This document shows positions 1-64,000 of a DNA stretch of 64,000 nucleotides, piece by piece. Within the stretch, counting starts at the first letter, position 1. Each line of letters starts with the position of its first letter. The position numbers were made by a program, and so were the translations under genes. The stretch is taken from assembly GCA_038496445.1 (NCBI GenBank), contig JALMLS010000194.1:1-64000 (forward strand), read 5' to 3'. The notes below the pieces were generated by a model, which was given only the letters and a program-made list of their open reading frames with translations, was not told the DNA's origin and made no database searches. The stretch comes from Trichosphaerium sp. ATCC 40318 (lineage: Eukaryota; Protista; Tubulinea).

Positions 1-2484
1 CGTTTTGGTACTACTGTTTTAGTGAGATACTTCAAGAGTTCTAATATATTTTTTTGTTGTAGTTCATCATAGCGTTCCTAAGAGTTATTGGTTAGACCTT
101 GATAATGTCCTGGATTGTTTTATTGAGGTACACACATTCAAGCCTTCTTAATTGTTTAGCCAATCTTCAGTGTTATGAGAAGTTTGTGGATGAGTAAAGC
201 GAACATCCCTTTATGAAGAAAAAACACCTTGAAACTTTGTCATTTTTACGTTTTTGCTTGACTATACTGACTTGTTGTAGGTTGAGCGTCTGCTTGATAT
301 AAGAAACGTAAGGGATTGGTATAACTGTAATAATTTTGATATAACAAAATTGGGTTGTGCAAGTGTTATAACGTGCGCAAATAGTTCCAAGTTTTTTTTT
401 ACTGGTTACTCTTGTCGGTTTCATCTATTTTTATATGTACTTATTAATATTTCTTAGCCAGTTTGGTTCTTCTTTACACTTGATTGTGAAGTATATGTAC
501 CCAGATCACGAATGGGTTCCTTGGAAGTTCAGTAAGGACCTATTTTATTTTTTCTTCAAAAAAAAACTGTTCTTCATAACGTCTCATTAAAACTCCTTTT
601 AGAGCAAGTGCCAAGAAATTTTTGGAATGATATTAACCACCACCGCGCTTTCTTACATTCAGTAAGTCAATCACGTGTTACACATTTTGTTTGAAGCCAA
701 AAGAAACGAGAAATTCCTCTTTCATTAAATGACATAAAATCGCTTTATCTACCCACGTGTTTTGAGTTCTAATACTTTATCAGGCTGCTGAATATCTTAA
801 TGTGAAATATCTAGATGATTGGTATGATATTACTGTAAATGATATGAGACGTGCTGGGGGTTGTATTGTAGGGTACAGTTAAAATTAGTTAAATTTTTTT
901 TGGGTTTTTTTTTCCGTTTTTGCAAGTATTTTTGTGTTATGTCTCACAATGATATTCCAGGGCAGCTAACCGGAAGCTACCACATATTTTACAATCCTTG
1001 TATCCTGATTATAAATGGAACTTGTCTAGGTTTAGGATTAGAACTCATGGTATGATCAAAAAAAACTAAAACAATCAAAAAAAACCACTTCTTGATTCCC
1101 AAAAGTTTACCTATCCCGAAACAAAGCCAACATCTCTTTGAAAACGAATTAACACCGTTGGCTTGTGTAGGGATTTTTTACTGTCCTTTTCGGTTGCAAG
1201 TTACTTTTATCAAAACTACAGCTTGTCCTTTACGACAATGTTGTTTTTTCTTTTCTTTTGTTCGTTTTGAACGAATTTTCTTGACTCTATGACAAGTTCA
1301 AAAAAAGCTTGTCACGTGTGCATTCTTTGTTTCTGATATTTTAAGCATGTGCTTTCTAGACTGACTTCTTTCCTTCAAAGATACACCGAGGAATTACTGG
1401 AGGGATACAGCCAATGTAAAAAGTTTTTAGAAAGTATTGCTGAGTCTCTAGAAGTGACGTCTCCAGCAGATTGGTATAGGGTTTCTCATACCAATTTGAA
1501 GAAATATGGAGGTTCTGGGCTAATAGCATACTGGCCGCAGATTTTACATAAAGTATATCCATTACACACTTGGAAAGATGTTGAGTTTTCTACACGAGAC
1601 AGAAGAACAACACAAGGGTATTTTTTGAAAATTTAAATTATATCCAAATCCGCTTGCACTTGGCCTATTGGACTTAATTTATTATGAACTAAAGCCTGTG
1701 TGCTATATTTTTTTAGAAGTTTAGAGGAGCTCGCTCTTTATTGTGAGGGAGACGAGGCTTTTGAAGTTTTTGGTCTTTTTTTTTTGTTCGAAAAAAACGC
1801 ATATTTTTTCTTTCTTTTAATGGCTGTTACTTGCGTTGGTACTGACATTTTTTCAAAGGATAATGGCACAAACGCTTAAAAAGATATTTCCAAACATGGA
1901 TATCATAGAAGAATACTACCTTGGACTTCGCGGAGACGCTGATAGAGCAGTTACGTTGGATGTATTTGTACCAGATGTCAATATCGCTTTGGAGTACATG
2001 GGCGAACAGCACTATATCGAATTTATTGGTGCGTACGGTCACGTACACCTACAAGAAGCTAGAGATGCTGAAAAAGTTCACAAGTGTAAAAAAATAGGTA
2101 CATACCAAGCTTCAAGTTCGTTTCTTGTTTTTTTTTTTTTCACACTCTCAACTTCTTTAATTTCAACGCTGGTATTGACTTGAATGACTTTATTTTTCAG
2201 GAGTTTCACTTATTCCTATTCCATTTTGGTGGGATACAGGTGATGTAGATAGCTTAATTTCAACAATTTTGTATTATAGGTAACAAACACGCTTTTCTTA
2301 TTATTTTCGTTGTCTTTTCAGTTTTTTTTTCTTGTGCTTTTCAAAAACCGTTATTTCTTCCTTTTCTCTTTCTGCTTACAGGATTTTTTCTAGACCAGAT
2401 ATTAAGCTACCAAAACCTGATGTTAGTCCGTTATTAGAAATACCGGAAAAATCAAAGAAGGAGATTTTTGGAAGTACGTTGTAG
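1..2484 (+). CDS. Multi-exon protein (5' end outside window) with Trp-rich helical repeats and a C-terminal PD-(D/E)XK/RAP-like nuclease-fold domain
   Basis: Spliced exons give repeats like YPDHEWVPWKF..VPRNFWND..HRAFL..AAEYLNVKYLDDWYDI...GG and ..DWYRVS..LKKYGG..YP.HTW. C-terminus TLDVFVPDVNIALEYMGEQHY...RDAEK..CKKIGVSLIPIPFWWD. Stop TAG at 2482-2484. Confidence 0.65.
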
Positions 2485-3366
2485 GAAGAGCAAACCGACT
2501 TTCGTCAACTATCCAGTTTGCTTTTTTTTTTCTTTGACATGACATTTGTTGGGGATTCACTGCTCACTTCTCTGTTTAGTTGTAGCAATATCAAAGCTCA
2601 TGAGTGCTAATTCATTTGCCTCTTTTGAAGACAGTGTACATATGTGATAAAAAGTATCAGCTTGATTTGATTGTCAAGCTATCATTTATTTGTGGTCAAT
2701 CAAGGTTAACTTGGATAATTGATAGTGCTTAGAACAGTGTTAGGAACTAGAGCTGTGCTTCATTTTTCCTGTTTACTCGCTCATTGCGCTCAATAGTTTG
2801 ATATTAGGCCTAGTGATAGAGTCCTATTAGCTTCTTAATAGCTAAGCCAATAAGACGAAAATAATAAACTCAATAAGGCTGTAATGAAAATCGTGTTTTA
2901 GGAGGAGTTTGGTAAACAAAGAACAAAACAGGATTTTTTACTGCAAAGGATTTTTAGTGTTTTTATGAGCTGGTAGCAGCTCGTACATACACCGAATATT
3001 GTCTTTTGGAAATAGCTTATTGTATTTATTTGTATCATCACAGGGAGCAATAAAGCATTGTTCATGCCTCTGCCTAGCTGTGCACCTCTGTGTGATCACT
3101 TTGGAAAGAGTGTATATGCCTTTAACTGTTACTGTGGCCATGAACCAGTGCTCATGTAACAGCAAACAGACTGTTTGAAACATACCAAGGAACACATATG
3201 GTGGTTGGAAGCTATCCAAGGGCAATAGCTTCTATAGGTGGAACCAAATAATAGTAAAACATTTTATGCTTCTAACTGAGTTTTATTTGTTCAACACTAC
3301 AATTGTTCATTTATTTTCCCTTCATTCTATTCATGTTAAACGGTTTTTATCAAATGGTGCTGAGTT

Positions 3367-5408
3367 TTAAAGAGTGTTGTTGTTCTTTGCTTTGATGATT
3401 TTAATACGTTCCCTCAAGCTGAATCCAAGATCTATCAGCACATCTTTATCAATTTCATCAATTGTTGCGCCTGCATCGTTCATCAATGATCCAAGTTCTT
3501 GAGCTCTTTGATTTGCGATACCCAACTTCATCAATATTGACTTCCAATCAGTTTCAACATTTAGAACTGATTGATTCTCATGTGGTACACCGAAATGTGA
3601 CTAAAAAATCGCCATTAATAACAACTGTGTTACAACAAGAAGAAAGAAGCAAAGTCGTGGAAGTGTACCTTGTTCTTTATGTCAACAGAAACATTTGGTT
3701 TATTGAGCCATGATTGTCGACTTAGGTTGTCAGATGAAGCGGAGCTGCTTCTAAAATCGTCACCAGGTGCTGGACTCTGATAAGACGATTTCTTTGGTGA
3801 TGAAGAGTTGTTGGCTATGTCATGCTGTGGCATACTATTTTCCTCTAATTCATAATACTAGGAACCAATTAGTTGTAACATTCATCTCACATGTGCGGTA
3901 TTTTATAAAGCAAATGGTACCTCATTGTTGGCTTCAACAGATACATTTGGTTTATTGCTCCAGGATTGTTGATTTAACACTTGGTTGTTTGATAATGTTT
4001 CATCAACTATCAGACTATACTTGCGTTGGTTGCACTCCTACAAATGTCAGTAAGTTGTTCACCTTATAGTGAGACGTACAGAGTTATTTTGTTGCTGTAT
4101 GTTCAAGCCTTCAAGTGCATCTTGAATCATGTCAAGGTGTTCAGTAGTATCTCCAAATTTGGTGTAGTCATGACTGGGATCAATCACAGCTTTTGACAAG
4201 TACTTATCTTTTCGGTCTTCTTTTAACTCTGCATTCATTGCTTTCACAGCATCATCGTTTTTATCTTTTATTGTTACTTTATTGGCTGGTTTAAAGTGCT
4301 TGTAGATTGTCAGACAGAAAGAAAGACAAATAAGATTTCAAAGTACCTTTTCATAATTGGTGAATGTTAACTTTTGTGGTGTTGATTGACCAAAATCATT
4401 ATTTCCACCTGTGACCAACTGAAAGTCATGAGATATTGCCAAGTAATGACGTCGTTTATTGGCAAACTCAAGATATTTTCCAGGTAATTTTAATGGTTTG
4501 TTTGATGAGAACGAATCAATCCATTTTCCATAACCCCAACCAAACAAACAACCTTCATCATCAATCGCAAATGATGACCAGTAACCAGCATGTACAGATT
4601 TGATGTTATTGAGTCCTTTGATGATACCCTGGCCATAATCGTAATCATCAATACCCAACCCAAGACACCCTTTGAAGTTGTGTCCAAAAGAAAATACTTG
4701 TCCTGACTTGAGGAGAACAAGTACATACGCAGTACCAATGGCAATATCAGTGGCATCATCAATACTTGGAACACGTGAAATTGTCTTTGGATTCAAGAAT
4801 AATGATTTATCTATCGCTTCATGGTCTCTTTGAAACATATCTTTTCCCCAAAGAAAGACATGACCTGTTGATGTCATTGCTCCACTTACAAACACATTAG
4901 TTTGAATTTTTTGAACATTTTGAAGATTTGGAATAACCGCTGGTGATGAAACTTTCAACTTGTTGAATGAATGACCCAATCCTTGATATTCGTTGTCTCC
5001 CCAAGAGTAGACATGACCTGATTTTGATAATGCCATACTCGCACGATAGGCAGAGACTTTCGTGATATTGTTGAGATTTGGAACACGTGTTGGTGACGAA
5101 ACAGGTGACGCAAAGTCACCCAGACCCAATGACCCATATGAATTACAGCCCCATGCATACACAATACCGTTTGAATCAACTGCAAGGCTATGAAACCGTC
5201 CAGCAGCAATACAGACGATATTTATGAGTGATTTTATTGGTCTTGCGATAGAACTCTTTTTTTCGTCTGTGTTACCCAATTGGCGGTAATTGTTTCGTCC
5301 CCACGTGTAAACAAAGCCATCGTCTGCGATTACCATTGAATGTTCGTAACCAGTGGCCAAACGATTAACATATTGTAAATTAACCGACGAAGATTGTGGC
5401 TCTGCCAT
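3367..5408 (-). CDS. RCC1-repeat propeller + linker + SAM-like domain protein, copy A
   Basis: ATG 5408 (MAEPQSS). RCC1 repeats (GxxHS..., WGxNxxGxLG). Donor AAG|GTACTT. Last exon DWKSILMKLGIANQRAQELGSLMND...VLIDLGFSLRERIKIIKAK; TAA at 3367. Has extra linker exons around 3670-4030. Confidence 0.85.
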
Positions 5409-5611
5409 TAAAGGTGCGTAATGTTCAAATTGATATAAAATTTTGATAGCCAAATCTCAACTGTAACAATACGCAAATTGACTGCCGTAGTTAGCGGTTC
5501 TCCCATAACTCACGTAAAATCGTAATATTGAAGTTTAGACTACGTGTAGCAAAACGGTTTGCCAACTGGTGTTTTGCTTGACAAATCCAGCATCAAAATA
5601 TTCGCTTGTTT

Positions 5612-7999
5612 ATGAAACGTTTTGTTGCTCTTCTGTTGGCGTACATAGCGGTAATAGTATTGTCGAAGCATCCAAACGATAGCTACCACATCAGATTTGT
5701 TACAAATACCCCACACTCCAAGAAATGCACGATTGTAGTTGAGGAGTACGTACCAAAGTATCGTGGGTTCGTAAAAGAAAAAAAATTTAACTTGGAATCT
5801 TCACCTCAAATTATTTCTCATGATACTGGCGTAAATGGAGGTAAAGTGTATGAGCTCTATGCTACGACAAAGCATATTGCCACAAGAGTACTTCACAGGG
5901 AGTGTAAAGTTGTTAAACGCCCAGCAAAGGTAAAAAACTAAAAAAACCTACAAACTCAACTTTTTTTTTTGTTAATCACGTGTATTCTCTAGGTTTCGCT
6001 CGAACAGAATGCAGATGAAGTTATTCCAATTGTTGAAACTGGAGAGCCGTCGAATAGAATAGATTTAGTTTTTATGGGTGATGGGTATACACAGAGCGAA
6101 CGTGAAGAAATGCTAGATGATATGAAACGTCTTGTACGCTTCAAAATTAATAACTTTCGTCTTTTTTTTCAAATTGTTGGTCACGTGACAATTTTGTAGA
6201 TTGATGATATGTTCAATGGCGTTACTTTCGCCGATTATCTTCCTCTTTTTAATGTTTGGGTTGTATTTAGACCAAGTGTTGAGTCAGGCATTGGCGTTGG
6301 TAACTAAAACAAAGATTCTCTTTTGATACCCTAACTAAATCTTCCTCAAAAGGTGGAAAACCATTGAACACAGCGTTTGGATTATATAGATCTGGAACAG
6401 AACTCAGAGGTGTTTACACATCCAAAGCTAGTGTACGTTTTAATAAATGACATTGTGAAGAAGTTACTAATAGTTCTATCAACCAAAGGCAGCCAGAGAC
6501 GCTTGTAAGCAGACAGGGCCACAAGCTTGCGATTACCCTACTTTGATTGGAAACTCTCCTTACTACGGTGGCCTCGGTGGTGAATTTGCGATATCTACTG
6601 AATCTCCTACTTCTGGTACTATTGTACTTCGCCATGAACTCGGTCACAACTTTGGTAAAGTTGGTACGGACTTCTAGAGCAAAAAGCAGTTGTAACATGA
6701 CACTTCATAGGCGAGGAGTATGATGGTGGATCTGCCTACAATGGCGCCAATTACGCTTCGTCTCTTACTCAAGCAGCCTCTAAATGGGGTCATTGGTTAA
6801 CTGATAGACCTCCAGTAGTCGCACAAGATGCTCAGTTGAGACTTCAAGCAAGTAACCCTTTTTGTACTTTCAAAGTTTTTTCTGATTTTTGTTTTTTAGG
6901 CTTACCCTTGGTATTTGCTTAAAGGAGGTCCTATAAGTTATAAGTTTGAATCAAATGGACAGTATAAACGATGGCTATTAGATTTTACTATTTCTGGATG
7001 TCCTGAAGAAGGTAAGGCTCACTAATTTGTTTCTGGTTTTTTGTGTCGGCTAAAGTTGGTTCAAAAACTAGATTCTCTTATTGTGCTCTTTGATGGTGAA
7101 CCACTCGATTGGAAGTCACATGGTGAAGACGACAGAACGTTTTATCAGTACGAGGGATCCGAAGGATTCTCTTCTGGTGAACATACCTTAGAATTCAAGC
7201 AGGGTAACCAAACACTAAAAAAACCTTTCCTTTCGTTTTTATGACTTTCATAGCGTACCCTGGTTCTGGGCCAATTGAACGTCAACTGTGCTCTCTGACA
7301 CTTCATGAATACATGGACGCACCTCAGTTCCACTGGGAAGATTATATTGGAGCATACAAGACATACCGCCTTGGAAATACGTTGGCAGGATACAGACCTA
7401 TGAACGAGTATTGTCTCATGCGCAATATGAGTTCTCCACATTTCTGTCCTGTTGATGTTGAGAATATGTAAGTAGTACCATGTCACTTTAATGATTTTGT
7501 TGACACGTGTTCATGATATTTAGGTGGCTTCGTTTCTTTGCTGTAGTGAACTTGATTGATGATATTGAAGCTGATTGTGGCACTGCAGATATTACTGTTA
7601 CAGCTAAAGTAGTTCAAGTGGCTCAGTTCCGTAAAGAGAAAAACAATCACAATGAAGAACTTACTATCACGTGGACACGAAATGGTCAGCCGTACCCAGC
7701 TTTTGATGGCATGTTTACTGTACGCTTTTCCATATTTTAAAACAACCAAGAAGTCCAACAGAACAACAAAACATTAACGTCTGAAACGATTTTTGAATGT
7801 TGTTTTCCTTTCTTTGTCTGACTTTATGAAATAGTGGACAGCTCCTAGAAATACTGCTGTGGCCACATGGCATGCTACAGTTGTATTCAAGACTGATCAA
7901 ATAAGGAGTGATCCTAATAACCTCACAGTATTCACAAAGGAAAAAGTTGTTTCTTTCTCAGACGATTGTAATAATAGCATTGCTGCCTACAGGGTTTAA
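5612..7999 (+). CDS. Secreted M64 family (IgA peptidase-like) zinc metallopeptidase, multi-exon
   Basis: Signal peptide MKRFVALLLAYIAVIVLS; NRIDLVFMGDGYT motif; HELGHNFG..GEEYDGG zinc motif near 6633-6730; CLMR...FCPV. Includes a GC-AG intron near 6848. Confidence 0.85.
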
Positions 8000-10725
8000 A
8001 TAGATTGCATTTTAGTATTAAAAAGCATCTTGATTGTACGAAAACAGCTTGTATGATACCACAAAATATTATTCTAAAGATATCTCTATACGCTGAATAA
8101 GCCAAACTCACTGTTATTAATTAAAAGCTTCCGGAATCATCTCCGCTGTTCTTTTATAGTGCTACTGTGCTGTTTCTAGCAGTGGCGAAAATGCAAAAAA
8201 TATGCATCTAAATGGGCATGGATGTTAGCCTTTTTTATAAAAATGCAAAAACATTTTACCTTAATCTCTCGTGTAGAGGTGTCTTACTACTTACCTGTCA
8301 AACTCAAAAAACCCTTTAAGAAATACTGGCTACTTACTAAACTCAAAAAAGAACGTGTAGACAGGTTAGCGTGCCCAAGAGTTGCTTTGGAATCTCTTGG
8401 AAAAAATTAACTTTTTGGGGTATTGCCGTTTGGCTTTGGAAGCTTTGCTATGAGTTAAGCCTCAATTGTAAGGTGCCTCTGTGGTTGCTTAAAAAAGGTA
8501 AAATAAAACAATGTACACTTGCATATTGTAAAACGATGTGGTATATGCTGTGCTTCCATACGAGTTGCATTTTTTACTATCCAAAATGAGATAATTCCAG
8601 GAATAGACTAAAGTAATGCTGTAGTATTATTGTTGGTTCTAAAGGGAGTCATGAATAGCAAGCACGTGCCTTATTTACTACTATTGGATTTGGGCTGCCA
8701 AAGCACAGACTTGGCCATATTTGTTTGGAAGTAGAGAAGTAGAACTAGACACATCAACTTTAGTATCTCGTTAGTCTGTTACACCTAAAATTAAGTGTCA
8801 AATACTAGTAGTTAAAACCCAATTGATTATTTAGTGCAAAGCATACATGCGTATGTGCTTCTTCGAGTACCAGGCAGAGTTACTTGTTTTCCACTTCAGA
8901 TTGCACTCAAATAGTGTAGCATGTCAAAGGTATCATAACATATCACCACTACCAGTTGCAATCTGTGTTCTATTTCAACATGTTAGAGTTGGGCTTATAA
9001 TTGTCCATCTGAGATTGAGATTGCGGTTGGTTAACATGTACTTGTAGATGCCCTTTCCTTGCTGATAAGCGATTGTTCTGAGTTTGTGTACTGGAGGGCA
9101 ACAAACATTAGTACATAACAACAAGGTTAAGCAAGGGAGATAGGGGTGAGATAATACACAGGGTAACTGCAACACTAGCATGAAATAAGCAAAAAACCTA
9201 AAAATAAGTGGGTGCGCTATTAGATGGATATAGGGTTGGGGTTAATAACTGCCCGTAGAAATAAGCCTTTGTCTACCACTACATCATTTTCTTCTTCCTC
9301 CACCTCTTTCTTAGTCATAAGGCGGTGTCTTGTTTTGGGAAGTTGATTTACTACTACTGCTACCTCTGAGAACTCAGAGTGCCGGTTCTTCTAATAAGCT
9401 TGTGCTTAGGTTGTTTGCCTGTTCAGAAAATTGTTAGTGTTTGATGTTTGTAGTCTCTACAGGGACAAAAATGAGCGCTAACCATAGCACTAGATTTATG
9501 TGATTGATACTAAACGAAAACAAAATAGATTGACAACTAGATGGCACAGTACCTCTATTAGACACTGTCAAAGCTCTCCTTTTCGCATATAACTGTAGTT
9601 TTGGTACAAGTCCTCAAAATCGATACAATTCCATGTTAGAGCACTGCAATATGACGATATTTAAAAACTTTTTTACCTTGTTGTTACTTACCTTCTACTT
9701 CCTCTATTTCGGCTGAAACCTGTCTGTGCCTATTCAAAACATTCTCAAACACCTCTTTGGGTTGCTTGATGCCCTTTTCAAATTCCACTCGGCCTTTGTA
9801 GTCACTAGAAAGAAGAGTGAGTGAGATTTAATTTGATTAACAAGATGGTGTTATGTTGTTTAGAAAGGTAAATACTAATGCTAGCACTAGATTAATACTT
9901 ACTTGACATTCTACATGTCAAAGAACAACTTCAACATTTGAAAATGTCAAGTGTTGTGCCAGGTGATGTGTCTGGATGGCAAGTCACATTTTTCACAGAG
10001 AATACGAATGACCAGAAACTTGAAAACCAGGCGTCAAAAATAGACAATACAGTTTAAAGACTGCAAACCCCGGTACACAGCATCTTAATCGCATATATAA
10101 CCATTCAATCTAACAAGAGCCCGTTTAATAGCATCTGTTACAAATTTACGTTGTGGTGCTAATTGGGAAGCTTGAAGTAGATGTGTTACCTAGTTGACGC
10201 ATAAGCGTGTTTGGCATACTATTCCGCAGAATTATAATTCAACAGGTAGGCAGTTTACCTTATTTAGCGTTTTCACTTCTGTAGGTTTGTGTAATAGTGT
10301 TTCAGAGCTGCTTAGACCCAAACCATAGCAAAAAATTCCCGTTTGACGGACTTAGAACTGATAAAATATGGAACACGTGCGAACCACAAACCGTTTTTTT
10401 AATTCTCTATATTATGAGCTGTACTTACAGTTGGTGGTTCTGCAGTATGTTGTAAGTTGGTTGACACTATTCGGAGCGTCAGAAATCCCCTTTTAGCTAT
10501 TCAGCGCACAGAGATATCACGTGATTGAATATTTTTTTTTTGTGTTGGCAAACAGCTGGTAATATAAGCGACCGAAATTGTTTGTTAACTGTTTTGATAA
10601 TACGATTGATTTACTTGTACTTAGCGAATTTATTGAAAAGGTTTTTGTGTACAATACAAGTATTCTGACTAATTTGCTATGCTAATTCATCAAAGGTCAG
10701 GCCTTCAGTAACAATGATGTTCTGT

Positions 10726-12492
10726 TTATAGCATTTTGTTTTCCTTTGCTTTTATGACTTTGATACGCTCAATCACATTGAATCCAAGCTCTTCTAACAC
10801 TTCAGGAATGATTTCACTTTTCTTGATGGCTGCTTTGTTCATCAACGATCCAAGTTCTTGTGCTCTTTTACTCGAAATACCCAACCTCAACAATGTTGAT
10901 TTCCAATCATATTTGGGAGTAGCGACTGATTGATTCTCCTGAGGTGGACAGAACTCCGACTAAATGAACAAAATTAAATGTGAAGAAAATAAAATTAAAA
11001 CGAGACACCTTTGTGTTAGCGACTGAAACATGAGGCTTGTCATTCCATGATTGTTCAGATAAAAGTGACGTGTTGTAGTTTGATGAAACAGGGCGAACAT
11101 TTGAGGTGTCTTCATCAAGTGACAAGCTATGATTGTCAACCTAAAATACCATGTGAGATATGTATCGCTTATTTTCTGATACTTACATTGTTGATGTATT
11201 CATCTCGATTTTGGTGTATTTTAAAGGCTTCAAGGGCATCTTGAATGATATTAAGGTGATCAGGAGCATCTCCAAACTTGGTGTAATCACGATTGGGATC
11301 AACCACAGTTTTTGACAAGTACTTATCTTTTCTGTCTTCTTTTAACTCTGCATTCATTGCTTTCACAGCATCATTGTTTTTATCTTTTGCGATTACTTTA
11401 TTGGCTGGTTTAAAGTGCTTGTAGATTGTCAGACAAAAAGAAAGACAAATAAGATTTCAAAGTACCTTTTCATAATTGGTGAATGTTAACTTTTGTCGTG
11501 TTGATTCACCATAATTATTATATCCACCTGTGACCAACTGAAGGTCATGAGATATTGCCAAGTAATGAAATCGTTTATTGGCAAAATTTTAATGGTTTGT
11601 TTGATGAGAACGAATCAATCCATTCCCCTTCACCCCAACCAAACAAACAACCTTCATCATCAATGACAAATGATGTCCAGTAACCAGCATGTACAGATTT
11701 GATGTTATTGAGTCCTTTGATGATACCCTGGCCATACTCGTCATCAATACCCAACCCAAGACGCCCATTGTAGTTGTGTCCAAAAGAAAATACTTGTCCT
11801 GACTTGAGGAGAACAAGTACATGACTAAAACCAATGGCAATATCAGTGGCATCATCAATACTTGGAACACGTGAAATTGTCTTTGGATTCAAGAATAATG
11901 ATTTATCTATCGCTTCATGATCTGTTGTTCCCCAAAGAAATACATGACCTGTTGATGTCATTGCTCCACTTACACACGTGTTAGTTTGAATTTTTTGAAC
12001 ATTTTGAAGATTTGGAATAACCGCTGGTGATGAAACTTTTGAATTGTCGAATGAATGACCCAATCCTTGATCTCTGTTGTTTCCCCAAGAGTAGACATGA
12101 CCTGATTTTGATAATGCCATACTCACATGATAGGCAGAGACGTTCGTGATATTGTTGAGATTTGGAACACGTGTTGGTGACGAAACACGTGACGCAAAGT
12201 GACCCAGACCCAATTCACCTCGGTTATTACAGCCCCATGCATACACAATACCGTTTGAATCAACTGCAAGGCTATGTTCGTATCCAACAGCAATACAGAC
12301 GATATTTATGAGTGATTTTATTGGTCTTGCGATAGAATTCGTATTTTCGTCTGTATTACCCAATTGACGGTAATAGTTTTGTCCCCATGTGTAAACAAAG
12401 CCATCGTCTGCGATTACCATTGAATGTTCACTACCAGTGGCCAAACGGTTAACATATTGTAAATTAACCGACGAAGTTTGAGGTTCTGCCAT
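10726..12492 (-). pseudogene. RCC1-linker-SAM copy B, frameshifted by a 20-bp deletion in the last RCC1 repeat
   Basis: Same exon set as copy D, but CTCAAGATATTTTCCAGGTA (+ strand) is missing at ~11585, giving a premature stop (..PLKFCQ*). Downstream exons and SAM exon remain intact. Confidence 0.8.
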
Positions 12493-12559
12493 AACCACGC
12501 AATACTGCAAAAGAAATTCGGCGACAAATTGCCAGCTCTTTAAATTTTTTTTCGCGAAG

Positions 12560-13598
12560 ATGCCTTCATCTACTTTCTACGCGTTTTTATTGCTATTGGC
12601 AGTATGTACCTGTGTCATAAATGCTCAAGGGGATTGTTTTTATCATTGCCCGAAAGGAAAGCTAAAACTCAATGCTAAGTAATTCTAACAGCGAATAGGC
12701 AGCGTTAAGATGGTAAATACAAAACACACGCCCACAGCCAATGGATGTGGTGCAATGGGCATACAAGTACGTAAGCGCATCATTTTTAGCGTCTAGATGA
12801 TGTTTTAAGCGTTGTTTATTGATAATCAAGTAAAGTAGCATTAAAGAGCGCTGATTCCCTTCTAGGTATCATCCAAGTTCGATTTTACAAGCTGTTGCAA
12901 CCGTCATGATTATTGTTACGATACATGCAGAAAAGACAAAAAAAAGTGTGATGACGCATTCCACGTACGCTAAGAGATGCAGTGGTTATTTTTTTGTGCT
13001 TCAATCGCGTTTCATGTGCTATTTGAACAAAAAACCGCTCAAAACTGATCAAACAACGCATGAAATCGAATTAAATGCTTCTTTATTGTCTTTCTTGTCT
13101 AACTTCTTTTTTTTCTGTAGCAATGCATGCAAACGCACTGTAGAAAACAATACAAAGCGACTCTCAACATAAATGAATGTTTGGGAATGGTACGAAGTCG
13201 CTTTTTAAACCTCAGCGTCCGTTTTCACAAAAAGTGACGATTTCTCTTTTTTTCAAAAAAACAATTTTTTATGGTGTTCCTACGTACTCCAAGGCCCAAA
13301 GGACTTTGTATTACTATAAAACAACTATTTATAAATCTATTCCATACATTACTGGATTTGTTTGACGGTCATGAGAGGAGATAGGCTTTTTTTACTTTTT
13401 TCTTTTTTTATTCTTATTTTTTTTTTTCTTTAGGCCAAAACGTACTACAGTGGTACTCTCATTTTCGGATGTACTCCATTCTTGGAAAGTCAACAAAACG
13501 CTTGCACGTGTGTTAAGAAAAAGCCAAAAGATTATGATGCTAAACAAGCTGCAAAGAAATCAAAAAAAGCGAAAGACAAGCCAAAGTACGAGCTTTAA
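12560..13598 (+). CDS. Group XII-like secreted phospholipase A2, multi-exon
   Basis: Signal peptide; PTANGCG; FTSCCNRHDYCYDTC catalytic His-Asp motif; CDDAF; FGCTPFLESQQNAC; C-terminal KYEL (KDEL-like). Confidence 0.8.
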
Positions 13599-14088
13599 AA
13601 AAAAAATAATAAACATTCCATTCTCGTACATACCTTCAAGCTTGTTTTCAATGTGTATAGCTTTTGCTAGAAGACTTTCTTTGTCATCATGAAACCACTT
13701 AACCAAACCACAACATTCAACTTTACAGCAATACTATTGCTTGAATACTAAAACGCCTTGCTTGTACTGACCTTGAAGCACTTCTTCCTCGCTGTATGTC
13801 CAAATATCTCTATGTATCGTGTATTTACCATCAAGCCTCGTTCTTATAGTTATTCACAAATAGAGTCTCTCACCTCTCTTCTTTTCTCCTAAAACTCACC
13901 TTCGCTTTTATTGTTGTTGTACCATCCTTCCCATGTTCTAATGTCATTTGTTATCATGCCTTCTCTACGTGATTTAATGTATTTAAACTCTTCCATGTCA
14001 TGTATTACATATTTTGATGTTAATTAGACGCCACAATAATGCTGTAGCTACACATTTGATACTAACTAAAGGGAGGTTTATTGAACGT

Positions 14089-15073
14089 TTACAATTGTTT
14101 GTCTTGGTACTCAATAAAGTCAAGACGCTCAAGTACAGTTAATCCAAGTCTTTTCATAACCTTTCCTGTGACATCGTTCAAGTCAACGCACATACGATTC
14201 AGTTTGGATCCAAATTTTTGTGCTCTTGATTTGTCAAACCCTGCTGATATCAAAGTACTCACCCACTCAATTTTTTCACTTGATTGTACGGTTCTTTCAG
14301 ACGGTTTCGGCTTCTAACAGAAGTGAGTATAATCAATAAAAAACGGTAGCTTGTACATTCACTTTAGCAACATCTGAATGAGTTGTAACAAATGGTGTAC
14401 TAGATAAGTTGATGGTATTCTAAAAACCAGTTAATTAATACAAAATAAACATTTTTTATATTGATGTACCTTGTTGTCAATTACGGAAATATTTGGTTTA
14501 TTTATCCATGAATTTTGAGGCATTGCTGCTCTTGGATCATTTTGTATGTTGTCAGAACGAGTATCATCATTTGGTTGGTCATACTTCTTTATCACTATTA
14601 GCTACACTATTTGATTAGAACATACCTTATTGTAGTCTTTATGGCTTTGACTTATGTTGAGGAAGTTGTTGTCTTTATTTTGGTGTATTTTAAAGGCTTC
14701 AAGGGCATCTTGAATGATATCAAGGTGATCAGGAGCATCTCCAAACTTGGTGTAATCACGATTGGGATCAACCACAGCTTTTGACAAGTACTTATCTTTT
14801 CGGTCTTCTTTTACCTCTGCATTTATTGCTTTCACAGCATCATCGTTTTTATCTTTTGCGATTACTTTATTGGCTGGTTTAAAGTGCTTGTAGATTGTGA
14901 GACAAAAAGAAAGACAAATAAGATTTCAAAGTACCTTTTCATAATTGGTGAATGTTAACTTTTGTCGTGTTGATTGACCATAATTGTTATTTCCACCTGT
15001 GACCAACTGAAAGTCATGAGATATTGCCAAGTAATGATATGCTTTATTGGCAAACTCAAGATATTTTCCAGGT
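14089..15073 (-). pseudogene. RCC1-linker-SAM copy C, 5'-truncated (only the last ~140 bp of the RCC1 exon remain), class II SAM
   Basis: Homology to the other copies stops abruptly at 15073 (..TTTTCCAGGT|CAGG). Exon 2 KEDRKDKYLSKAVVDPNRDYTKFGD is present. Last exon EWVSTLISAGFDKSRAQKFGSKLNRMCVDLNDVTGKVMKRLGLTVLERLDFIEYQDKQL*. Confidence 0.8.
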
Positions 15074-15293
15074 CAGGATAGGGTTCGCACGTGAGCGATA
15101 ATCTAGATACGAATAGAGTTTTGAATTTGTAAAACACAGTTTCAACCTCAAATAATACATCCTTGACGCTCACTGCTTCAAGTGTAGTGACTAAGCTAAG
15201 TCACTATTACGGTTGAACTTATTCAGTTTGTAGTTAAGCATCAAACTTGTAATTGACATATAAAGAACGTTTAATCGCCTGTGAGGTTGAATA

Positions 15294-18260
15294 ATGGCAC
15301 ATAAGGTGCTTTTAATAGTATATTTATTTTCTATGGCTCTGTGTGTACTGTGTGACTGCGCACCCTATATACACAATGTTACAGGAACCCCGTTTAGGTA
15401 CGCGCAATACAAAAAGATTAATCCGAATCAAAACTTCGCTTTTGCTCGCAATGCACTTCTATGCGCCATTTTTACTGCTATTGAGTATTTATAATCACTT
15501 TAAAGAAAGTTTTCACAAAGTGTTGTTTACGCTAACAGAAGTAATTCTTTGTTAAACCATCTGTACACTAAAAAAACACCATCATCACGCGTTGTAGACG
15601 TTTTTGATTGGAAAACAAGTTTTAGAGAGAAAAAGAATTTGAACTCGTCTTTTGTTTGCTATCGCTTTCTTACGTTTTATTAGGTGCGACAGCGTAATTG
15701 AAAATCAATTAATCGTCTTCCTTCCCGAAAATGAAACGCAAGCATCAATACAATCGTACGACCTTTTAATTACAAACAAACAACACCTAGAATACTGTAC
15801 AGCTCGAAATCAGCAAAGATTAGACGGTTGTCTATTACCTATTTACTTTTTTGTTCGTCGTTGGCTTACAGCAGCTTAGCTCGATTGAAAAGCAATTTCA
15901 ACAGCTAGATATCTTGGATTTCGTTGGTGGCGCATCGTGCAAGGCATCTGTTGTGTTGTTCGGGTGTCAAAGTGCTTTTAAAACATGCAATGATTCGTTT
16001 CGTGAAGGTTTTTCTCTACCTTGTCGAGATGCCTGTGATGATATTGCTCTTCAGTGCTCTCCATTCTTATCGCTTGGAGATGTGGATTTACCAGATTGTG
16101 ATGTGGTGTCTCAGGAATGCAATGGCACCACAACCAATAATGCTACAGGTGACTGAAGCCTATTTTTGTGTCATTTTTTTCTCGCGGTTTAATTTCTTCC
16201 AAACACCATGCCTACTCATGCTTAATACTGTAGTGGGCGCTTTGACTTGCTTCCCTCCACGTTTATTACCGGACGTAGAGTCAACAGAATACCTATATAG
16301 TATGTTCCTTACTTCCAAAGAAAGCTACTTGGAAGCAAAAATAATATTTTGTTTAGATGAAGGACCTTGTTATTCTTGTCCTCCTACAGCGTTCTCAGAC
16401 CGATCACAGAATATAATAAATATATTCACTGCAATTGTAAGTGGGTTAGGGTCTTTATTAGCGTTAGGAAGCTTCTTGATGTTCATAGGAAGTCCGAAGT
16501 AAGTACCATCAATAGATCGCTTTTTCATGCTAACTTTTTTTTTTTCCGGTTTCGGAAATTCCAAACTCAGTTCTTTCCAATCATCACAGCAGATGCTTTC
16601 GCTACAGGAGTCTGCTTATTTGTATCTATACTATCACCAAACTTTTTTATTTGTGAAAACAAAGCGAGGTTAGCTCATACATGGCATGCTCCATGTACAA
16701 TTCAAGGTGAGTTAAAATATTTTAAAACAGTAGCAATTTCTGATCCCAAAAAATAGGTGTTTTTGTTATATTTGCTGCACATCAACTTATTATTACGTGG
16801 TCAGTAATGGCTACAAATCTTGGCTATATAACTTTCCGTGGTACCAAGCTTGTGAGTGGTAAATTTCCGTTACATTATAGAATTGTACGTTTTACTCTGT
16901 CCATCGCCTCTACAGAGAGTAATGGGTCTTTAGATTGTTTATTGTATACTTTGGGGTATACCAGGAATATTCACTTTCATTGCTTTGGTAGGCGGATATA
17001 TTGAGGCAGTTCCTGGACTACCCTTTTGTTTCAGTACGTGATAAACTTATTCTTATTTTTTTTTCTTTTTTTCAGCAAGCGATGAAAAAATGTTTACTGT
17101 CACGTGATTTTGTTTTACTATCTGTGATACCGAAAATGAACACATAGATATTATGCTTGAAACATTTACGTTACAGCTAGTACCTACAATAGCACTATGC
17201 TGCCAAACAAAACCAGATTGTCGTTCAGTTTTCTTATTTTGTTTTAAGTTACAATTGGAGATGACTGGGCTCAATGGATATTTTACTTTGGATTACCGTT
17301 GATACCAGCTTCATTTGTAGGAGTTATTTCGCTTGTTTATATGCTCTATCATATCTACAAGGTACCATACAAAGTCAAAGTTTTATTGGAAAAAAATTAA
17401 CTTTGAATTTTAAAGCAAAGAAATTTGGCAGCTGACTCGAAGTCTAAAATGCAAACAAGAAATCTTATCATAGCACATCTTGTTTGTTATTTTTGCACGT
17501 TAATGTATATAGTAGGGTACACGCTACACGTTTTTTTTTCCACCAGTGGTTTTATGCCAATAGCTTTTTGATTAATTTTTTTTGTTTTTTAGGTTCAGGG
17601 CTTACACTGAGTCTCTATCGGGCTTTGGACTTAACAAGTTGGTAACATGTTTACAACAAAATACAGGTAACGTAGATAAATGTTTTACAGATGATTTCCT
17701 ATCCTTACCAGCTACGCTCCTGTTTGTCTTTTGTATTGGTGGTACGTTTTTTTATTTACTCATATTGGACTCAAACAAAAAGACTGGAACAATCCTCCTT
17801 CAGCAGTAGTTACTTTGCACTTTGGAAACAAGAAATTTACTTGCATCAAACGTCAGTTGATTTATCCAGTTTAATACTGGCGATAGTCATAGAACAACGC
17901 TTATTTTTTTTAAAGAAGTAAAACTTGTTCTTTTTTGACCACGTGGAGAATTTTCTATGAATACATTCTTTGCTCGCTTATTGTTCTTGATAATAATATT
18001 AACTGGGTTTAGGAAATGGTATTATTTTGTTCATAGCTTTTATGTTTGGCAGGTAATCAAAAAGAACAACTTGCTGCATTTTCCAACTTTTTTTTTTGTG
18101 ATGATATCACTTTTCACCTGTTTTTAGATCATATCGGCAATTGATCGCTAGTTATTTCTGTCCTATATGGAAAGCAGCTGGTGGAAGCACTCTTTTTACC
18201 TCATCAGAGAGTAGTACTACATCAGTTATAATGGGACAACAAGGCTCATTTCAACAATGA
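15294..18260 (+). CDS. Frizzled/Smoothened-like GPCR with cysteine-rich domain, multi-exon
   Basis: Signal peptide; CRD-like CKASVVLFGCQSAFKTC...LPCRDACDDIALQC; several hydrophobic TM exons (IFTAIVSGLGSLLALGSFLMF, APCTIQG, GLPFCF). Stop TGA at 18258-18260. Start and exon boundaries are approximate. Confidence 0.7.
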
Positions 18261-18485
18261 CGTACATCTTACCAACAAAGACTTTTTGTCACAAATGTCG
18301 GATTATCAAGCATCTAATAATAATCTTGATACTACTTTAAATAAACTATAGAATCGCTGTACAAAAATAAGTGGGTTGAAGTCCAAGGGCAGTAGCACCA
18401 AGCGAAGCATCGACAGTTTTTTTAGAAAAAAGTCAACGTTTTTTCTTTTCGCTTGAAATAAAACTCATCACGTTAATTAGCCGCC

Positions 18486-20585
18486 ATGACTACTGAACAG
18501 CTGCCTAAAGAGATTTTATCATCTATTCTTTCCGAATTGCCGCTTTGCGAGTTGAATAGAGTGTCGTTGGTTTGTAAGTACGTGATTTTGGTTTAATTAG
18601 ATAAATAACGGTATACAGACGCTGGTCAGACACGTTTAGTAATGAACGGCTTTGGAGGACCCAATTTCGTTCTAGGTGGATGCCACAAAGCGAAGATGTT
18701 CCAAAATCGCATAGACTAGCGTCTAAAACATGGAAAGAGGTAATACATGGCAAAAACAAGCGTTAAAACTCACAATATTACAAGACGTACATTAAACACC
18801 ATATAACGAGTACATGGGATTATATTGATACACGTATAAAGCTTGACGAAGTGCGTTTGGGCAAAATAATGAAATGACACACTTGGCGTTAACGTATATT
18901 TTTTTGAAGGTATGGAACGTTAGTTGGAGTCCAAACGGAGAATATCTTTGTGCTTCAGGCAAGTCTACAAATACCTGCTTTTTTTTTTTTAAAACCTTCT
19001 TCAACAATGACACGTACAGTGGTCGTTCCATAGGACCATGGATGATCTCCTCCAGCGACCACTATGTTGTCATGTTTGTTGAGGTTTTATTTCTTGAAAG
19101 GTACAAGACGTGTTAATTAGTGTTACAGGCGCACATGGTATAAGCTTGTTTAAACTAGAAAATGATGAACTAGTATCTTGGCTTGACCTGGTAGATGGTA
19201 GAAGTGCTGTATCTTCACATAAATGGTCTGAATGTAGTAATTACCTTGTCTATGCTATGAAAGTACGTCAAGCACATTTTTTTTTTGTCACGTGATTTAA
19301 TTTAACCAAACTACAGGACAATGAAGTATGTACTATTTGGTACATGAAAGAGGAAAAGTATGTTGGAACGTTTGATGCGTCACCTTTTGATATAATGCCG
19401 CAGTTTGTGACAATAGAAGATAGGCTCTATTTGCTTACAAGTAAGATTTTCTTGGTACCTTTTTTTTTTTTTTTTTTTTCTTCTTTTTGTTATGTCTTTC
19501 TTTCTGCCTTTCTCTTTATGCTATCTATCTTGTTTTTTACTCATGTTGTTTCAAAGATTGTATTCATAGACGTCAAGTAGTTTTTTCAATATATACTATC
19601 TCTAATGGTAACTTGTTACCTTACAAGGTGGATGACTTTGGGATGACAATTCATAAGATGATACCACAAAAGTATGTATCTGAAATATGGTATTATACAA
19701 TATCAGGTCTGATGGTAACCAATGATCAGAAATATCTTGGCACGTGACAGAATATAAGTCTTTCACGTTTTTTTCGTTTTATTCACAAAAATATCACGTG
19801 ACTTCAAGTTTTTTTGTACTAATTTGGTGGTGACGTTTAGTCGCTTCTTGTTTTGATGAGATAGGTGGTTCAGATTATAAGATAAGCATAGTTGTCTATG
19901 AAATAAGCATGCTCTTCTCAGAAGAAACGAATGTGCTTAATTTTGATAATGCTTATTTACATGTACACGCGCCAGGAGATATTGTTGGATTAGTATGTTC
20001 ACCTGATTCGAAATCTGTGCTAGTAACGTATGTCTGTACAACACTTTTTGCTGTATTTTTTTTTCTCCAATTTTGAAGCTCTTTCGTTCAATTTCTTTGT
20101 TTCTTTTGTCCTTATTTGTCAATTTAACCTCTTATTCAGTTTACGTGCTATTACTGAAGAAGGCAAACTTCTTGAGGATTTACATATAGTAGAAATGTCG
20201 TTAGAGGATGGATCAATGACGACTATTGTTAATACAAAATGTCTTCATGGTGGAGGAGCTGATGTGTTTTTCATTTTTCCTTCATACTCCAATGACGGTA
20301 ATTATATTCTATGTGGTGATAATCATGGGAAAGTGGGTATTTTCACTAGAGGTGGAATAAAGCTGGCTATAATGGAACACAGTAAGTAACAAAAAATGTT
20401 GTGTGGCTTGTTTTTTTTGTTTTCTAATTTTTTTCTTACAAGAAATGAAAAAGCTTGTAAACCAAATATCTTGGCACCCGATAAAAGAAATGTTTGCAAC
20501 TGGATGTGATGATTATACTGTAAAATTATGGAAACCAAAAGCATCCATCGCTCCTCAAAAAGTGCAAGAAACGGAAGAAAACTAA
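18486..20585 (+). CDS. F-box / WD40-repeat protein, multi-exon
   Basis: N-terminal F-box MTTEQLPKEILSSILSELPLCELNRVSLV...RRW....LWR; WD repeats VWNVSWSPNGEYLCAS, YSNDGNYILCG, VNQISWHPIKEMFATGCDDYTVKLW. Confidence 0.8.
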
Positions 20586-20958
20586 TGATTTGATGTCATA
20601 TATGAAGTAAAAAAAAAAAAAAAGCTGTTCTGTGTTTGTCATTCGATTATAAACCTTGTAGTAAAAATATAGTACTAGCTGTATCAAGTTGGTGGCATTC
20701 TGTAAGAAATAGCGAGTTGTCACATCTACCAATCAACAAATCTAACTAACGACAGAAGCTTTCATCAATTGATAATGGAACAATATTTTCTACATTGAAA
20801 TTGTTTGTTAACTGTTTTGATAATACGATTGATTTGCTTGTACTTAGCGAATTTATTGAAAAGGTTTTTGTGTACAATACAAGTATTCTGACTAATTTGC
20901 TATGCTAATTCATCAAAAGGTGTAAATTCTCAGGCCTTCATTAACAATGATGTTCTGT

Positions 20959-22706
20959 TTATAGCATTTTGTTTTCCTTTGCTTTTATGACTTTGATACG
21001 CTCAATCACATTGAATCCAAGCTCTTCTAACACTTCAGGAATGATTTCTCTTTTCTTGATGGCTGCTTTGTTCATCAACGATCCAAGTTCTTGTGCTCTT
21101 TTACTTGAAATACCCAACCTCAACAATGTTGATTTCCAATCATATTTGGGAGTAGCGATTGATTGATTATCTTGAGGTGGACAGAACTCCGACTAAACGA
21201 ACAAAATTAAATGTGAAGAAAATAAAATTAAAACAAGACACCTTTGTGTGAGCGACTGAAACATGAGGCTTGTCATTCCATGATTGTTCAGATAAAAGTG
21301 ATGTGTCTACATCAAGTGGCAAGCGAGGATTGTTAACCTAAAATACCATGTGAGATACGTATTGCTTATTTTCTGATACTTACATTGTTGATGTATTCAT
21401 CTCGATTTTGGTGTATTTTAAAGGCTTCAAGGGCATCTTGAATGATATCAAGGTGATCAGGATCATCTCCAAACTTGGTGTAATCACGATTGGGATCAAC
21501 CACAGCTTTTGACAAGTACTTATCTTTTCTGTCTTCTTTTAACTCTGCATTCATTGCTTTCACAGCATCATCGTTTTTATCTTTTGCGATTACTTTATTG
21601 GCTGGTTTAAAGTGCTTGTAGATTGTGAGACAAAAAGAAAGACAAATAAGATTTCAAAGTACCTTTTCATAATTGGTGAATGTTAACTTTTGTGGTGTTG
21701 ATTCACCACAATGATCTCCACCTGTGACCAACTGAAAGTCATGAGATATTGCCAAGGAATGACATCGTTTATTGGCAAACTCAAGATATTTTCCAGGTAA
21801 TTTTAATGGTTTGTTTGATGAGAACGAATCAATCCATTTTCCTTCACCCCAACCAAACAAACAACCTTCATCATCAATCGCAAATGATGTATACACACCA
21901 GCATGTACAGATTTGATGTTATTGAGTCCTTTGATGATACCCTGGCCATAATCGTCATCAATACCCAACCCAAGACGCCCATCCTCGTTGTATCCAAAAG
22001 AAAATACTTGTCCTGACTTGAGGAGAACAAGTACATGACTAAAACCAATGGCAATATCAGTGGCATCATCAATACTTGGAACACGTGAAATTGTCTTTGG
22101 ATTCAAGAATAACGATTTATCTCTTGCTTCATCTCTTGTTTTTCCCCAAAGAAAGACATGACCTGTTGATGTCATTGCTCCACTTACATAACAATTAGTT
22201 TGAATTTTTTGAACATTTTGAAGATTTGAAATAACCGCTGGTGATGAAACTTTCGAATTGTCGAATGAATGACCCAATCCTTGATTTATGTTGTCTCCCC
22301 AAGAGTACACATGACCTGATTTTGATAATGCCATACTCACATAAAAGGCAGAGACTTTCGTGATATTGTTGAGATTTGGAACACGTGTTGGTGACGAAAC
22401 AGGTGACGCAAAGTCACCCAGACCCAATGCGCCACCTGAATTATATCCCCATGCATACACAATACCGTTTGAATCAACTGCAAGGCTATGTTCGCATCCA
22501 GCAGCAATACAGACGATATTTATGACTGATTTTATTGGTCTTGCGATAGAACTCGAGAATTCGTCTGTGTTACCCAATTGGCGCTCACTGTTTTGTCCCC
22601 ACGTGTAAACAAAGCCATCGTCTGCGATTACCATTGAATGTTCGCCACCAGTGGCCAAACGGTTAACATATTGTAAATTAACCGACGAAGATTGTGGCTC
22701 TGCCAT
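20959..22706 (-). CDS. RCC1-linker-SAM copy D (intact)
   Basis: ORF 21654-22706 is the RCC1 exon, followed by three spliced exons. SAM-like DWKSTLLRLGISSKRAQELGSLMNKAAIKKREIIPEVLEELGFNVIERIKVIKAK. Confidence 0.88.
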
Positions 22707-22856
22707 AAACGTGTATGTTAGTAATACTACAACAATTGGGCAGTAAGTACTTTAGTTGACGCGATCAAATAGTGCGCTCCGCGGCGTTTATTTCGTAAAA
22801 CAGAATTGCGAACCAAACATGTGACGACCTTATTGTTCCATGACCAAACGTCATAT

Positions 22857-24702
22857 TTAAACCAATCGTCTCTTGGATTTCTCAAAAATTGCCCTTGCTT
22901 CGTTTGAAATGTTCCTATGTGCTGCGTTTATCCTTTACAATGACAAAATTAGCTCACCAAACGCTATAGGTGAAGAATTTGCTAATTACGTGGTTGACGT
23001 ATTGAATTCAAGGCGTTGATATTGGTACTACTCTACTGGACAGGTTCAAGAAAAACATTTTTGGAGATGGTAGAGCAACTCGTAGTGTTGATGTTATAGT
23101 CGTAAACAAAACAGCTCAAAAACTCCGTCTAGTTAAAGCACCTCAACCAAAAGACAGCTCGGATGGTTCAGGTACGTAGAAAAAAGAAAAAAAACACTCA
23201 CATAAACACGTGATCATTAATCTTATTGGTAAAAATAGCTGCATGCTTTTTTACAACATCAAGTATCTGATACTGTTATAGTGAAAGAATAAACAAAAAT
23301 AGCATGCTCAGGAAGAACCACAGAAAATTTAAATTAAAATTCTGTCTTAGGCTTTAATAATTTTAACCCATTCCACATGCATAACAAGGCCGCATAAATA
23401 GTGTGTTAGTATACTTGTACAATTTTTGAAATAACTTACTTCCATATATAAGACTCTTTCTCTTGAAACTCTTCAAACCATGGTATCCCTGTTATCTGTA
23501 ACACAGGATAAGTATGAAAACAAACAAAAAAAAAGACGAAAGCATTTTTTCCAAACCTCTAGTCTTTCGTAACCAAACATACTGTCCATTTCGTTTTGCC
23601 TTTTATCAGCCCATCCAATCAAGTTTATACATTCTATTTTTATATCAGAAGATTCTTTAGCTTTCCAAGCAAGTCCCAGAGCAAACAAAAATGCCTAAAA
23701 AAACAAGTCAAAAAAAAAAAACCAAACAAATCAAATAAGCAGCTTTGGACACGTTTTTCAAAGTTGATAATCAATCAAAATCATAACCTATACACGTATG
23801 CAAATACTGGCGTTGAAATTAAAGCGTAAGTTTCTACTGACAAGTAACAACTGACTTTTTTTTTTTTTCGAGAAATTTTGTTTTTTTTGAAACAATCACC
23901 ATCACCTTTAGCTGAGGGGCGGTTCTTGGAGGAGATGCTAATTCACGTACTTTTTCTACATCTCGTAGATCAGATTTTGATAAATTCACGTGCTTGCCTC
24001 CCTTTCTGGCACAATGAGCAGTGAATTCTTTGCTGTCCGAGTTTCGTTTCACTGTAAATAAAGGAACATCTTTAGTTCGTACTAACTGCCTTTCAGTATA
24101 AGAACCAACAATGGAATACCGGTTAACATTTTCAATTAAAAGAACAGAAGCATCTGAAAAAAGTTTCATCACAAACCTTACAGGAGTGTTAAAAGAACAA
24201 GTAAAAATATTCAAGAGTTCTTACTTTGGATTGTATTCTAGACGTTCTTGCACCTCCCAGAACCTCGCCATCTTATCCTCACCATCTACACTAACCACAG
24301 CATTATATACAGACTGCATTAAAAGATAAGAATCCCGAGAATCCGAAAAAAAAGGCCAAAACTGGAAAACATGCCTCTTTATTTCAAAACAAAAAAAAAA
24401 AGGGTCTTACCAAAAAGCGATCTTCCTGGCCACCAAATACCTTTTTACCGTTCGCTATATTCGATAATGGAGAAGACAGCTTTGGTTTGACGTTGTAGAG
24501 TATAACTGTGGTGATATCATCGTTTTGAGATTGGTAAGGGCGGATTAACTTAAAATCGAGAAAAAAACCGTTAGGGTAGTTGATAAACGGGTTTTTTGAT
24601 TTAATGTACGTGTTTTATCCAAGATAGAGGAAGATCATGAGGCATAGAAGGATTTAAGCTGTTTTTAATCAAAACCGATTTAGAACCGTATATTTTCTTC
24701 AT
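22857..24702 (-). CDS. Hypothetical multi-exon protein
   Basis: Exons join in frame across GT-AG introns (e.g. ..QERLEYNPK|FVMKLFSD..). Putative ATG 24702; last exon INAAHRNISNEARAIFEKSKRRLV*. No family recognised. Confidence 0.45.
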
Positions 24703-25619
24703 TCTAGTACATGACGCTTCTAATTAATCTATTGTGAGCCTCAATTTCGGTTTTTAATAGTAGAGAAATAAAAACGACTATTTTTACCTAAACCGTACCC
24801 ATTCGTAAGGTATCGCGTAGGTCCATTAGTTGCGCGATAAGATAATGAATATCATCAGGAGCATTATAAAAATGCGATATTTTAGAGCCCATAGTGTACA
24901 CCTTGTTACAAGGAATAGGTGGCTGCAATATGGTTTATTTTGTTTAGGAAGGTTGGATAGTGTAACCTACACCTAAATATAGATTCTTCTCCAAGTCAAA
25001 CACGTCTCCTTGTTCAGCCGAATTACAAAAGTTATGAACGTAAAAAAAGTTGTAAAAAAAAGACTTCAAGGAGAGTTACGGACAGTTTTGAATACTACTT
25101 GGAATTGTCTTTGTGAAGCCAACCAAACGGTGTAGACCATAATGTTCAACTCAATAAATAACAACTTGCGCACGTGTTTTTTGTTCGAACAAGAACACTA
25201 TGTGGGTAGAGTTGCATCTATTCTTGAGTTGTCGTACCAACACCAAGTCAGACAAATAAAGCCCAACAACATCATCCTCTTTCACATTGTTGCAGACAAC
25301 AAGTCCAAAAACAAGCCAACCAACTTCAAAACCCCATCTATATTTGTTGTACAATCTTTCGCCTTTATTGCCGGCAGTAATATTGGTTCAAATGCTTGCT
25401 TACTTGATTAACAAAATAATTACAAGATGTAGCCTTTAGTATCCAATCAAACAAATTACACATTTCTTCATACAAACATGGACAAGCATTTAAGCCAGTG
25501 CCAAAAGATTTGTTAGGATAACCGCTGGTATTAATTGGTTCCTTTTCACTCCATCCAATACAAAAAGATGCTTGTTTATTTGTCTGCAATGTAGTTCACT
25601 TTCACAAGATGGTATTTGT

Positions 25620-26693
25620 TCACATGACAACACAAGGTGGCTTATCTGGGTTCGAGTTTATTTGGGGACTTTTTGCCATTGCTGCTAGAATTGCTTCATC
25701 AAACTACCAAAAAGATAAAACGAAGTTATAGAATCAAGGTGTGATTTGCAAATTGCGACCACTGATGACAAAACATACCTGCCTTTAAACCATCTTGAGT
25801 AACAGCACTACATTCTACATAAGACATTGCCTTAATACAAAAATCAGCACGGCAAACAACACAAAGAAGAGAGCAGAAAAGTAGCGTACACCTATCTCTT
25901 GTGCTACCTTTTCAGCTTCTTGTCTTGTTGAACATTTGTCGCTATTTTTTGTTGTTCTTAAATCTCTTTTAAGACCAGCAAGGACAATAGGTGTATCTGG
26001 ACAATACTCTTGCACTTCAGGTTTCCACTAGAGGAAATATAAGTTTGCAACGAAAATAGACAAAAAGAGTATCATTGAAGCTTTAAGCGTACCTTGGAAC
26101 AACATGTGTAAGACTTTCTGGTTTAGTGACACTGAAGCATATAAGAAAAACATCAGTTCGCTAAAAATAATCACGTGAGAAGAAAATATTCCAACAAAAG
26201 TTCCAAAAAAGGCCTTATCAAAAATACTAAAAATACATCTACAAGGTCTCAATCTATCATATTGGTCACCAGTAGTTCTTGTATCCCATAAAGCTGTAAC
26301 ACAGTCAATCAATGAGAGGAAAGCAATGAGGTAAAAAACAATAAACGAACCTAAGTTTACGCGCTTACCTAAAACCGTTACACAAGTGCTAAAAAAAGTC
26401 AAATGTTTTCAATTTTGATTTTATGCTTCAGAAATGTCTCAAAAGCGATGCCGGCTCTAATTTTGACCAATCCAAGCGCTTGGCTTACCTGTGCCTATCG
26501 GAATACGGTACTAAGCATTATAAACATCACAAAAAAGATAATTAGGTTGTACCGTATTCACGAGGGAAAGTATTGGTTGTGTAGCTTAAACACATGCTTG
26601 TTTTGCCTGATTAACGTTAAACAATAAGCTATTGGCTGCTAGCGACATACCAACTGCTCTATCTCCGTTAATAACTAGTTTAACATCCAGCAT
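25620..26693 (-). CDS. Atypical Rho/Rac-family small GTPase, multi-exon
   Basis: MLDVKLVINGDRAVG|KTCLL; LWDTRTTGDQYDRLRP; WKPEVQEYCPDTPIVLAGLKRDLR; YVECSA; FDEAI; CAAX end CVVM*. Confidence 0.8.
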
Positions 26694-27401
26694 TGGCGTA
26701 TTTAACTTGTTACCGAGCGAATGAGGCTTTTTGACGCTGTTTAGCCTAAAGAGACAAAAAATAGCGAAGTTTCCGCAAAATATCAATTTTATTTTGAGGC
26801 TAGTTCTACTTTCAAAATCATGTGCACGTAATCAATTCTATATTGTTTCAAATTCTCCACTCCGCTTTATGTTAACGGGTAGGGTGCCTTCAAGGTGTTA
26901 AGGTATATAACGAGACACTAAAAGAATTTGAGTGAGTTTTCTCTGTGCAGCAATTTCGGTAAATTGTATAACGCTATTGAACTGCTGTGTCTTGTTATTA
27001 TCGTGTAATGATGGTAACATTAGTAACTTGCTTATATACTTCAAACTTCCAGTGTTTAGGTTTTCATGATGATTGAATTTGTTATCGGCAAAAACGTGCG
27101 CCAAGTCGGAACGTCTAATCTAAAATACAAACTTCGAGAAACTATTTCCAGTTTGTTATACACCTAAAACAAACGACTTTGTGCGACATCATGATGAAGT
27201 ATTTATAATAATGTTAGGTACATCTCTTCGCATACGATTGAGCCCTTCCGGACGCTACCCTATAATGGTATGTCACAAAACTCCGCTGATCTTTTTGTAT
27301 GACATTTTTTGAACATGTCCGATTTATGTTGACTTGCAGTTTTCAAGTTATTTCGATAAATAACGAGTATGCACGACAAGAAGCACCTCAACAAGAGCAA
27401 T

Positions 27402-30400
27402 ATGCGTTCCCTCATTACGATCGCTTTGATACTACTATCGCTTATCGCTATAACGCCTTCCGGGGCTCAAAATGTTATTCGGATTGGAAGTGTATACGCT
27501 ACAGAGGGATCAACAGCAGGCATTCACCTTTTGCTAAGAAACGGACAACAAATGTGGAAACAAACGGTTTGTTAACCTTTTAGAAAATCAATCAATTGTT
27601 GACCAACAACCGATAGGTAAACGCTCGGGGAGGTATTACTGTGAATGGAACGGCGTATACTGTCGAGATTATCGAACAAGGAGCAGGTAGAGTACTCCGA
27701 ATATGTTGTTTAAGTAGTATCCAACTTTTTAAAGATCGATTAAAGCTGTGCTTTATTTATAGTTCTATTTTGTCTTCGAACGGTTCTATTATTTAGAGAC
27801 TTATTCATCTTTTAGGCGATTCAGGAGATTCTGTTGCCAATGCTACAACGTTCCTTATTGAGAACAGAAACGTTGACTTTGTTTTATTGGTACGGTATTC
27901 AAATCACGTGGTTTTTTTTTCTTAATACACATCGTCTGACTACTTAAATACTACAGCCTATAACCACGCACTTGGGACTTCCTGGCGCTCTTGTGGCAAA
28001 CGATAAGAAAGTAAATTCGTTATTACGTACGTAATATGGATACGAACCTCTCAAGTTGTTTGAACAACTCAAAAACGAAGTTTTCTTTTTTTTTTTGTAG
28101 AAAACGATAAAATCAATCAAGAAATATTTTTCTTTTCTTTCGACTTTTTTTTGCTGATGCTTCGTTTTTTTATAGCCGGAGCTGCTACTCCGAGTAATTA
28201 CATTTGTGACGACCAACTTCTTTATCCTTGCACTCATCCTTTCGGAAGAAGGTTGACATATGTCTCTAGCCTTATACAACCTACTACAAGGTTCATGGTA
28301 GAAGCATTAAACTTGTTAGCAGTCTCTAACAACATTAAAACAATCGCTGTCTATTGGGAAGGTACAAACTGTCAAGTCTTCTTTCTTAATTCTTCCAAAT
28401 ACTGTGGTTGTTGTTGTTTGTTGACCTTTGTTTATTATAGATTCTGCATTCACTGAGTCTGTTGCAACTGGGGCTCTAAGAAGTATTCAATTTTTAGGCC
28501 TAGATCTTGTGTACAGTAAAGCTATCACATTCTCTTCAAATGCAACGAAAACTCGACCTGAGATTGAAGACATGATTAATGTACTTAAAGAAAAGAAACC
28601 TGGTACGTTGCGCAACATTGACTATCCATTATTATGTTATTATATCACACTGACTTGTTCGAAGATGTTGTTTTGGGAGGAACATTCTTCACTTGCGCCA
28701 TTTTCTTGGAGACGGCGAAGAAAATGAACTTCAATGCTGATGTACGTCTTGCTTCTAGGAAAACCAGTACTGTTTCTCATGGATTCGTTTTAGGCGTATG
28801 TTTTTTCAAGACCATGTAAGCCTGAAACAGTAGGACTAGACGCCAGATATGTCATTGCAACAGGCGGAAATGTATGTCCAGAACTCGATACTTTTTTTTT
28901 TTTCGGGTTTTAACAAACCGATTAAATTGATCCTTTACTTTAGTGGGATGATCGACTAAGAAGTGATCGCTATGATGAACACGATACAAGTATTCCGTAC
29001 CATCATTTTATTAGCAACGGGAGTGAAACTTCACCAATGATTTTCAGCCAAAAGTATGAAGAGCTTTACAGCGCAGCACCAACTGCCAATGGTATAACCT
29101 TCTTTTCTCTCTAACTCAATACTCATCTTCTGTTAACTAATCATAATATTCAGGTATGCTTGGATACAGCTCAGGATACATCATTCAATACGCTTTTGAA
29201 ACAGCAAAGCACGTGCTATCTTCTTTTGTTTTAGTCGATGAAAACCACCTTTTGTACTAACATTGTTTTTGTTACAGTTCTTTTGATGTCGATGAAGTTC
29301 AAGAAGCGATCAACACAATTGATATAACAGGGTTTTGTGGTGAGTATGAGTTTGATCAATACGGTCAAAATCTTGGAAGAAGCGGTTTAACTCACCAGAT
29401 TGACGAAAATCTGGAATACCATATTGTTGCTCCTCTGTTTGGTGTAACAAAGCAGTTTATATTCCCTGCACCAAAGTGGAACGAGAGACAAACGACATAC
29501 GGTTGGTATAGTACGTTAGCCTTACCACAATTCACACAACAATTTGACTAACAATGAGTTCTTCACTAGAGTACACAAGTGAACTTGTTATCCTCAGTAT
29601 TGTTGCAGCTTTTATTCTTATCACATTGGGTCTAATGGTATGGGTATTAATATTCCATAAACATAGAGTCATTCGTGCTTCACAACCCCTATTTGTTATC
29701 TTCGCACTGGTACGTACTATGAAAAAAAAAAACAAAACCATTTTTCTGTTTATATTCTTACTTTTGGTTTTTTAGATTGGAAGTATTCTTATGTACTCTT
29801 CTGTGTTTTTCTGGACTCTTCATACTGATACACTTCATTGTAATCTAATACGATGGTTACTTGCTGTTGGATTTGGTGTAAGTTCATTATCACGTTTAGC
29901 TGCAAATCCTCATACTTAAGTACCTTTAGTTGACATATGGAGCGATGTTTGCGAGGATTTACAGAATAGGACAAATCTTCCTTGTTAAGTCTTTGGATGT
30001 CTTTAAAATAACGAATATGATGATAATACCGATCGTTGCTGTTATTGTAAGTATAGAGATTGTTATTCTAGCCATATGGACAGCTGTAAGTGTTGGTCGT
30101 GCTGAACTTGTTGAAGAAAGACCATTTGTTCTTTCCGATGACTATTTTCAATGTGCAAATTCAACAAAGGATACCATATTCTTCTTCATCATATTTATCT
30201 TCAACGCTGGTGTTCTGATTTACGGACTTTACTGGATCTATAGAATATGGAGACTAAAGGCTGTTCTATATAACGAATCAAGGTAAGAGGAAAACTAAGT
30301 TTGAACAACCAACGTTTTTGACTTTTTTTTAGATCCATTGGATTCGCTGTTTACACTCTCACGTTTTTCATCATCATTATTATCATCATTCAAGTACGTA

Positions 30401-30821
30401 TTCAGACTATATCATTAATCTATCACATATTCATAATATTGTTAAGGTGTTTGGATCAAGTGATCGTGAGGTTGCGTTCATTCTTCGATCTTTGTGTCTT
30501 GTTCTTGGACCATTTATTTCAATAATGTCTTTGCTCGGCCCAAGAATGTATTACATGACAAAAACAGATGAAGAACTTGACAAGAGCGATAGATCTATGT
30601 CAATGAACCTAAGAATAAACTCAGCTACAACAAACAACCGAAGCTCAGTCAATTGCAGCGAAGAAGTTGATCTACAGAAAAAAGTTGAGACATTACAAAC
30701 ACGTGTTGCTGACTTAGAGAAACAACTAAAAAAAGCAAACGCAAATCCTGATGGTGGTGTTATGCAAACAGATGAAGAATCACAATCAAGCAAGTCATCA
30801 ATCGAAGAAAGTAGTGCGTAA
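27402..30821 (+). CDS. Class C (GABA-B-like / Dictyostelium Grl-like) GPCR, multi-exon
   Basis: Signal peptide MRSLITIALILLSLIAITPSGA; periplasmic-binding-type ectodomain (IRIGSV..., VNARGGI.VNG..Y.VEI); 7TM_3 motifs VIRASQPLF, ARIYRI..IF, YNESR.IG; C-terminal coiled coil. Confidence 0.85.
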
Positions 30822-31106
30822 GAAGCGCACAAGAAGCGTAGCATGTAAACTTAGATACTGTTAAAAAAAAATTATTAAATAAAAACAACTTGTATCCAAA
30901 GAGCCATTAAATACCACTATCACCAAAATACCAGCTGTAGAGGTATTTGCATACCAAGATCCATATACAAGCAAAAAGAGCATTGGTAAAAAAATGTTTC
31001 ATGTGCGGTTAACTAGTAAAAAAAGACGTCCGAGATTTGCCTACCAAAATGAAATTAGGTGGCTATTTTTCAACGCCAACAATTATTACGACCATATCAC
31101 GCGTTT

Positions 31107-32894
31107 ATGGCAGAGCCGCAATCTTCGTTGGTTAATTTACAATATGTTAACCGTTTGGCCACTGGTGAACACCATTCAATGGTAATCGCAGACGATGGCT
31201 TTGTTTACACGTGGGGACAAAACGATCACCGTCAATTGGGTAATACAGACGAATTAACGAGTTATATCGCAAGACCAATAAAATCAGTCATAAATATCGT
31301 CTGTATTGCTGCTGGATACTTTCATAGCCTTGCAGTTGATTCAAACGGTATTGTGTATGCATGGGGCCGTAATTCAAACGGGTCATTGGGTCTGGGTGAC
31401 TTTGCGTCACCTGTTTCGTCACCAACACGTGTTCCAAATCTCAACAATATCACGAAAGTCTCTGCCTTTTATGTGAGTATGGCATTATCAAAATCAGGTC
31501 ATGTGTACTCTTGGGGAGACAACATAAATCAAGGATTGGGTCATTCATTCGACAATTCGAAAGTTTCATCACCAGCGGTTATTTCAAATCTTCAAAATGT
31601 TCAAAAAATTCAAACTAATTGTTATGTAAGTGGAGCAATGACATCAACAGGTCATGTCTTTCTTTGGGGAACAACAAAACATGAAGCGGTAGATAAACCA
31701 TTATTCTTGAATCCAAAGACAATTTCACGTGTTCCAAGTATTGATGATGCCACTGATATTGCCATTGGTTTTAGTCATGTACTTGTTCTCCTCAAGTCAG
31801 GACAAGTATTTTCTTTTGGACACAGCTTGCATGGGTGTCTTGGGTTGGGTATTGATGACGAGTATGACCAGGGTATCATCAAAGGACTCAATAACATCAA
31901 ATCTGTACATGCTGGTTTGCATACATCATTTGCGATTGATGATGAAGGTTGTTTGTTTGGTTGGGGTTTTGGGAAATGGATTGATTCGTTCTCATCAAAC
32001 AAACCATTAAAATTACCTGGAAAATATCTTGAGTTTGCCAATAAACAATGGCATTACTTGGCAATATCTCATGACTTTCAGTTGGTCACAGGTGGAGATA
32101 ATTATTGTGGTGAATCAACACGACAAAAGTTAACATTCAACAATCACCAAAAGGTACTTTGTAATCTCATTCATCTTGCTGTCTATTTGACAAGTCATTA
32201 GCAAACAAACAAAGATACAATCGACACTCAGCAATTGGATGAACAGCCAATCAACAATTCATCAATCAAAGTACATCCATCTGAAGAGATGTTCATATCA
32301 AAAAAGGGTATTCGAGATGTACCTCAGAAATTTGGACAAACAGAACAAGATCTTCAGATTCTCGAAAATGCTCGTAATCTCATTCAATCCAAACAACAAC
32401 AAGTCGCCGATATCAAAGTACGTATACAAACACCAAACTATTTTACATATTTGTCTTATTGTAACACTTTTCAGGATGACTCTATTGATGATTTGTCCAA
32501 ATACAATCCACCCACCAATAAATCTAATCAACGACCACCTATAATCGATGTTGATGATCTTGTATCAAGACAATCATGGGTTCAAGATAAGTTTGAAACG
32601 ATCAACCTCAGCAACGTACAACCAATAATTTTATTTCCTCATTTTTTACTAAATTGGTTTTTTTTGTAGCCTTCAATCGGAGTACCATCTGAATCTTTGA
32701 CAAATAACCAATCTTCATGGGTTTCAAAATTAGTGGTGGCAGGGTTTAGCGAAACAAGATCACAAGAGTTTGGATTATTGTTGGATCGAATGTGCGTTGA
32801 ATTGAAAGATATGACAGGTGAGCTTATGAAAGAGATTGGGTTCACACCATCAGAACGTTTCAAGTTTATCAAATATCAAGACAGCCACATGTAA
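31107..32894 (+). CDS. RCC1-linker-SAM copy E (intact; divergent linker, class II SAM)
   Basis: RCC1 exon ending NNHQK|GT. Divergent exon 2 (FISKKGIRDVPQKFGQTEQDLQILENA). Last exon SWVSKLVVAGFSETRSQEFGLLLDRMCVELKDMTGELMKEIGFTPSERFKFIKYQDSHM*. Confidence 0.85.
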
Positions 32895-33653
32895 CACGCT
32901 ACTCTTGTGAGTACCTAAAGAAGCTGTAATGTAGGACGAATGTCAAAACAAATCAATAAACAGAACTTATAAATTCAAAAACTATTTTGGTTTTTGATAA
33001 GCTGTAACTTAAGTTAACGACATATCCGTTTGTGAGAAGTAACATGGAATATCTATCGCTTGGTTTTATATATTAGAATCTATTTTCCAAATCAAGGCAC
33101 CACAGTAGCGGGTTTATAGTGGCCAATGTACACAATCTTTTACAATGTAATTTTATTTTCGGACAACATCAGTTCGCTTTCCATATTGGGTACCTCTTAC
33201 TCATTACACTAAACTACCGTAACTGACACCTTATTCTGTGACATAAGCTAAAAGCTAAATGCTACATCAATAGTATAAACCAACAATACAATAGATACTC
33301 CACTTTGTTTGCGAAAAGGTGACAGGAAATGTTCGGTTTAAGGGCACAAAAAAAAATAGTTTTTTGGCAATTTCTCAGAATCTACATCCTTCTTCGCCTT
33401 CTCACTACTGTTGACGCATTTATATCACATAGCGGACATGTGACAAAAGTATGGGCACTGTAGGCCACCGTAGTTAAATTGTTAAAATTTCATCAACTTT
33501 CTAGTTTACATGCGGATTTGAACTAACACCCATCCGCATGCAAACCAATAAGTGCAGTGTGCATGCTTCAATAATATAAGAAAAATTATTCCGGCACTCT
33601 GAGGTGTAAACGATCAAATTTAAATTTTTACTTTTTTTGCTCATAGTGCGCCG

Positions 33654-34477
33654 TAAGCTATTTTTTCTAACCTCTGTGAGTACTCCCAATACGTTTTTTT
33701 ACGCATAAAGAAACGTTTTATAACACTTATTATCCCAAACAATGTGCCATTGTAAAACGTATGTTGTAGATGCAAATAAGGCTTGTACAGTCTATTATTA
33801 AGCGTCTGTAGTATATATCAGGGTTTTATGTGGATAAGAGCCTTCAATACAGTTTGAGGCTGAACAAACTCTTTTCTTCACAATTACGCTACAGCGGTAC
33901 TCTAATGGCTTTTTAAATTAAACTGGAGTATTTAAACAGTTCCAGCACAACTACAATATTCAAAAGTCGAGAAACCATTCAAAATAGAAGCAGTTTTATC
34001 ATTGTAGGATAGCCAGTGGTAACCAAGTATTTTCAATGTGTTACATTTGGTCACGTGTCAAAAATAATTAGTTAGTTTTCATAAGAACTTTGTCACGCAA
34101 TATCATGTTACACAGCTTTGGTACAATGATAAACACTTCCAACTGTAAGGTTCCAAGAGATAACGTACGAGATTGTATTAAAAACTTTATTTACATGATT
34201 CTTATACTCAATATGTTTCTAGAGTACGGAGCGTTACACCAAAATTACAGCTAAGTGTCAGTTAGTTACAACGCTTTGAGCGAAAATATAATGATTTCTA
34301 ATTTGCTCCATAGCTCACAAAAATAGGTAGACACACTTATAGCGTGTAAGTAGGCCCACCTCGTCTGCTCTATTAATATTAATAATTGTAACGGCACATA
34401 GTCTGGGATAACAACGTTTCTGTACGCATTAAAAAAGCGTATTGGGAGTACTCAAAGAGATTACAAAAAATAGCTTA
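33654..34477. mobile_element. Decayed fold-back / non-autonomous TIR element
   Basis: 33654-~33753 (TAAGCTATTTTTTCTAACCTCTGTGAGTACTCCCAATACG...TTATCCCAAACAATGTGCC) is an imperfect inverted repeat of ~34385-34477. No coding capacity seen; both ends are TA. Confidence 0.55.
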
Positions 34478-35064
34478 AACTTATCAAACATTTCCTTTAC
34501 AAGTTTAAAGAATCTCTTGACTTTACCTTTGGTCTAAAACCTATCTCATGACTTGACCGTTTGGTCACATAGCCTGAGACCTTTCTAAAACGTGGCCGAG
34601 TACATCACAGTCATTGCTTAGGATTCAAGACCGTTGACTTGTGTAAGCTTGCTTTACTGAGCTCAGTGCTATTTGCTTTCAAGAAATGGTAGAGCTTAAG
34701 TTTTGTCAAAAACTCTTGAAGGTTAACATGTGGCTTTGGGGAAATAAACGCTTTGCACATGAAAGCTGGTGTTGGGTACGCCTTTATTTTTCTTTTTAGG
34801 CTATGACATCTTTGAGTAATACAGTGGCGTTGGTTCTTCACAACATTACTTGAACCTCAATCACATTGTCTTGAGATACACTTCTGCTTTGTGCGCTTCT
34901 TAAACACTACTTTCTTTCGTTTGATGACTCATTTGATTGCAATTCTTCATCTGTTTCCATAGTGCATCCATCAATATTATTTTAGTCGAGCAAGGACACT
35001 GGATTATGTGCTAGTTTCACTTGTAGAACTTATTATCAAATAGACGATGTGTATTTAGAACAAA

Positions 35065-35502
35065 AACCCACGTGATTGGAAAACCAATAAAACAAAGTCC
35101 ACGTTTCTGTTTTCAATAAGGAGCGTTGTAGCATTGGCAAAAGAATCTCCTGAATCGCCTAAAGGATGAATAAGTCTCTAAATAGAGCCGTTCGTAGACA
35201 AAATAGAACTATAAATAAAGCACAACTTTACCAACATAAAGTTGAGACAAACTTGGAGTACTCTACCTTCCTCCTGTTCGATAATTTCAACATGATAGTC
35301 CGTTCTATTTACTGTAATACCTCAACACAACCTATATGCGTTCCCTCATTATGATCGCTTTGATACTACTATCGCTTATCGCTATAACGCCTTCCGGGAC
35401 TCAAAATGTTTTTTCATATATCGATAGTAGTATCAAAGCGATCATAATAAGGGACACATATTGCTCATGTTGAGGTGCTTCATTTTGTTCATACTGGTTA
35501 TT
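35065..35502 (-). pseudogene. Rearranged remnant of the 5' end of the class C GPCR gene
   Basis: 35065-35323 is a degenerate reverse complement of ~27630-27910. 35422-35502 is a reverse complement of ~27359-27440. 35334-35410 is a forward near-exact copy of 27400-27476. Confidence 0.8.
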
Positions 35503-35722
35503 AACTTCGAATCACAAATTGTACCAAAAAATCCCGGTCCATGGTGAAATCACTCACAACTTTTCTCAAGTTTTTTTTTTCTGTTGCTACCAAAACTTGT
35601 TTTTTCTTTCTAACAAAGTGTACCGTTTCCATGGAAATATCTGGCGAAATAACTAGTTGACTAACTAACTTGACTGAAACGGACAATAAATACAAAATTC
35701 ATTTTTCATGCCATGGAAGATA

Positions 35723-35983
35723 CGGACCCACGTTTTTTCCGAATTTTTCGAAAGAAAAAATTCGAAAAAATAGAATTCGATACAAAAACCGAATGCCTAT
35801 ACCCACCAATGGATCACTATATGTGAGCGAAGGTCGGGTTCTAGTTCCGAGCACAGCGAGGACCCGACCGTAAGTGAACCAGGCGCTTTCTAGTTTAGTG
35901 GACTGCCCTAGCTATGCATCTTTCTACGAATTCTATTTTTTCGAATTTTTGTTTTCGGAAAATTCGGAAAAAACTATGGCCCC
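35723..35983. mobile_element. MITE copy 1 (261 bp) with 8-bp TSD GGAAGATA
   Basis: Imperfect ~55-bp TIRs (..GTTTTTTCCGAATTTT.CGAAA..AAAAATTCGAAAAAATAGAATTCG). GGAAGATA at 35715-35722 and 35984-35991. A near-identical second copy starts at 40698. Confidence 0.9.
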
Positions 35984-36739
35984 GGAAGATAATCGCAGTA
36001 TTTTACCTACGCAAACTGTACACGGTACGACCAAACCACATATGTGCTCAATGAGCTAAAAGCGAATTAAAACGGTATGATGTCCTACAAAGCTACACGC
36101 ATTACTGCCAAACACACGGCATGAATGCCTCAAACACTGGCTTTACATGCTTCAAAAAATCAACGTACGTGTATAACGTACTAGCGCCTACTCCACGCTA
36201 ACAAAAGCGCTATGGCAGCACCCAAACAGCAAGGCACCCAGTGTAACAATTAATAACGTTAAACCCTCCCCAAACTCCACCAGCGTTGCTGTAGGCTTTG
36301 TAAACGCCGCCAGGTGTCAACTATGTAAATAAAAAATTTTGCTATGGGGTTTGTTAAATCACGTGGGTTTGAAACGGTGATTCAAGCGTGAGGTAGATCG
36401 CATTAAAAAGGACATTTGCAAAATGTGTCATGAGTCAAATCCGTCAGATCTGACAGCTCAGCGGAAACTGGATTTTTTTTGCTAAAAGTCAGTCTCAAGA
36501 CAGACAATGTTAAAAAAAAACAACTTATATCCAAAGAGCCATTAAATACCACTATCACCAAAATACCAGCTGTAGAGGTATTTGCATACCAAGATCCAGA
36601 TACAAGCAAAAGAGCATTGGTAAAAAATGTTTCAGTATGGTTAACTCGTAAAAAAAAGACGTCCGAGATTTGCCTACCAAAATGAAATTAGATGGCTATT
36701 TTTCAAAGCCAACAATTATTACGACCATATCACGCGTTT

Positions 36740-38518
36740 ATGGCAGAGCCACAATCTTCGTCGGTTAATTTACAATATGTTAACCGTTTGGCCACTGGTG
36801 ATGAACATTCAATGGTAATTGCAGACGATGGCTTTGTTTACACGTGGGGACGAAACTATGAGCGCCAATTGGGTAATACAGACGAAAATGAGAGTTATAT
36901 CGCAAGACCAATAAAATCACTCATAAATATCGTCTGTATTGCTGCTGGATACTTTCATAGCCTTGCAGTTGATTCAAACGGTATTGTGTATGCATGGGGT
37001 TATAATTTAAATGGTGAATTGGGTCTGGGTGACTTTGCGTCACCTGTTTCGTCACCAACACGTGTTCCAAATCTCAACAATATCACGAAAGTCTCTGCCT
37101 ATGAAGTGAGTATGGCGTTATCAAAATCAGGTCATGTCTACTCTTGGGGATACAACAGATATCAAGGATTGGGTCATTCATTCGACAATTTGAAAGTTTC
37201 ATCACCAGCGGTTATTCCAAATCTTCAAAATGTTCAAAAAATTCAAACTAATCGGTTTGTAAGTGGAGCAATGACATCAACAGGTCATGTCTTTCTTTGG
37301 GGAACAACAAATAATAAAGCAAGAGATGAAGCAAGAGATAAATCATTATTCTTGAATCCAAAGACAATTTCACGTGTTCCAAGTATTGATGATGCCACTG
37401 ATATTGCCATTGGTTCTCGTCATGTACTTGTTCTCCTCAAGTCAGGACAAGTATTTTCTTTTGGACGCAACTACAATGGGTGTCTTGGGTTGGGTATTGA
37501 TGACAAGTATGGCCAGGGTATCATCAAAGGACTCAATAACATCAAATCTGTACATGCTGGTGTGCGGACATCATTTGCGATTGATGATGAAGGTTGTTTG
37601 TTTGGTTGGGGTAAAGGGAAATGGATTGATTCGTTCAGATCAAACAAACCATTAAAATTACCTGGAAAATATCTTGAGTTTGCCAATAAACGATGGCATT
37701 ACTTGGCAATATCTCATGACTTTAAGTTGGTCACAGGTGGAAATAATCATTATGGTAAATCAACACCACAAAAGTTGACATTCAACAATCACCAAAAGGT
37801 ACTTTGTAATCTCATTCATCTTTCTGTCTATTTGACAAGTCATTAGCAAACAAACAAAGATACTTGCAAATCCGAAGACAATGACATGAAAGAAGACAGA
37901 AAAGACAAGTACTTGTCAAAAGCTGTGGTTGATCCCAATCGTGACTACACCAAGTTTGGAGATGCTCCTGAACATCTTGATATCATTCAAGATGCCTTTG
38001 AAGCCTTTAAAATACTAAATCAAGAAAAAGATGTATTGTTTGTATTACAAAAATAGCTTTTAACACTAACGAACCTGGTAGACTGACAAAGTGTTTACTC
38101 CGTCACCTGATGAATCCAATCTCCAACCTCCAAATGACACGAATGAAATACCGCCACTAAATTCATGGATTGATAAGCCTCAAGTTTCTGTTGTTAACAC
38201 CAACAAGAAGGTAACCATCTTTGTTTTGCGTTCAGAAACAGAAAAATAACATAATTATTTTAGTCGCAATTCAGTCCACCACATGAGACTCAATCAATTG
38301 ATACTGTTGTTCAACCGACACAACCACAGATCGTTAATTGGAAGTTATTGCTTGCGAGGTTGGGCATCAAAAGCGAGAGAGCACAAGAACTTGGATTGTT
38401 GATGAACGAATTACGTATTAAACCTGACGACATTAACCAAGATGTACTGATTGAAATTGGATTCAGTTTGATGGAACGTATCAAAATCACCAAAGCGAAG
38501 CTTAACAACGTCATTTGA
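36740..38518 (+). CDS. RCC1-linker-SAM copy F (intact)
   Basis: RCC1 exon ending NNHQK|GT; an in-frame upstream ATG exists at 36692. Exon 2 QTNKDTCKSEDNDMKEDRKDK... SAM-like NWKLLLARLGIKSERAQELGLLMNELRIKPDDINQDVLIEIGFSLMERIKITKAK. Confidence 0.88.
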
Positions 38519-40697
38519 ATCATTAGGTGAACAATCAAAGAAGAAGTTACAAATACAAAGATGTACTGACGTTGTAGGAGAATAGAATAAATAGTTTTAT
38601 ATTTATTTTATCACGTGTATATCACTAGTTTTTTTTTTTTTTTTTTTGCGTTTTTTTTTGTTAGCCCCTACGTCCACTCTTCTTCAAACAGCTTGGTAGA
38701 AAACCTACCTACTGACTCTCATATGACACCAATGTGGCTCAGTGCTATTTCTTTCAAGAATCGTTAGAGATTAAGTTTTGGCAGGTGCTATAAAAGCTTA
38801 CTCGTTTACAAGGCACTAATCACGCTCACTTTTATTTTTTTTTATTTTCGGATTTGGTATCGCTTTCAAGGTTACTATGGTTACTAGGTATAAATAACCG
38901 CTTGGCGTACATGGGTTTGCACTACTTTTCGCGAAATTGATTAGAGCCACGATTGACTAAAAAATGTGCTGTTTTCTGCAAAAATGTTGTATAAAAGGTC
39001 TCCAAAAGAACAGATTTCGAAATTGATTATAGCCACGATTGGCTAAAAAAAGTGATATTTTGTATGTTATTGAAAAATTAAAGTCCTGTTTGTGATTGTG
39101 AATAAGCACTACATAGCACTTGCTTACATATGTTAATATTCTCATAGAGTGTAAACGTTTATTGTCGTTTATCAAGCTTCCAATACATTAACCAACAACA
39201 GCTGATTTCTTGATGCCATTTTTTTCCAAATCTGAAATTTGTTACCTTCTAAAAGTTGAAACGTTTTTTCTTGTGCTTGTTACAATTATGGCGCCACTAA
39301 TACCACAACATCTAAAGCATGTTTTTAGATGATTTTAAAATTTTCAAGTGCTACAAGTACGTGCATACCTCTGGGTGCTTCAGGGAATACTTGCCTAAAT
39401 GGCACTATTTTTTTGTGTACCATTTATGATAACCTATATAACTATATTTGCATATCATACAATGTGGAATTAAACAGTACCTATATAGTAGGCTACTGTT
39501 CAAATAACATTATGGATTAATATCCGAAAGTATGATGAGTGAAAGGCTCAGTGATTCTACGAAATTTTGTTTAAAAAACAGCGTTTTTGGGTGGCTCTTT
39601 TTTTTCCTTTTTGACTGTACATTAATCCATAGGCTGTGAATGTTTATGGAAAGACAGCTTTGATTTGGACAGGTAATATCACACAACAAGGTAAAACATA
39701 TGTTATTCATGTTACTATTTAGTACTAATGGTATTCAATAAAATCGATCAATTTTAGTCAAAGCCAATGCCGATATATCGGCTGTTGATAAACTACTTAC
39801 GTTTATTTGTCTGCGTTGCATCAACATACATTGGTGCCAACCAAGGGTTTACATAGGAGTTACACCTACCACTCTCAACATGAGAAGAGACAGGACGCCT
39901 ACTAGGCGGACTGTAATTGTCCGGTTAAGACCAACCGCCCAGAAAGGAGTGATCAGGTCAAGTTGTAAAAGCTGACCAAGTTCGTTGATGGTTGATAGCA
40001 ATGTCAGATTGGAGGAGCGCTGGCAGGCGCTCATATTTGTATTTGTGAGTGAATAAACGTTGAGAGCACATGCTGCCACCGTGTTGAATAGAGTTATATT
40101 CCAGCCAGACAATTCTGAGAAGAACCAAGAACTCAATTTGTTGCTTGGGTTTGAGTTTACCTAAGTTGTATAGTATACTAGAGTTGTACTTGAAAGATAG
40201 TTTAAGCGTAGAGCATAGAACAGAGGCCAGATTAGGCGGAGGGGAATAGGCTGTTGATAAAGCTGGAAACACAGAGCACAGGACCTTCAAATTTTTAACT
40301 GTCTTGACGGAACTTACAAGAACTAGCGAAAGTGACAAGATCTGGCGCTGCAAATTTTTGTTTAATTAATAACACGACTTTTGCTAAGGCATTCATGGAT
40401 ATGGCAATAAACTACTTTGCAAGAGAATTTGTATGTAGCAGCTGCCGCTTTAGCTGCTGTTTTTTCTTGTCAACCTTACCAGAACGCTCTGATGTGAGCT
40501 TGCTAATAGGTGCCACTGCCAAATGTGTTTTAAAAAACAGTGCAAAAACTTTATTTTGGCATCGCTGCACGTAGGTGATGCTACGGTAGCATTATTTTGA
40601 GTTTTTGAAACAAAGAGAGCAAGGATAACAATACGGACTATACAGTCACGTCACAGTCAATGTAAACAATACAGCTTTTGATCTCTGTGCAACTCAA

Positions 40698-40950
40698 CGG
40701 ACCCACGTTTTTTCCGAATTTTTCGAAAGACAAAATTCGAAAAAATAGAATTCAATACAAAAACCGAATGCCCTATACCCACCAATGGATCACTATATGT
40801 GAGCAAAGGTCGGGTTCTAGTTCCGAGCACAGCGAGGACCCGACCGTAAGTGAACCAGGCGCTTTCTAGTTTAGTGGACTGCCCTAGCTATGCATCTTTC
40901 TACGAATTCTATTTTTTCGAATTTTTGTTTTCGGAAAAAACTATGGCCCC
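40698..40950. mobile_element. MITE copy 2 (253 bp) with 8-bp TSD CAACTCAA
   Basis: Same element as 35723-35983 with a small deletion in the right TIR. CAACTCAA at 40690-40697 and 40951-40958. Confidence 0.9.
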
Positions 40951-42245
40951 CAACTCAAGTCTAACTACCTTGTTTGTCCAATTTTAAACGGCGCACAATC
41001 TGTATTATGATAATACCTAATGTACGTACCTGCAACTGAACAAAACCTAGCATAAAAATGAAAGTCTACCAAAAAAAAAAACTACCGTTAAAGAAAAGTC
41101 ATGACTATGCTTCTTGTGGAGGAAGACCTAAGCTGCAACAACATAGGAGTATTAGCTTGAACTTTGTTTGGCTTTTATTGTAGAGGTATCCCATTCGTAG
41201 GTGATAAGGGTTTACTGTTACCTCGTGCAGCTCCGTTGTGGTTTTTGGTCTTTTCTCCATCGCCCATACTCTACCTGGCGTCTATACAACAAAGGTAACG
41301 TTAGTTTAATTTCTTGCGCAACTTCTCATCTTTAGTAGCACAGCGCTCTAACTAGACAGCACCGAGTGATCCTTCTTTTAAGGCTCTCACTCAAAACCAC
41401 TTGTTATTTTGTCCCATTTTGTTTTGAGGTTACAACGCTCACAGTGCACACATATACAGTGTTGGGATTGCGTTTAGTGTTATTGCAGAACTAGTTGGGG
41501 TTTTTTTGTGTCTAATAGTCACACACGCGTGCTGAGGGTTGCTACGGTGTTAGTTGAGCAAAAAAAAAGCGAAAAGGCGTTTTGTCGCAAGTCGTTGCTT
41601 TACACATGCAACTGGGCACGTGTAACAGAAACCAACTGTGGTATTACTTCATTCAGGCATTAGCTTGTTTCACTGTCGGCTTTATTTATACGCATATCAC
41701 AGCCTTGGTATAAAAACCAAGTGTTAAACGCAACTAATGTTGGTGTTAAGATATCTGTTTATAAAGGTTACTCATACCTTCCATTTAGTGGCCATTGACG
41801 TATGATTTGCTTACTAGGATTAACTGATCGGATAAGTAGTCGTCATAACTCCCAATGTGGCCTTATGAAGATATTCAGTTTATCGAAGACTCAAAGCGCG
41901 TTCACCTGTTACATGGTTCAACAACAAGTCAATTTATCTATGTATCACGTCTCCTGAGCTTGATCTTAAATAGTTTGCCACTTAAGCGAAACTACAACAT
42001 CATCTCACTATAATTGCACAATGAGCACGGCAGCACCTCCTCGCAGTAATAGGGCTGCGTCACAGAGTTTAAAAACGCGCATTGGGTTATTCGCTGACAA
42101 ATTAAAAGAGTTTGACAAAGAGTACTGCAATACGTGCACAGAGTTCGATGAAGAGCAGGCGGACAGCCGTAAAGAGTTTGAAAGAGCGCTATAAAAAAAT
42201 AGACGCTAAACGCGAGGCACGTTTCAAAAGAAAGCGGGTTCTTTA

Positions 42246-42404
42246 TGCGGAAACCTTCTGCTCCTTGCGACCGTAGGGCTGCGTTAAAGGCGAGTTGAAG
42301 TTGAAAGCGTTTTGTTACTCTAAACTTGTTTAAAACTGCGTTTGTGGAAACCATCTGCTTTCTTGCGACCGTAGGGCCGCGTTAAGGGCGAGTTGATGTC
42401 GAAA
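42246..42404 (+). repeat. Imperfect ~60-bp GC-rich direct repeat (2 units, ~97 bp apart)
   Basis: TGCGGAAACCTTCTGCTCCTTGCGACCGTAGGGCTGCGTTAAAGGCGAGTTGA.. at 42246 and TGTGGAAACCATCTGCTTTCTTGCGACCGTAGGGCCGCGTTAAGGGCGAGTTGA.. at 42343. Confidence 0.75.
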
Positions 42405-42588
42405 ACTGTCGTTTGTATCAAGTTGGCAAATCTTTCTTTATTTTTGGTTTTAATCACTAACAGCGTGTGCTAGGCTGCTACTACTATGGATATTTTACAC
42501 AGTTTGATAACACAAAACGACTGTTTTCTGCAAAAATGTTGTACAAAAGGCGAGAATTCGTACTACATAAACCACCTCTCTAGTAAAC

Positions 42589-43138
42589 ATGGACAACGTC
42601 ATTCTACTTCTTGTGATTATGTGTATTGCTGTTAGCTACTGCAACCAATGCTATGGCTACTGTAATACTGCTGTCGTCTCTGGAACATGTGCAAATCCAA
42701 ATTGTAATTGCGACAGGTATGCTTGCCTCGGTTTATGCAATACTGGCGGATTTTGGGTATGAATAGAGTTAACACCTACAGCTCACTTATTCCTTATAGG
42801 AGCCAAAAAAGTGTAAAAGGCGCAAAGTGCACAGCTTGGTATCTATCAGACCAGTGACCATCAACACTTGGCAAAAGCTTCAGAAGTGCTATAATGCACA
42901 TAGGATACTACTATAATTATTCTCGTGTAAGCCACCATTTGTACTTACGCTAAACAAGGCACACCAAACCCGGTATCTTATGCTGATATTGTAAGTCAAA
43001 CGTTTCTTGCTATTGCTTTTTTTTTTTTTTGAGTATTGACATTGGTGTTTTTAGCAAGCATGTGCAAATATGTGTCCAAATGACGGAGATTATGGAAGTA
43101 CAATTTGCTTAGAAAACTGTAATTTCTTTTTGAAATAA
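42589..43138 (+). CDS. Small secreted cysteine-rich protein (possibly disrupted)
   Basis: MDNVILLLVIMCIAVSYCNQCYGYCNTAVVSGTCANPNCNCD|intron; last exon QACANMCPNDGDYGSTICLENCNFFLK*. The middle exon frame could not be joined cleanly. Confidence 0.45.
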
Positions 43139-43591
43139 TCATAGTTTCACATCCTTTTTTAAAAGGTTTAGTTTTTTTGGTGTTCAGTTATTTTTCACAC
43201 AAGTTCGAAAAAAGTTCAAAAAAAATGTGTTTGTTGGGACTCCAAAAGGTCGTCGTGTTTAACAGATTCGAAGAAATACAACATGCCGCCAAATTTCGCG
43301 AAATGTAGTGCAAACCCCGTGAAAGTTGGTATGAGTGAAGCTTGTAATTAGGATAACTCTATGGCACCTTAGAGTAATACAATGTCGTCAAAGACCAACT
43401 TCAGTCTGAGTATCTTGTTTGTAATTCGTTGTTTCTTCACAACTCGATTCGCACCTCAATCACGTGTAGCAATGTTTTTTTTCTGAAAGTGCGTTTTGAA
43501 AAAGACTATTTATTCTAAACTACAGTAATCATTACAAAGGGCTGCCTTGGATATTTTTCTAATAGGCACATGTGGTGTTCTCCCTTATAAT

Positions 43592-45376
43592 TCAAATGAT
43601 GTTGTTAAGCTTTGCTTTGGTGATTTTGATACGTTCCATCAAACTGAATCCAAGTTCAATCAGTACATCTTGGCTAATGTCGTCAGGTTTAATACGTAAT
43701 TCGTTCATCAACAATCCAAGTTCTTGTGCTCTCTCGCTTTTGATACCCAACCTCACAAGCGATAACTTCCAATTAATGATCTGTGGTTGTGTCGGTTGAA
43801 CAACAGTATCAATTGATTGAGTCTCATGTGGTGGACTGAATTGCGACTAAAATAATTATGTTATTTTTCTGTTTCTGAACGCAAAACAAAGATGGTTACC
43901 TTCTTGTTGGTGTTAACAACAGAAACTTGAGGCTTATCAATCCATGAATTTAGTGGCGGTATTTCATTCGTGTCATTTGGAGGTTGGAGATTGGATTCAT
44001 CAGGTGACGGAGTAAACACTTTGTCAGTCTACCAGGTTCGTTAGTGTTAAAAGCTATTTTTGTAATACAAACAATACATCTTTTTCTTGATTTAGTATTT
44101 TAAAGGCTTCAAAGGCATCTTGAATGATATCAAGATGTTCAGGGGCATCTCCAAACTTGGTGTAGTCGCGATTGGGATCAACCACGGCTTTTGACAAGTA
44201 CTTATCTTTTCTGTCTTCTTTTAACTCTGCATTCATTGCTTTCATGTCATTGTCTTTGGCTTTGCAAGTATCTTTGTTTGTTTGCTAATGACTTGTCAAA
44301 TAGACAGAAAGATGAATGAGATTACAAAGTACCTTTTGGTGATTGTTGAATGTTAACTTTTGTCGTGTTGATTCACCAAAATGATTATTTCCACCTGTGA
44401 CCAACTGAAAGTCATGAGATATTGCCAAGTAATGATTTAATTTATTGGCAAACTCAAGATATTTTCCAGGTAATTTTAATGGTTTGTTTGATGAGAACGA
44501 ATCAATCCATTTCCCTTCACCCCAACCAAACAAACAACCTTCATCATCAATCGCAAATGATGTACATATACCAGCATGTACAGATTTGATGTTATTGAGT
44601 CCTTTGATGATACCCTGGCCATACTTGTCATCAATACCCAACCCAAGACGCCCATCCTCGTTGTGTCCAAAAGAAAATACTTGTCCTGACTTGAGGAGAA
44701 CAAGTACATGCTCATAACCAGTGGCAATATCAGTGGCATCATCAATACTTGGAACACGTGAAATTGTCTTTGGATTCAAGAATAATGATTTATCTCTTGC
44801 TTCATCTTTTGTTGTTCCCCAAAGAAAGACATGACCTGTTGACGTCATTGCTCCACTTACAAACAAATTAGTTTGAATTTTTTGAACATTTTGAAGATTT
44901 GGAATAACCGTTGGTGATGAAACTTTCCAATTGTCGAATGAATGACCCAATCCTTGATATATGTTGTTTCCCCAAGAGTAGACATGACCTGATTTTGATA
45001 ACGCCATACTCACATGAAAGGCAGAGACTTTCGTGATATTGTTGAGATTTGGAACACGTGTTGGTGACGAAACAGGTGACACAAAGTCACCCAGACCCAA
45101 TGCGCCATATGAATTACAGCCCCATGCATACACAATACCGTTTGAATCAACTGCAAGGCTATGTTCGTATCCAGCAGCAATACAGACGATATTTACGAGT
45201 GATTTTATTGGTCTTGCGATATAACTCTCATTTTCGTCTGTATTACCCAATTGGCGATAGTTTTGTCCCCACGTGTAAACAAAGCCATCGTCTGCGATTA
45301 CCATTGAATGGTATCCACCAGAGGCTAAACGGTTAACATATTGTAATTTAACCGACAAAGATTGTGGTTCTGCCAT
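43592..45376 (-). CDS. RCC1-linker-SAM copy G (intact)
   Basis: ORF 44285-45376 is the RCC1 exon. 3' exons and introns are nearly identical to copy F, in inverted orientation; TGA at 43592. Confidence 0.88.
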
Positions 45377-45652
45377 TTAAACGCGTGTAATGAGCTCAAA
45401 TTGATATTTAATTTTGATAGCCAAATCTCAACTATCTAGAGCGAATTTTGCTAAGCAGTGCCACTTGTTGTACACACGTAAATACGCATGGGAAACATGT
45501 TGTCACTAGTTTTAGTGCGTTTGTGTTATTTTGAAAGTCAAAAAAAAATCAATACTGTTTACGCGCAAAAAAAGTCAAATTTTTGCTGCGAAGAATTTAA
45601 ATCACTATTTCCTCCACTTGTTAGGCTTTGGCAGTACTGATACTGCTGTTGC

Positions 45653-46427
45653 ATGGCGCAGGTGGAACGTTGTGTGTGCTGTGAATACGTCAGGGCTGCT
45701 AAAGGCTCTAGAGTTACAGTACATTACAAAAATGACCAATGGCACATGGGAAGCTTTCTTTGTTTGTTAGATGTGCATAGCGAAGCGGATAAAGGATTTG
45801 CGTGTGCTCAGTGTCGGAATGAAAACGCAATTGCGGTAAAGGTATGTCTAAAACCAAAAAACGGCAGCCAAAAGCCGACAAACTCTACAGCACCTATTTT
45901 ACTACTACTTCTGAGAGTTTGGCTTCCATTTTTTGATTTTGGCTTGAGATTTCAGGCCAACACAAAATCACATGCCTATTTTTTTTTTACCAACTTCCTC
46001 AAAGTGTTGTTAACGCATCTATAAGGCGTTTAAGAGGAGAGGAAGGCCTATTGGACCGTTTTCAAAACTCAAATCAAAAAAATACCAAAAACAGTGCGTC
46101 AAACTACTCCAATAATCACACTTACACAAGGATAGGCAGTTGGATGCGTTTAACAACAAAGTGCAAAACACGTGGTAGCGTTTCTTAAAACTCAAAGTAG
46201 GTATGCAAGAAGGTGCAGAGTTACAGTATCAAGTTCGAAAAATAGAGTTGCTTGAATACGAGAGTAGTAAACAAGAAAAAAACTTTGAATTTTGGGAATT
46301 GGATGAGGATTTTGTTGCTAGTCAAGTTCCTGCTAATGATAAAAGAGTACGCAAGGCATTTGACTGGAGCACACTAGATGTTTTGGATGAAAATAATGGC
46401 ATTGGAGATGAGCCTTTTTGTCTTTAA
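45653..46427 (+). other. Possible small Cys/His-rich (zinc-finger-like) gene or remnant
   Basis: MAQVERCVCCEY...CLLDVHS...CAQC followed by a GT donor and an acidic final exon. Gene structure not resolved. Confidence 0.25.
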
Positions 46428-49400
46428 TACGGAAAAATGACAAAAAAACTTAATCGACTGATGGAGAATGGTCAATAGTTTTTAGAGCTCTCTTAAGCTA
46501 CACGCATATACCTAACATATAGTAGCTTGTATACAAAAAATAAATTCACTGTTTTACAGGTTTCTAAGTTGTTGACGATTTTTTTTCCAAATGGGTACTG
46601 CTTAGTAAAATTCGCTCTATTGACGCAACAGCATGTAACCTAACATGCATTTTTCGTCAGTGAGCCTTTATTGATCTTTATCTAATCATACTAGTAACTT
46701 GAAAAAAATGTCCGACGATATTTTTAACGGGCTCATTTTTTATACAAACAAGAGGCGAGTGCCGTAGCCCAACCTTGTTAATAAATAATAATAACTACAA
46801 GATAATTACATCGAAAAAAATCGCCATCCAGCTTACCCAATCAGGCTCCGAGATTTGTTTGCCATGGAGAGCCACGTGCCATCATACGTTGTGTGTGACT
46901 AATTAAAAAAAAACATGCCGGTTGTCGAAAAAGCCAGGGTTACCAACGGGCTGGACCGCATATCCAAGTGGGGACTGTTGATTAGCAGTACTTTGTATAG
47001 AAGTCGTTACAAGAGGCTTTTGAGAAGGACAAGGCACGAGGAACACTGGGATTATTTGGTTTTTGTTGCTAGTTGAGCAGGTGGCAACGCAATTAGAACA
47101 GCCCTCAACTAAAAAGATTTGTATCTTTCAATAAAACCCAATTCTCAATGATAAAAGAACAATGTGTCAGCCGTTATTTTTTTCCAAGCAAGCTTCTTGC
47201 ATTCAAACTAAACAATGTTCATCGAAAAAGCATAAAGACAATATCTGATAAAAGCTATTCAAAAAAATAAAAATAAAATATTTCAAGTTTTGGTGTATCA
47301 AATTCTCTACATCTCTGACCTTTTGGGCGCTAATCTGATGCTACGAAACAAAAAAGCAACCCTTTCATTAAAAACTTGCAGGTATTTTCCAACGAACAAG
47401 TCTCTTAACTTCGAACATTGTAGTTTTTCAGAGGTGTCTGCGCTGAATGTTTACTATTTACAATGTGATCTTTCCCAGAGCCCTCTATGCAGAGGAAACT
47501 GAAACCTCTTTCTCGCCCTACGACATAGACTGACTGAACACGGAGCGCTTGTTACTAAAATACTCATAAAGAACTTCTGTTATTATAGCGTCATCCATAA
47601 TACGACTTGCAGTACAAGACAGCACAAAGAAAAAACACATTTAAACGGCCGGTGACATAACATACTGGAAAACTTACAACTTACTCACCTAATTGTGAAC
47701 GCATTAATCGATACCATACTCCGCTGTAACACCGAACATAGGAGAATATTATTTCTAAAATATCGGGTAAATCAAACAAGCGCGAAGCAACGCAGCAAAC
47801 AACAAAAACTTTTTTACTTCATGAATCACGTGTCAAAAAAAAAAAAATACTCGAGAGTTTTCAGGCGGTCATACTTTTTTCTCCAATCGTTATCGTCAAC
47901 GAGAAGCACGTGGTAACGTTGGTGACAGTAAATCAAAGAACTCTGGTTTTAAAAACCCAAAAAAACAATACGTCATGATAGTAATCACGTGATATTGTAG
48001 AACTAGAGTATCGCTTGAGGTTCTAGAATTACTTCGTAATTTTTTTGTAAAACATTTGTTTAAAAACAGCGCTAGTCGCGAAAAAACGTCATGTGGGTTA
48101 CTACAGTGGTTTTTCTGATGTTTTTTACGCTGCGCTAGTTTGTTCTTTACTTACTATGGAGTCGCCACAACGAGATTTTCGTGAAGTAATGAAGTAGGTA
48201 CCGACGCGAGTACTAGTATTGCCTCATGTTACAGTATTGACACGTGCGATCTAATACTGAATTACGACAATCGGAAAATAAAAAAAAAACTTCAACTCGC
48301 CACCAAAGTTTTTTTATGGGTCGCACTCTAGATCGCCTTGGTAATCCACGACGCATCCATAAGTACGCTCAGCACTGTTTTGAAAGTTTTTGGCAGCAAA
48401 CTGCATTGCGTCACATTACCATAACCCGCAAAAAACGCTTTAAAACGCTTCCTTTTTTAGTAACGCCTGAAACGTCACTATCTTTTTTCTTTTTTTTTTT
48501 GTACCAAAGTGACACTTTTAAACTTGGAAGTAACAAGCGATATCATAAACGACAATGTAGTTTCTCATCAAACCATACGTTTTATTTACAATAGAGATAT
48601 GTACAAAGAGTTACAAGTGGTTACGGTGTTTTTCTGTTTTAGGCTTTAGGAGAAATTTCGCTTTTTTTCAAGGCGTGTCCTGTTTGGTTTGTTACCCAAA
48701 TTTCCGAAAAACGTCTTGATCCTGAAGTCGTACAGTACATGCATTAGAAGCCTTAGGTACAAGAGCGAAAGCAGATAATCGCCTCTTTTGAAGTGGTTGA
48801 AACTCAAACAAGAAAAAGTTGTCTGGCACTTTACTGTATGAGCTATTTACGTTGTATGTAGTATTGAAGTGTTGTAATTGGTAAAGTCCTTTAACAGGCC
48901 TAGCAATACACGTGCTTTCTTTGTGTCCCTTCTTACTACCTCCTCGGCTTACTTTGAACTTTGTCACTATGTTATATCAGTAAACAGCTCAGTAAAGAAT
49001 ACGCTAAGCGTATAGAAAAGCAATTTGAAGATGTTTGAGTGATTGCGTACCGTAAGGGGAAATTAACTTTCTGTAAAGTCTTGCAGTGCGTCGTCGCTTG
49101 GCGCAGTTGCTCTCTTGTGATAACTGTCTGTGTTGACGTGCTGTGGTTGCTGGCATTTGAGTTGAGTTGATCTGATTTATGGCGATATTTAGCTGTGGTT
49201 CTTAGGAAGTTCTCTTCCAATGTGATCTATTGGTGTACACCAAAACAATAGCTTATCGGAAATGTACGGGCTACGCGTTCTAGAAAACCTACAGTTGTCA
49301 TCACCAAGTGCTATAGGATCGCAATAGGTGAGTTAGTAACTTTTTTTTTTTCCAATCAATTCTGCTGTGCGTAGATGGATAACGTCATAACTGTATTTTG

Positions 49401-49836
49401 AGATTTTGAAGTATTAGATCAACATGAACTCTTATGAGTTTGTTTTCTATGTTTAGCGTACAAAAAAGTGTCAAGCGTCAAAATAAAAAAATGAGTTAAT
49501 ACGAGCTAAAAACAGCTACGCTGCAATATGTGTATGCTAAGAAAGACAAAGAGACAAGTTAAAAAAGCATTTATTGAAATTTAGAAACCACGTAAACATG
49601 GTCTACAAAAAACACCAAGTTGACGCAAACATGCGTAAAAATAAAGAATCAAACTCATCTGATCGCGTCAGACCACCCAATAAGAAAAAAAAATCTCATC
49701 AGAAATAAAAAAAAACAAGAATTGATTAAAAAACGCTCTTAGGTGTTTAGCCTCTTTTACTTTACATATTGTAATAAAGAACACTTGACACTTTGGTCGT
49801 ACGACGGTCACAGTCTCTTTTAACTTTAGTTTTTTT

Positions 49837-52800
49837 TTAGAAATTCTCCTTGTGGTAGACAAATTTGGTACCGTTCCTCGTGTACTTTATAGCAGCCTCA
49901 TTAAGCTTCTTAGAGAAAATAGGAGGTCCACAAAAGAACACTCCTATTTTTTCGCCCTTGTATCGCTGCTCCTGTTGCTGGAATATCTGCGGTATCTTAG
50001 GCCTGTGGTAGTTTGTACGGGCTTCAAGACTAAACAAAAAAAGAAAACGTCAGAAGAGAGATATTTGGGTTTAAACGTTTAAAAAATGGAAACGTTTTTT
50101 GGAAAGTCTCAGACATAAATGTGTGAACTAAACAATCTTTTTATTGCTACGGCAAGAAATTTACGTTCAAGTAACATGAATAAAATAGTTTGATAAAAAC
50201 ACGTAGATGCGTAGACGCGTAAAAAGTAAGAAAATAAACAAAACTACAAAAAAAAAATTTTAAATGCTTACCCAGTTACTTGATCAGGGGCATCATCACC
50301 AGCGATCATAACAGCCTTTATTTGATCAGGAGAGAGCGCAGAAGTTAAATAGATATTAATCTCGAGGAAATCACTGCTTGACTTAGATTCTAGATCTATA
50401 ATAGATAGGGTAAACATAAGCGATGTTTGGACCGATTGTTGTGAATTAGAAATAAAAGCCAAAATAATTCAATCTTTAATAAAAAAAGTTGTAGACGCAA
50501 GTTTACGCAAAACAACGCTTATTTGAGAGCATTACGTGTGCGTAGAGGTTTGTTTTTTATTTGTTAGAAAAAGGGTATTGTTGGCACTGTGTAACGGCAT
50601 AAATGACGCTAGATCACCATGACAATAATAGAGATTTTGAATTGGGTATAAGCCATACGATAATAAAACAAAAAAATCCAATTAACGAAAGGGTTTACGC
50701 GTAAACATATTTTTTGCCCAACTTTGAGAAAAGGGAAAAAAAAAACTGCGTTTAGGAAAAAAGTCTGACAACTCAATTGATTATAAAAACTGACGCTATG
50801 GCGCGTAGAGAAGACAGTCTAGATTTTTTTCCAAATGGCGTTATACAGTAAAATCTTTTTTGTAGACTAGAATAGAATTAACACACGTACCGGATAGTAG
50901 ATCAATGAACCATTCGAAGGCATGACGATCTCTGTTGGACCAATAAAAGTGCACTTTGTTAAGGTTTGTTAGATTTCCTTCGTCTATTTGGTAACGGATG
51001 TCCTTTAGGATGGATGCCATTGGCGTAACACCGATACCAGCTGAGAAGAGCATCAAATTCTTAAATTTGTAGAACTCCTCTGAAGCAGCTCCATAAGGCC
51101 CATCAACGAGCAGGATAGGCTTTCCGTTTGGTGCAGTCAACATGTTTTCCTGTATAACACCAATTTCTTTTTCTGGGTTGAGAAGCTGGTAGAGTTCTCC
51201 TGTCCAATCACCAACAATCTAAATTACATTAAATCAGCAAATTTTTTTATAACCTAGCAACAGCACCAACTCAAACAGTGTGCTTAACGCCTTTCACTTT
51301 AAGCCAGAAATGCACGTAAATAAAAAATACAACTACACGTACTCGAATATGAACTGATAAGAAATCTTCGTCAGGACTACTACTGATAGTAAAAGGATGC
51401 CACTCGTAGTCAGCAATATATGGACATTGCAAAAAGATGTATTGACCTGGCTGGTAGTTGAAGGTAGCTTTCTTCATACGAATCTCCAATACGCGTGAAG
51501 GGTGTTGTATTGCCTTTAAAATAATAGTCTTTTGAGAACCACGGATGAGTCTGATAAGACGTTCAAGAGCATAGAACGAAAATGGTCCAAGAACCCAAAT
51601 CCAAAAGTTTGCACGCTCAAGTAGCTCCAATTGACCTTTTTCGTAAAGTGTAAGTGAAAGAAATACAAAAAGGGTTTTTCGAGTTATGAATCTACACGCG
51701 TAGCACGCGTAGTTCAAATTTACAATTACTAAATACTATTTTGTAGACTTGTTTAATATGCATAAAAACGTACCATGTGCGGCTATGAGACCATAGAAAA
51801 CAATAAAGAGATGGTGAGTGTACCAAAAGGCCTCAAACATATTGCTCCTCACGTATTGCACAGCAGACGTGTACATTAGAACCATCACAATACTAGTGAG
51901 TACCCCAGTGATACCAGGAAGGCGAGCAAACACCTACAATAAAAAAATTAAATAAATAAATCTCTTTATACCAACCAACGCAACATAGTATTTAATGACG
52001 CAATGGTACAACAAAAAAGAACGATTTGGGAAATGAAAAAAACAAAAAAAACAAAAAACAAAAATGAGCGAAAATGTCGTCCTTCGTTGTGCTTTATAGA
52101 AGTACGTACAACAACCCAATAAGATACAGGATCAGGTGAGAGGTTCAATGCAACCAATTCATCAGATGTAGCACGGTTACTTGTGACATTCCAGAAATTA
52201 ATAAAATGAGCTCCAGAATGGAATGTAACCAAAACCATTACCCACCAAGCTACGAACTTGTGGAATACTATATTCTTATCTATAGGTAGATACGTGCCAA
52301 CGAATGAGCCGCGAAGACTAAAAATCATCAGCGAAATTTTTTTTTGTTTTTTTCAAATAAGTCTTATTTAGCTTCGTTTTCTTTGCAGTATTCGAGTTGT
52401 CAGCTTGTTTTGTTTGCTCCAAAATTACGTACAAAGATAAAAAGTTTCTCAGTACGCAAACAAGAAGAAACGCCGCGTTAAACTTAATAGCAGCTGCTGT
52501 ACCGCGAGCAATACATAAACCGTGACCAAGGACCTAAAAAAGGTATTTAGCGGCTAATTTAGTTTACTTATTCTTTCTTTAAAAACAACCCATTTACTGT
52601 ATTGAGCGCGTATGTTTATAGCAAAAGAGTATTTTTGCGTACTTGAAAAGGAGTAATCTGAATACCTGGTGTAAGGTCGCTTTGGTCTTGTCTTACCATG
52701 TAATCTTTGCAATGGCGTTAGCTAATTGGAATTTCGTAATAACCGTACAGTGGTACCGTTCTCCGATTAACACAATGTTAATTATAACGTAAACTATTAT

Positions 52801-53145
52801 GAATATCAGTTTGACGCCATCATTTACCCAGTAATCGTGTATTCGTTCGCGTATTGTCTTTTTGAGTTTAGAAGCTGTTGAAGGAGTACCAACGGGATCT
52901 ATTGAGCCTTGTGGGGCTGTACTTATTCCAGCCAAAGGCTCTTTGTTGCTCTTTGCCTTTTTGCCAGGTTTTGCAGCTTTAGGTTTATCAAAACTATCGT
53001 CGTCCTGTGGCGGTAGCGCTGGCGGTGCGTTAGTGTATTGCTCAGCCGATTCATCGTCGTCCATTGGAGGCAATGGCGGAAGCCCGCGAGGATTGTTCTC
53101 TTCGGGCTCAGGAGGAAGTGGTGGTGGTGCTCGATTAGATGCCAT
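49837..53145 (-). CDS. nox: NADPH oxidase (gp91phox/Nox family) with a Pro/acidic N-terminal extension, multi-exon
   Basis: Heme His motifs FHKFVAW...HSGAH and FWYTHHLF...AAHG; FAD motif EWHPFTISS; NADPH motifs VDGPYG, GIGVTP, GVFFCGP; terminal HKENF*. Confidence 0.95.
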
Positions 53146-53287
53146 AGTGTAACAGCGCCAAACAAGTTACTTTTGTGCAGTTTTTTGATTTGGGATAAAA
53201 AAAGTCTGGCTAACCTTTAACGGCACTGACTTTGATTAAAATTGTTTGGAGTAGCTTGTAGGCGTTTATAAACGTTACCAAACCATC

Positions 53288-55437
53288 ATGTCGGCGTATT
53301 CTGAGCAAGTGCTCGTAGATAAGCTTAAAAAACTCTCAGCTACCCAACAGAGCATCCAAAGTACTTATACATTATTAATTTCACGTTTTTTGAAACTTCC
53401 TTGACGAAGCGTAGCACTTTCACATTGGATTATGTACCATCGCAAACGGTACGCTCAGAGCGTAAAGAGATGGTATTCTGAGCTACTAATTGGTGCGTTT
53501 TAACCAATAATGCGTTCAAGTCGGTTTTAATTTCTTATTACGTCTTGATTGAGCTATACGCACGTATACTAACCCTATGGTAGCTGATACAAGTCAGAAA
53601 CTCACTTTTTTATATCTGGCGAACGATGTTATGCAACAGAGTCGTAGGAAGGGTGGAGAGTTTATAAAAGAGTTTTCTAGTATAATGGGAGAAGCAATAA
53701 CACACGTGATAAAGTCAACGTCAGCTGGTACAGAGAAGCAAGTTTTACGCCTTATTTCGATATGGGAGGAAAGAAGGGTATTCCCAAAGGCTTTTCTAGA
53801 TCCTATTGTGGCTTCTGTTAAAGGACAAACATCAAAACCAGCAAAGGCACGAGATTTTTTGATGAAAGAAACTTTTTTTTTTTTTTTTTGGTATTCTTTT
53901 TACTGTTGGATTTTTTTAGTCTCGTGTGACGCCTGCAGGATGGGTTAATTATCGTTTAAACGAACTAACAAATACATCAAAAAAAAAAAAGTTGTAAAAA
54001 AAAAATACTTAATTAAAATGTCTCATGTACCCTGCAAGCGTCCAGGAGAGCAACAAAACACGTGATTTATTAATCCTATTTTTTTCTTCTTCATTTTTTT
54101 TTTGTTTTTTGGATTTTGTTTCGTCTCTTCTTTGTGTATTTATTGGTTGATACTTGTTTGTGTTTATATTTATTAATGATGTATTTAGGATACTTTGATG
54201 CCTCTGGAACTTCGTCAAAGACCTGAGAAGCCTAGAAGTAATGATCCAATACAATCTATCAAAAGTTCAATAGAAAAAACATTAATGGTAAAGGATATGC
54301 TCGTAGATGATGTTAAGGCCATAAGAAGCGATTTATTAGATGGTAAATCACTAAGCGATATAAAGAGTACGTTATAGAAAGTATTTTAACCATATACACT
54401 TCTCCATTTCGCGTCAAGTGACTTTTAAAAAAAACCTTTTCGCAACATCTATACTTTTTCTCTCCATGCTTTTTCTCGTAGGCCTACCAAATGAGTTTAC
54501 AAAGTTTTACACATGTGATTGTTTTTATTTATAATGTTTCACTTTTAGATCAACTGCAACTACGAGAACACGCTCTAGAACTCGATGAAGGATGTAAAAA
54601 ACTTGAACAATTAAAAGATAGATTGACTCAAGAAAACAAACTTCGAAATCAATTAACACAACTACTGGGTACGATTATATCTTACCGACCAATTGAAAAA
54701 TTTATCCGAGTATCACCTACTTCTTACACGCTTTCATTTAGAGAAAGCCTTGGAAGACAATAAAAAATCCATGGAAACAAACAAAACGGCTCTAGAAGAT
54801 TGTACAAAGAAATTAGCGCAAACAGAAGAAAGAAAGCTTGATATGAAAGTACGCGAATACACCACTCACTCGCACTATACCGCCGCTTTATTCAAACATA
54901 TTGCTTATTGTATCTTATAGAAGCTATTAAGTGAGTTACCTGAAGAAAAGAAAGAGGTAGTCGGAGAAAAGAGAAAAAATCAAACAGAATCAGGAGGTGT
55001 TCCTAAAAGGTCTAAAACATACAACCCTATACAAGCTATCCTCAACCAATTACTACCTAATCAAGGTAGTAATAATATCCCACCACCTACTGAAGCATAT
55101 ATTCCTGCGACTGTGAATACTGTTTCCGGGTTAGGAGGTGTTGTTGGGTACAACGATCAACAATGGGGAAATTATGATAAAGGTCATGGTCTCAATTATG
55201 ACGGTAGTCAAGGTCCTACACATTTAGGAGATTTATATAATACAACCCAAGGTACGATTTCCAGAGATATTTACTAGTACACTGTTAAAAGAAACGGGTT
55301 ACGCTTCAAACGTCACCAAACTGTTTTTTTTTTGAAATAATTTTTTTTTTTTTTTTTTGATATGTTCTGTTCAAGGTGGACTGGGTACCGTTCAGACGCA
55401 GACTGCGAATGATAATAGTCAAGGAGTAATACATTAA
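53288..55437 (+). CDS. RPRD1/CREPT/Rtt103-like CTD-interacting-domain protein, multi-exon
   Basis: MSAYSEQVLVDKLKKLSATQQSIQ|TLSHWIMYHRK; KLTFLYLANDVMQQSRRKG.EF; RLISIWEERRVF; coiled-coil exons. Divergent from nox, with 142 bp between the ATGs. Confidence 0.85.
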
Positions 55438-55774
55438 AAAAAGGGTGTAAGGAATCCATATCTCTTTTTCCTCTGGCTGGACTTGTTGTCACAAAGTCTG
55501 CCTCACTTGTATATCGAAGTAGTGTACACAAAAAAAGCAATAAACCCATACACTTGTATCATACATACTTTTTCTTTTTACCTTGCTTGGTCATCAACCA
55601 AGTTTTTTTTTATAGCTTACCATTCTTTTTCTTACTGATTAAGTATTAAAACAAGAGCTCTGGCGTGTTCTACTACAAGAGTATTAGCCTACAAAAAAAA
55701 AAAGAAAAACCGTCGCACGCTTTGAATCGGGTTTTGAAAAAGTCAAATGATCGAGTATTCATACCGCCTCAGTA

Positions 55775-57533
55775 ATGGCAGAGCCGCAATCTTCGTCAGG
55801 TAATTTACAATATGTTAACCGTTTGGCCACTGGTTTAGGCCATTCAATGGTAATCGCAGACGATGGCTTTGTTTACACGTGGGGACGAAACAATGAGCGC
55901 CAATTGGGTAATACAGACGAAAAAACGAGTTCTATCGCAAGACCAATAAAATCAGTCATAAATATCGTCTGTATTGCTGCTGGATGGAATCATAGCCTTG
56001 CAGTTGATTCAAACGGTATTGTGTATGCATGGGGCTGTAATTCATATGGCGCATTGCACTTTGCATCACCTGTTTCGTCACCAACACGTGTTCCAAATCT
56101 CAACAATATCACGAAAGTCTCTGCCTATTTTGTGAGTATGGCGTTATCAAAATCAGGTCATGTCTACTCTTGGGGAGACAACAGATTTCAAGGATTGGGT
56201 CATTCATTCGACAAGTTGAAAGTTTCATCACCAGCGGTTATTCCAAATCTTCAAAATGTTCAAAAAATTCAAACTAACTTGTTTGTAAGTGGAGCAATGA
56301 CGTCAACAGGTCATGTCTTTCTTTGGGGAACAACAGATCATTTGTTGCAAACAGACCATGAAGCGATAGATAAATCATTATTCTTGAATCCAAAGACAAT
56401 TTCACGTGTTCCAAGTATTGATGATGCCACTGATATTGCCATTGGCGAAGAGCATGTACTTGTTCTCCTCAAGTCAGGACAAGTATTTTCTTTTGGACAC
56501 AACTACTATGGGTGTCTTGGGTTGGGTATTGATGACAAGTATGGCCAGGGTATCATCAAAGGACTCAATAACATCAAATCTGTACATGCTGGTGGTTGGA
56601 CATCATTTGCGATTGATGATGAAGGTTGTTTGGTTGGTTGGGGTGAAGGGAAATGGATTGATTCGTTCTCATCAAACAAACCATTAAAATTACCTGGAAA
56701 ATATCTTGAGTTTGCCAATAAAGAACAACATTACTTGGCAATATCTCATGACTTTCAGTTGGTCACAGGTGGAAATAATCATTATGGTCAATCAACACCA
56801 CAAAAGTTAACATTCACCAATTATGAAAAGGTACTTTGAAATCTTATTTGTTTTTCTTTTGTCTGACAATCTACAAGCACTTTAAACCAGCCAATAAAGT
56901 AATCACAAAAGATAAAAACGATGACGCTGTGAAAGCAATGAATGCAGAGTTAAAAGAAGACAGAAAAGATAAGTACTTGTCAAAAGCTGTGGTTGAGCCC
57001 AATCGTGATTACACCAAGTTTGGAGATGCTCCTGATCACCTTGATATCATTCAAGATGCCCTTGAAGCCTTTAAAATACACCAAAATCGAGATGAATACA
57101 TCAACAATGTAAGTATCAGAAAATAAGCGATACCTATCTCACATGGTATTTTAGGTTAACAATCCTCGCTTGCCACTTGATATAGACACCTCAATTGTAT
57201 CTGAACAATCATGGAATGACAAGCCTCATGTTTCAGTCGCTCACACAAAGGTGTCTTGTTTTAATTTAATTTTCTTCACATTTAATTTTGTTCGTTTAGT
57301 CGGAGTTCTGTCCACCTCAAGAGAATCAATCAATCGCTACTCCCAAATATGATTGGAAGTCAACATTGGCGAGGTTGGGTATTTCAAGTGCAAGAGCACA
57401 AGAACTTGGATCGTTGATGAATGAATCAGGTATCAAACCTGGAGACATCACCTCAGATGTATTAGAAGAGCTTGAATTCAATCCAATTGAACGTATCAAG
57501 GTCATCAAAGCAAAGCGCAAAAATGCTCTATAA
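55775..57533 (+). CDS. RCC1-linker-SAM copy H (intact; reference model, 538 aa)
   Basis: Exons 55775-56830, 56878-57108, 57155-57250 and 57300-57533, all introns phase 0. SAM-like DWKSTLARLGISSARAQELGSLMNESGIKPGDITSDVLEELEFNPIERIKVIKAK. Confidence 0.9.
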
Positions 57534-59072
57534 ATCGATGAAGCGCATATCTTAAGCCTCCTCAATGATGAATACACCAAAAACAATCGAATATTAACAA
57601 TTGGTTTTGTAATAGTTTAGATGTCTTACAATAAATACTAGCTTGTTTTGAATAGAACAATGACATTTTCTTAACACATTGAGGGTCACATAGAGAACTT
57701 TTTGCTGAGCAGATTGAAAACTAAAAAAAAAACGTAAGTGTGGTTCACAAATGTACGCTAGAAACTTCATATTACAGCTACAAGTAGACATAGTTATGTA
57801 AAACATACTACAAACATACTGGTAACCAAAAACTATCACATGGCTGTAAATTCGTAAAAAACTGAAAAACGAATGTGCTTGTTTTTGATAATTTTCATTC
57901 GAATGGTAAACAGTTTCTGAAAGCCAAAATCACTTTTCAATGGTGCCTTACTATACACACAGTATCTTGCATTATGTTACAAAGCTCCTGGGTTCAACTA
58001 CGGATTTCAACATAAAATATGGCAGAACGCGACCGCCTGTTTCTAAGGCAACGGAAATACATTTCCCTTTATCTAGAAAGGGTGGTACCAAAGTTTCAAA
58101 ACAGGGCTTGCTGGTCTACCTTATCTTTACACAAATACTCACCAAAGTATAGTACACGCGATTATACGCGTAGAAAAGAACAATAAGAAGAACTTTTCTT
58201 GTTTATTCCAGTCAGTCGTATCCACAGCGCTCAAATACGTTTATTAAATCCATTACAACCTATTTAGTACTGTAGTGACCTGCAAGAGTAAACAAGTGGT
58301 AGTGGTTCACGGAAAGTATGGTTTACAGTTTTTTCAAGGCAAAAAATGTGCCGAGAAAGTTCTCGGATCAGGTGCAATTATTGTACACTCTACGTTACCC
58401 AATGTGTTCTAAACGCATTATAAATGCAGGATATGCTTATCAACTACCTAGTAAAAAGCTCTACACTCAGTCAATTGACTTGTGATAAGAAATGTTAACT
58501 AGGGACAGTGACATTCACATTTACCTTTGAGAATATTGGGTAAAACACTAGGCTTTGGACTTATGTATCAAACACTAACAAAGTCAAAGCCATTGAGAGC
58601 ATATAAAACGTAAAAAAAGCATGTGGTGCCATGGTACAACATCAACAAAATCGCACATTTTTAAACGGTTTAGCTACAGATTTTGTTGCTGAGTTTCTTA
58701 GCCGTCAGTTAACCAGCTACAGATTTTTATAGCTGGCTTAGTTGGTACTGGACCACGACCAACTCTATTTGTAAACATTGCGCCATACAATATCACCAAT
58801 AAACAACTATTGCTATTGACTTCAATTTTTTTTCATTTTTTCATTTTTAGTAGTTTACAGTTTTCTCAACATCGTAGTGCTCCGTTAATTACGCTATTTC
58901 TCCAAAAACCCCAGCACTACAGTATCGCTTACACTTGATATCCCATACATACGTCACGTGATAGCAAGTGACTTATACTGATATTTTCATTTTCTACTAT
59001 CCAAAGTCATTTATTTGTACTTTATTTAGGATGCTTCATACTACCGCAGTAAAACGAGATACTTGTCACCTA

Positions 59073-59893
59073 TTACACCTCCCACCCAAGATTTAGCTCG
59101 ATATTATAGATTTGACGCATCAGTATCAGTGTACCTATGCTATCCACTGCTTCCAAAGCGTACTGCAATGAGCACAAGGTACAATAAAGAGTTGAAAAAG
59201 CATGGAAAATGGCTTCGACCCTAAAAAAGAAGTCAGTAACTGAGAAAAAAAAAACCACTACAACACACAAGAGCACGTACACAATCATAGACAACTTTGA
59301 GGAGGTTCTTCTCTGGGTCTACTTTTCATCTGCACCGCAAGGGTAGATTATTGGAGCACCCTTATCGTTACAGATAACCTTACGAATACCTGTGAAGCTG
59401 ATTTTTCCAGAATCTGTTTTTGGGCATTTCATGATGTTTCTCTCATCTCCATTGGCATAGTGAATGTAGCACAATTTTGTAGCGAATGGCATGGTATCAT
59501 GGTTAACCTTCATTAGGAGTCCACAACCCATACTGAAACTGACCTATCAACAAAAGATAAGATACAAAGAAACTTAAACTCCAAGCAACTTTGTAACATA
59601 CACATTGGACAGAGAAGGCCATCAGCAACAACAACCTTCAAGAGTTTTGTGACAATTGCATAGTTGATACCATCACCTTGAATTACGTTGTATCTACATA
59701 GTAAAACAAAATCGTCAGTAAAGATCAAAATGAGAAAAAAAAAAGATATGCTTACCCTTTTTACAACCTTGTTACCCCTTTGAGTTAGTTTCAAATCCGC
59801 CAGTCTTAGCACCTGCCTTCAAACCAGCAACAACACAGTCTTTTGGATCACTAGAATCTAGGCGAATAACCATGATTGAGTTACCACGCTCCT
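59073..59893 (-). pseudogene. Possible decayed multi-exon gene
   Basis: Exon-like blocks with GT/AG edges (ERGNSIMVIRLDSSDPKDCVVAGLK; YNVIQGDGINYAIV..CPMC) interrupted by in-frame stops. Confidence 0.25.
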
Positions 59894-60242
59894 AAAGGGC
59901 TGTGAGAAAAGAAAATACTCATCGAATAAAAAAAAAACAAAACAAAAAAAAACAGTTTCAATCTGGTGTGCAATCTAAAATTGCTCGTGTTTAGCTTTAC
60001 AATCTTCACGTGGGTAGGTTCATTTTGTTAGATGCAAAGCAGTTGAGTTTCGCGTTCTTTTTGTGGATGTAGCACTCAAAAGTACTTGGCACTTGCCAAG
60101 ACAAAGACAATCGTTTAAATAGGCGCAGGAACATGTAGTAACTCATCTGCGGCAGGTTTAAAACCTACCATAAGAAATGGCGTCAAGCTTAGTAGTTCAA
60201 AAGCCAACGAATATTGAGCACATCACGTAACCTAACGTTTTA

Positions 60243-61990
60243 ATGGCAGAGCCGCAATCTTCGTCGGGTAATTTACAATATGTTAACCGCTTGGCCTCTG
60301 GTTGGGCACATTCAATGGTAATCGCAGACGATGGCTTTGTTTACACGTGGGGACATAACAATGAGCGCCAATTGGGTAATACAGATGAAGAAAAGAGTTC
60401 TATCACAAGACCAATAAAATCACTCATAAATATCGTCTGTATTGCTGCTGGATGGAATCATAGCCTTGCAGTTGATTCAAACGGTATTGTGTATGCATGG
60501 GGCTGTAATTCAGATGGTAAATTGGGTCTGGGTCACTTTGCATCACCTGTTTCGTCACCAACACGTGTTCCAAATCTCAACAATATCACGAAAGTCTCTG
60601 CCTATGAAGTGAGTATGGCATTATCAAAATCAGGTCATGTCTACTCTTGGGGAGACAACTCATATCAAGGATTGGGTCATTCATTCGACAAGTTGAAAGT
60701 TTCATCACCAGCGGTTATTCCAAATCTTCAAAATGTTCAAAAAATTCAAACTAATTGTTGTGTAAGTGGAGCAATGACGTCAACAGGTCATGTCTTTCTT
60801 TGGGGAACAACAAATAATAAAGCAATAGATAAATCATTATTCTTGAATCCAAAGACAATTTCACGTGTTCCAAGTATTGATGATGCCACTGATATTGCCA
60901 TTGGTTTCGTCATGTACTTGTTCTCCTCAAGTCAGGACAAGTATTTTCTTTTGGACACAACGACAATGGGCGTCTTGGGTTGGGTATTGATGACGAGTAT
61001 GGCCAGGGTATCATCAAAGGACTCAATAACATCAAATCTGTACATGCTGGTGTGTTACATCATTTGCGATTGATGATGAAGGTTGTTTGTTTGGTTGGGG
61101 TAAAGGGAAATGGATTGATTCGTTCAAATCAAACAAACCATTAAAATTACCTGGAAAATATCTTGAGTTTGCCAATAAACGATTTCATTACTTGGCAATA
61201 TCTCATGACTTTCAGTTGGTCACAGGTGGAGATAATTATTTTGGTGAATCAACACCACAAAAGTTAACATTCACCAATTATGAAAAGGTACTTTGAAATC
61301 TTATTTGTCTTTCTTTTTGTCTCACAATCTACAAGCACTTTAAACCAGCCAATAAAGTAATCGCAAAAGATAAAAACAATGATGCTGTGAAAGCAATGAA
61401 TGCAGAGTTAAAAGAAGACAGAAAAGATAAGTACTTGTCAAAAGCTGTGGTTGAGCCCAATCGTGATTACACCAAGTTTGGAGATGATCCTGATCACCTT
61501 GATATCATTCAAGATGCCCTTGAAGCCTTTAAAATACACCAAAATCAAGATGAATACATCAACAATGTAAGTATCAGAAAATAAGCAATACGTATCTCAC
61601 ATGGTATTTTAGGTTAACAATCCTCGCTTGCCACTTGATGTAGACACATCACTTTTATCTGAACAATCGTGGAATGACAAGCCTCATGTTTCAGTCGCTC
61701 ACACAAAGGTGTCTTGTTTTAATTTTATTTCTTCACATTTAATTTTGTTCGTTTAGTCGGAGTTCTGTCCACCTCAAGAGAATCAATCAGTCGCTACTCC
61801 CAAATATGATTGGAAGTCAACATTGGCGAGGTTGGGTATTTCAAGTGCAAGAGCACAAGAACTTGGATCGTTGATGAACAAAGCAGCCATCAAGAAAAGT
61901 GAAATCATTCCTGAAGTGTTAGAAGAGCTTGGATTCAATGTGATTGAGCGTATCAAAGTCATAAAAGCAAAGGAAAACAAAATGCTATAA
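60243..61990 (+). pseudogene. RCC1-linker-SAM copy I with two -1 frameshifts (or consensus errors) at hypervariable slots
   Basis: 5 nt instead of 6 at 60906-60910 (GGT TTCGT CAT) and at 61052-61056 (GGT GTGTT ACA). The rest of the gene is intact to TAA 61990. Confidence 0.75.
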
Positions 61991-64000
61991 ACAGAACATC
62001 ATTGTTAATGAAGGCCTGAGAATTTACACCTTTTGATGAATTAGCATAGCAAATTAGTCAGAATACTTGTATTGTACACAAAAACCTTTTCAATAAATTC
62101 GCTAAGTACAAGCAAATCAATCGTATTATCAAAACAGTTAACAAACAATTTCAATGTAGAAAATATTGTTCCATTATCTATTGATGAAAGCTTCTGTCGT
62201 TAGTTAGATTTGTTGATTGGTAGATGTGACAACTCGCTATTTCTTACAGAATGCCACCATCTTGATACAGCTAGTACTATATTTTTACTACAAGGTTTAT
62301 AATCGAATGACAAACACAGAACAACTTTTTTTTTTTTTTTACTTCATATATGACATCAAATCATTAGTTTTCTTCCGTTTCTTGCACTTTTTGAGGAGCG
62401 ATGGATGCTTTTGGTTTCCATAATTTTACAGTATAATCATCACATCCAGTTGCAAACATTTCTTTTATCGGGTGCCAAGATATTTGGTTTACAAGCTTTT
62501 TCATTTCTTGTAAGAAAAAAATTAGAAAACAAAAAAAACAAGCCACACAACATTTTTTGTTACTTACTGTCGTGTTCCATTATAGCCAGCTTTATTCCGC
62601 CTCTAGTGAAAATACCCACTTTCCCATGATTATCACCACATAGAATATAATTACCGTCATTGGAGTATGAAGGAAAAATGAAAAACAAATCAGCTCCTCC
62701 ACCATGAAGACATTTTGTATTAACAATAGTCGTCATTGATCCATCCTCTAACAACATTTCTACTATATGTAAATCCTCAAGAAGTTTGCCTTCTTCAGTA
62801 ATAGCGCGTAAACTGAATAAGAGGTTAAATTGACAAATAAGGACAAAAGAAACAAAGAAATTGAACGAAAGAGCTTCAAAATTGGAGAAAAAAAAATACA
62901 GCAAAAAGTGTTGTACAGACATACGTTACTAGCACAGATTTCGAATCAGGTGAACATACTGATCCAACAATAACTCCTGGCACGTATACATGTAAATAAG
63001 CATTATCAAAATTAAGCACATTCATTTCTTCTGAGAAGAGCATGCTTATTTCATAGACAACTATGCTTATCTTATAATCTGAACCACCTTTCTCATCAAA
63101 ACAAGAAGCGACTAAACGTCACCACCAAATTAGTACAAAAAAACTCTTGAAGTCACGTGATATTTTTGTGAAAAAAAAGAAAAAAACGTGAAAGACTTAT
63201 ATTCTGTCACGTGCCAAGATATTTCTGATCATTGGTTACCATCAGACCTGATATTGTATAATACCATTTTTCAGATACATACTTTTGTGGTATCATCTTA
63301 TGAATTGTCATCCCAAAGTCATCCACCTCGTAAGGTAACAAGTTACCATTAGAAATAGTATATATTGAAAAAACTACTTGACGTCTATGAATACAATCTT
63401 TGAAACAACATGAGTAAAAAACAAGATAGATAGCATAAAGAGAAAGGCAGAAAGAAAGACATAACAAAAAGAAGAAAAAAAAAAAAAAAAAAAGGTACCA
63501 AGAAAATCTTACTTGTAAGCAAATAGAGCCTATCTTCTATTGTCACAAACTGCGGCATTATATCAAAAGGTGACGCATCAAACGTTCCAACATACTTTTC
63601 CTCTTTCATGTACCAAATAGTACATACTTCATTGTCCTGTAGTTTGGTTAAATTAAATCACGTGACAAAAAAAAAATGTGCTTGACGTACTTTCATAGCA
63701 TAGACAAGGTAATTACTACATTCAGACCATTTATGTGAAGATACAGCACTTCTACCATCTACCAGGTCAAGCCAAGATACTAGTTCATCATTTTCTAGTT
63801 TAAACAAGCTTATACCATGTGCGCCTGTAACACTAATTAACACGTCTTGTACCTTTCAAGAAATAAAACCTCAACAAACATGACAACATAGTGGTCGCTG
63901 GAGGAGATCATCCATGGTCCTATGGAACGACCACTGTACGTGTCATTGTTGAAGAAGGTTTTAAATAATAAAAAAAAAGCAGGTATTTGTAGACTTGCCT
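61250..64000. repeat. Inverted segmental duplication of ~18957-21700
   Basis: Continuous near-identity through the WD40 gene, the intergenic DNA and the linker/SAM exons of copies D and I. Confidence 0.9.
62364..64000 (-). CDS. Second copy of the F-box/WD40 gene (3' part; continues beyond window)
   Basis: Near-exact reverse complement of 18957-20585 including introns, with a few substitutions and a 3-nt indel (MEHDSK vs MEHSK). Confidence 0.85.

Follow-up and report, generated by a model that had tools for sequence, protein, structure and literature searches.

The 64-kb window analyzed here (the whole stretch of DNA studied: positions 1-64,000 of the forward strand of contig JALMLS010000194.1, assembly GCA_038496445.1, from Trichosphaerium sp. 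ATCC 40318) carries eight full-length copies of an RCC1-like propeller exon of ~1.0 kb together with nine SAM-like tail exons. The eight propeller exons were recovered, as ORFs of 276-384 aa, at the coordinates given for them in an earlier note on this DNA. That note counted nine genes; nine tail exons are indeed present, but only six copies (A, D, E, F, G and H) look intact, with full reading frames and their splice sites kept. The number of exons per gene is four, and five in gene A, rather than three. The encoded proteins, of ~535 residues and with no signal peptide or membrane segment seen, consist of the propeller, which is encoded in one exon, a linker with a short conserved QSW..KP.VSV motif, and a C-terminal, predicted SAM-like helical domain.

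In gene D (20959..22706, minus strand) exons 1 to 4 lie at 21663-22706, 21384-21614, 21242-21337 and 20959-21192, the last encoding the SAM-like tail and the stop. Gene H (55775..57533, plus strand; exons at 55775-56830, 56878-57108, 57155-57250 and 57300-57533) has GT..AG introns of 47, 46 and 49 nt and a 9-nt in-frame deletion near 56057 in exon 1. Gene A (3367..5408, minus strand; exon 1, 4347-5408; tail exon including the stop, 3367-3600) has the linker exon with the QSW..KP.VSV motif twice. Genes F (36740..38518, plus strand; exon 1, 36740-37798; linker exons from 37847; tail exon, 38264-38518) and G (43592..45376, minus strand; exon 1, 44333-45376; tail exon, 43592-43846) are likewise intact in appearance, as is gene E (31107..32894, plus strand; exon 1, 31107-32153), in which the linker exon, from 32202, is longer and unrelated, and the tail exon (32670-32894) is divergent. 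The remaining three copies are broken, B and I by frameshifts and C by loss of its 5' part. Gene B (10726..12492, minus strand; exon 1, 11466-12492; tail exon, 10726-10959) is probably a pseudogene, its exon 1 being put out of frame by a deletion of 20 nt near 11585. In copy C (14089..15073, minus strand) what is left at 14671-15073 is the 3'-terminal ~135 nt of exon 1 followed by intron 1 and exon 2, and the divergent tail exon (14089-14313) matches that of E in type. Gene I (60243..61990, plus strand; exon 1, 60243-61287; tail exon, 61757-61990) represents the 3' portion of a D-locus duplicate that is ~1% diverged, and its exon 1 has two frame-shifting 1-nt deletions (~60905-60910 and 61055/61056), both within the variable slots described below. 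The neighboring genes, broken up into short exons, are ordinary ones, coding for NADPH oxidase, a family-C GPCR, CID, Fz and F-box proteins.

All eight exon 1 ORFs are matched in Pfam by the RLD (PF25390) and RCC1 (PF00415) profiles, with E-values from 1e-57 to 1e-35; the scores of 193-200 bits for PF25390 (cut-off 150) and 119-128 bits for PF00415 (cut-off 21.7) pass the thresholds of both. Structure models of propeller and tail were both built from copy D. The AF2 model of the propeller (pLDDT 87, pTM 0.87) shows about 27 strands, and its best Foldseek match is UVR8, with a TM-score of 0.84 over ~341 columns, followed by other RLDs. Exon 1 is accordingly predicted to encode a seven-bladed RCC1-like propeller, at an identity of about 20-22% to RCC1 itself. 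The last exon had been taken for a SAM domain. A compact helical SAM-like fold is what the model predicts (pLDDT 84, four helices by DSSP), but a Pfam search with six tails and exon 2 returned neither SAM nor any other domain at E-values up to 10. The best structural match of the tail model is Sla1 SHD2 (Z 9.5, rmsd 1.6 Å over 61/66 residues), after which come about 20 SAM domains at Z 5-7, all at sequence identities of 8-27%, and an ESM Atlas feature search with the tail gave weak SAM leads only (0.80-0.84). The tail is therefore best described as predicted to be alike in fold to the canonical SAM domains of tankyrase, SARM1, BICC1 and Eph, while differing from them in its lack of a match to the Pfam SAM profiles.

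These genes are transcribed and spliced: contigs assembled from public runs, whose library type is a guess on our part, lack all three introns of gene H, and such contigs, with the GT..AG introns removed, come from four runs and are spliced through to the tail, as the earlier note's account of the C-terminal exons had required.

The copies share a framework that is nearly identical, silent sites included, as had been noticed at the outset; DNA alignment puts the differences in clumps, in blocks of 2-6 codons. Copies are identical at 97.3% of the DNA of framework codons versus 59% in hypervariable codons, and 96/126 nucleotide columns vary in the latter versus 74/942 elsewhere. A total of 42 slot positions were set from the RCC1 motif alone (GxxH and WGxNxxGxLG). 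Three or more residues occur at 33 of these 42 slots, as against 9 of the 314 other columns (Fisher p = 4e-30), so that it is the equivalent positions of each repeat that carry the variation. All the slot residues first read from the sequence were reproduced: YE/SE/GE/EH/DE/GY/LG/WA at slot 1, G-xx-HS (copies A, B, D, E, F, G, H and I); RF/YE/CE/YF/YF/YE/WN/WN at the second G-xx-HS slot; D-EY/N-RD/D-IN/D-IN/Y-RY/N-IY/D-RF/D-SY at SWG-x-N-xx; VF/TC/CY/CY/RF/LF/LF/CC at QTN-xx; YW/YW/VY/LH/VR/IC/GW at HAG-xx; and RR/RC/QW/RW/LN/EQ/RF at ANK-xx. They had been described as rich in Y, W, F, H, R, E and N; this holds for E, Y and R, which together with C are the most enriched (4-7x framework), and for H (~2x), but less so for F, W and N. 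The slots have a dN of 0.51 against a framework dS of about 0.05, a ratio of 10.2 (95% CI 6.5-17) that is not a classical omega, because gene conversion lowers the framework dS. Inside the slots dN/dS is 2.3 (CI 1.5-3.6), and the expected excess over 1 is thereby borne out, its lower bound being 1.5; these are Nei-Gojobori counts over eight recombining copies, and are rough at saturated codons. Silent changes are also raised in slot-adjacent codons (pS 0.136 versus 0.01-0.05), and these, like the in-slot deletions of copy I, would fit a local mutational process as well.

In the strand order of the copy D model, the hypervariable residues as far as strand 23 are all in, or adjacent to, loops with odd numbers, and those past strand 23 fit too if one merged strand is taken for two. 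The variable residues hence occupy alternate propeller loops, and are therefore predicted to lie on one face, in agreement with the original proposal; the placement follows from strand order and the UVR8 alignment rather than from coordinates. The W/R residues of the GWRH motifs of UVR8, which form its dimer interface (PMC4501546), have the GxxH slots as their counterparts in the alignment. The Trp triad of the UVR8 GWRHT motifs is not kept in this family, because the aligned positions are themselves hypervariable slots (for example GE, CE and FY in copy D). That the variable face corresponds to the interaction face of UVR8 argues against a single fixed partner, such as Ran is for RCC1. This hypervariable face would be the one that binds ligands.

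Exon 1 evolves decoupled from the rest of the gene. Between copies, the dS of the tail exon ranges from 0.02 to over 2, whereas that of the exon 1 framework stays at 0.03-0.07 in every pair, and the dN of the hypervariable codons at 0.5-1.1 in every pair. The slots are saturated even where the tails of a pair differ by just 2-4%, and omega for the tails is about 0.3-0.6 wherever the tails of a pair have diverged appreciably. Homology between loci begins at the ATG. Signals of recombination among the copies are pervasive, with Rm at least 9 when counted on the framework sites and at least 29 on all sites together; some slot blocks are common to several copies in a mosaic manner, and most are private to one copy. 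D and I differ by 0.9% in their flanks, 2.5% in the exon 1 framework and 36% in the slots.

The explanation that we favor, and consider probable although well short of assured, is that of a lineage-specific propeller family maintained by gene conversion and selection as an inherited repertoire of binding proteins. Here, ectopic gene conversion and crossover would swap the propeller exon between loci, which would keep the framework near-identical in all copies while reshuffling the blocks of loop codons. On one face of the propeller, some 40 codons of the loops would nevertheless stay hyperdiverse, most plausibly through selection for new and different binding specificities; we infer that selection is the force that keeps up the slot diversity. 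The SAM-like tail, if its predicted fold is a guide, may couple binding to oligomerization or the recruitment of an adaptor, and so have a role in signaling.

Two readings that deny the family a function fare poorly. It is scarcely credible that the copies are artefacts of assembly, i.e. collapsed or mis-joined repeats or uncorrected read errors: each has unique 5' and 3' flanks among different ordinary genes, contigs from four independent studies match parts of the window at >=99%, and no stray frameshifts occur in the other copies. The exception is copy I, whose two 1-nt deletions are absent from every contig covering them, so that these two sites could be assembly errors. Marginally less remote, though still very improbable, is drift, either of unconstrained loops on a framework conserved for folding or in copies decaying as pseudogenes. 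It could draw on the three broken copies among the nine and on the fact that the variable positions are the 'x' of the RCC1 motif, variable superfamily-wide. However, neutral sites would be expected to be homogenized along with the framework, and the slots show instead the roughly tenfold excess and the dN/dS above 1 given above, with residues that are non-random and biased to Y, E, R, C and H. Decay also sits badly with six copies that have full frames and splice sites, with the constraint on the tails and with the spliced transcripts.

The more substantial alternatives accept the diversified surface and differ as to its origin or use. In one, targeted mutation rewrites the slot codons, whether in the germline or as cells grow, and selection on point mutations is not the main source of diversity; a dedicated site-directed mechanism of this kind, be it codon-block hypermutation or micro-conversion, would make this a true diversity-generating system. 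We regard it as unlikely, and we know of no such slot-rewriting mechanism in eukaryotic protists. The many private blocks, the concentration of silent differences in slot-touching codons and the saturation of slots at low tail difference in hypervariable codons that make up only about 12% of exon 1 would all suit it, as would the 3-nt indels of D, G and A and the two 1-nt deletions of I, all within slots. Yet the frameshifting indels number just two, and the blocks common to several copies are as conversion would give. The same local excess would be expected of old slot alleles held by selection together with the silent changes closely linked to them; the D/I pair can be explained equally well by crossing-over at the 3' end of exon 1; and variation at the slot columns involves all four bases, unlike the pattern of adenine-specific retroelement diversification. 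Slightly better placed, but still improbable, is the reading that the surface is used to recognize members of the same species or targets of the cell itself, as in kin recognition, mating or substrate adaptors, and not to sense pathogens or prey. In Podospora the het-d/het-e WD family, which is the closest analogue, acts in allorecognition (PMC1805685), RLDs are often protein-protein adaptors, and the neighbors in the window are ordinary genes with no link to defense. Against this, many co-expressed paralogues per genome suit a repertoire over a single polymorphic recognition locus, and the cytosolic location indicated by the absence of a visible signal peptide or membrane segment speaks against cell-surface kin recognition.

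Returning to the favored inherited repertoire, its members may recognize pathogens, prey or non-self. Repertoires with a fixed scaffold and hypervariable contacts are found in vertebrate antibodies, lamprey VLRs, plant and fungal NLRs and a few other cases. If correct, the present reading would mean that a free-living amoeba-like protist has invented such a repertoire independently, based on an RCC1-type propeller and a SAM-like tail with no NOD module, and with an unusually sharp contrast between framework and contact codons. It would offer a tractable system for asking how gene conversion and selection jointly build recognition diversity, and of what use such diversity is to single-celled predators, be it against bacteria or giant viruses or in dealing with prey or kin. 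This scaffold may also be of interest for protein engineering, since nature has marked ~40 positions in it as tolerant of change.

That this architecture does not belong to a described family, as the earlier note had supposed, agrees with our searches of protein databases and the literature. A word-indexed homologue search with the propeller exon found only RCC1 proteins at 21-36% identity, with no match for the tail or for the first 140 residues; an exhaustive HMMER search of 1.84 billion representatives found only distant multi-RLD proteins of 1,100-7,200 residues at <=46% identity; and no family member was seen in the public protein sets searched. In the literature search, no hypervariable or concertedly evolving RCC1 family was found, and only papers on HERC5 and fungal NLRs came up. 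The RLDs of UVR8, RCC1, HERC2 and RPGR share the seven-bladed fold (TM 0.78-0.84) and the repeat motifs, but are single conserved genes with fixed surfaces, at 20-27% identity to the present family. Positive selection has been reported for the RLD of the antiviral protein HERC5 (PMC4021598); that case concerns a single gene, compared between species, whose RLD is fused to a HECT ligase, with no concertedly evolving repertoire of paralogues. A target of a diversity-generating retroelement was considered and rejected, as the slots are not adenine-specific and no template-like extra exon 1 fragment was seen in the window. The zebrafish NLR family and the highly variable NLRs of plants are likewise large inherited sets of receptors, in which gene conversion acts exon by exon and the domain that binds the ligand is variable (PMC4852459); both combine LRR or B30.2 sensors with NACHT, without the codon-sharp contrast of framework and slots on a propeller.

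The closest parallel is with the HNWD genes of Podospora anserina (het-d, het-e and het-r), NLRs with a WD40 propeller whose DNA concerted evolution keeps near-identical, while a few surface residues of each repeat, at the interaction face, are under diversifying selection; loci exchange blocks, and the family includes pseudogenes (PMC1805685). The likeness to HET-E/D drawn at first holds for the mechanism, but not for a NOD domain or the homogenization of internal repeats. An NLR of the HNWD type was rejected, as there is no NACHT/NOD or N-terminal effector, the sole Pfam matches being to RCC1 families, in exon 1, with linker and tail unmatched; so was internal homogenization, as self-blastn of the D exon 1 gave chance matches only (10-31 nt), the blades being unrelated in DNA. 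The folds and hosts differ too, WD40 in a fungus as against RCC1-like in a protist, and the unit of exchange in HNWD is the single WD repeat, moved within and between genes with varying repeat number, whereas in the RCC1 family it is the whole propeller exon. What the two have in common is concerted evolution between loci, coupled with diversifying selection on residues of the propeller surface, which is probable in the present family, and the presence of pseudogenes.

Eight open reading frames of 276-384 aa, starting at 5408 (A, -), 12492 (B, -), 22706 (D, -), 31107 (E, +), 36740 (F, +), 45376 (G, -), 55775 (H, +) and 60243 (I, +), match the RCC1-like domain (RLD) profile PF25390 (E about 1e-57) and RCC1 repeats. 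Tblastn of the window with the downstream peptides of D recovered nine C-terminal tail exons, one per full copy and one for a truncated copy, C (14089-15073), which lacks most of exon 1, the ~1-kb propeller exon. The ORF scan, Pfam and tblastn thus bear out the copies listed in the earlier note, which had read this eukaryotic DNA (G+C 33-40%, no N runs) as holding a candidate receptor system of nine RCC1-propeller-SAM genes. Between the copies lie ordinary genes, coding for NADPH oxidase, family-C GPCR, CID, Fz-domain and F-box proteins, so the family is dispersed in both orientations and forms no simple tandem array. The multi-exon NADPH-oxidase-type gene between G and H (50841-53145, -) combines FAD_binding_8 and NAD_binding_6 with a proline-rich N-terminal extension. 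An F-box gene tail-to-tail with D (18486-20585, +; Pfam F-box E 2e-8, first exon) may, from ORF translations, also have WD40 repeats; together with the 3' part of D it is duplicated beside I (62560-64000, -) in a 2-kb block with 0.9% difference. Among individual copies, B has lost 20 nt near 11585, an in-frame deletion takes three framework residues (GLG) from H, and I has two 1-nt deletions in exon 1. Every covering contig from public runs has one extra base at both of the latter sites; these contigs probably come from paralogues, and so neither confirm nor correct the assembly.

Contigs from four public runs (four studies, three organism labels), placed on 55500-61499, lack three short GT..AG introns of H (56831-56877, 57109-57154 and 57251-57299), giving this gene four exons (55775-56830, 56878-57108, 57155-57250 and 57300-57533, +). 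The model fits D (22706-21663, 21614-21384, 21337-21242 and 21192-20959, -) and, with variations, the remaining copies: exon 3 is doubled in A, and the linker of E is longer and unrelated. Family members are therefore transcribed and spliced as far as the tail; the contigs give no expression levels, and the paralogues are too alike for contigs to single out the expressed ones. The predicted proteins, of ~535 residues, have a hydrophilic N-terminus, with no signal peptide or membrane segment seen in their sequence. E and F share ~230 nt upstream, including an in-frame 16-codon extension (31059-31106; 36692-36739), and one contig of one run joins an E/F-type leader to the ATG, so that at least the E/F subtype has a defined 5' UTR, with translation probably beginning at the conserved MAEPQ. 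Ahead of the tail, the motif QSW-x-(D/N)KP-x-VSV is kept in all copies while the linker otherwise diverges (D exon 3, 21242-21337; equivalents in A, twice, B, F, G, H, I and at the end of the E linker exon); it could serve as a short linear motif or mark a site of processing. At 59019-59892, contigs of three runs match at ~93-95%, with two segments in different letters, suggesting a further expressed gene whose close paralogue lies elsewhere.

At the DNA level the copies are almost identical except for short blocks in which 2-6 adjacent codons are replaced. Before inspecting the variation, we fixed 42 slot positions by the RCC1 repeat consensus and nothing else: in each of seven blades, both x of GxxH and all four x of WGxNxxGxLG. 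Columns with at least three residues make up 33/42 of these slots as against 9/314 in the rest of exon 1 (Fisher p = 4e-30), which upholds the described pattern of a near-identical framework with variable codons at equivalent repeat positions. By Nei-Gojobori, dN is 0.51 in slots and 0.03 in the rest of exon 1, and dS 0.23 and 0.05, respectively; the ratio of slot dN to framework dS is 10.2 (bootstrap 95% CI 6.5-17), and dN/dS within slots, a check proposed by the earlier note, is 2.3 (CI 1.5-3.6), and hence above 1. Averaged over pairs, residue identity is 25% where a column has at least three residues, compared with 94% beyond the motif-defined slots. Hypervariable columns are richer than the framework in E, C, Y and R (4-7 times) and in H (about 2 times). 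Each propeller exon also carries the palindrome CACGTG three times (alignment nt ~101-106, ~323-328 and ~640-645), and a 93-aa ORF in another frame recurs in exon 1 of every copy (D: 21803-22084, -), most simply because the framework sequence is conserved.

AF2 models D exon 1 (pLDDT 87, pTM 0.87) as a seven-bladed propeller whose best structural matches are UVR8 (TM 0.84, rmsd 2.4 A), RPGR, HERC2 and RCC1. With strands numbered in order, all hypervariable residues up to strand 23 fall in or at the edge of odd-numbered loops and none in even-numbered ones; the last few obey this rule if the DSSP-merged strand 294-312 is a hairpin. In an up-and-down meander, alternate loops share one side, which should place the variable residues on a single face of the propeller, as the earlier note had proposed; the face itself is inferred here from topology. 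Moreover, the GxxH slots of blades 1-3 align by phmmer with the G-W-R-H of UVR8, whose dimer interface is made of Trp (233, 285, 337) and Arg (286, 338) of its GWRH motifs (PMC4501546). This alignment lends independent support to a one-face placement.

The main finding beyond the earlier note is the concerted evolution of exon 1. Tail-exon dS is 0.02 for D-I, 0.04 for B-D and F-G, 0.3-1.2 for other pairs and saturated for E, whereas in 28/28 pairs framework dS of exon 1 is 0.03-0.07 and dN at hypervariable columns 0.5-1.1: exon-1 divergence is independent of tail age. In most pairs, DNA similarity between loci sets in within 2-20 nt of the ATG; in old pairs it stops near the exon-1 donor. The sharing of slot blocks conflicts with any single tree: the D-E match is restricted to blades 3-5, and the second slot matches H with I, E with F and B with G, the next one G with H. 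By the four-gamete test, Rm is at least 29 across the 1 kb and still at least 9 when only framework sites are counted. D and I, a recent segmental duplicate, differ by 0.9% in the 3' flank and 1.7% in the rest of the gene; their exon 1 differs by 2.5% in the framework and by 36% at hypervariable codons, as in any random pair. Together, the dS mismatch, boundaries, mosaic blocks, recombination and the D/I pair point to an exon 1 that behaves as a cassette swapped among loci by ectopic conversion or crossover. No DNA similarity was found among blades inside one gene, so homogenization acts on the exon as a whole and not on a repeat.

Conversion alone would homogenize the slots too, and neutral drift, as the source of their diversity, cannot reach a tenfold excess at slot codons, so something opposes homogenization. 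Selection is the likely cause: selection for diversity would act on a common pool of slot alleles, which conversion would reshuffle among loci. The same logic of selection with reshuffling by conversion has been demonstrated in the WD family of Podospora het-d/het-e (PMC1805685). It is also possible that a local mutational process generates the slot differences, since silent differences are higher in codons touching hypervariable ones (pS 0.136 versus 0.01-0.05), most slot blocks are private to a single copy, and both 1-nt deletions of I and several 3-nt indels fall within slots. However, alleles long held by selection, together with silent changes closely linked to them, would give the same appearance, and the slot pattern is not adenine-specific.

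For the tail, which the earlier note had called a SAM domain, Pfam detects no domain in the tails or linkers even with E as high as 10 allowed, but the predicted structure is SAM-like. Its AF2 model (nine-sequence alignment, pLDDT 84) has four DSSP helices and a short turn; the top Foldseek match is Sla1 SHD2 (TM 0.82 on target), which VIA-align superposes with Z 9.5 and rmsd 1.6 A over 61/66 residues, followed by about 20 SAM domains at Z 5-7, including those of Tric1, SARM1, ASK3, ANKS3, BICC1, EphB2 and tankyrase. On the predicted structure, a SAM-like fold is the best reading. Between copies, the tail shows dN/dS of 0.3-0.6 wherever the tails of a pair have diverged appreciably, and is therefore under purifying selection. 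The original observation of the propeller family is confirmed and sharpened, and its interpretation is supported in part: there is good support for a diversified binding face on a conserved, homogenized propeller that ends in a SAM-like tail, selection is the likely cause, and a sensing role is what we hypothesize.

The N-terminal domain is an RLD by sequence and fold, and identities of 20-27% exclude an orthologue of RCC1, UVR8 or HERC. A search of 5.8 billion clusters gave no closer relative, full-length matches reaching at most 33% identity; an exhaustive search of 1.84 billion representatives reached at most 46%, all in proteins of 1,100-7,200 residues. The tail and an N-terminal piece matched nothing in protein database searches, and full-text literature searches turned up no published RCC1 family that is hypervariable or evolves in concert. 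Although the family falls outside the fungal HNWD receptors, lacking a NOD domain, a WD40 fold and any homogenization of internal repeats, its way of working is like theirs.

Follow-up and report, generated by a model that had tools for sequence, protein, structure and literature searches.

How do members of a gene family that share a conserved first exon come to carry different upstream DNA and different 3′ ends? This question is raised by nine RCC1 gene copies, A to I, in the window analyzed here, a 64,000-nucleotide stretch of contig JALMLS010000194.1 from Trichosphaerium sp. ATCC 40318. An initial annotation had proposed that 5′ flanks, exon junctions, linkers and tails assort independently through crossovers in the RCC1 exon, including shufflon-like inversions, and the sequence features that it listed for the nine copies are all real. 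We consider it likely that the family evolves by non-allelic homologous recombination, i.e., by gene conversion, unequal crossover and one event between inverted copies. Recombination between look-alike genes would explain the mixed-and-matched flanks and tails of that first reading.

The RCC1–SAM family is represented by at least 117 matches in the genome, with about 50 copies of full length. Judged by sequence, it is a large, lineage-specific multigene family, and the window holds part of it. No close relative was found among 5.8 billion proteins, and the literature yielded nothing relevant on a hypervariable RCC1 family or on RCC1 expansions in Heterolobosea. The analysis covered the assembly of one strain, and all gene models are in silico. 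In these models, a gene has four or five parts: a single 1.05-kb RCC1-like propeller exon is followed by a short helical exon, zero to two small linker exons, and a last exon with a SAM-like fold. Introns are GT..AG, 40–68 nt long and, in agreement with the earlier reading, phase 0 throughout.

Domain assignments were obtained from searches and fold predictions run per exon, not on joined (spliced) proteins. The RCC1 exon matches the RCC1-like domain PF25390 above its curated threshold (193.4 bits, cut-off 150) and PF00415 in four stretches (118.7 bits, cut-off 21.7). Its AF2 model (pLDDT 91.3, pTM 0.90) contains 26 strands in a regular blade pattern, and these predicted strands are consistent with seven four-stranded blades, i.e., a seven-bladed β-propeller. 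Sequence searches were blank for the tail: Pfam returned no SAM family match at E ≤ 1 for three tail exons, and a profile of 32 tails found no PDB sequence match at E ≤ 10. The tail exon model (pLDDT 86.8) superimposes on Sla1 SHD2 (3idw) with Z 9.7 and an rmsd of 1.4 Å (61/66 residues aligned), and on twelve SAM domains with Z 5.0–6.8 across the whole domain, while unrelated rows reach at most 4.4. By fold comparison, the modeled tail is a five-helix SAM fold. The family copies, together with one gene outside the family, are arranged as follows.

3367..5408, minus strand, ATG at 5408: copy A, intact; RCC1 exon 5408–4347, exon 2, two linker exons, SAM-like exon 3600–3367
10726..12492, minus strand, ATG at 12492: copy B, defective; RCC1 exon frameshifted by the loss of 20 nt near 11585
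14089..15893, minus strand: copy C, dead, start removed; 3′ fragment 15073–14089
20959..22706, minus strand, ATG at 22706: copy D, intact; four exons, 22706–21663, 21614–21384, 21337–21242 and 21192–20959
27369..30821, plus strand: class C GPCR-like gene upstream of E, outside the family; 7tm_3 match 29930–30283
31107..32894, plus strand, ATG at 31107: copy E; RCC1 exon 31107–32153, 48-nt type-2 intron, divergent exon 2 and linker 32202–32615, class II SAM-like exon 32670–32894
36740..38518, plus strand, ATG at 36740: copy F; type-2 junction, class I tail, standard exon 2 shortened by an in-frame deletion of 21 nt
43592..45376, minus strand, ATG at 45376: copy G, tail to tail with F; type-2 junction, standard exon 2, class I tail
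55775..57533, plus strand, ATG at 55775: copy H, intact; type-1 junction
60243..61990, plus strand, ATG at 60243: copy I, hybrid and defective; 1-nt deletions near 60910 and 61056

Copy C has undergone a deletion of about 1.06 kb, and far-upstream DNA (15068–15893) now abuts the last ~55 codons of its RCC1 exon (15073–14935); its modules are junction type 1, standard exon 2 and a class II tail (14313–14089). Several copies have counterparts with orthologous flanks: L003 (C104:79905, right arm) for A, L022 (C104:71483) for B, and L015 and L005 for C. L012 (C353) is a whole-gene duplicate of E, and the 3′ part of the GPCR-like gene was co-duplicated with this E-type copy and also with L023. A search for an upstream coding exon fused to the propeller found none, and the 7tm_3 gene before E has its own stop 286 nt upstream.

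Alignment confirmed the module types. Exon 1 ends in TNYEK in six copies (A, B, C, D, H and I) and in NNHQK in the other three (E, F and G), and each of the two ends has an intron 1 of its own. Exon 2 likewise comes in two types, with KEDRKDKYLSKAV in every copy except E. Seven copies (A, B, D, F, G, H and I) have the RAQELG tail, and the remaining two, C and E, have the WVS..AGF..RMCV tail. Upstream blocks are also real, one of 54–57 bp in A and G and one of 232 bp in E and F (30875–31106 vs 36510–36739); F and G have gene body and tail in common and neither flank.

30875..31106, plus strand: E-type proximal 5′ flank, common to F, beginning 54 nt past the stop of the GPCR-like gene

The junction type corresponds to a ~130-nt block made up of the last five exon-1 codons, the 48-nt intron and about 15 exon-2 codons, and the homology of E to F and G stops 17 nt into exon 2. 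The two “SAM classes” prove to be homologous, with cross-hits at 30–40% amino acid identity; genome-wide, tails form at least three to four subclasses with intermediates, and those of C and E are just ~50% identical. Independent assortment of these modules proved to be an overstatement, since they are significantly linked: of the pairs with a common 5′ flank, 48–59% also have a common tail type, compared with 12–20% in the background (p ≤ 0.004), and each linker type occurs within a single tail type (100% nesting). Because subfamily homology ends in exon 2, linker, tail and 3′ flank form a block that moves as a unit.

Most exchange consists of very frequent conversion of short tracts, tens to a few hundred nucleotides long, within the RCC1 exon and the 3′ junction. 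Such conversion keeps the ~290 framework codons 97–99% identical in young copies and constantly reshuffles ~60 loop codons. In the window, framework codons are 97.4–98.6% identical between copies at the nucleotide level and hypervariable codons 63–77%, whatever the tail type. Recent duplicates with flanks ~95–99% identical show 60–75% identity at their hypervariable codons, where the family mean is 63.5%. Copies differ by 6–9% over the exon, and each exon can be composed of 18–25 exact tracts found in other copies, with 1–3% private bases; exact shared tracts are mostly shorter than 120 nt, with a maximum of 288 nt. The best-matching neighbor switches every 100–200 nt along the exon, and the exon-1 tree is a star in which 1 of 24 branches is supported. 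Two features illustrate the uneven similarity along single genes.

22142..22429, minus strand: 288-nt tract of D, exactly equal to E 31384–31671; the whole exon is ~94% identical
37889..38527, plus strand: tail arm of F, matching the inverted G arm 43583–44221 at 98% identity; the RCC1 exons are just 94–95% identical

The D–E tract is a recent conversion between inverted neighbors. Further patches lie at the junction, whose type differs between orthologous copies (L005 vs L015/C, and L008 vs H/L001); L008 (C546) is a whole-unit duplicate of H but has a type-2 junction, and in both sets the differing patch is identical to E/G. Crossovers had earlier been proposed as the main process, a role that instead falls to short-tract conversion, with the paralogous segments staying collinear. 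A first tree hinted that exon-1 similarity tracks physical position, and direct comparison rejected the idea: identity is 0.933 between flank-orthologues, 0.931 within a segment and 0.930 among others, and in AU tests trees uniting flank-orthologues were as good or better. The AU test rejected just one of eight groupings on the exon-1 tree because this tree carries little signal.

The fast divergence of the exon between recent duplicates might alternatively reflect hypermutation targeted to the loop codons, or new point mutations there under strong positive selection, with reassortment of modules playing a minor part. Differences do focus on the ~60 hypervariable codons, which diverge at least 17–25 times more than the flanks, and the PHI test is significant with these codons (p ≤ 0.001) and no longer so without them (p = 0.18), so that selection-driven homoplasy is not fully separable from conversion there. 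Against this account, 97–99% of each exon, including its hypervariable codons, can be assigned to exact tracts of other copies. Long exact tracts cross several variable slots (288 nt in D–E, 100–204 nt in others), and the junction patches take in the intron, which is beyond the reach of selection on residues. We therefore regard new mutation as an unlikely main source of the variation. Quite unlikely, too, is a dedicated process of templated diversification that targets the RCC1 exon at a high rate, such as break-induced conversion from more than 100 paralogues, possibly acting during clonal growth as well. If it existed, cells or lineages would differ in their propeller repertoire and in the 5′ flank and SAM-like tail joined to it, and the family would be a protist analogue of receptor diversification by gene conversion. 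Under the preferred reading of non-allelic recombination, exchange would be evolutionary, occurring in the germline of a unicellular organism, rather than a programmed switch.

Rarer unequal crossovers between the bodies of tandem genes yield hybrid genes, change copy number and re-pair flanks with tails. Three paralogous segments carry one, two and three genes at the same position. L002 joins an A-type 5′ part to a B-type 3′ part and L004 a B-type 5′ part to an A-type 3′ part, as seen in runs of diagnostic sites and in a matching spacer duplication or deletion. This pattern directly shows L002 and L004 as the reciprocal products, both retained, of unequal crossover. Switch points were placed by diagnostic sites, not by the ends of blastn alignments; breakpoints exactly at the ATG were discarded, since blastn alignments stop there only because family-wide homology does. 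The reciprocal hybrids and the four-gamete combinations of complex, unalignable modules present genome-wide uphold the claim that exchange within the conserved gene body re-pairs 5′ flanks and tails. C446 and similar small contigs might represent diverged haplotigs instead of paralogous segments; the series would then be an allelic structural polymorphism, with the mechanism unchanged.

A mosaic of this kind could in principle arise during assembly, if contigs were mis-joined through the conserved exon or haplotigs mixed. The exon is a ~1 kb repeat with more than 100 copies, and L033 and L034, 100% identical over 4.5 kb on two contigs, point to some redundancy in the assembly. We nevertheless consider an artefact very unlikely, as copies 6–9% apart with exact tracts of at most 288 nt offer matches too short to mislead long-read assembly. 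Moreover, gene order and flanks (94–99%) match across the three segments, which lie on two contigs, and the hybrids are reciprocal to each other, down to a spacer duplication that matches a spacer deletion.

Inverted copies have also recombined inside the exon at least once, creating the junction of a >20-kb inverted duplication. Crossover between inverted copies within the RCC1 exon, as originally proposed, is borne out at one junction, in copy I. Its 5′ flank and the first ~400 nt of its exon resemble L009/L052, and from about +1000 it is 98–99% like D. This junction is the inner edge of the inverted duplication (a palindrome), in which the order D-C-B-A is mirrored by I and the next four copies. 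The left arm extends from ~1888 to ~21715, with left–right alignments at 1888–15893 and in the D–I arms at 18979–21715.

18979..21715, minus strand: tail of D and downstream DNA, 98–99% identical to the inverted I 61235–63974; inner part of the inverted duplication

The arms have since diverged by 1–4%, and the inverted event is probably a one-off duplication, old and fixed.

A programmed, reversible inversion between inverted copies (F/G, D/E or D/I), switching the tail or promoter of each propeller within a clone, would have drawn on the same architecture. The window does contain inverted gene pairs with arms of 0.6–1.8 kb, among them the F/G arms (98% identical) and the D/E pair with its 288-nt exact tract, as well as the inverted-copy junction within the exon of I. 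The shufflon of plasmid R64, in which the Rci recombinase acts on sfx sites, similarly combines a constant N-terminal part with alternative C-terminal parts and inverted repeats. In contrast to R64, neither a site-specific recombinase nor short sfx-like sites nor promoterless cassettes were found here. The copies are independent genes, and all but the deletion derivative C have their own ATG (MAEPQ...) and distinct 5′ flanks. The repeats are whole gene bodies, and orphan tail exons are absent. Among ten non-RCC1 ORFs of 111–192 aa between 15.9 and 46.0 kb, a scan that split exons could escape, 7tm_3 was the only domain and no recombinase domain was detected. Nor does the assembly hold a haplotig or alternative isomer of 29–47 kb (the E–G region), for which the best match is the C353 paralogue at ~91–94%. 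There is no sign of reversibility. The arms of the inverted duplication are 1–4% diverged, paralogous segments are still collinear, and inversion between F and G would change nothing, both having the same tail type. The shufflon-like component of the earlier proposal is accordingly dropped, and we judge such a switch highly improbable. Whole-gene duplication with modules evolving at very different rates retains next to no probability: whole-unit duplicates occur (A/L003, H/L008, L005/L015 and E/L012), but we count this view as already refuted by four-gamete combinations among unalignable sequence types, the L002/L004 hybrids and the hybrid I. Identical or near-identical tails with different 5′ flanks, and vice versa, also speak against it, as do framework third-codon positions 96–98% identical where tails are ~30% identical in protein.

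Tandem gene clusters such as plant NLRs (e.g., RPP8), opsins, globins and KIRs evolve by unequal crossover and gene conversion. Like the RCC1 array, they contain patches of conversion and hybrid genes that come with reciprocal duplications and deletions; their coding regions are homogeneous although the flanks diverge, and their inverted segmental duplications terminate in paralogous repeats. What sets the RCC1 array apart is an extreme contrast: hypervariable codons are fully re-equilibrated while flanks are just 1–2% diverged. A parallel in domain type is the HNWD/het-d/het-e WD40 family of Podospora anserina (Paoletti et al. 2007, PMC1805685; Chevanne et al. 2010, PMC2873952). Both families have β-propeller recognition-type domains with a framework kept near-identical both within and between paralogues by concerted evolution, and a few hypervariable surface positions per blade whose variants are reshuffled between loci. 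The family described here differs in having an RCC1-type instead of a WD40 propeller and in its host, a protist without RIP. The unit exchanged is a tract in a fixed seven-blade exon, with no change in repeat number seen, unlike in HNWD, and positive selection is a candidate feature here. Also unlike HNWD, the family lacks a NACHT/NB-ARC domain and any other effector domain at the N-terminus: in every copy the ORF opens with the propeller, and the gene closes with a SAM-like domain. Upstream DNA is unrelated between copies, and the sole upstream Pfam match is the 7tm_3 domain before E, in a separate gene. Short templated tracts from many donors also build mosaic genes in the ves antigenic-variation family of Babesia, which undergoes segmental gene conversion (PMC7485966). 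Antigenic-variation families use one active expression site and act during infection; nothing in the RCC1 family sequences points to mono-allelic expression or somatic timing.

What is new is the family and its domain architecture, an RCC1 propeller with ~60 hypervariable codons and a SAM-like tail in more than 100 copies, while the recombination mechanism is textbook. The locus offers clean material for studying it, with both reciprocal crossover products kept, an inverted duplication whose junction lies inside the exon, and an internal clock in loop codons that re-equilibrate with the family pool while flanks diverge just 1–2%. Tail, linker and 3′ flank as one block with a re-pairable 5′ flank can guide annotators and experimenters on natural combinations, and the block structure also flags where gene models are mis-called. 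In the predicted propeller model, the variable slots lie in alternate inter-strand loops of each blade. Alternate inter-strand loops of a β-meander share one face. The putative hypervariable face may be a binding surface whose diversity is maintained by selection, and the SAM-like tail may mediate oligomerization or adaptor contacts; the names “sensor” and “output” given earlier to the modules are best read as tentative. The family looks like a recognition repertoire, directed at prey, symbionts, viruses or kin, in a little-studied amoeba lineage.

Six modules (5' flank, junction, exon 2, linker region, tail and 3' flank) were typed in 59 copies of the RCC1-SAM gene family. The initial annotation had proposed that 5' flanks, junction types, linkers and SAM classes assort independently, a view that the typing contradicts: pairs with a common 5' flank had the same tail type 48-59% of the time, compared with a background of 12-20% (p<=0.004), and linker type was nested within tail type in 100% of pairs. 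Recombinant copies nevertheless exist unambiguously. All four combinations were seen for 5'-flank types a/b with tail types a/b (L001, L006, L002 and L003, family copies at other loci), for junction types 1/2 with tail types a/c (L001, L007, L008, L005), and for flank types f/g with junction types 1/2 (L015, L005, H, L008). Since the module types are long and mutually unalignable, homoplasy is excluded for these four-way combinations.

The window is the opening 64 kb of contig C104 (214 kb), part of a eukaryotic assembly of 70 Mb with a GC content of 35-39%. By tblastn it contains nine copies of one gene, with A, B, C, D and G on the minus strand and E, F, H and I on the plus strand; a tRNA and Rfam scan of the window gave no match. 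Genome-wide, the family gives no fewer than 117 matches, and its full-length copies number about 50; 60 of the loci were retrieved. Two of these, L033 (C171:132390-136317, at a contig end) and L034 (C226:72816-77316), are 100% identical throughout the compared stretch, reflecting either a redundant contig overlap in the assembly or a very recent duplication. Sequence searches and folding were run exon by exon. Exon 1 (1044-1062 nt), which always starts with MAEPQ-like residues, encodes an RCC1-like domain (PF25390, 193 bits against a cut-off of 150), and its AlphaFold model (pLDDT 91.3) has strands patterned as a seven-blade propeller. Among 5.8 billion proteins no close relative was found, the best matches being generic RCC1 proteins at 29-33% identity.

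In the in-silico gene models, the RCC1 exon is followed by a 48-nt intron, exon 2 (195-231 nt), a linker exon (96-132 nt) with a QSW.DKP.VSV-like motif at its end, and a last exon of 225-255 nt. The phase-0 introns reported earlier for E, F and H hold for all predicted introns, which are GT..AG and 40-68 nt long. Linker exons are a repeated cassette ending in QSW.(D/N)KP.VSV (window 3669-4037 in A; also in D, F, G, H and B), always a multiple of three in length and present zero times in L012, once in D, E, F, G and H, and twice in A. In L012 (contig C353), L019 (C168) and L023 (C135), all that is left of the 48-nt intron 1 is 11 nt, in frame (GT....AG), and exons 1 and 2 thereby run on as a single fused ORF; the linker exon found in E is absent from L012. 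These changes look like intron and exon loss through deletion inside the family. The last exon has no sequence match in Pfam or PDB. A model from 32 tails (pLDDT 86.8) superposes on the Sla1 SHD2 domain (Z 9.7, rmsd 1.4 Å) and on twelve genuine SAM domains (Z 5.0-6.8), which justifies a predicted "SAM-like fold" as its label, though not Pfam membership.

Every motif and shared block previously listed was found in place. The junction type (TNYEK or NNHQK) is a block of about 130 nt that reaches from the final five codons of exon 1 across the 48-nt intron into exon 2, of which it covers about 15 codons; homology of E with F and G runs to 17 nt inside exon 2. Both proposed SAM classes (RAQELG and WVS..AGF..RMCV) are present; they are homologous at 30-40% identity and grade genome-wide into at least 3-4 subclasses, and C and E have tails that match each other at only about half of their positions. 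Copy C is dead, a deletion of about 1.06 kb having joined far-upstream DNA to the exon's last ~55 codons; B carries one 20-nt deletion and I two 1-nt deletions.

Among the window copies, the framework of the RCC1 exon (~290 codons) shows 97.4-98.6% nucleotide identity, with third positions at 96-98%, regardless of tail, and the hypervariable codons (~60) only 63-77%. In recent duplicate units (A/L003, L005/L015, H/L008) flank identity is about 96-99%, but that of the hypervariable codons only 68-70%, near the family mean of 63.5% at these codons; in the younger pair L025/L028 they are still 92% identical. Each exon is tiled by 18-25 exact tracts from other copies, with 1-3% private bases, and the closest copy switches every 100-200 nt. 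The exon-1 tree is a star, and exon identity is equal for flank-orthologues, neighbours and all remaining pairs. Copies that are otherwise orthologous differ in junction type through a patch identical to E/G, intron included. We read these sequence patterns as pervasive short-tract gene conversion of the exon. The PHI test reached significance only when the hypervariable codons were kept in, so parallel change driven by selection may contribute to the pattern.

Crossovers are rare, as segment order remains collinear. The minus-strand series D-C-B-A, occupying the leftmost 22 kb of the window, is mirrored on the plus strand by I, L015, L022, L002 and L003, reaching 83 kb, with 96-98.6% identity between the arms, and contig C446 carries a third copy of the segment. 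Gene number at the B/A position is one in C446, two in the left arm and three in the right arm, where the spacer is likewise duplicated.

Genes at the B/A position of the D-C-B-A segment
C446: L004, B-type 5' flank and A-type tail
Left arm: B and A, two genes
Right arm: L022, B-type
Right arm: L002, A-type 5' flank and B-type tail
Right arm: L003, A-type

Diagnostic sites place the switch at +943 to +1121 in L004 and anywhere from +1 to +1124 in L002. L004 and L002 form the pair of reciprocal products from an unequal crossover in the gene body. The proposed exchange within the conserved exon thus stands as recombination in the gene body, given the four-way combinations and reciprocal hybrids, but crossovers are not the main process. 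Directly 3' of the B tail, toward A, about 2.4 kb (window 8085-10511) are absent from the right arm and from C446, through either a left-arm insertion or deletion elsewhere.

Exchange between inverted copies likewise stood in part. I resembles L009/L052 (96-99% identity) over its 5' flank, for at least 700 nt, and over the opening ~400 nt of its exon, and the H-I pair has L008-L009 of contig C546 as its syntenic counterpart. From about +1000 as far as the window end, I is 98-99% identical to D. With an L009/L052-like 5' part and a D-like 3' part, I shows that the inverted duplication has its inner junction inside the RCC1 exon. The arms have diverged by 1-4% since; the junction is a one-off event and no demonstration of a reversible switch. 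Conversion is also visible between inverted neighbours, as D and E have a 288-nt exact tract in common, and F and G have tails 98-100% identical and exons only 94%. A shufflon-like system finds no support, with no promoterless cassettes at the array, no short inverted crossover sites, no recombinase among the ORFs scanned and no alternative isomer in the assembly.

Several features lie next to the copies. Upstream of E is a multi-exon class C GPCR-like gene (window 27369-30821, plus strand) whose front part encodes a signal peptide and the start of a ligand-binding domain, with a 7tm_3 match at 29930-30283 (E 1.3e-12); its C-terminal ORF (30447-30821) has its own stop 286 nt ahead of the E ATG, and the E-type copies on C353 and C135 were duplicated together with the 3' part of this gene. 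Between 46 and 71 nt 5' of the ATG, 10/69 copies carry the 15-nt motif TTTGGCTATCAAAAT or a two-change variant, which occurs in 0/334 control windows.

Sites of the 15-nt motif
Window 5454-5468
Window 45424-45438
Window 31036-31050
Window 36669-36683
Other loci: L002, L003, L006, L012, L051, L059

Carriers come from four or more 5'-flank types that are not otherwise related, and in L006 the motif is a small patch in a flank type that elsewhere lacks it; possibly the motif serves as a promoter element. Two dispersed repeats, window 40507-42520 (94-99% copies on C393 and C557) and 45432-46622 (94-99% copies on C194, C48 and C135), are probably transposable elements; ORFs within them had no Pfam match.

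The nearest analogue of the RCC1-SAM family is the Podospora HNWD/het-d/het-e family, whose WD40 repeats are under concerted evolution within and between loci and diversify at four surface residues per repeat (PMC1805685, PMC2873952). The present family differs in its RCC1-type propeller, the absence of NACHT and its SAM-like C-terminus. The mechanism is ordinary, as is recombination in clustered gene families generally; it is the RCC1-SAM family that is unusual.

Follow-up and report, generated by a model that had tools for sequence, protein, structure and literature searches.

Loop content in the RCC1-SAM genes described here does not follow the DNA around it: it is replaced far more quickly than the flanks accumulate differences. 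This can be read from two genes, D and I, which form the inner ends of an inverted duplication in the window (the whole stretch of 64,000 nucleotides that was analysed). At the slot codons, 58 positions defined by entropy across the family with D and I excluded, the two genes differ in 44 of 172 nucleotides (25.6%), compared with 96 of 8952 (1.07%) in the arm DNA outside the RCC1 exons (Fisher p = 5e-43). This turnover probably reflects gene conversion and crossing-over between the members of a family of about 60 RCC1-SAM genes, with the pool of loops kept diverse by selection.

The two genes are arranged as follows.

20959-22706, minus strand: gene D, RCC1 propeller followed by a KFG / SWxDK / SAM-like tail (350-aa open reading frame, Pfam)
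60243-61990, plus strand: gene I, the partner of D (GT..AG joints in RNA-like contigs from three runs)

The exons of I lie at 60243-61287, 61336-61566, 61613-61708 and 61757-61990. Those of D, whose borders were transferred from the RNA joints seen on I, lie at 22706-21663, 21614-21384, 21337-21242 and 21192-20959, and its frame is intact. Spliced RNA-like contigs agree with this gene model; the public runs containing this DNA consist of small RNA-like contig sets only, with at most 28% of the sampled words covered. Copy I carries 1-nt deletions near 60906 (codon 222) and 61056 (codon 272) together with a 3-nt insertion, and is therefore frameshifted in this assembly. The RNA-like contigs do not confirm these frameshifts: the ones that carry an extra base (60904/60906) correspond to D-type copies or to the 36740 paralog, not to I.

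Both proteins belong clearly to the RCC1-like domains by profile, D scoring 193.5 bits and I 153.1 bits against Pfam PF25390 (cut-off 150), and 119.4 and 108.7 bits against PF00415 (cut-off 21.7). The closest solved relatives are HERC2 (E = 1.6e-43), UVR8 (about 1e-35) and RCC1 (about 2e-27), and HMMER aligns the protein to the RCC1-like domain (RLD) of HERC2 repeat by repeat; the protein has seven repeats of about 50 residues. Slot clusters recur with the same spacing of about 50 codons, at 21, 71, 121, 172, 222, 271 and 314 and again at 38, 88, 138, 191, 239, 288 and 331. A Pfam scan of the tail exons gave no match, and the SAM-like label is putative. Among the 12 open reading frames of at least 140 aa in the window, 7 are RCC1 exons and 4 of the remainder were profile-scanned.

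The duplication itself is larger than its inner ends. Coordinates prefixed C104 refer to the contig that carries the window and are the same as window positions; other contigs are named C168, C313, C446 and C546.

10540-22720, no strand given: D arm of the inverted duplication, partner C104:73500-60228; the span is a minimum
60228-64000, no strand given: portion of the I arm inside the window (BLAST/MAFFT alignment)
18874-20585, plus strand: exons of a WD40-repeat gene (open reading frames), with a mirrored copy at 62364-63843 on the minus strand
14926-15073, minus strand: third RCC1 exon, reduced to its last ~148 nt here and intact in the I arm at C104:68058-69095

BLAST and MAFFT align 18957-22720 with 64000-60228, with 0-2 mismatches in every 100 nt between 18957 and roughly 21650 and 5-11 inside the RCC1 exon. 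The near-identity across WD40 exons, introns and intergenic DNA that the earlier note reported is thus borne out. The arm match that it placed at 18957 is real, but this position merely mirrors the window end and the duplication runs to at least 10540. Likewise, the RCC1 exons that it called attached to the WD40 exons do share the arms with them, but the WD40 exons form a separate gene converging on the RCC1 gene, with Pfam WD40/beta-propeller matches that are weak and under the curated cut-off. Identity is 98.0% over 7.7 kb between 15068-22720 and 67884-60228, and 94.4% between 10523-15073 and 73510-68948; beyond 10540 and C104:73500, homology of lower identity extends from C104:1 to 85299. 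The D arm lacks about 1.06 kb of the I arm at the third RCC1 exon, and other indels distinguish the arms too. At the inner end, homology collapses at 22720/60228, where the RCC1 start codon is still about 15 nt downstream.

Comparison of the RCC1 exons (D, 21654-22706, minus strand; I, 60243-61296, plus strand) recovers in the codon alignment all nine slot pairs listed before: GE/WA, QNSE/HNNE, CE/WN, YNSGGA/CNSDGK, FYV/YEV, IN/SY, CY/CC, YNED/HNDN and RC/RF. Framework codons differ at 17 of 879 nucleotides (1.9%), and silent third positions of the framework at 3.0% overall, split into 4.7% in codons 1-200 and 0.85% in codons 201-350. For codons 1-200 this corresponds to 7 of 148 third positions, compared with 1.07% in the flanks (p = 0.0014), and in the 5' two-thirds of the exon silent divergence reaches the level of unrelated paralogs. 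The pair had been put forward as a built-in control, and it is not a clean one: homology stops at the 5' end of the exon and the silent sites behind it are diverged. The competing possibility that the duplication breakpoint simply lies at the 3' end of two anciently diverged exons is wrong about the end, which is the 5' one, and right in that the 5' two-thirds are diverged at silent sites like unrelated copies. The conclusion of fast turnover nevertheless stands, on the strength of D2/I2 and of seven further pairs in which the two flanks are young. The pairs with an exon in the window include the following.

11457-12492, minus strand: RCC1 exon D2 of the same arms, partner I2 at C104:71483-72565
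4338-5408, minus strand: RCC1 exon with flanks 1.1-1.5% from those of C104:79905-80960; slot codons 55% different
55775-56839, plus strand: RCC1 exon with flanks 1.1-1.2% from those of C546:4920-5974; slot codons 64% different
36731-38527, no strand given: inner inverted repeat, partner 45387-43583

D2 and I2 are separated by 73 substitutions in 1033 nt (7.1%), compared with 1.2% in the upstream and 3.0% in the downstream flank; a 20-nt deletion near codons 303-305 puts D2 out of frame. In D2/I2 and in the seven other pairs, the latter with both flanks about 1% diverged, 46-64% of slot codons differ, against 62% in unrelated copies. In total, flank divergence does not exceed 2% on at least one side in 19 locus pairs. 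In 8 of them both flanks are young and 16-64% of the slot codons differ, and in the other 11 homology is found on one exon side only. Over the young-flank pairs, slot-codon difference is 55.9% compared with 62.4% in unrelated core pairs (p = 0.002). The exons of the inner repeat (36740-37806 and 44325-45376) are about 92-94% identical, against 98% for their tail flank. One pair, C446_6173 and C104_86584, combines flanks of about 1% on both sides with an exon whose codons 1-150 hold 7 mismatches and codons 151-350 hold 40, which represents an intermediate stage, a half-replaced exon.

Where the new loops come from can be followed in tracts shared with non-partner copies.

22142-22429, minus strand: D tract, codons 93-188, 288 nt, exact match to the paralog at 31384-31671
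31384-31671, plus strand: partner of the D tract by exact identity, within the paralogous RCC1 exon 31107-32161
60662-60813, plus strand: I tract, 152 nt, exact match to copy C313:26798-27708

Ranked by longest exact match, the 288-nt tract is 5th and the 152-nt tract 11th of 1711 pairs, for which the median is 54 nt and the 99th percentile 127 nt, and permutation of polymorphic sites supports the shared tracts (p <= 0.0005). At codons 133 and 160, D has two rare states, for which the 31107 copy is the sole other carrier. The D tract is a recent conversion tract; the direction and timing of individual events are presumptive throughout. For 57 of the 61 D/I substitutions, each of the two states is carried by two or more of the 57 other copies, and one state is private, although agreement in one nucleotide at a hypervariable site says little, given that there are only four states to choose from. 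Together with the exact tracts and the silent framework variants that hitch-hike with the loops, this supports the proposal that slots are replaced by exchange with other copies. The donor search located exact multi-loop tracts, but 6 of the 20 loop clusters that differ between D and I have no exact match to either among the 57 other copies, so that copying of whole loops from existing copies is not sufficient for everything. For such clusters, tracts would have to end within loops, donors to have been lost or missed by the sampling, or mutations to have arisen anew.

Simple hybrids were also considered. A single crossover joining an upstream homologue (C168_121245 or C546_9638) at the 5' side to D at the 3' side fails as a full explanation of the I exon: only codons 51-150 are nearer to C168_121245 (6 mismatches) than to D (23), and codons 1-50 and 201-350 are about equally distant from all copies. 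C446_12831, taken as a hybrid of its two flank partners, fails in the same way. Permutation signals in stretches of low variability (codons 93-121) shared with distant copies were discounted, since the test takes all sites as exchangeable.

Selection is visible in the kind of difference that accumulates. Pooled over 11 pairs, pN is 0.275 and pS 0.119 at slot codons, compared with 0.009 and 0.037 in the framework, so amino-acid-changing differences are in excess at the slots. Across the family, hardly any loop haplotype occurs more than once, and linkage between loops is near zero (r about 0.03-0.07).

These observations fit a model in which D and I would sit at the inner edge of a large inverted segmental duplication within an array of about 60 RCC1-propeller/SAM-tail genes. 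As the RCC1 exon of about 1 kb is the sole long stretch common to all copies, it offers many recombination partners. Conversion tracts of tens to several hundred nucleotides would overwrite pieces of the exon, and crossovers in or at it would exchange entire flanks. Since the framework is nearly identical in all copies, such exchanges become visible almost only at the loop codons, which probably correspond to some three loops per blade over seven blades. Selection for amino-acid change would keep the pool of loop variants diverse, and exon content would be about 90% randomised relative to the family pool once flanks differ by about 1%.

The exchange model takes flank divergence as a presumptive age, and the alternative that weighs most concerns this clock. 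The duplication may be old, its arms and copies such as C446 homogenised by long-tract conversion, with selection rejecting homogenised loops in the exons. The earlier note had called the duplication young. Its age is uncertain, since the differences between the flanks are significantly clumped (chi-square 71.2, df 35, p = 0.0003), with stretches of 1.5-2.5 kb holding no difference beside bins of 2.2-2.6%, and the flank clock is unreliable for the same reason. Also in line with homogenisation, C446:17489-23259 is 99.8% identical to 15068-20834 of the D arm with structure differing nearby, and silent divergence of the exon framework (3-4%) is modestly above that of the most diverged flank bins. 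An old duplication leaves unexplained the exact 288-nt and 152-nt identities with non-partner paralogs and the half-replaced exon of C446_6173/C104_86584; it would alter the estimate of the rate, not the exchange mechanism, and both processes may co-occur. As a replacement for the exchange model we regard it as unlikely.

In an assembly artefact, D and I would represent a single locus, as its haplotypes or as its copies in different nuclei, joined in inverted orientation, or the mosaic patches would result from paralogs being mixed during read correction or short-read polishing. Inverted chimeras are a typical product of multiple-displacement amplification. A Trichosphaerium assembly was produced from amplified DNA with Canu, three rounds of Pilon and Redundans (PMC10521059), and the same amplification, assembly, polishing and reduction probably apply to the present one. 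The D side begins at contig base 1, many small contigs (C446, C546) are variants of C104 segments at about 1-3%, and 5 of the 8 single-nucleotide deletions in the family fall in slot codons. Yet the 37.5-kb spacer is not a high-identity palindrome, the arms are separated by the 1.06-kb deletion and other indels, and the existence of a third version (C446) means that D and I are not simply two alleles. The DNA upstream of D is single-copy in the assembly, and an RNA-like contig from another data set, spanning 60141-60296, crosses the I boundary. Mis-polishing would raise likeness rather than yield loops that are nearly unique to each copy, and the contrast between flanks and loops needs explaining even if D and I are alleles. 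An artefact is thus quite improbable.

Equally doubtful is a stronger form of exchange, in which the RCC1 exon would be a dedicated recombination hub, with breaks directed to it and cassettes, including those of frameshifted copies, re-dealt among the roughly 60 genes. If true, re-dealing would occur on a very short time scale, possibly between nuclei of a multinucleate amoeba, and the versions diverged by about 1% (C104 D side, C104 I side, C446, C546, C168) would be snapshots of ongoing rearrangement, not fixed paralogs.

The earlier note proposed a targeted mutator as another route. Such a mutator, which could be a reverse-transcriptase, deaminase or error-prone repair system aimed at the loops and making new states faster than neutral mutation, is very improbable: the six unmatched clusters, the rare single-nucleotide states of loop 38-40 in both D and I, the enrichment of single-nucleotide deletions in slot codons and the nearly unique haplotypes would suit it, but private substitutions are 1 in 61, each of the six classes of substitution is represented (16 transitions against 28 transversions), neither an A-specific nor a C>T/G>A bias is found in the D/I substitutions, silent framework variants move with the loops, and exact multi-loop tracts are common to named paralogs.

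Exchange between copies, and not a dedicated mutator, would then be the route by which loops are almost fully re-dealt while adjoining DNA shifts by about 1%. As flank and exon histories differ, no single duplicate pair can be used as a clock in this family. The arrangement can be compared with the primate Y chromosome, where ampliconic palindromes are maintained via arm-to-arm gene conversion. Large inverted arms with a spacer, multicopy genes and patchy identity are common to both, but here the arms are about 98.9% identical outside the RCC1 exons, below the near-perfect mark of >99.9%, and the arm genes are their least alike part. By sequence, the propeller is a clear relative of the RLDs of HERC2, UVR8, RCC1 and RPGR. 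These known domains are single-copy and slowly evolving, whereas here about 60 copies carry two to three hypervariable loops per blade; positive selection reportedly acts on the RCC1-like domain of HERC5/6, the nearest precedent that we found for rapid change. A limited literature search found no earlier account of a hypervariable RCC1-propeller family.

The closest parallels are recognition multigene families in which interlocus gene conversion and unequal crossover generate diversity: vertebrate MHC and KIR, plant NLR clusters, Plasmodium var genes and trypanosome VSG mosaics. As in these systems, clustered paralogs combine a conserved framework with hypervariable codon patches rich in amino-acid-changing differences, short tracts are shared in mosaic between non-allelic copies, frameshifted copies join in the sharing, and gene bodies serve as rearrangement breakpoints. 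The present analysis gave no sign of programmed or somatic switching of the RCC1-SAM genes. In contrast to the Ig, LRR or DBL scaffolds of those systems, the RCC1-SAM proteins combine an RCC1 propeller of seven blades with a SAM-like tail, and the host is a free-living marine amoeba. The proteins may act as a binding or recognition repertoire, and if so, they would add a new protein scaffold to the inherited binding-protein repertoires, in a free-living amoeba.

The contrast reported by the earlier note, near-identical flanks around partner RCC1 genes D and I whose slots (the hypervariable loop codons of the RCC1 exon) differ, is confirmed and extended. Its interpretation survives in part: exchange with other copies is supported, but a targeted mutator and the use of D and I as a clean control are not.

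The RCC1 exon (~1.05 kb) has eight copies and one remnant within the 64-kb window, the start of contig C104 in a genome assembly of 70.3 Mb and 642 contigs. A 30-mer conserved within the exon is present 62 times genome-wide, and our family alignment comprises 59 near-full-length copies. Spliced RNA-like contigs from three public runs revealed three GT..AG introns of 46-48 nt located 3' of the I exon.

Gene I, + strand: exons 60243-61287 (the RCC1 exon), 61336-61566, 61613-61708 and 61757-61990, from spliced RNA-like contigs
Gene D, - strand: exons 22706-21663, 21614-21384, 21337-21242 and 21192-20959, mapped by alignment

In Pfam the propeller part scores clearly as an RCC1-like domain, with HERC2, UVR8 and RCC1 as closest solved relatives; a KFG motif, an SWxDK motif and a helical end are encoded by the three tail exons. 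The earlier note's WD40 exons are part of a separate gene on the opposite strand, converging on the RCC1 gene. Homology among paralogs extends, introns included, from ~15 nt upstream of the ATG to the stop codon (D coordinates 22706-22726 and 20958-20978), and most paralogs are unrelated to one another in promoter and 3' end. The frame of D is intact, that of I is shifted by the loss of one nucleotide each in codon 222 (window ~60906) and codon 272 (~61056). Eight single-nucleotide deletions are seen across the family, five of them in slot codons (~17% of all codons); this excess could stem from error-prone exchange at loops or from assembly or polishing errors at the most variable places. The last exon ("SAM-like" tail) contains a cluster of six mismatches at 21048-21147 (D) and 61802-61901 (I). 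With five amino-acid differences in 77 codons it exceeds the flank rate by a good margin, so the tail, too, may include variable positions. Elsewhere, two RCC1 exons on separate contigs (C171:133390-134443 and C226:75263-76316) are 100% identical over 1054 nt and may reflect a very recent duplication or redundant contigs.

From 18957 to ~21650 the D/I flanks show 0-2 mismatches per 100 nt, as had been noticed, and within the RCC1 exon 5-11. Overall, 18957-22720 and 64000-60228 are 97.1% identical, and homology ends abruptly at 22720/60228. DNA fetched from beyond the window revealed a much larger duplication: 15068-22720 matches C104:67884-60228 at 98.0%, 10523-15073 matches C104:73510-68948, and C104:1-8084 is mirrored by 85299-77229 at 97.3%. 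The arms contain two further RCC1 exons.

11457-12492: RCC1 exon D2, with its partner I2 at C104:71483-72565
C104:68058-69095: third RCC1 exon of the arms, complete on the I side; its D-arm counterpart is reduced to a remnant (14926-15073)

The D-arm deletion at 15067 (versus C104:67885-68947) removed ~1.06 kb, that is, ~170 nt of upstream DNA and the first ~890 nt of an exon that the I arm and contig C446 still have in full. An inner inverted repeat (36731-38527 and 43583-45387) is centred at ~41.06 kb, ~0.4 kb from the outer D/I centre (~41.47 kb); its tail flanks are 98% and its RCC1 exons ~92-94% identical, the same contrast as in D/I. The spacer between the arms holds an ORF fragment (51271-51717, - strand) with a FAD-binding domain of the ferric-reductase/NADPH-oxidase type (PF08022, E = 9e-17). 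A small dispersed repeat of ~190 nt lies just upstream of D (23005-23194), with a 99% match at C13:318410-318599 and about ten further matches of 74-78% identity.

We compared D and I by site class, defining 58 slot codons by an amino-acid entropy of at least 1.3 bits across family members other than D and I; all nine slot pairs quoted earlier are present in the codon alignment.

D versus I differences by site class (p versus flank)
Flank (non-RCC1 arm DNA): 96/8952, 1.07%, reference class
Slot nucleotides: 44/172, 25.6%, p = 5e-43
Framework (remaining codons) nucleotides: 17/879, 1.9%, p = 0.03
Framework third positions, same amino acid: 8/266, 3.0%, p = 0.01
The same, codons 1-200: 7/148, 4.7%, p = 0.0014
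The same, codons 201-350: 1/118, 0.85%, flank-like

The rival reading, a breakpoint at the exon end joining anciently diverged exons, predicts equally diverged framework silent sites. The 5' two-thirds, the part adjoining the homology breakpoint, are indeed diverged like unrelated close paralogs (1-3% and more), but the 3' third is flank-like, and there 10 of 22 slot codons still differ. Since the exon has D/I homology on one side only, the pair is not a clean control, and other young pairs were therefore examined. Nineteen locus pairs have a flank at most 2% diverged, and in eight both flanks are young, including D2/I2, 4338/79905, 55775/C546_4920, 68058/C446_16261 and 86584/C446_6173 (named by copy start, with contig). 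In these eight, 16-64% of slot codons differ (46-64% in seven). The exon marks a change of flank partner in 11 pairs; C446_12831, for example, shares its upstream DNA with D2/I2 but its downstream DNA with 4338/79905. In core-subfamily comparisons, 55.9% of slot codons differ in young-flank pairs versus 62.4% in unrelated pairs (p = 0.002); only about a tenth of the original slot resemblance remains. C446_6173 and C104_86584 are the exchange process caught half done: their codons 1-150 hold 7 mismatches, against 40 in codons 151-350. These better controls near D/I give the same answer as D/I: slots turn over faster than flanks diverge.

Where the differences come from is indicated by the other copies. 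Both states of 57 of the 61 D/I substitutions occur in at least two of 57 other copies, and only one state is private. A copying-model analysis splits both exons into pieces whose best matches are different paralogs. D 22142-22429 matches a paralog 8.4 kb away (31384-31671) over 288 nt with zero mismatches, and this tract holds both D states otherwise missing from the family. Among 1711 copy pairs, where the longest exact match has a median of 54 nt and a 99th percentile of 127 nt, it ranks fifth, behind four pairs near-identical overall; a 152-nt match of I 60662-60813 to a C313 copy ranks eleventh. Because the D/I flanks differ by ~1%, ~3 differences would be expected in 288 nt, which suggests that the error-free tract is probably younger than the flank divergence. 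Shared states and exact tracts thus support slot replacement by exchange.

The variant pool cannot arise by exchange alone; it must be fed by selection that favours amino-acid change and acts both on point mutations and on new junctions inside loops. This agrees with the 6 of 20 differing D/I loop clusters that have no exact match among the 57 other copies for either partner. Eleven pooled young pairs give a slot pN of 0.275, a framework pS of 0.037 and a framework pN of 0.009; among 30 close copies nearly every loop haplotype is unique, and the loops show almost no linkage to one another. A targeted mutator is not supported, as D/I slot substitutions comprise all six classes (16 transitions, 28 transversions; flanks, 54 and 42) without an A-specific or C>T/G>A pattern.

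Differences in the flanks cluster: stretches of 1.5-2.5 kb have none, and adjacent bins reach 2.2-2.6% (p = 0.0003). Conversion between the arms is probably also at work, and the 1% divergence cannot be read directly as an age. Segments of C104 recur as 1-3% diverged variants, with rearrangements bounded by exons, in C446, C546 and the end of C168; these may represent paralogs, haplotypes or versions from separate nuclei. C446 (23,259 nt), which is collinear with C104 on the D side, continues leftwards past base 1 of C104; over 5.8 kb (C446:17489-23259) it matches the D arm at 99.8%, and it departs from that arm by two rearrangements, both bounded by RCC1 exons. The published Trichosphaerium sp. 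draft (70.87 Mb, 710 scaffolds, 37.7% GC) was built from amplified DNA with three rounds of short-read polishing (PMC10521059). If the present assembly is the same, inverted chimeras, to which amplified DNA is prone, and polishing might have produced the pattern. However, the spacer lacks the high identity of a palindrome, the D arm carries a 1-kb deletion relative to the I arm, the DNA upstream of D is unique in the assembly and an RNA-like contig spans the I boundary; moreover, polishing errors would raise likeness between copies rather than give each copy unique loops.

Exchange among RCC1 copies places this locus in a well-known kind of system, in which clustered genes of recognition type diversify through interlocus conversion and unequal crossover; the RCC1 scaffold is an unusual carrier for it.

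Follow-up and report, generated by a model that had tools for sequence, protein, structure and literature searches.

Evidence for segmental sequence exchange among clustered copies of a hypervariable RCC1-propeller gene family in Trichosphaerium

We analyzed a 64-kb stretch of Trichosphaerium DNA (64,000 nucleotides; hereafter, the window) and found in it eight full copies and one fragment of the ~1.05-kb first exon of an RCC1 propeller gene family. Exchange of sequence between the copies is supported as the best explanation of their patchwork similarity. They probably represent a clustered birth-and-death family, in which ectopic interlocus conversion or recombination copies pieces of the propeller exon from one paralogue to another. 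What is solid is a single bona fide conversion tract, shared by copies D and E, together with pervasive exchange that is confined to the propeller exon. A sequence-only reading of this DNA had proposed that segmental gene conversion shuffles loop alleles between copies; the exchange and the D/E tract stand, whereas the treatment of single-slot patches as tracts and the notion of window-wide loop shuffling do not. The copies, named A to I in order of position, are as follows.

4347 to 5408, minus strand: copy A exon 1, intact.
11466 to 12492, minus strand: copy B exon 1, a pseudogene whose frame is broken by a 20-nt deletion near its 3′ end.
14675 to 15073 (approximate), minus strand: copy C, a 5′-truncated fragment comprising the final ~130–140 nt of exon 1 and downstream sequence.
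21663 to 22706, minus strand: copy D exon 1, intact.
31107 to 32153, plus strand: copy E exon 1, intact, with a predicted seven-bladed RCC1 propeller product; a GT intron follows at 32154–32200.
32201–32417, 32475–32615, and 32670–32966 or beyond, plus strand: downstream exons of copy E, spliced in public contigs.
36740 to 37798, plus strand: copy F exon 1, intact, with a 5′ flank like that of E and a 3′ flank like that of G.
44333 to 45376, minus strand: copy G exon 1, intact, with an A-like 5′ flank and an F-like 3′ flank.
55775 to 56830, plus strand: copy H exon 1, an open reading frame shortened by an in-frame deletion of 9 nt.
60243 to 61287, plus strand: copy I exon 1, a pseudogene with two 1-nt deletions, each within a hypervariable slot.

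A 14-mer scan of the window revealed no exon-1-like piece beyond these nine. Copies D and E lie head to head as an inverted repeat, ~8.4 kb apart, and copy B carries the highest number of private framework changes. Homology between the copies starts sharply, ~10 nt upstream of the ATG. At its other end, exon 1 terminates at a GT donor and is followed by short GT–AG introns (~50 nt) and three small exons. Two introns of copy E (32418–32474 and 32616–32669) are backed by the GT..AG joints of spliced public contigs, and a public contig starts at 32201, where E exon 2 begins. The short GT–AG introns and the spliced contigs indicate that the host is a eukaryote. The tail of the family can be described as a short helical C-terminal region, in which Pfam recognized no SAM domain when single tail exons were searched; the tail of E is only distantly related to those of the other copies (~47% mismatch). 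The closest proteins to D exon 1 in a word-based search of a large public protein collection were distant RCC1 proteins with no more than 33% identity, and full-text literature searches turned up no report of a protist RCC1 family with hypervariable positions.

Exon 1 of D and E matched the Pfam RCC1-like domain PF25390 with 193–195 bits (cut-off, 150; E = 4e-57 for copy E) and PF00415 with 109–119 bits (cut-off, 21.7; E values down to 1e-35). The AlphaFold model of D (pLDDT 88, pTM 0.88) is all-beta with a period of ~50 residues. Thus, the exon 1 product is predicted to fold into a beta-propeller of seven four-stranded blades. Among the codon positions of the eight full copies, 269 are invariant, 45 have two residues, and 41 have three or more. 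Pairs of hypervariable residues recur once per blade (21/22, 71/72, 121/122, 171/172, 221/222, 271/272, and 314/315), and the hypervariable positions fall in the GxxHS hairpin and the WGxNxxGxLG loop of the blades. Thirty-two of the 38 that could be mapped lie outside the predicted strands, which account for 49% of residues. From blade topology, the slots in the AB and CD loops should face the same side of the propeller. Slot residues are enriched in Tyr (13% vs 2.8%), Glu, Arg, His, Phe, and Cys. The framework, ~85% of exon 1, diverges by ~2% overall and ~4.6% at silent sites, in contrast to ~29% of nucleotides in the slots.

The region of E that the sequence-only reading had matched to D in reverse orientation (E 31466–31625 and D 22188–22347) is indeed identical in the two copies, and the uninterrupted identity is longer than had been noted, reaching 288 nt.

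31384 to 31671, plus strand: the D/E tract in copy E, 288 nt identical to D and containing 31466–31625.
22142 to 22429, minus strand: the same tract in copy D (E 31384–31671 corresponds to D 22429–22142).

As had been claimed, D and E share the slot alleles FYV, DNIN, DNS, and CY, which are private to them in the alignment, and two private framework changes, a silent GTG (E 31505) and a proline-to-serine change that yields PAVISNL (E 31584). The copies also differ on both sides, with mismatches appearing immediately, in the slot at E 31374–31384 and in the slot that begins at E 31672. We evaluated the tract after collapsing adjacent variable columns to one character per slot, which left 62 characters. 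In this coding, D and E match at 16 characters in a row along the tract. Six of these have states that no other copy carries, namely the four slot alleles, the silent GTG, and the Pro-to-Ser change. With the character order permuted and all 28 pairs considered, the global p value of this run was 0.002, and a mismatch-tolerant GENECONV-like score gave p = 0.001–0.002. Maximum-likelihood (ML) trees of three segments of the exon disagree with one another; that of the tract segment contains a zero-length D+E clade with 98% bootstrap support, and the AU test on this segment rejected the trees of both flanking segments (p = 4e-5 and p = 0.0025). At the divergence of the D–I flank (see below), zero differences over 288 nt have a probability of ~0.04, and the tract is a recent event. 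An internal tract of identity that is longer than chance would produce, with divergence on either side, is what gene conversion would be expected to leave. Since the patch is internal and the copies are inverted neighbors 8.4 kb apart, non-crossover conversion would be the simplest route. As no other part of the window carries the tract alleles, the direction of transfer cannot be read from it.

The other patches that the reading had listed are all present in the protein alignment: F/G NESY, E/F YF, B/D/E FSH, D/G NEDGR (noted as EDGR), H/I NE, WN, and DKL, and A/G/H CNSYG. Each of them, though, is a single-slot match that is not significant as a tract, and the GENECONV-like analysis detected a significant multi-slot run in no pair other than D/E, whether or not mismatches were tolerated. 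To regard these patches as tracts is therefore an over-reading. The PHI test, to which the reading had looked for recombination, gave a divided answer with the eight sequences. With individual nucleotides as characters it reached significance (p = 0.001 for w = 50, p = 0.027 for w = 100), but with slots collapsed it did not (p = 0.38), nor did it when D or E was removed; the nucleotide-level signal thus reflects linkage within slots plus the D/E tract. The proportion of incompatible pairs among the eight sequences did not decay with distance, being 44–61% at <40 nt and about the same at >640 nt. This lack of decay implies that tracts are very short or numerous, that donors lie mostly outside the window, or that slots have a mutation process of their own.

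Exchange beyond the D/E tract is evident from the conflicts among characters. In agreement with the statement that no single tree fits, 140 of the 351 informative character pairs (40%) are incompatible under a multi-state criterion, which already allows for retention of ancestral alleles. Framework informative sites, with slots excluded, include 83 incompatible pairs, in comparison with a mean of at most 15 and a maximum of 67 in simulations (p < 0.0005), which used the best ML tree and went up to extreme rate heterogeneity (alpha = 0.1) and 90 mutations. The Hudson–Kaplan minimum number of recombination events, Rm, reaches at least 29 when all sites are used and at least five with nine silent sites alone. 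These nine are the biallelic sites in codons whose amino acid never varies; their splits are BG, BE, BH, AD (twice), DE, FGH, GHI, and DFGI, and 17 of their 36 pairs fail the four-gamete test. When the three CpG sites were dropped, six of the 15 remaining silent pairs, as counted from the splits, were still incompatible. Silent-site incompatibility at this level would exceed what recurrent mutation produces, as expected for a family that undergoes gene conversion. In addition, when two copies agree in their residue at a hypervariable position, they nearly always agree in the codon as well (264 of 271 pair comparisons, versus 150 ± 8 predicted by the codon usage of the family), which points to identity by descent and argues against convergence.

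A second line of evidence comes from comparing exon 1 with its flanks, which serve as an internal clock. Silent divergence in exon 1 is 2.7–6.7% in all pairs, with ~2% in the framework, whereas the next 300 nt downstream (intron 1 and exon 2) diverge by 1–48%, and the one measure does not track the other (r = −0.40). In this 3′ flank, B, D, H, and I are mutually 1–2.4% apart; A is ~12% from this group; F and G are a pair 2.8% apart, with ~20% separating them from the rest; and E is essentially unalignable (~47% mismatch). Although the last exons of D and E share only 34% protein identity, their exon-1 frameworks differ at just 11 of 858 sites (~98–99% DNA identity). The flanks, too, are mosaic. 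E and F share a 5′ flank found in these two only, G and A have ~57 nt of 5′ flank in common, and the 3′ flank of F is 98% identical to that of G.

30875 to 31106 (E) and 36510–36739 (F), plus strand: E/F-only 5′ flank, 96% identical over ~235 nt.
18957 to 22720, minus strand: D arm of the D–I inverted duplicon, with its partner arm at 60228–64000.

In the D–I duplicon, 2.7 kb of downstream sequence is ~98.9% identical (30 mismatches), but exon 1 is only 94% identical. Nine of 183 silent exon-1 sites differ between D and I (Fisher p = 0.0005). Both variants occur in other copies at six of these nine sites, which gives these differences the look of imports rather than of new mutations; the remaining three are private (~1.6%, matching the flank). 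The slot columns of B, D, H, and I differ by 25–33%, as much as those of any other pair. Exon 1 thus behaves as a well-mixed pool decoupled from the remainder of each gene. This is the expected product of concerted evolution by ectopic conversion, and a divergence that is decoupled from that of the flanks would mark the converted region of a gene-conversion family.

What is observed is the tract, the conflicting characters, and an exon 1 decoupled from its flanks. We infer from them that conversion is the molecular mechanism, that selection is the keeper of slot differences, and that the older tracts are short or overlapping. Exchange would hold the ~85% framework of exon 1 nearly uniform across copies and erase its tree signal, while the ~41 hypervariable codons stay diverse, likely because of selection for different binding faces; additional mutation focused on the slots could be an alternative keeper of the loop differences. 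The D/E patch would then record a recent conversion without crossover, spanning at least 288 nt, between neighboring copies in inverted orientation. The majority of slot alleles are unique among the nine copies in the window, even when the recent duplicates B, D, H, and I are compared, and fragment C too has unique slot alleles. Shuffling among the nine copies is therefore insufficient to account for the loop diversity, and either donors elsewhere in the genome or another diversifying process at the slots is needed; donors probably include copies outside the window.

Ordinary tracts of 100–1000 nt should leave some linkage between sites. Unlinked neighboring slots, unique alleles in recent duplicates, and indels in slots fit less well with such tracts among nine copies, and a process directed at the slots could explain them. 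Diversification by targeted error-prone repair, hypermutation, or templated micro-conversion of loops, possibly ongoing in clones, would then be the main source of variation, with ordinary conversion as an occasional overlay, of which the D/E tract would be an instance. Several observations speak for it. The recent duplicates B, D, H, and I, as described above, combine nearly identical 3′ flanks with strongly diverged slots. The hypervariable codons have a pN of 0.44 and a pS of 0.19, in comparison with 0.020 and 0.048, respectively, for the framework; at four-fold codons with a differing residue, the third position also differs in six of 20 cases. Slots <40 nt apart are unlinked. Six of the eight indel events fall in slot columns, which make up 20% of columns, and both frameshifts of pseudogene I are among them; even the truncated fragment C has slot alleles of its own. 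On the other hand, neither a template array nor cassettes are present in the window, W, K, E, and Q occur among the slot residues, unlike an A-directed, DGR-type pattern, and certain slot alleles are one step apart, as from ordinary substitution. Moreover, the silent framework incompatibility requires exchange in any case. We consider such a process unlikely, but with enough in its favor to be given some room. DGR-type adenine mutagenesis as such is rejected: in addition to the W, K, E, and Q residues, third positions vary, and the window has no extra repeat of the exon.

A related reading is a dedicated, high-frequency diversification of the propeller exon, restricted to exon 1 and perhaps acting in clonal lineages, through loop-sized micro-conversion or targeted mutagenesis. 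The unlinked slots at <40 nt, the slot indels, the unique alleles, and the sharp start of homology before the ATG leave a place for it, albeit a small one, and we regard it as a rather improbable account.

The patterns might also arise from assembly or polishing, if short reads from paralogues had been misplaced on a noisy long-read draft, making the framework uniform and pasting D/E alleles from one copy to the other. The framework is near-identical between copies, so short reads do multi-map; public Logan contigs break at slots, and none spans the tract or joins more than one slot; and the best public run contains 35% of the sampled words. However, no other copy has the tract alleles, and in D and E they make up one clean block that ends at slots rather than a majority consensus. 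Independent runs contain PAVISNL together with CY (a contig covering 31559–31655), the YEH of copy G, and the Lys allele of F and I, exactly as assembled. Contigs further back the deep groupings of the flanks and the spliced divergent tail of E, and long open frames are retained in six of the nine copies. An artefact is accordingly a poor candidate, with little probability.

It is very doubtful that the family evolved with no exchange, by rapid tree-like duplications with retained ancestral slot alleles and parallel or convergent selected changes. The best ML tree is star-like, with internal branches making up 14% of its length, many shared states occur at two-state selected sites beside slots (R/Q, D/H, and C/R), and the single-slot sharing is not significant as tracts, all of which such a history would accommodate. 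It would accommodate neither the codon identity of shared residues (264 of 271) nor the 17 of 36 incompatible silent pairs, and the 140 of 351 conflicting pairs were counted with a test that permits ancestral retention. Exon-1 divergence is also unrelated to flank divergence, and the D/E block (p = 0.002) is not producible in this way.

Chicken and rabbit immunoglobulin V pseudogenes, Trypanosoma VSG mosaics, Neisseria pilE/pilS, and Borrelia vlsE are systems of programmed segmental gene conversion. Such systems depend on one expression site, a silent cassette array, one-way transfer, and variation that arises inside a single individual or clone; programmed conversion of this type is treated in PMC3924843. 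They resemble the present family in that variable-region segments are copied between homologues, and pseudogenes could in principle be donors; their other features were not seen here, and the defective copies do not form a silent cassette array. The reading had proposed pseudogenes B, C, and I as donors of this kind. Three of the nine copies are defective and have rare alleles in common with intact ones (B–G, B–E, B–H, I–F, I–H, and I–E), and segmental transfer is real, as the D/E tract attests. Programmed antigenic variation is nevertheless highly improbable and the proposed analogy an over-reading, since both partners of the sole clear tract are intact genes, the defective copies (full genes in decay, or truncated in the case of C) have flanks of their own and form no promoterless cassette array, the six intact copies have unrelated 5′ flanks and hence no single expression site, and all of the variation is germline, from one assembly, with no assignable direction of transfer.

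Interlocus conversion within a birth-and-death family, the reading that we prefer, has closer parallels elsewhere. Plant NLR or R-gene clusters, such as RPP8, RPP5, and Cf-4/9, have hypervariable solvent-exposed LRR residues and undergo intergenic exchange. The present family resembles them in its tandem and inverted paralogues, birth and death with pseudogenes, conserved repeat scaffold, apparent ligand-facing diversity, and patchwork alleles that would arise by interlocus conversion or unequal crossing-over. It differs from them in its scaffold, an RCC1 beta-propeller plus small helical tail in place of NB-LRR, and in belonging to a protist. The contrast between framework (2%) and slots (~29%, pN 0.44) is also sharper here, and homogenization is confined to one exon. 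Intergenic exchange in plant R-gene clusters is described in bioRxiv 10.1101/694240.

The same type of domain occurs in mammalian small HERC genes. PMC7775381 reports that their RCC1-like domain is under positive selection and has been exchanged between paralogues, and proposes conversion between the RCC1-like domains of HERC5 and HERC5/6. Small HERC genes comprise two or three paralogues with few selected codons and a HECT ligase domain. The family described here has at least nine copies, lacks a HECT domain, and carries ~41 hypervariable codons spread over seven blades. Micro-conversion in MHC class I and II and in KIR involves allelic as well as interlocus exchange and has been studied in populations. 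Both MHC/KIR and the present family display short patches of shared motifs, silent incompatibilities, and diversity of binding residues amid a homogenized remainder; the present comparison differs in being limited to the paralogues of a single haploid assembly.

Taken as interlocus conversion, the D/E case represents an ordinary mode of evolution for clustered recognition gene families, on an unusual protein scaffold. Gene conversion is here a known process, and what is notable is the scaffold and the sharp contrast between framework and slots. If selection keeps the slots different against a homogenizing flux, the family would be a candidate recognition repertoire whose evolution in a protist parallels that of plant R genes and MHC. 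Should the slots instead have their own diversifying mechanism, the family would represent a variable-receptor system of a new kind; with a dedicated mechanism, an amoeboid protist would possess a combinatorial repertoire of binding faces on RCC1, unrelated to Ig, LRR, or DGR systems. The recent duplicates, D–I and the B/D/H/I group, provide an internal clock that would make the choice between selection and a slot mechanism testable, given all genomic copies or other strains.

One public contig carries a slot allele foreign to the window, which points to further copies of the family.

Homology among the RCC1-propeller gene copies (A to I) begins only about 10-12 nt upstream of the ATG. Beyond that point their 5′ flanks, presumed to be promoters, are mutually unrelated, the exceptions being E/F (96% identity across about 235 nt) and A/G (similarity across about 57 nt). 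This lack of 5′ relatedness extends to copies that share 98-99% identity in the 3′ flank. The 5′ flank segments are as follows.

5409-5470, copy A
12493-12560, copy B
22707-22760, copy D
31050-31106, copy E
45377-45440, copy G
55700-55774, copy H
60180-60242, copy I

The inverted duplicon shared by D and I (about 98.9% identity) continues for at least 2.7 kb past the RCC1 gene, up to the window end. A WD40-like gene with a 'CDDYTVKLWKP' motif lies within it, in convergent orientation.

18957-21650 and 61290-64000, inverted, duplicon beyond the RCC1 gene
19110-20585, plus strand, ORFs of the WD40-like gene

Copy I, a pseudogene, carries two frameshifting 1-nt deletions, both within slots, the clusters of hypervariable exon-1 columns.

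60943-60950, 1-nt deletion, exon-alignment column 703
61095-61100, 1-nt deletion, exon-alignment column 854

Slots make up 20% of the columns and contain six of the eight exon-1 indel events (binomial p about 0.001, calculated by hand); selection could lie behind the slot position of the in-frame indels. In run X2, one contig has the allele CAATAT at the slot 32046-32051. No copy in the window carries that allele, which implies that additional family members exist, whether at other sites in this genome or in another strain.

E and D have homologous last exons (BLASTP E=4e-13), but their identity is only 34%, and Pfam recognized no SAM domain in either when each was searched singly.

32697-32891, plus strand, last exon of E
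20962-21126, minus strand, last exon of D

Upstream, E is adjoined by an ORF at 30447-30871, whose product is hydrophobic in its N-terminal part and coiled in its C-terminal part. Contigs from two independent public runs cover this ORF with 100% identity, which shows that both runs contain the source organism or a very close strain; the gene is probably expressed.

Between G and H lie two genes that, judging by their ORF translations, look like ordinary eukaryotic housekeeping context. One resembles a multi-exon NADPH-oxidase/ferric-reductase-type gene, its translation showing HPFTISS as well as FAD/NAD-binding motifs; the other resembles an RPRD-like gene with a CID domain.

50841-53145, minus strand, NADPH-oxidase/ferric-reductase-type gene
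53577-53948, plus strand, CID-domain gene

The region of copy F is bracketed by a 242-nt direct repeat (35722-35962 and 40697-40938; 98% identical, 5 kb apart) that bears no relation to the RCC1 exon.
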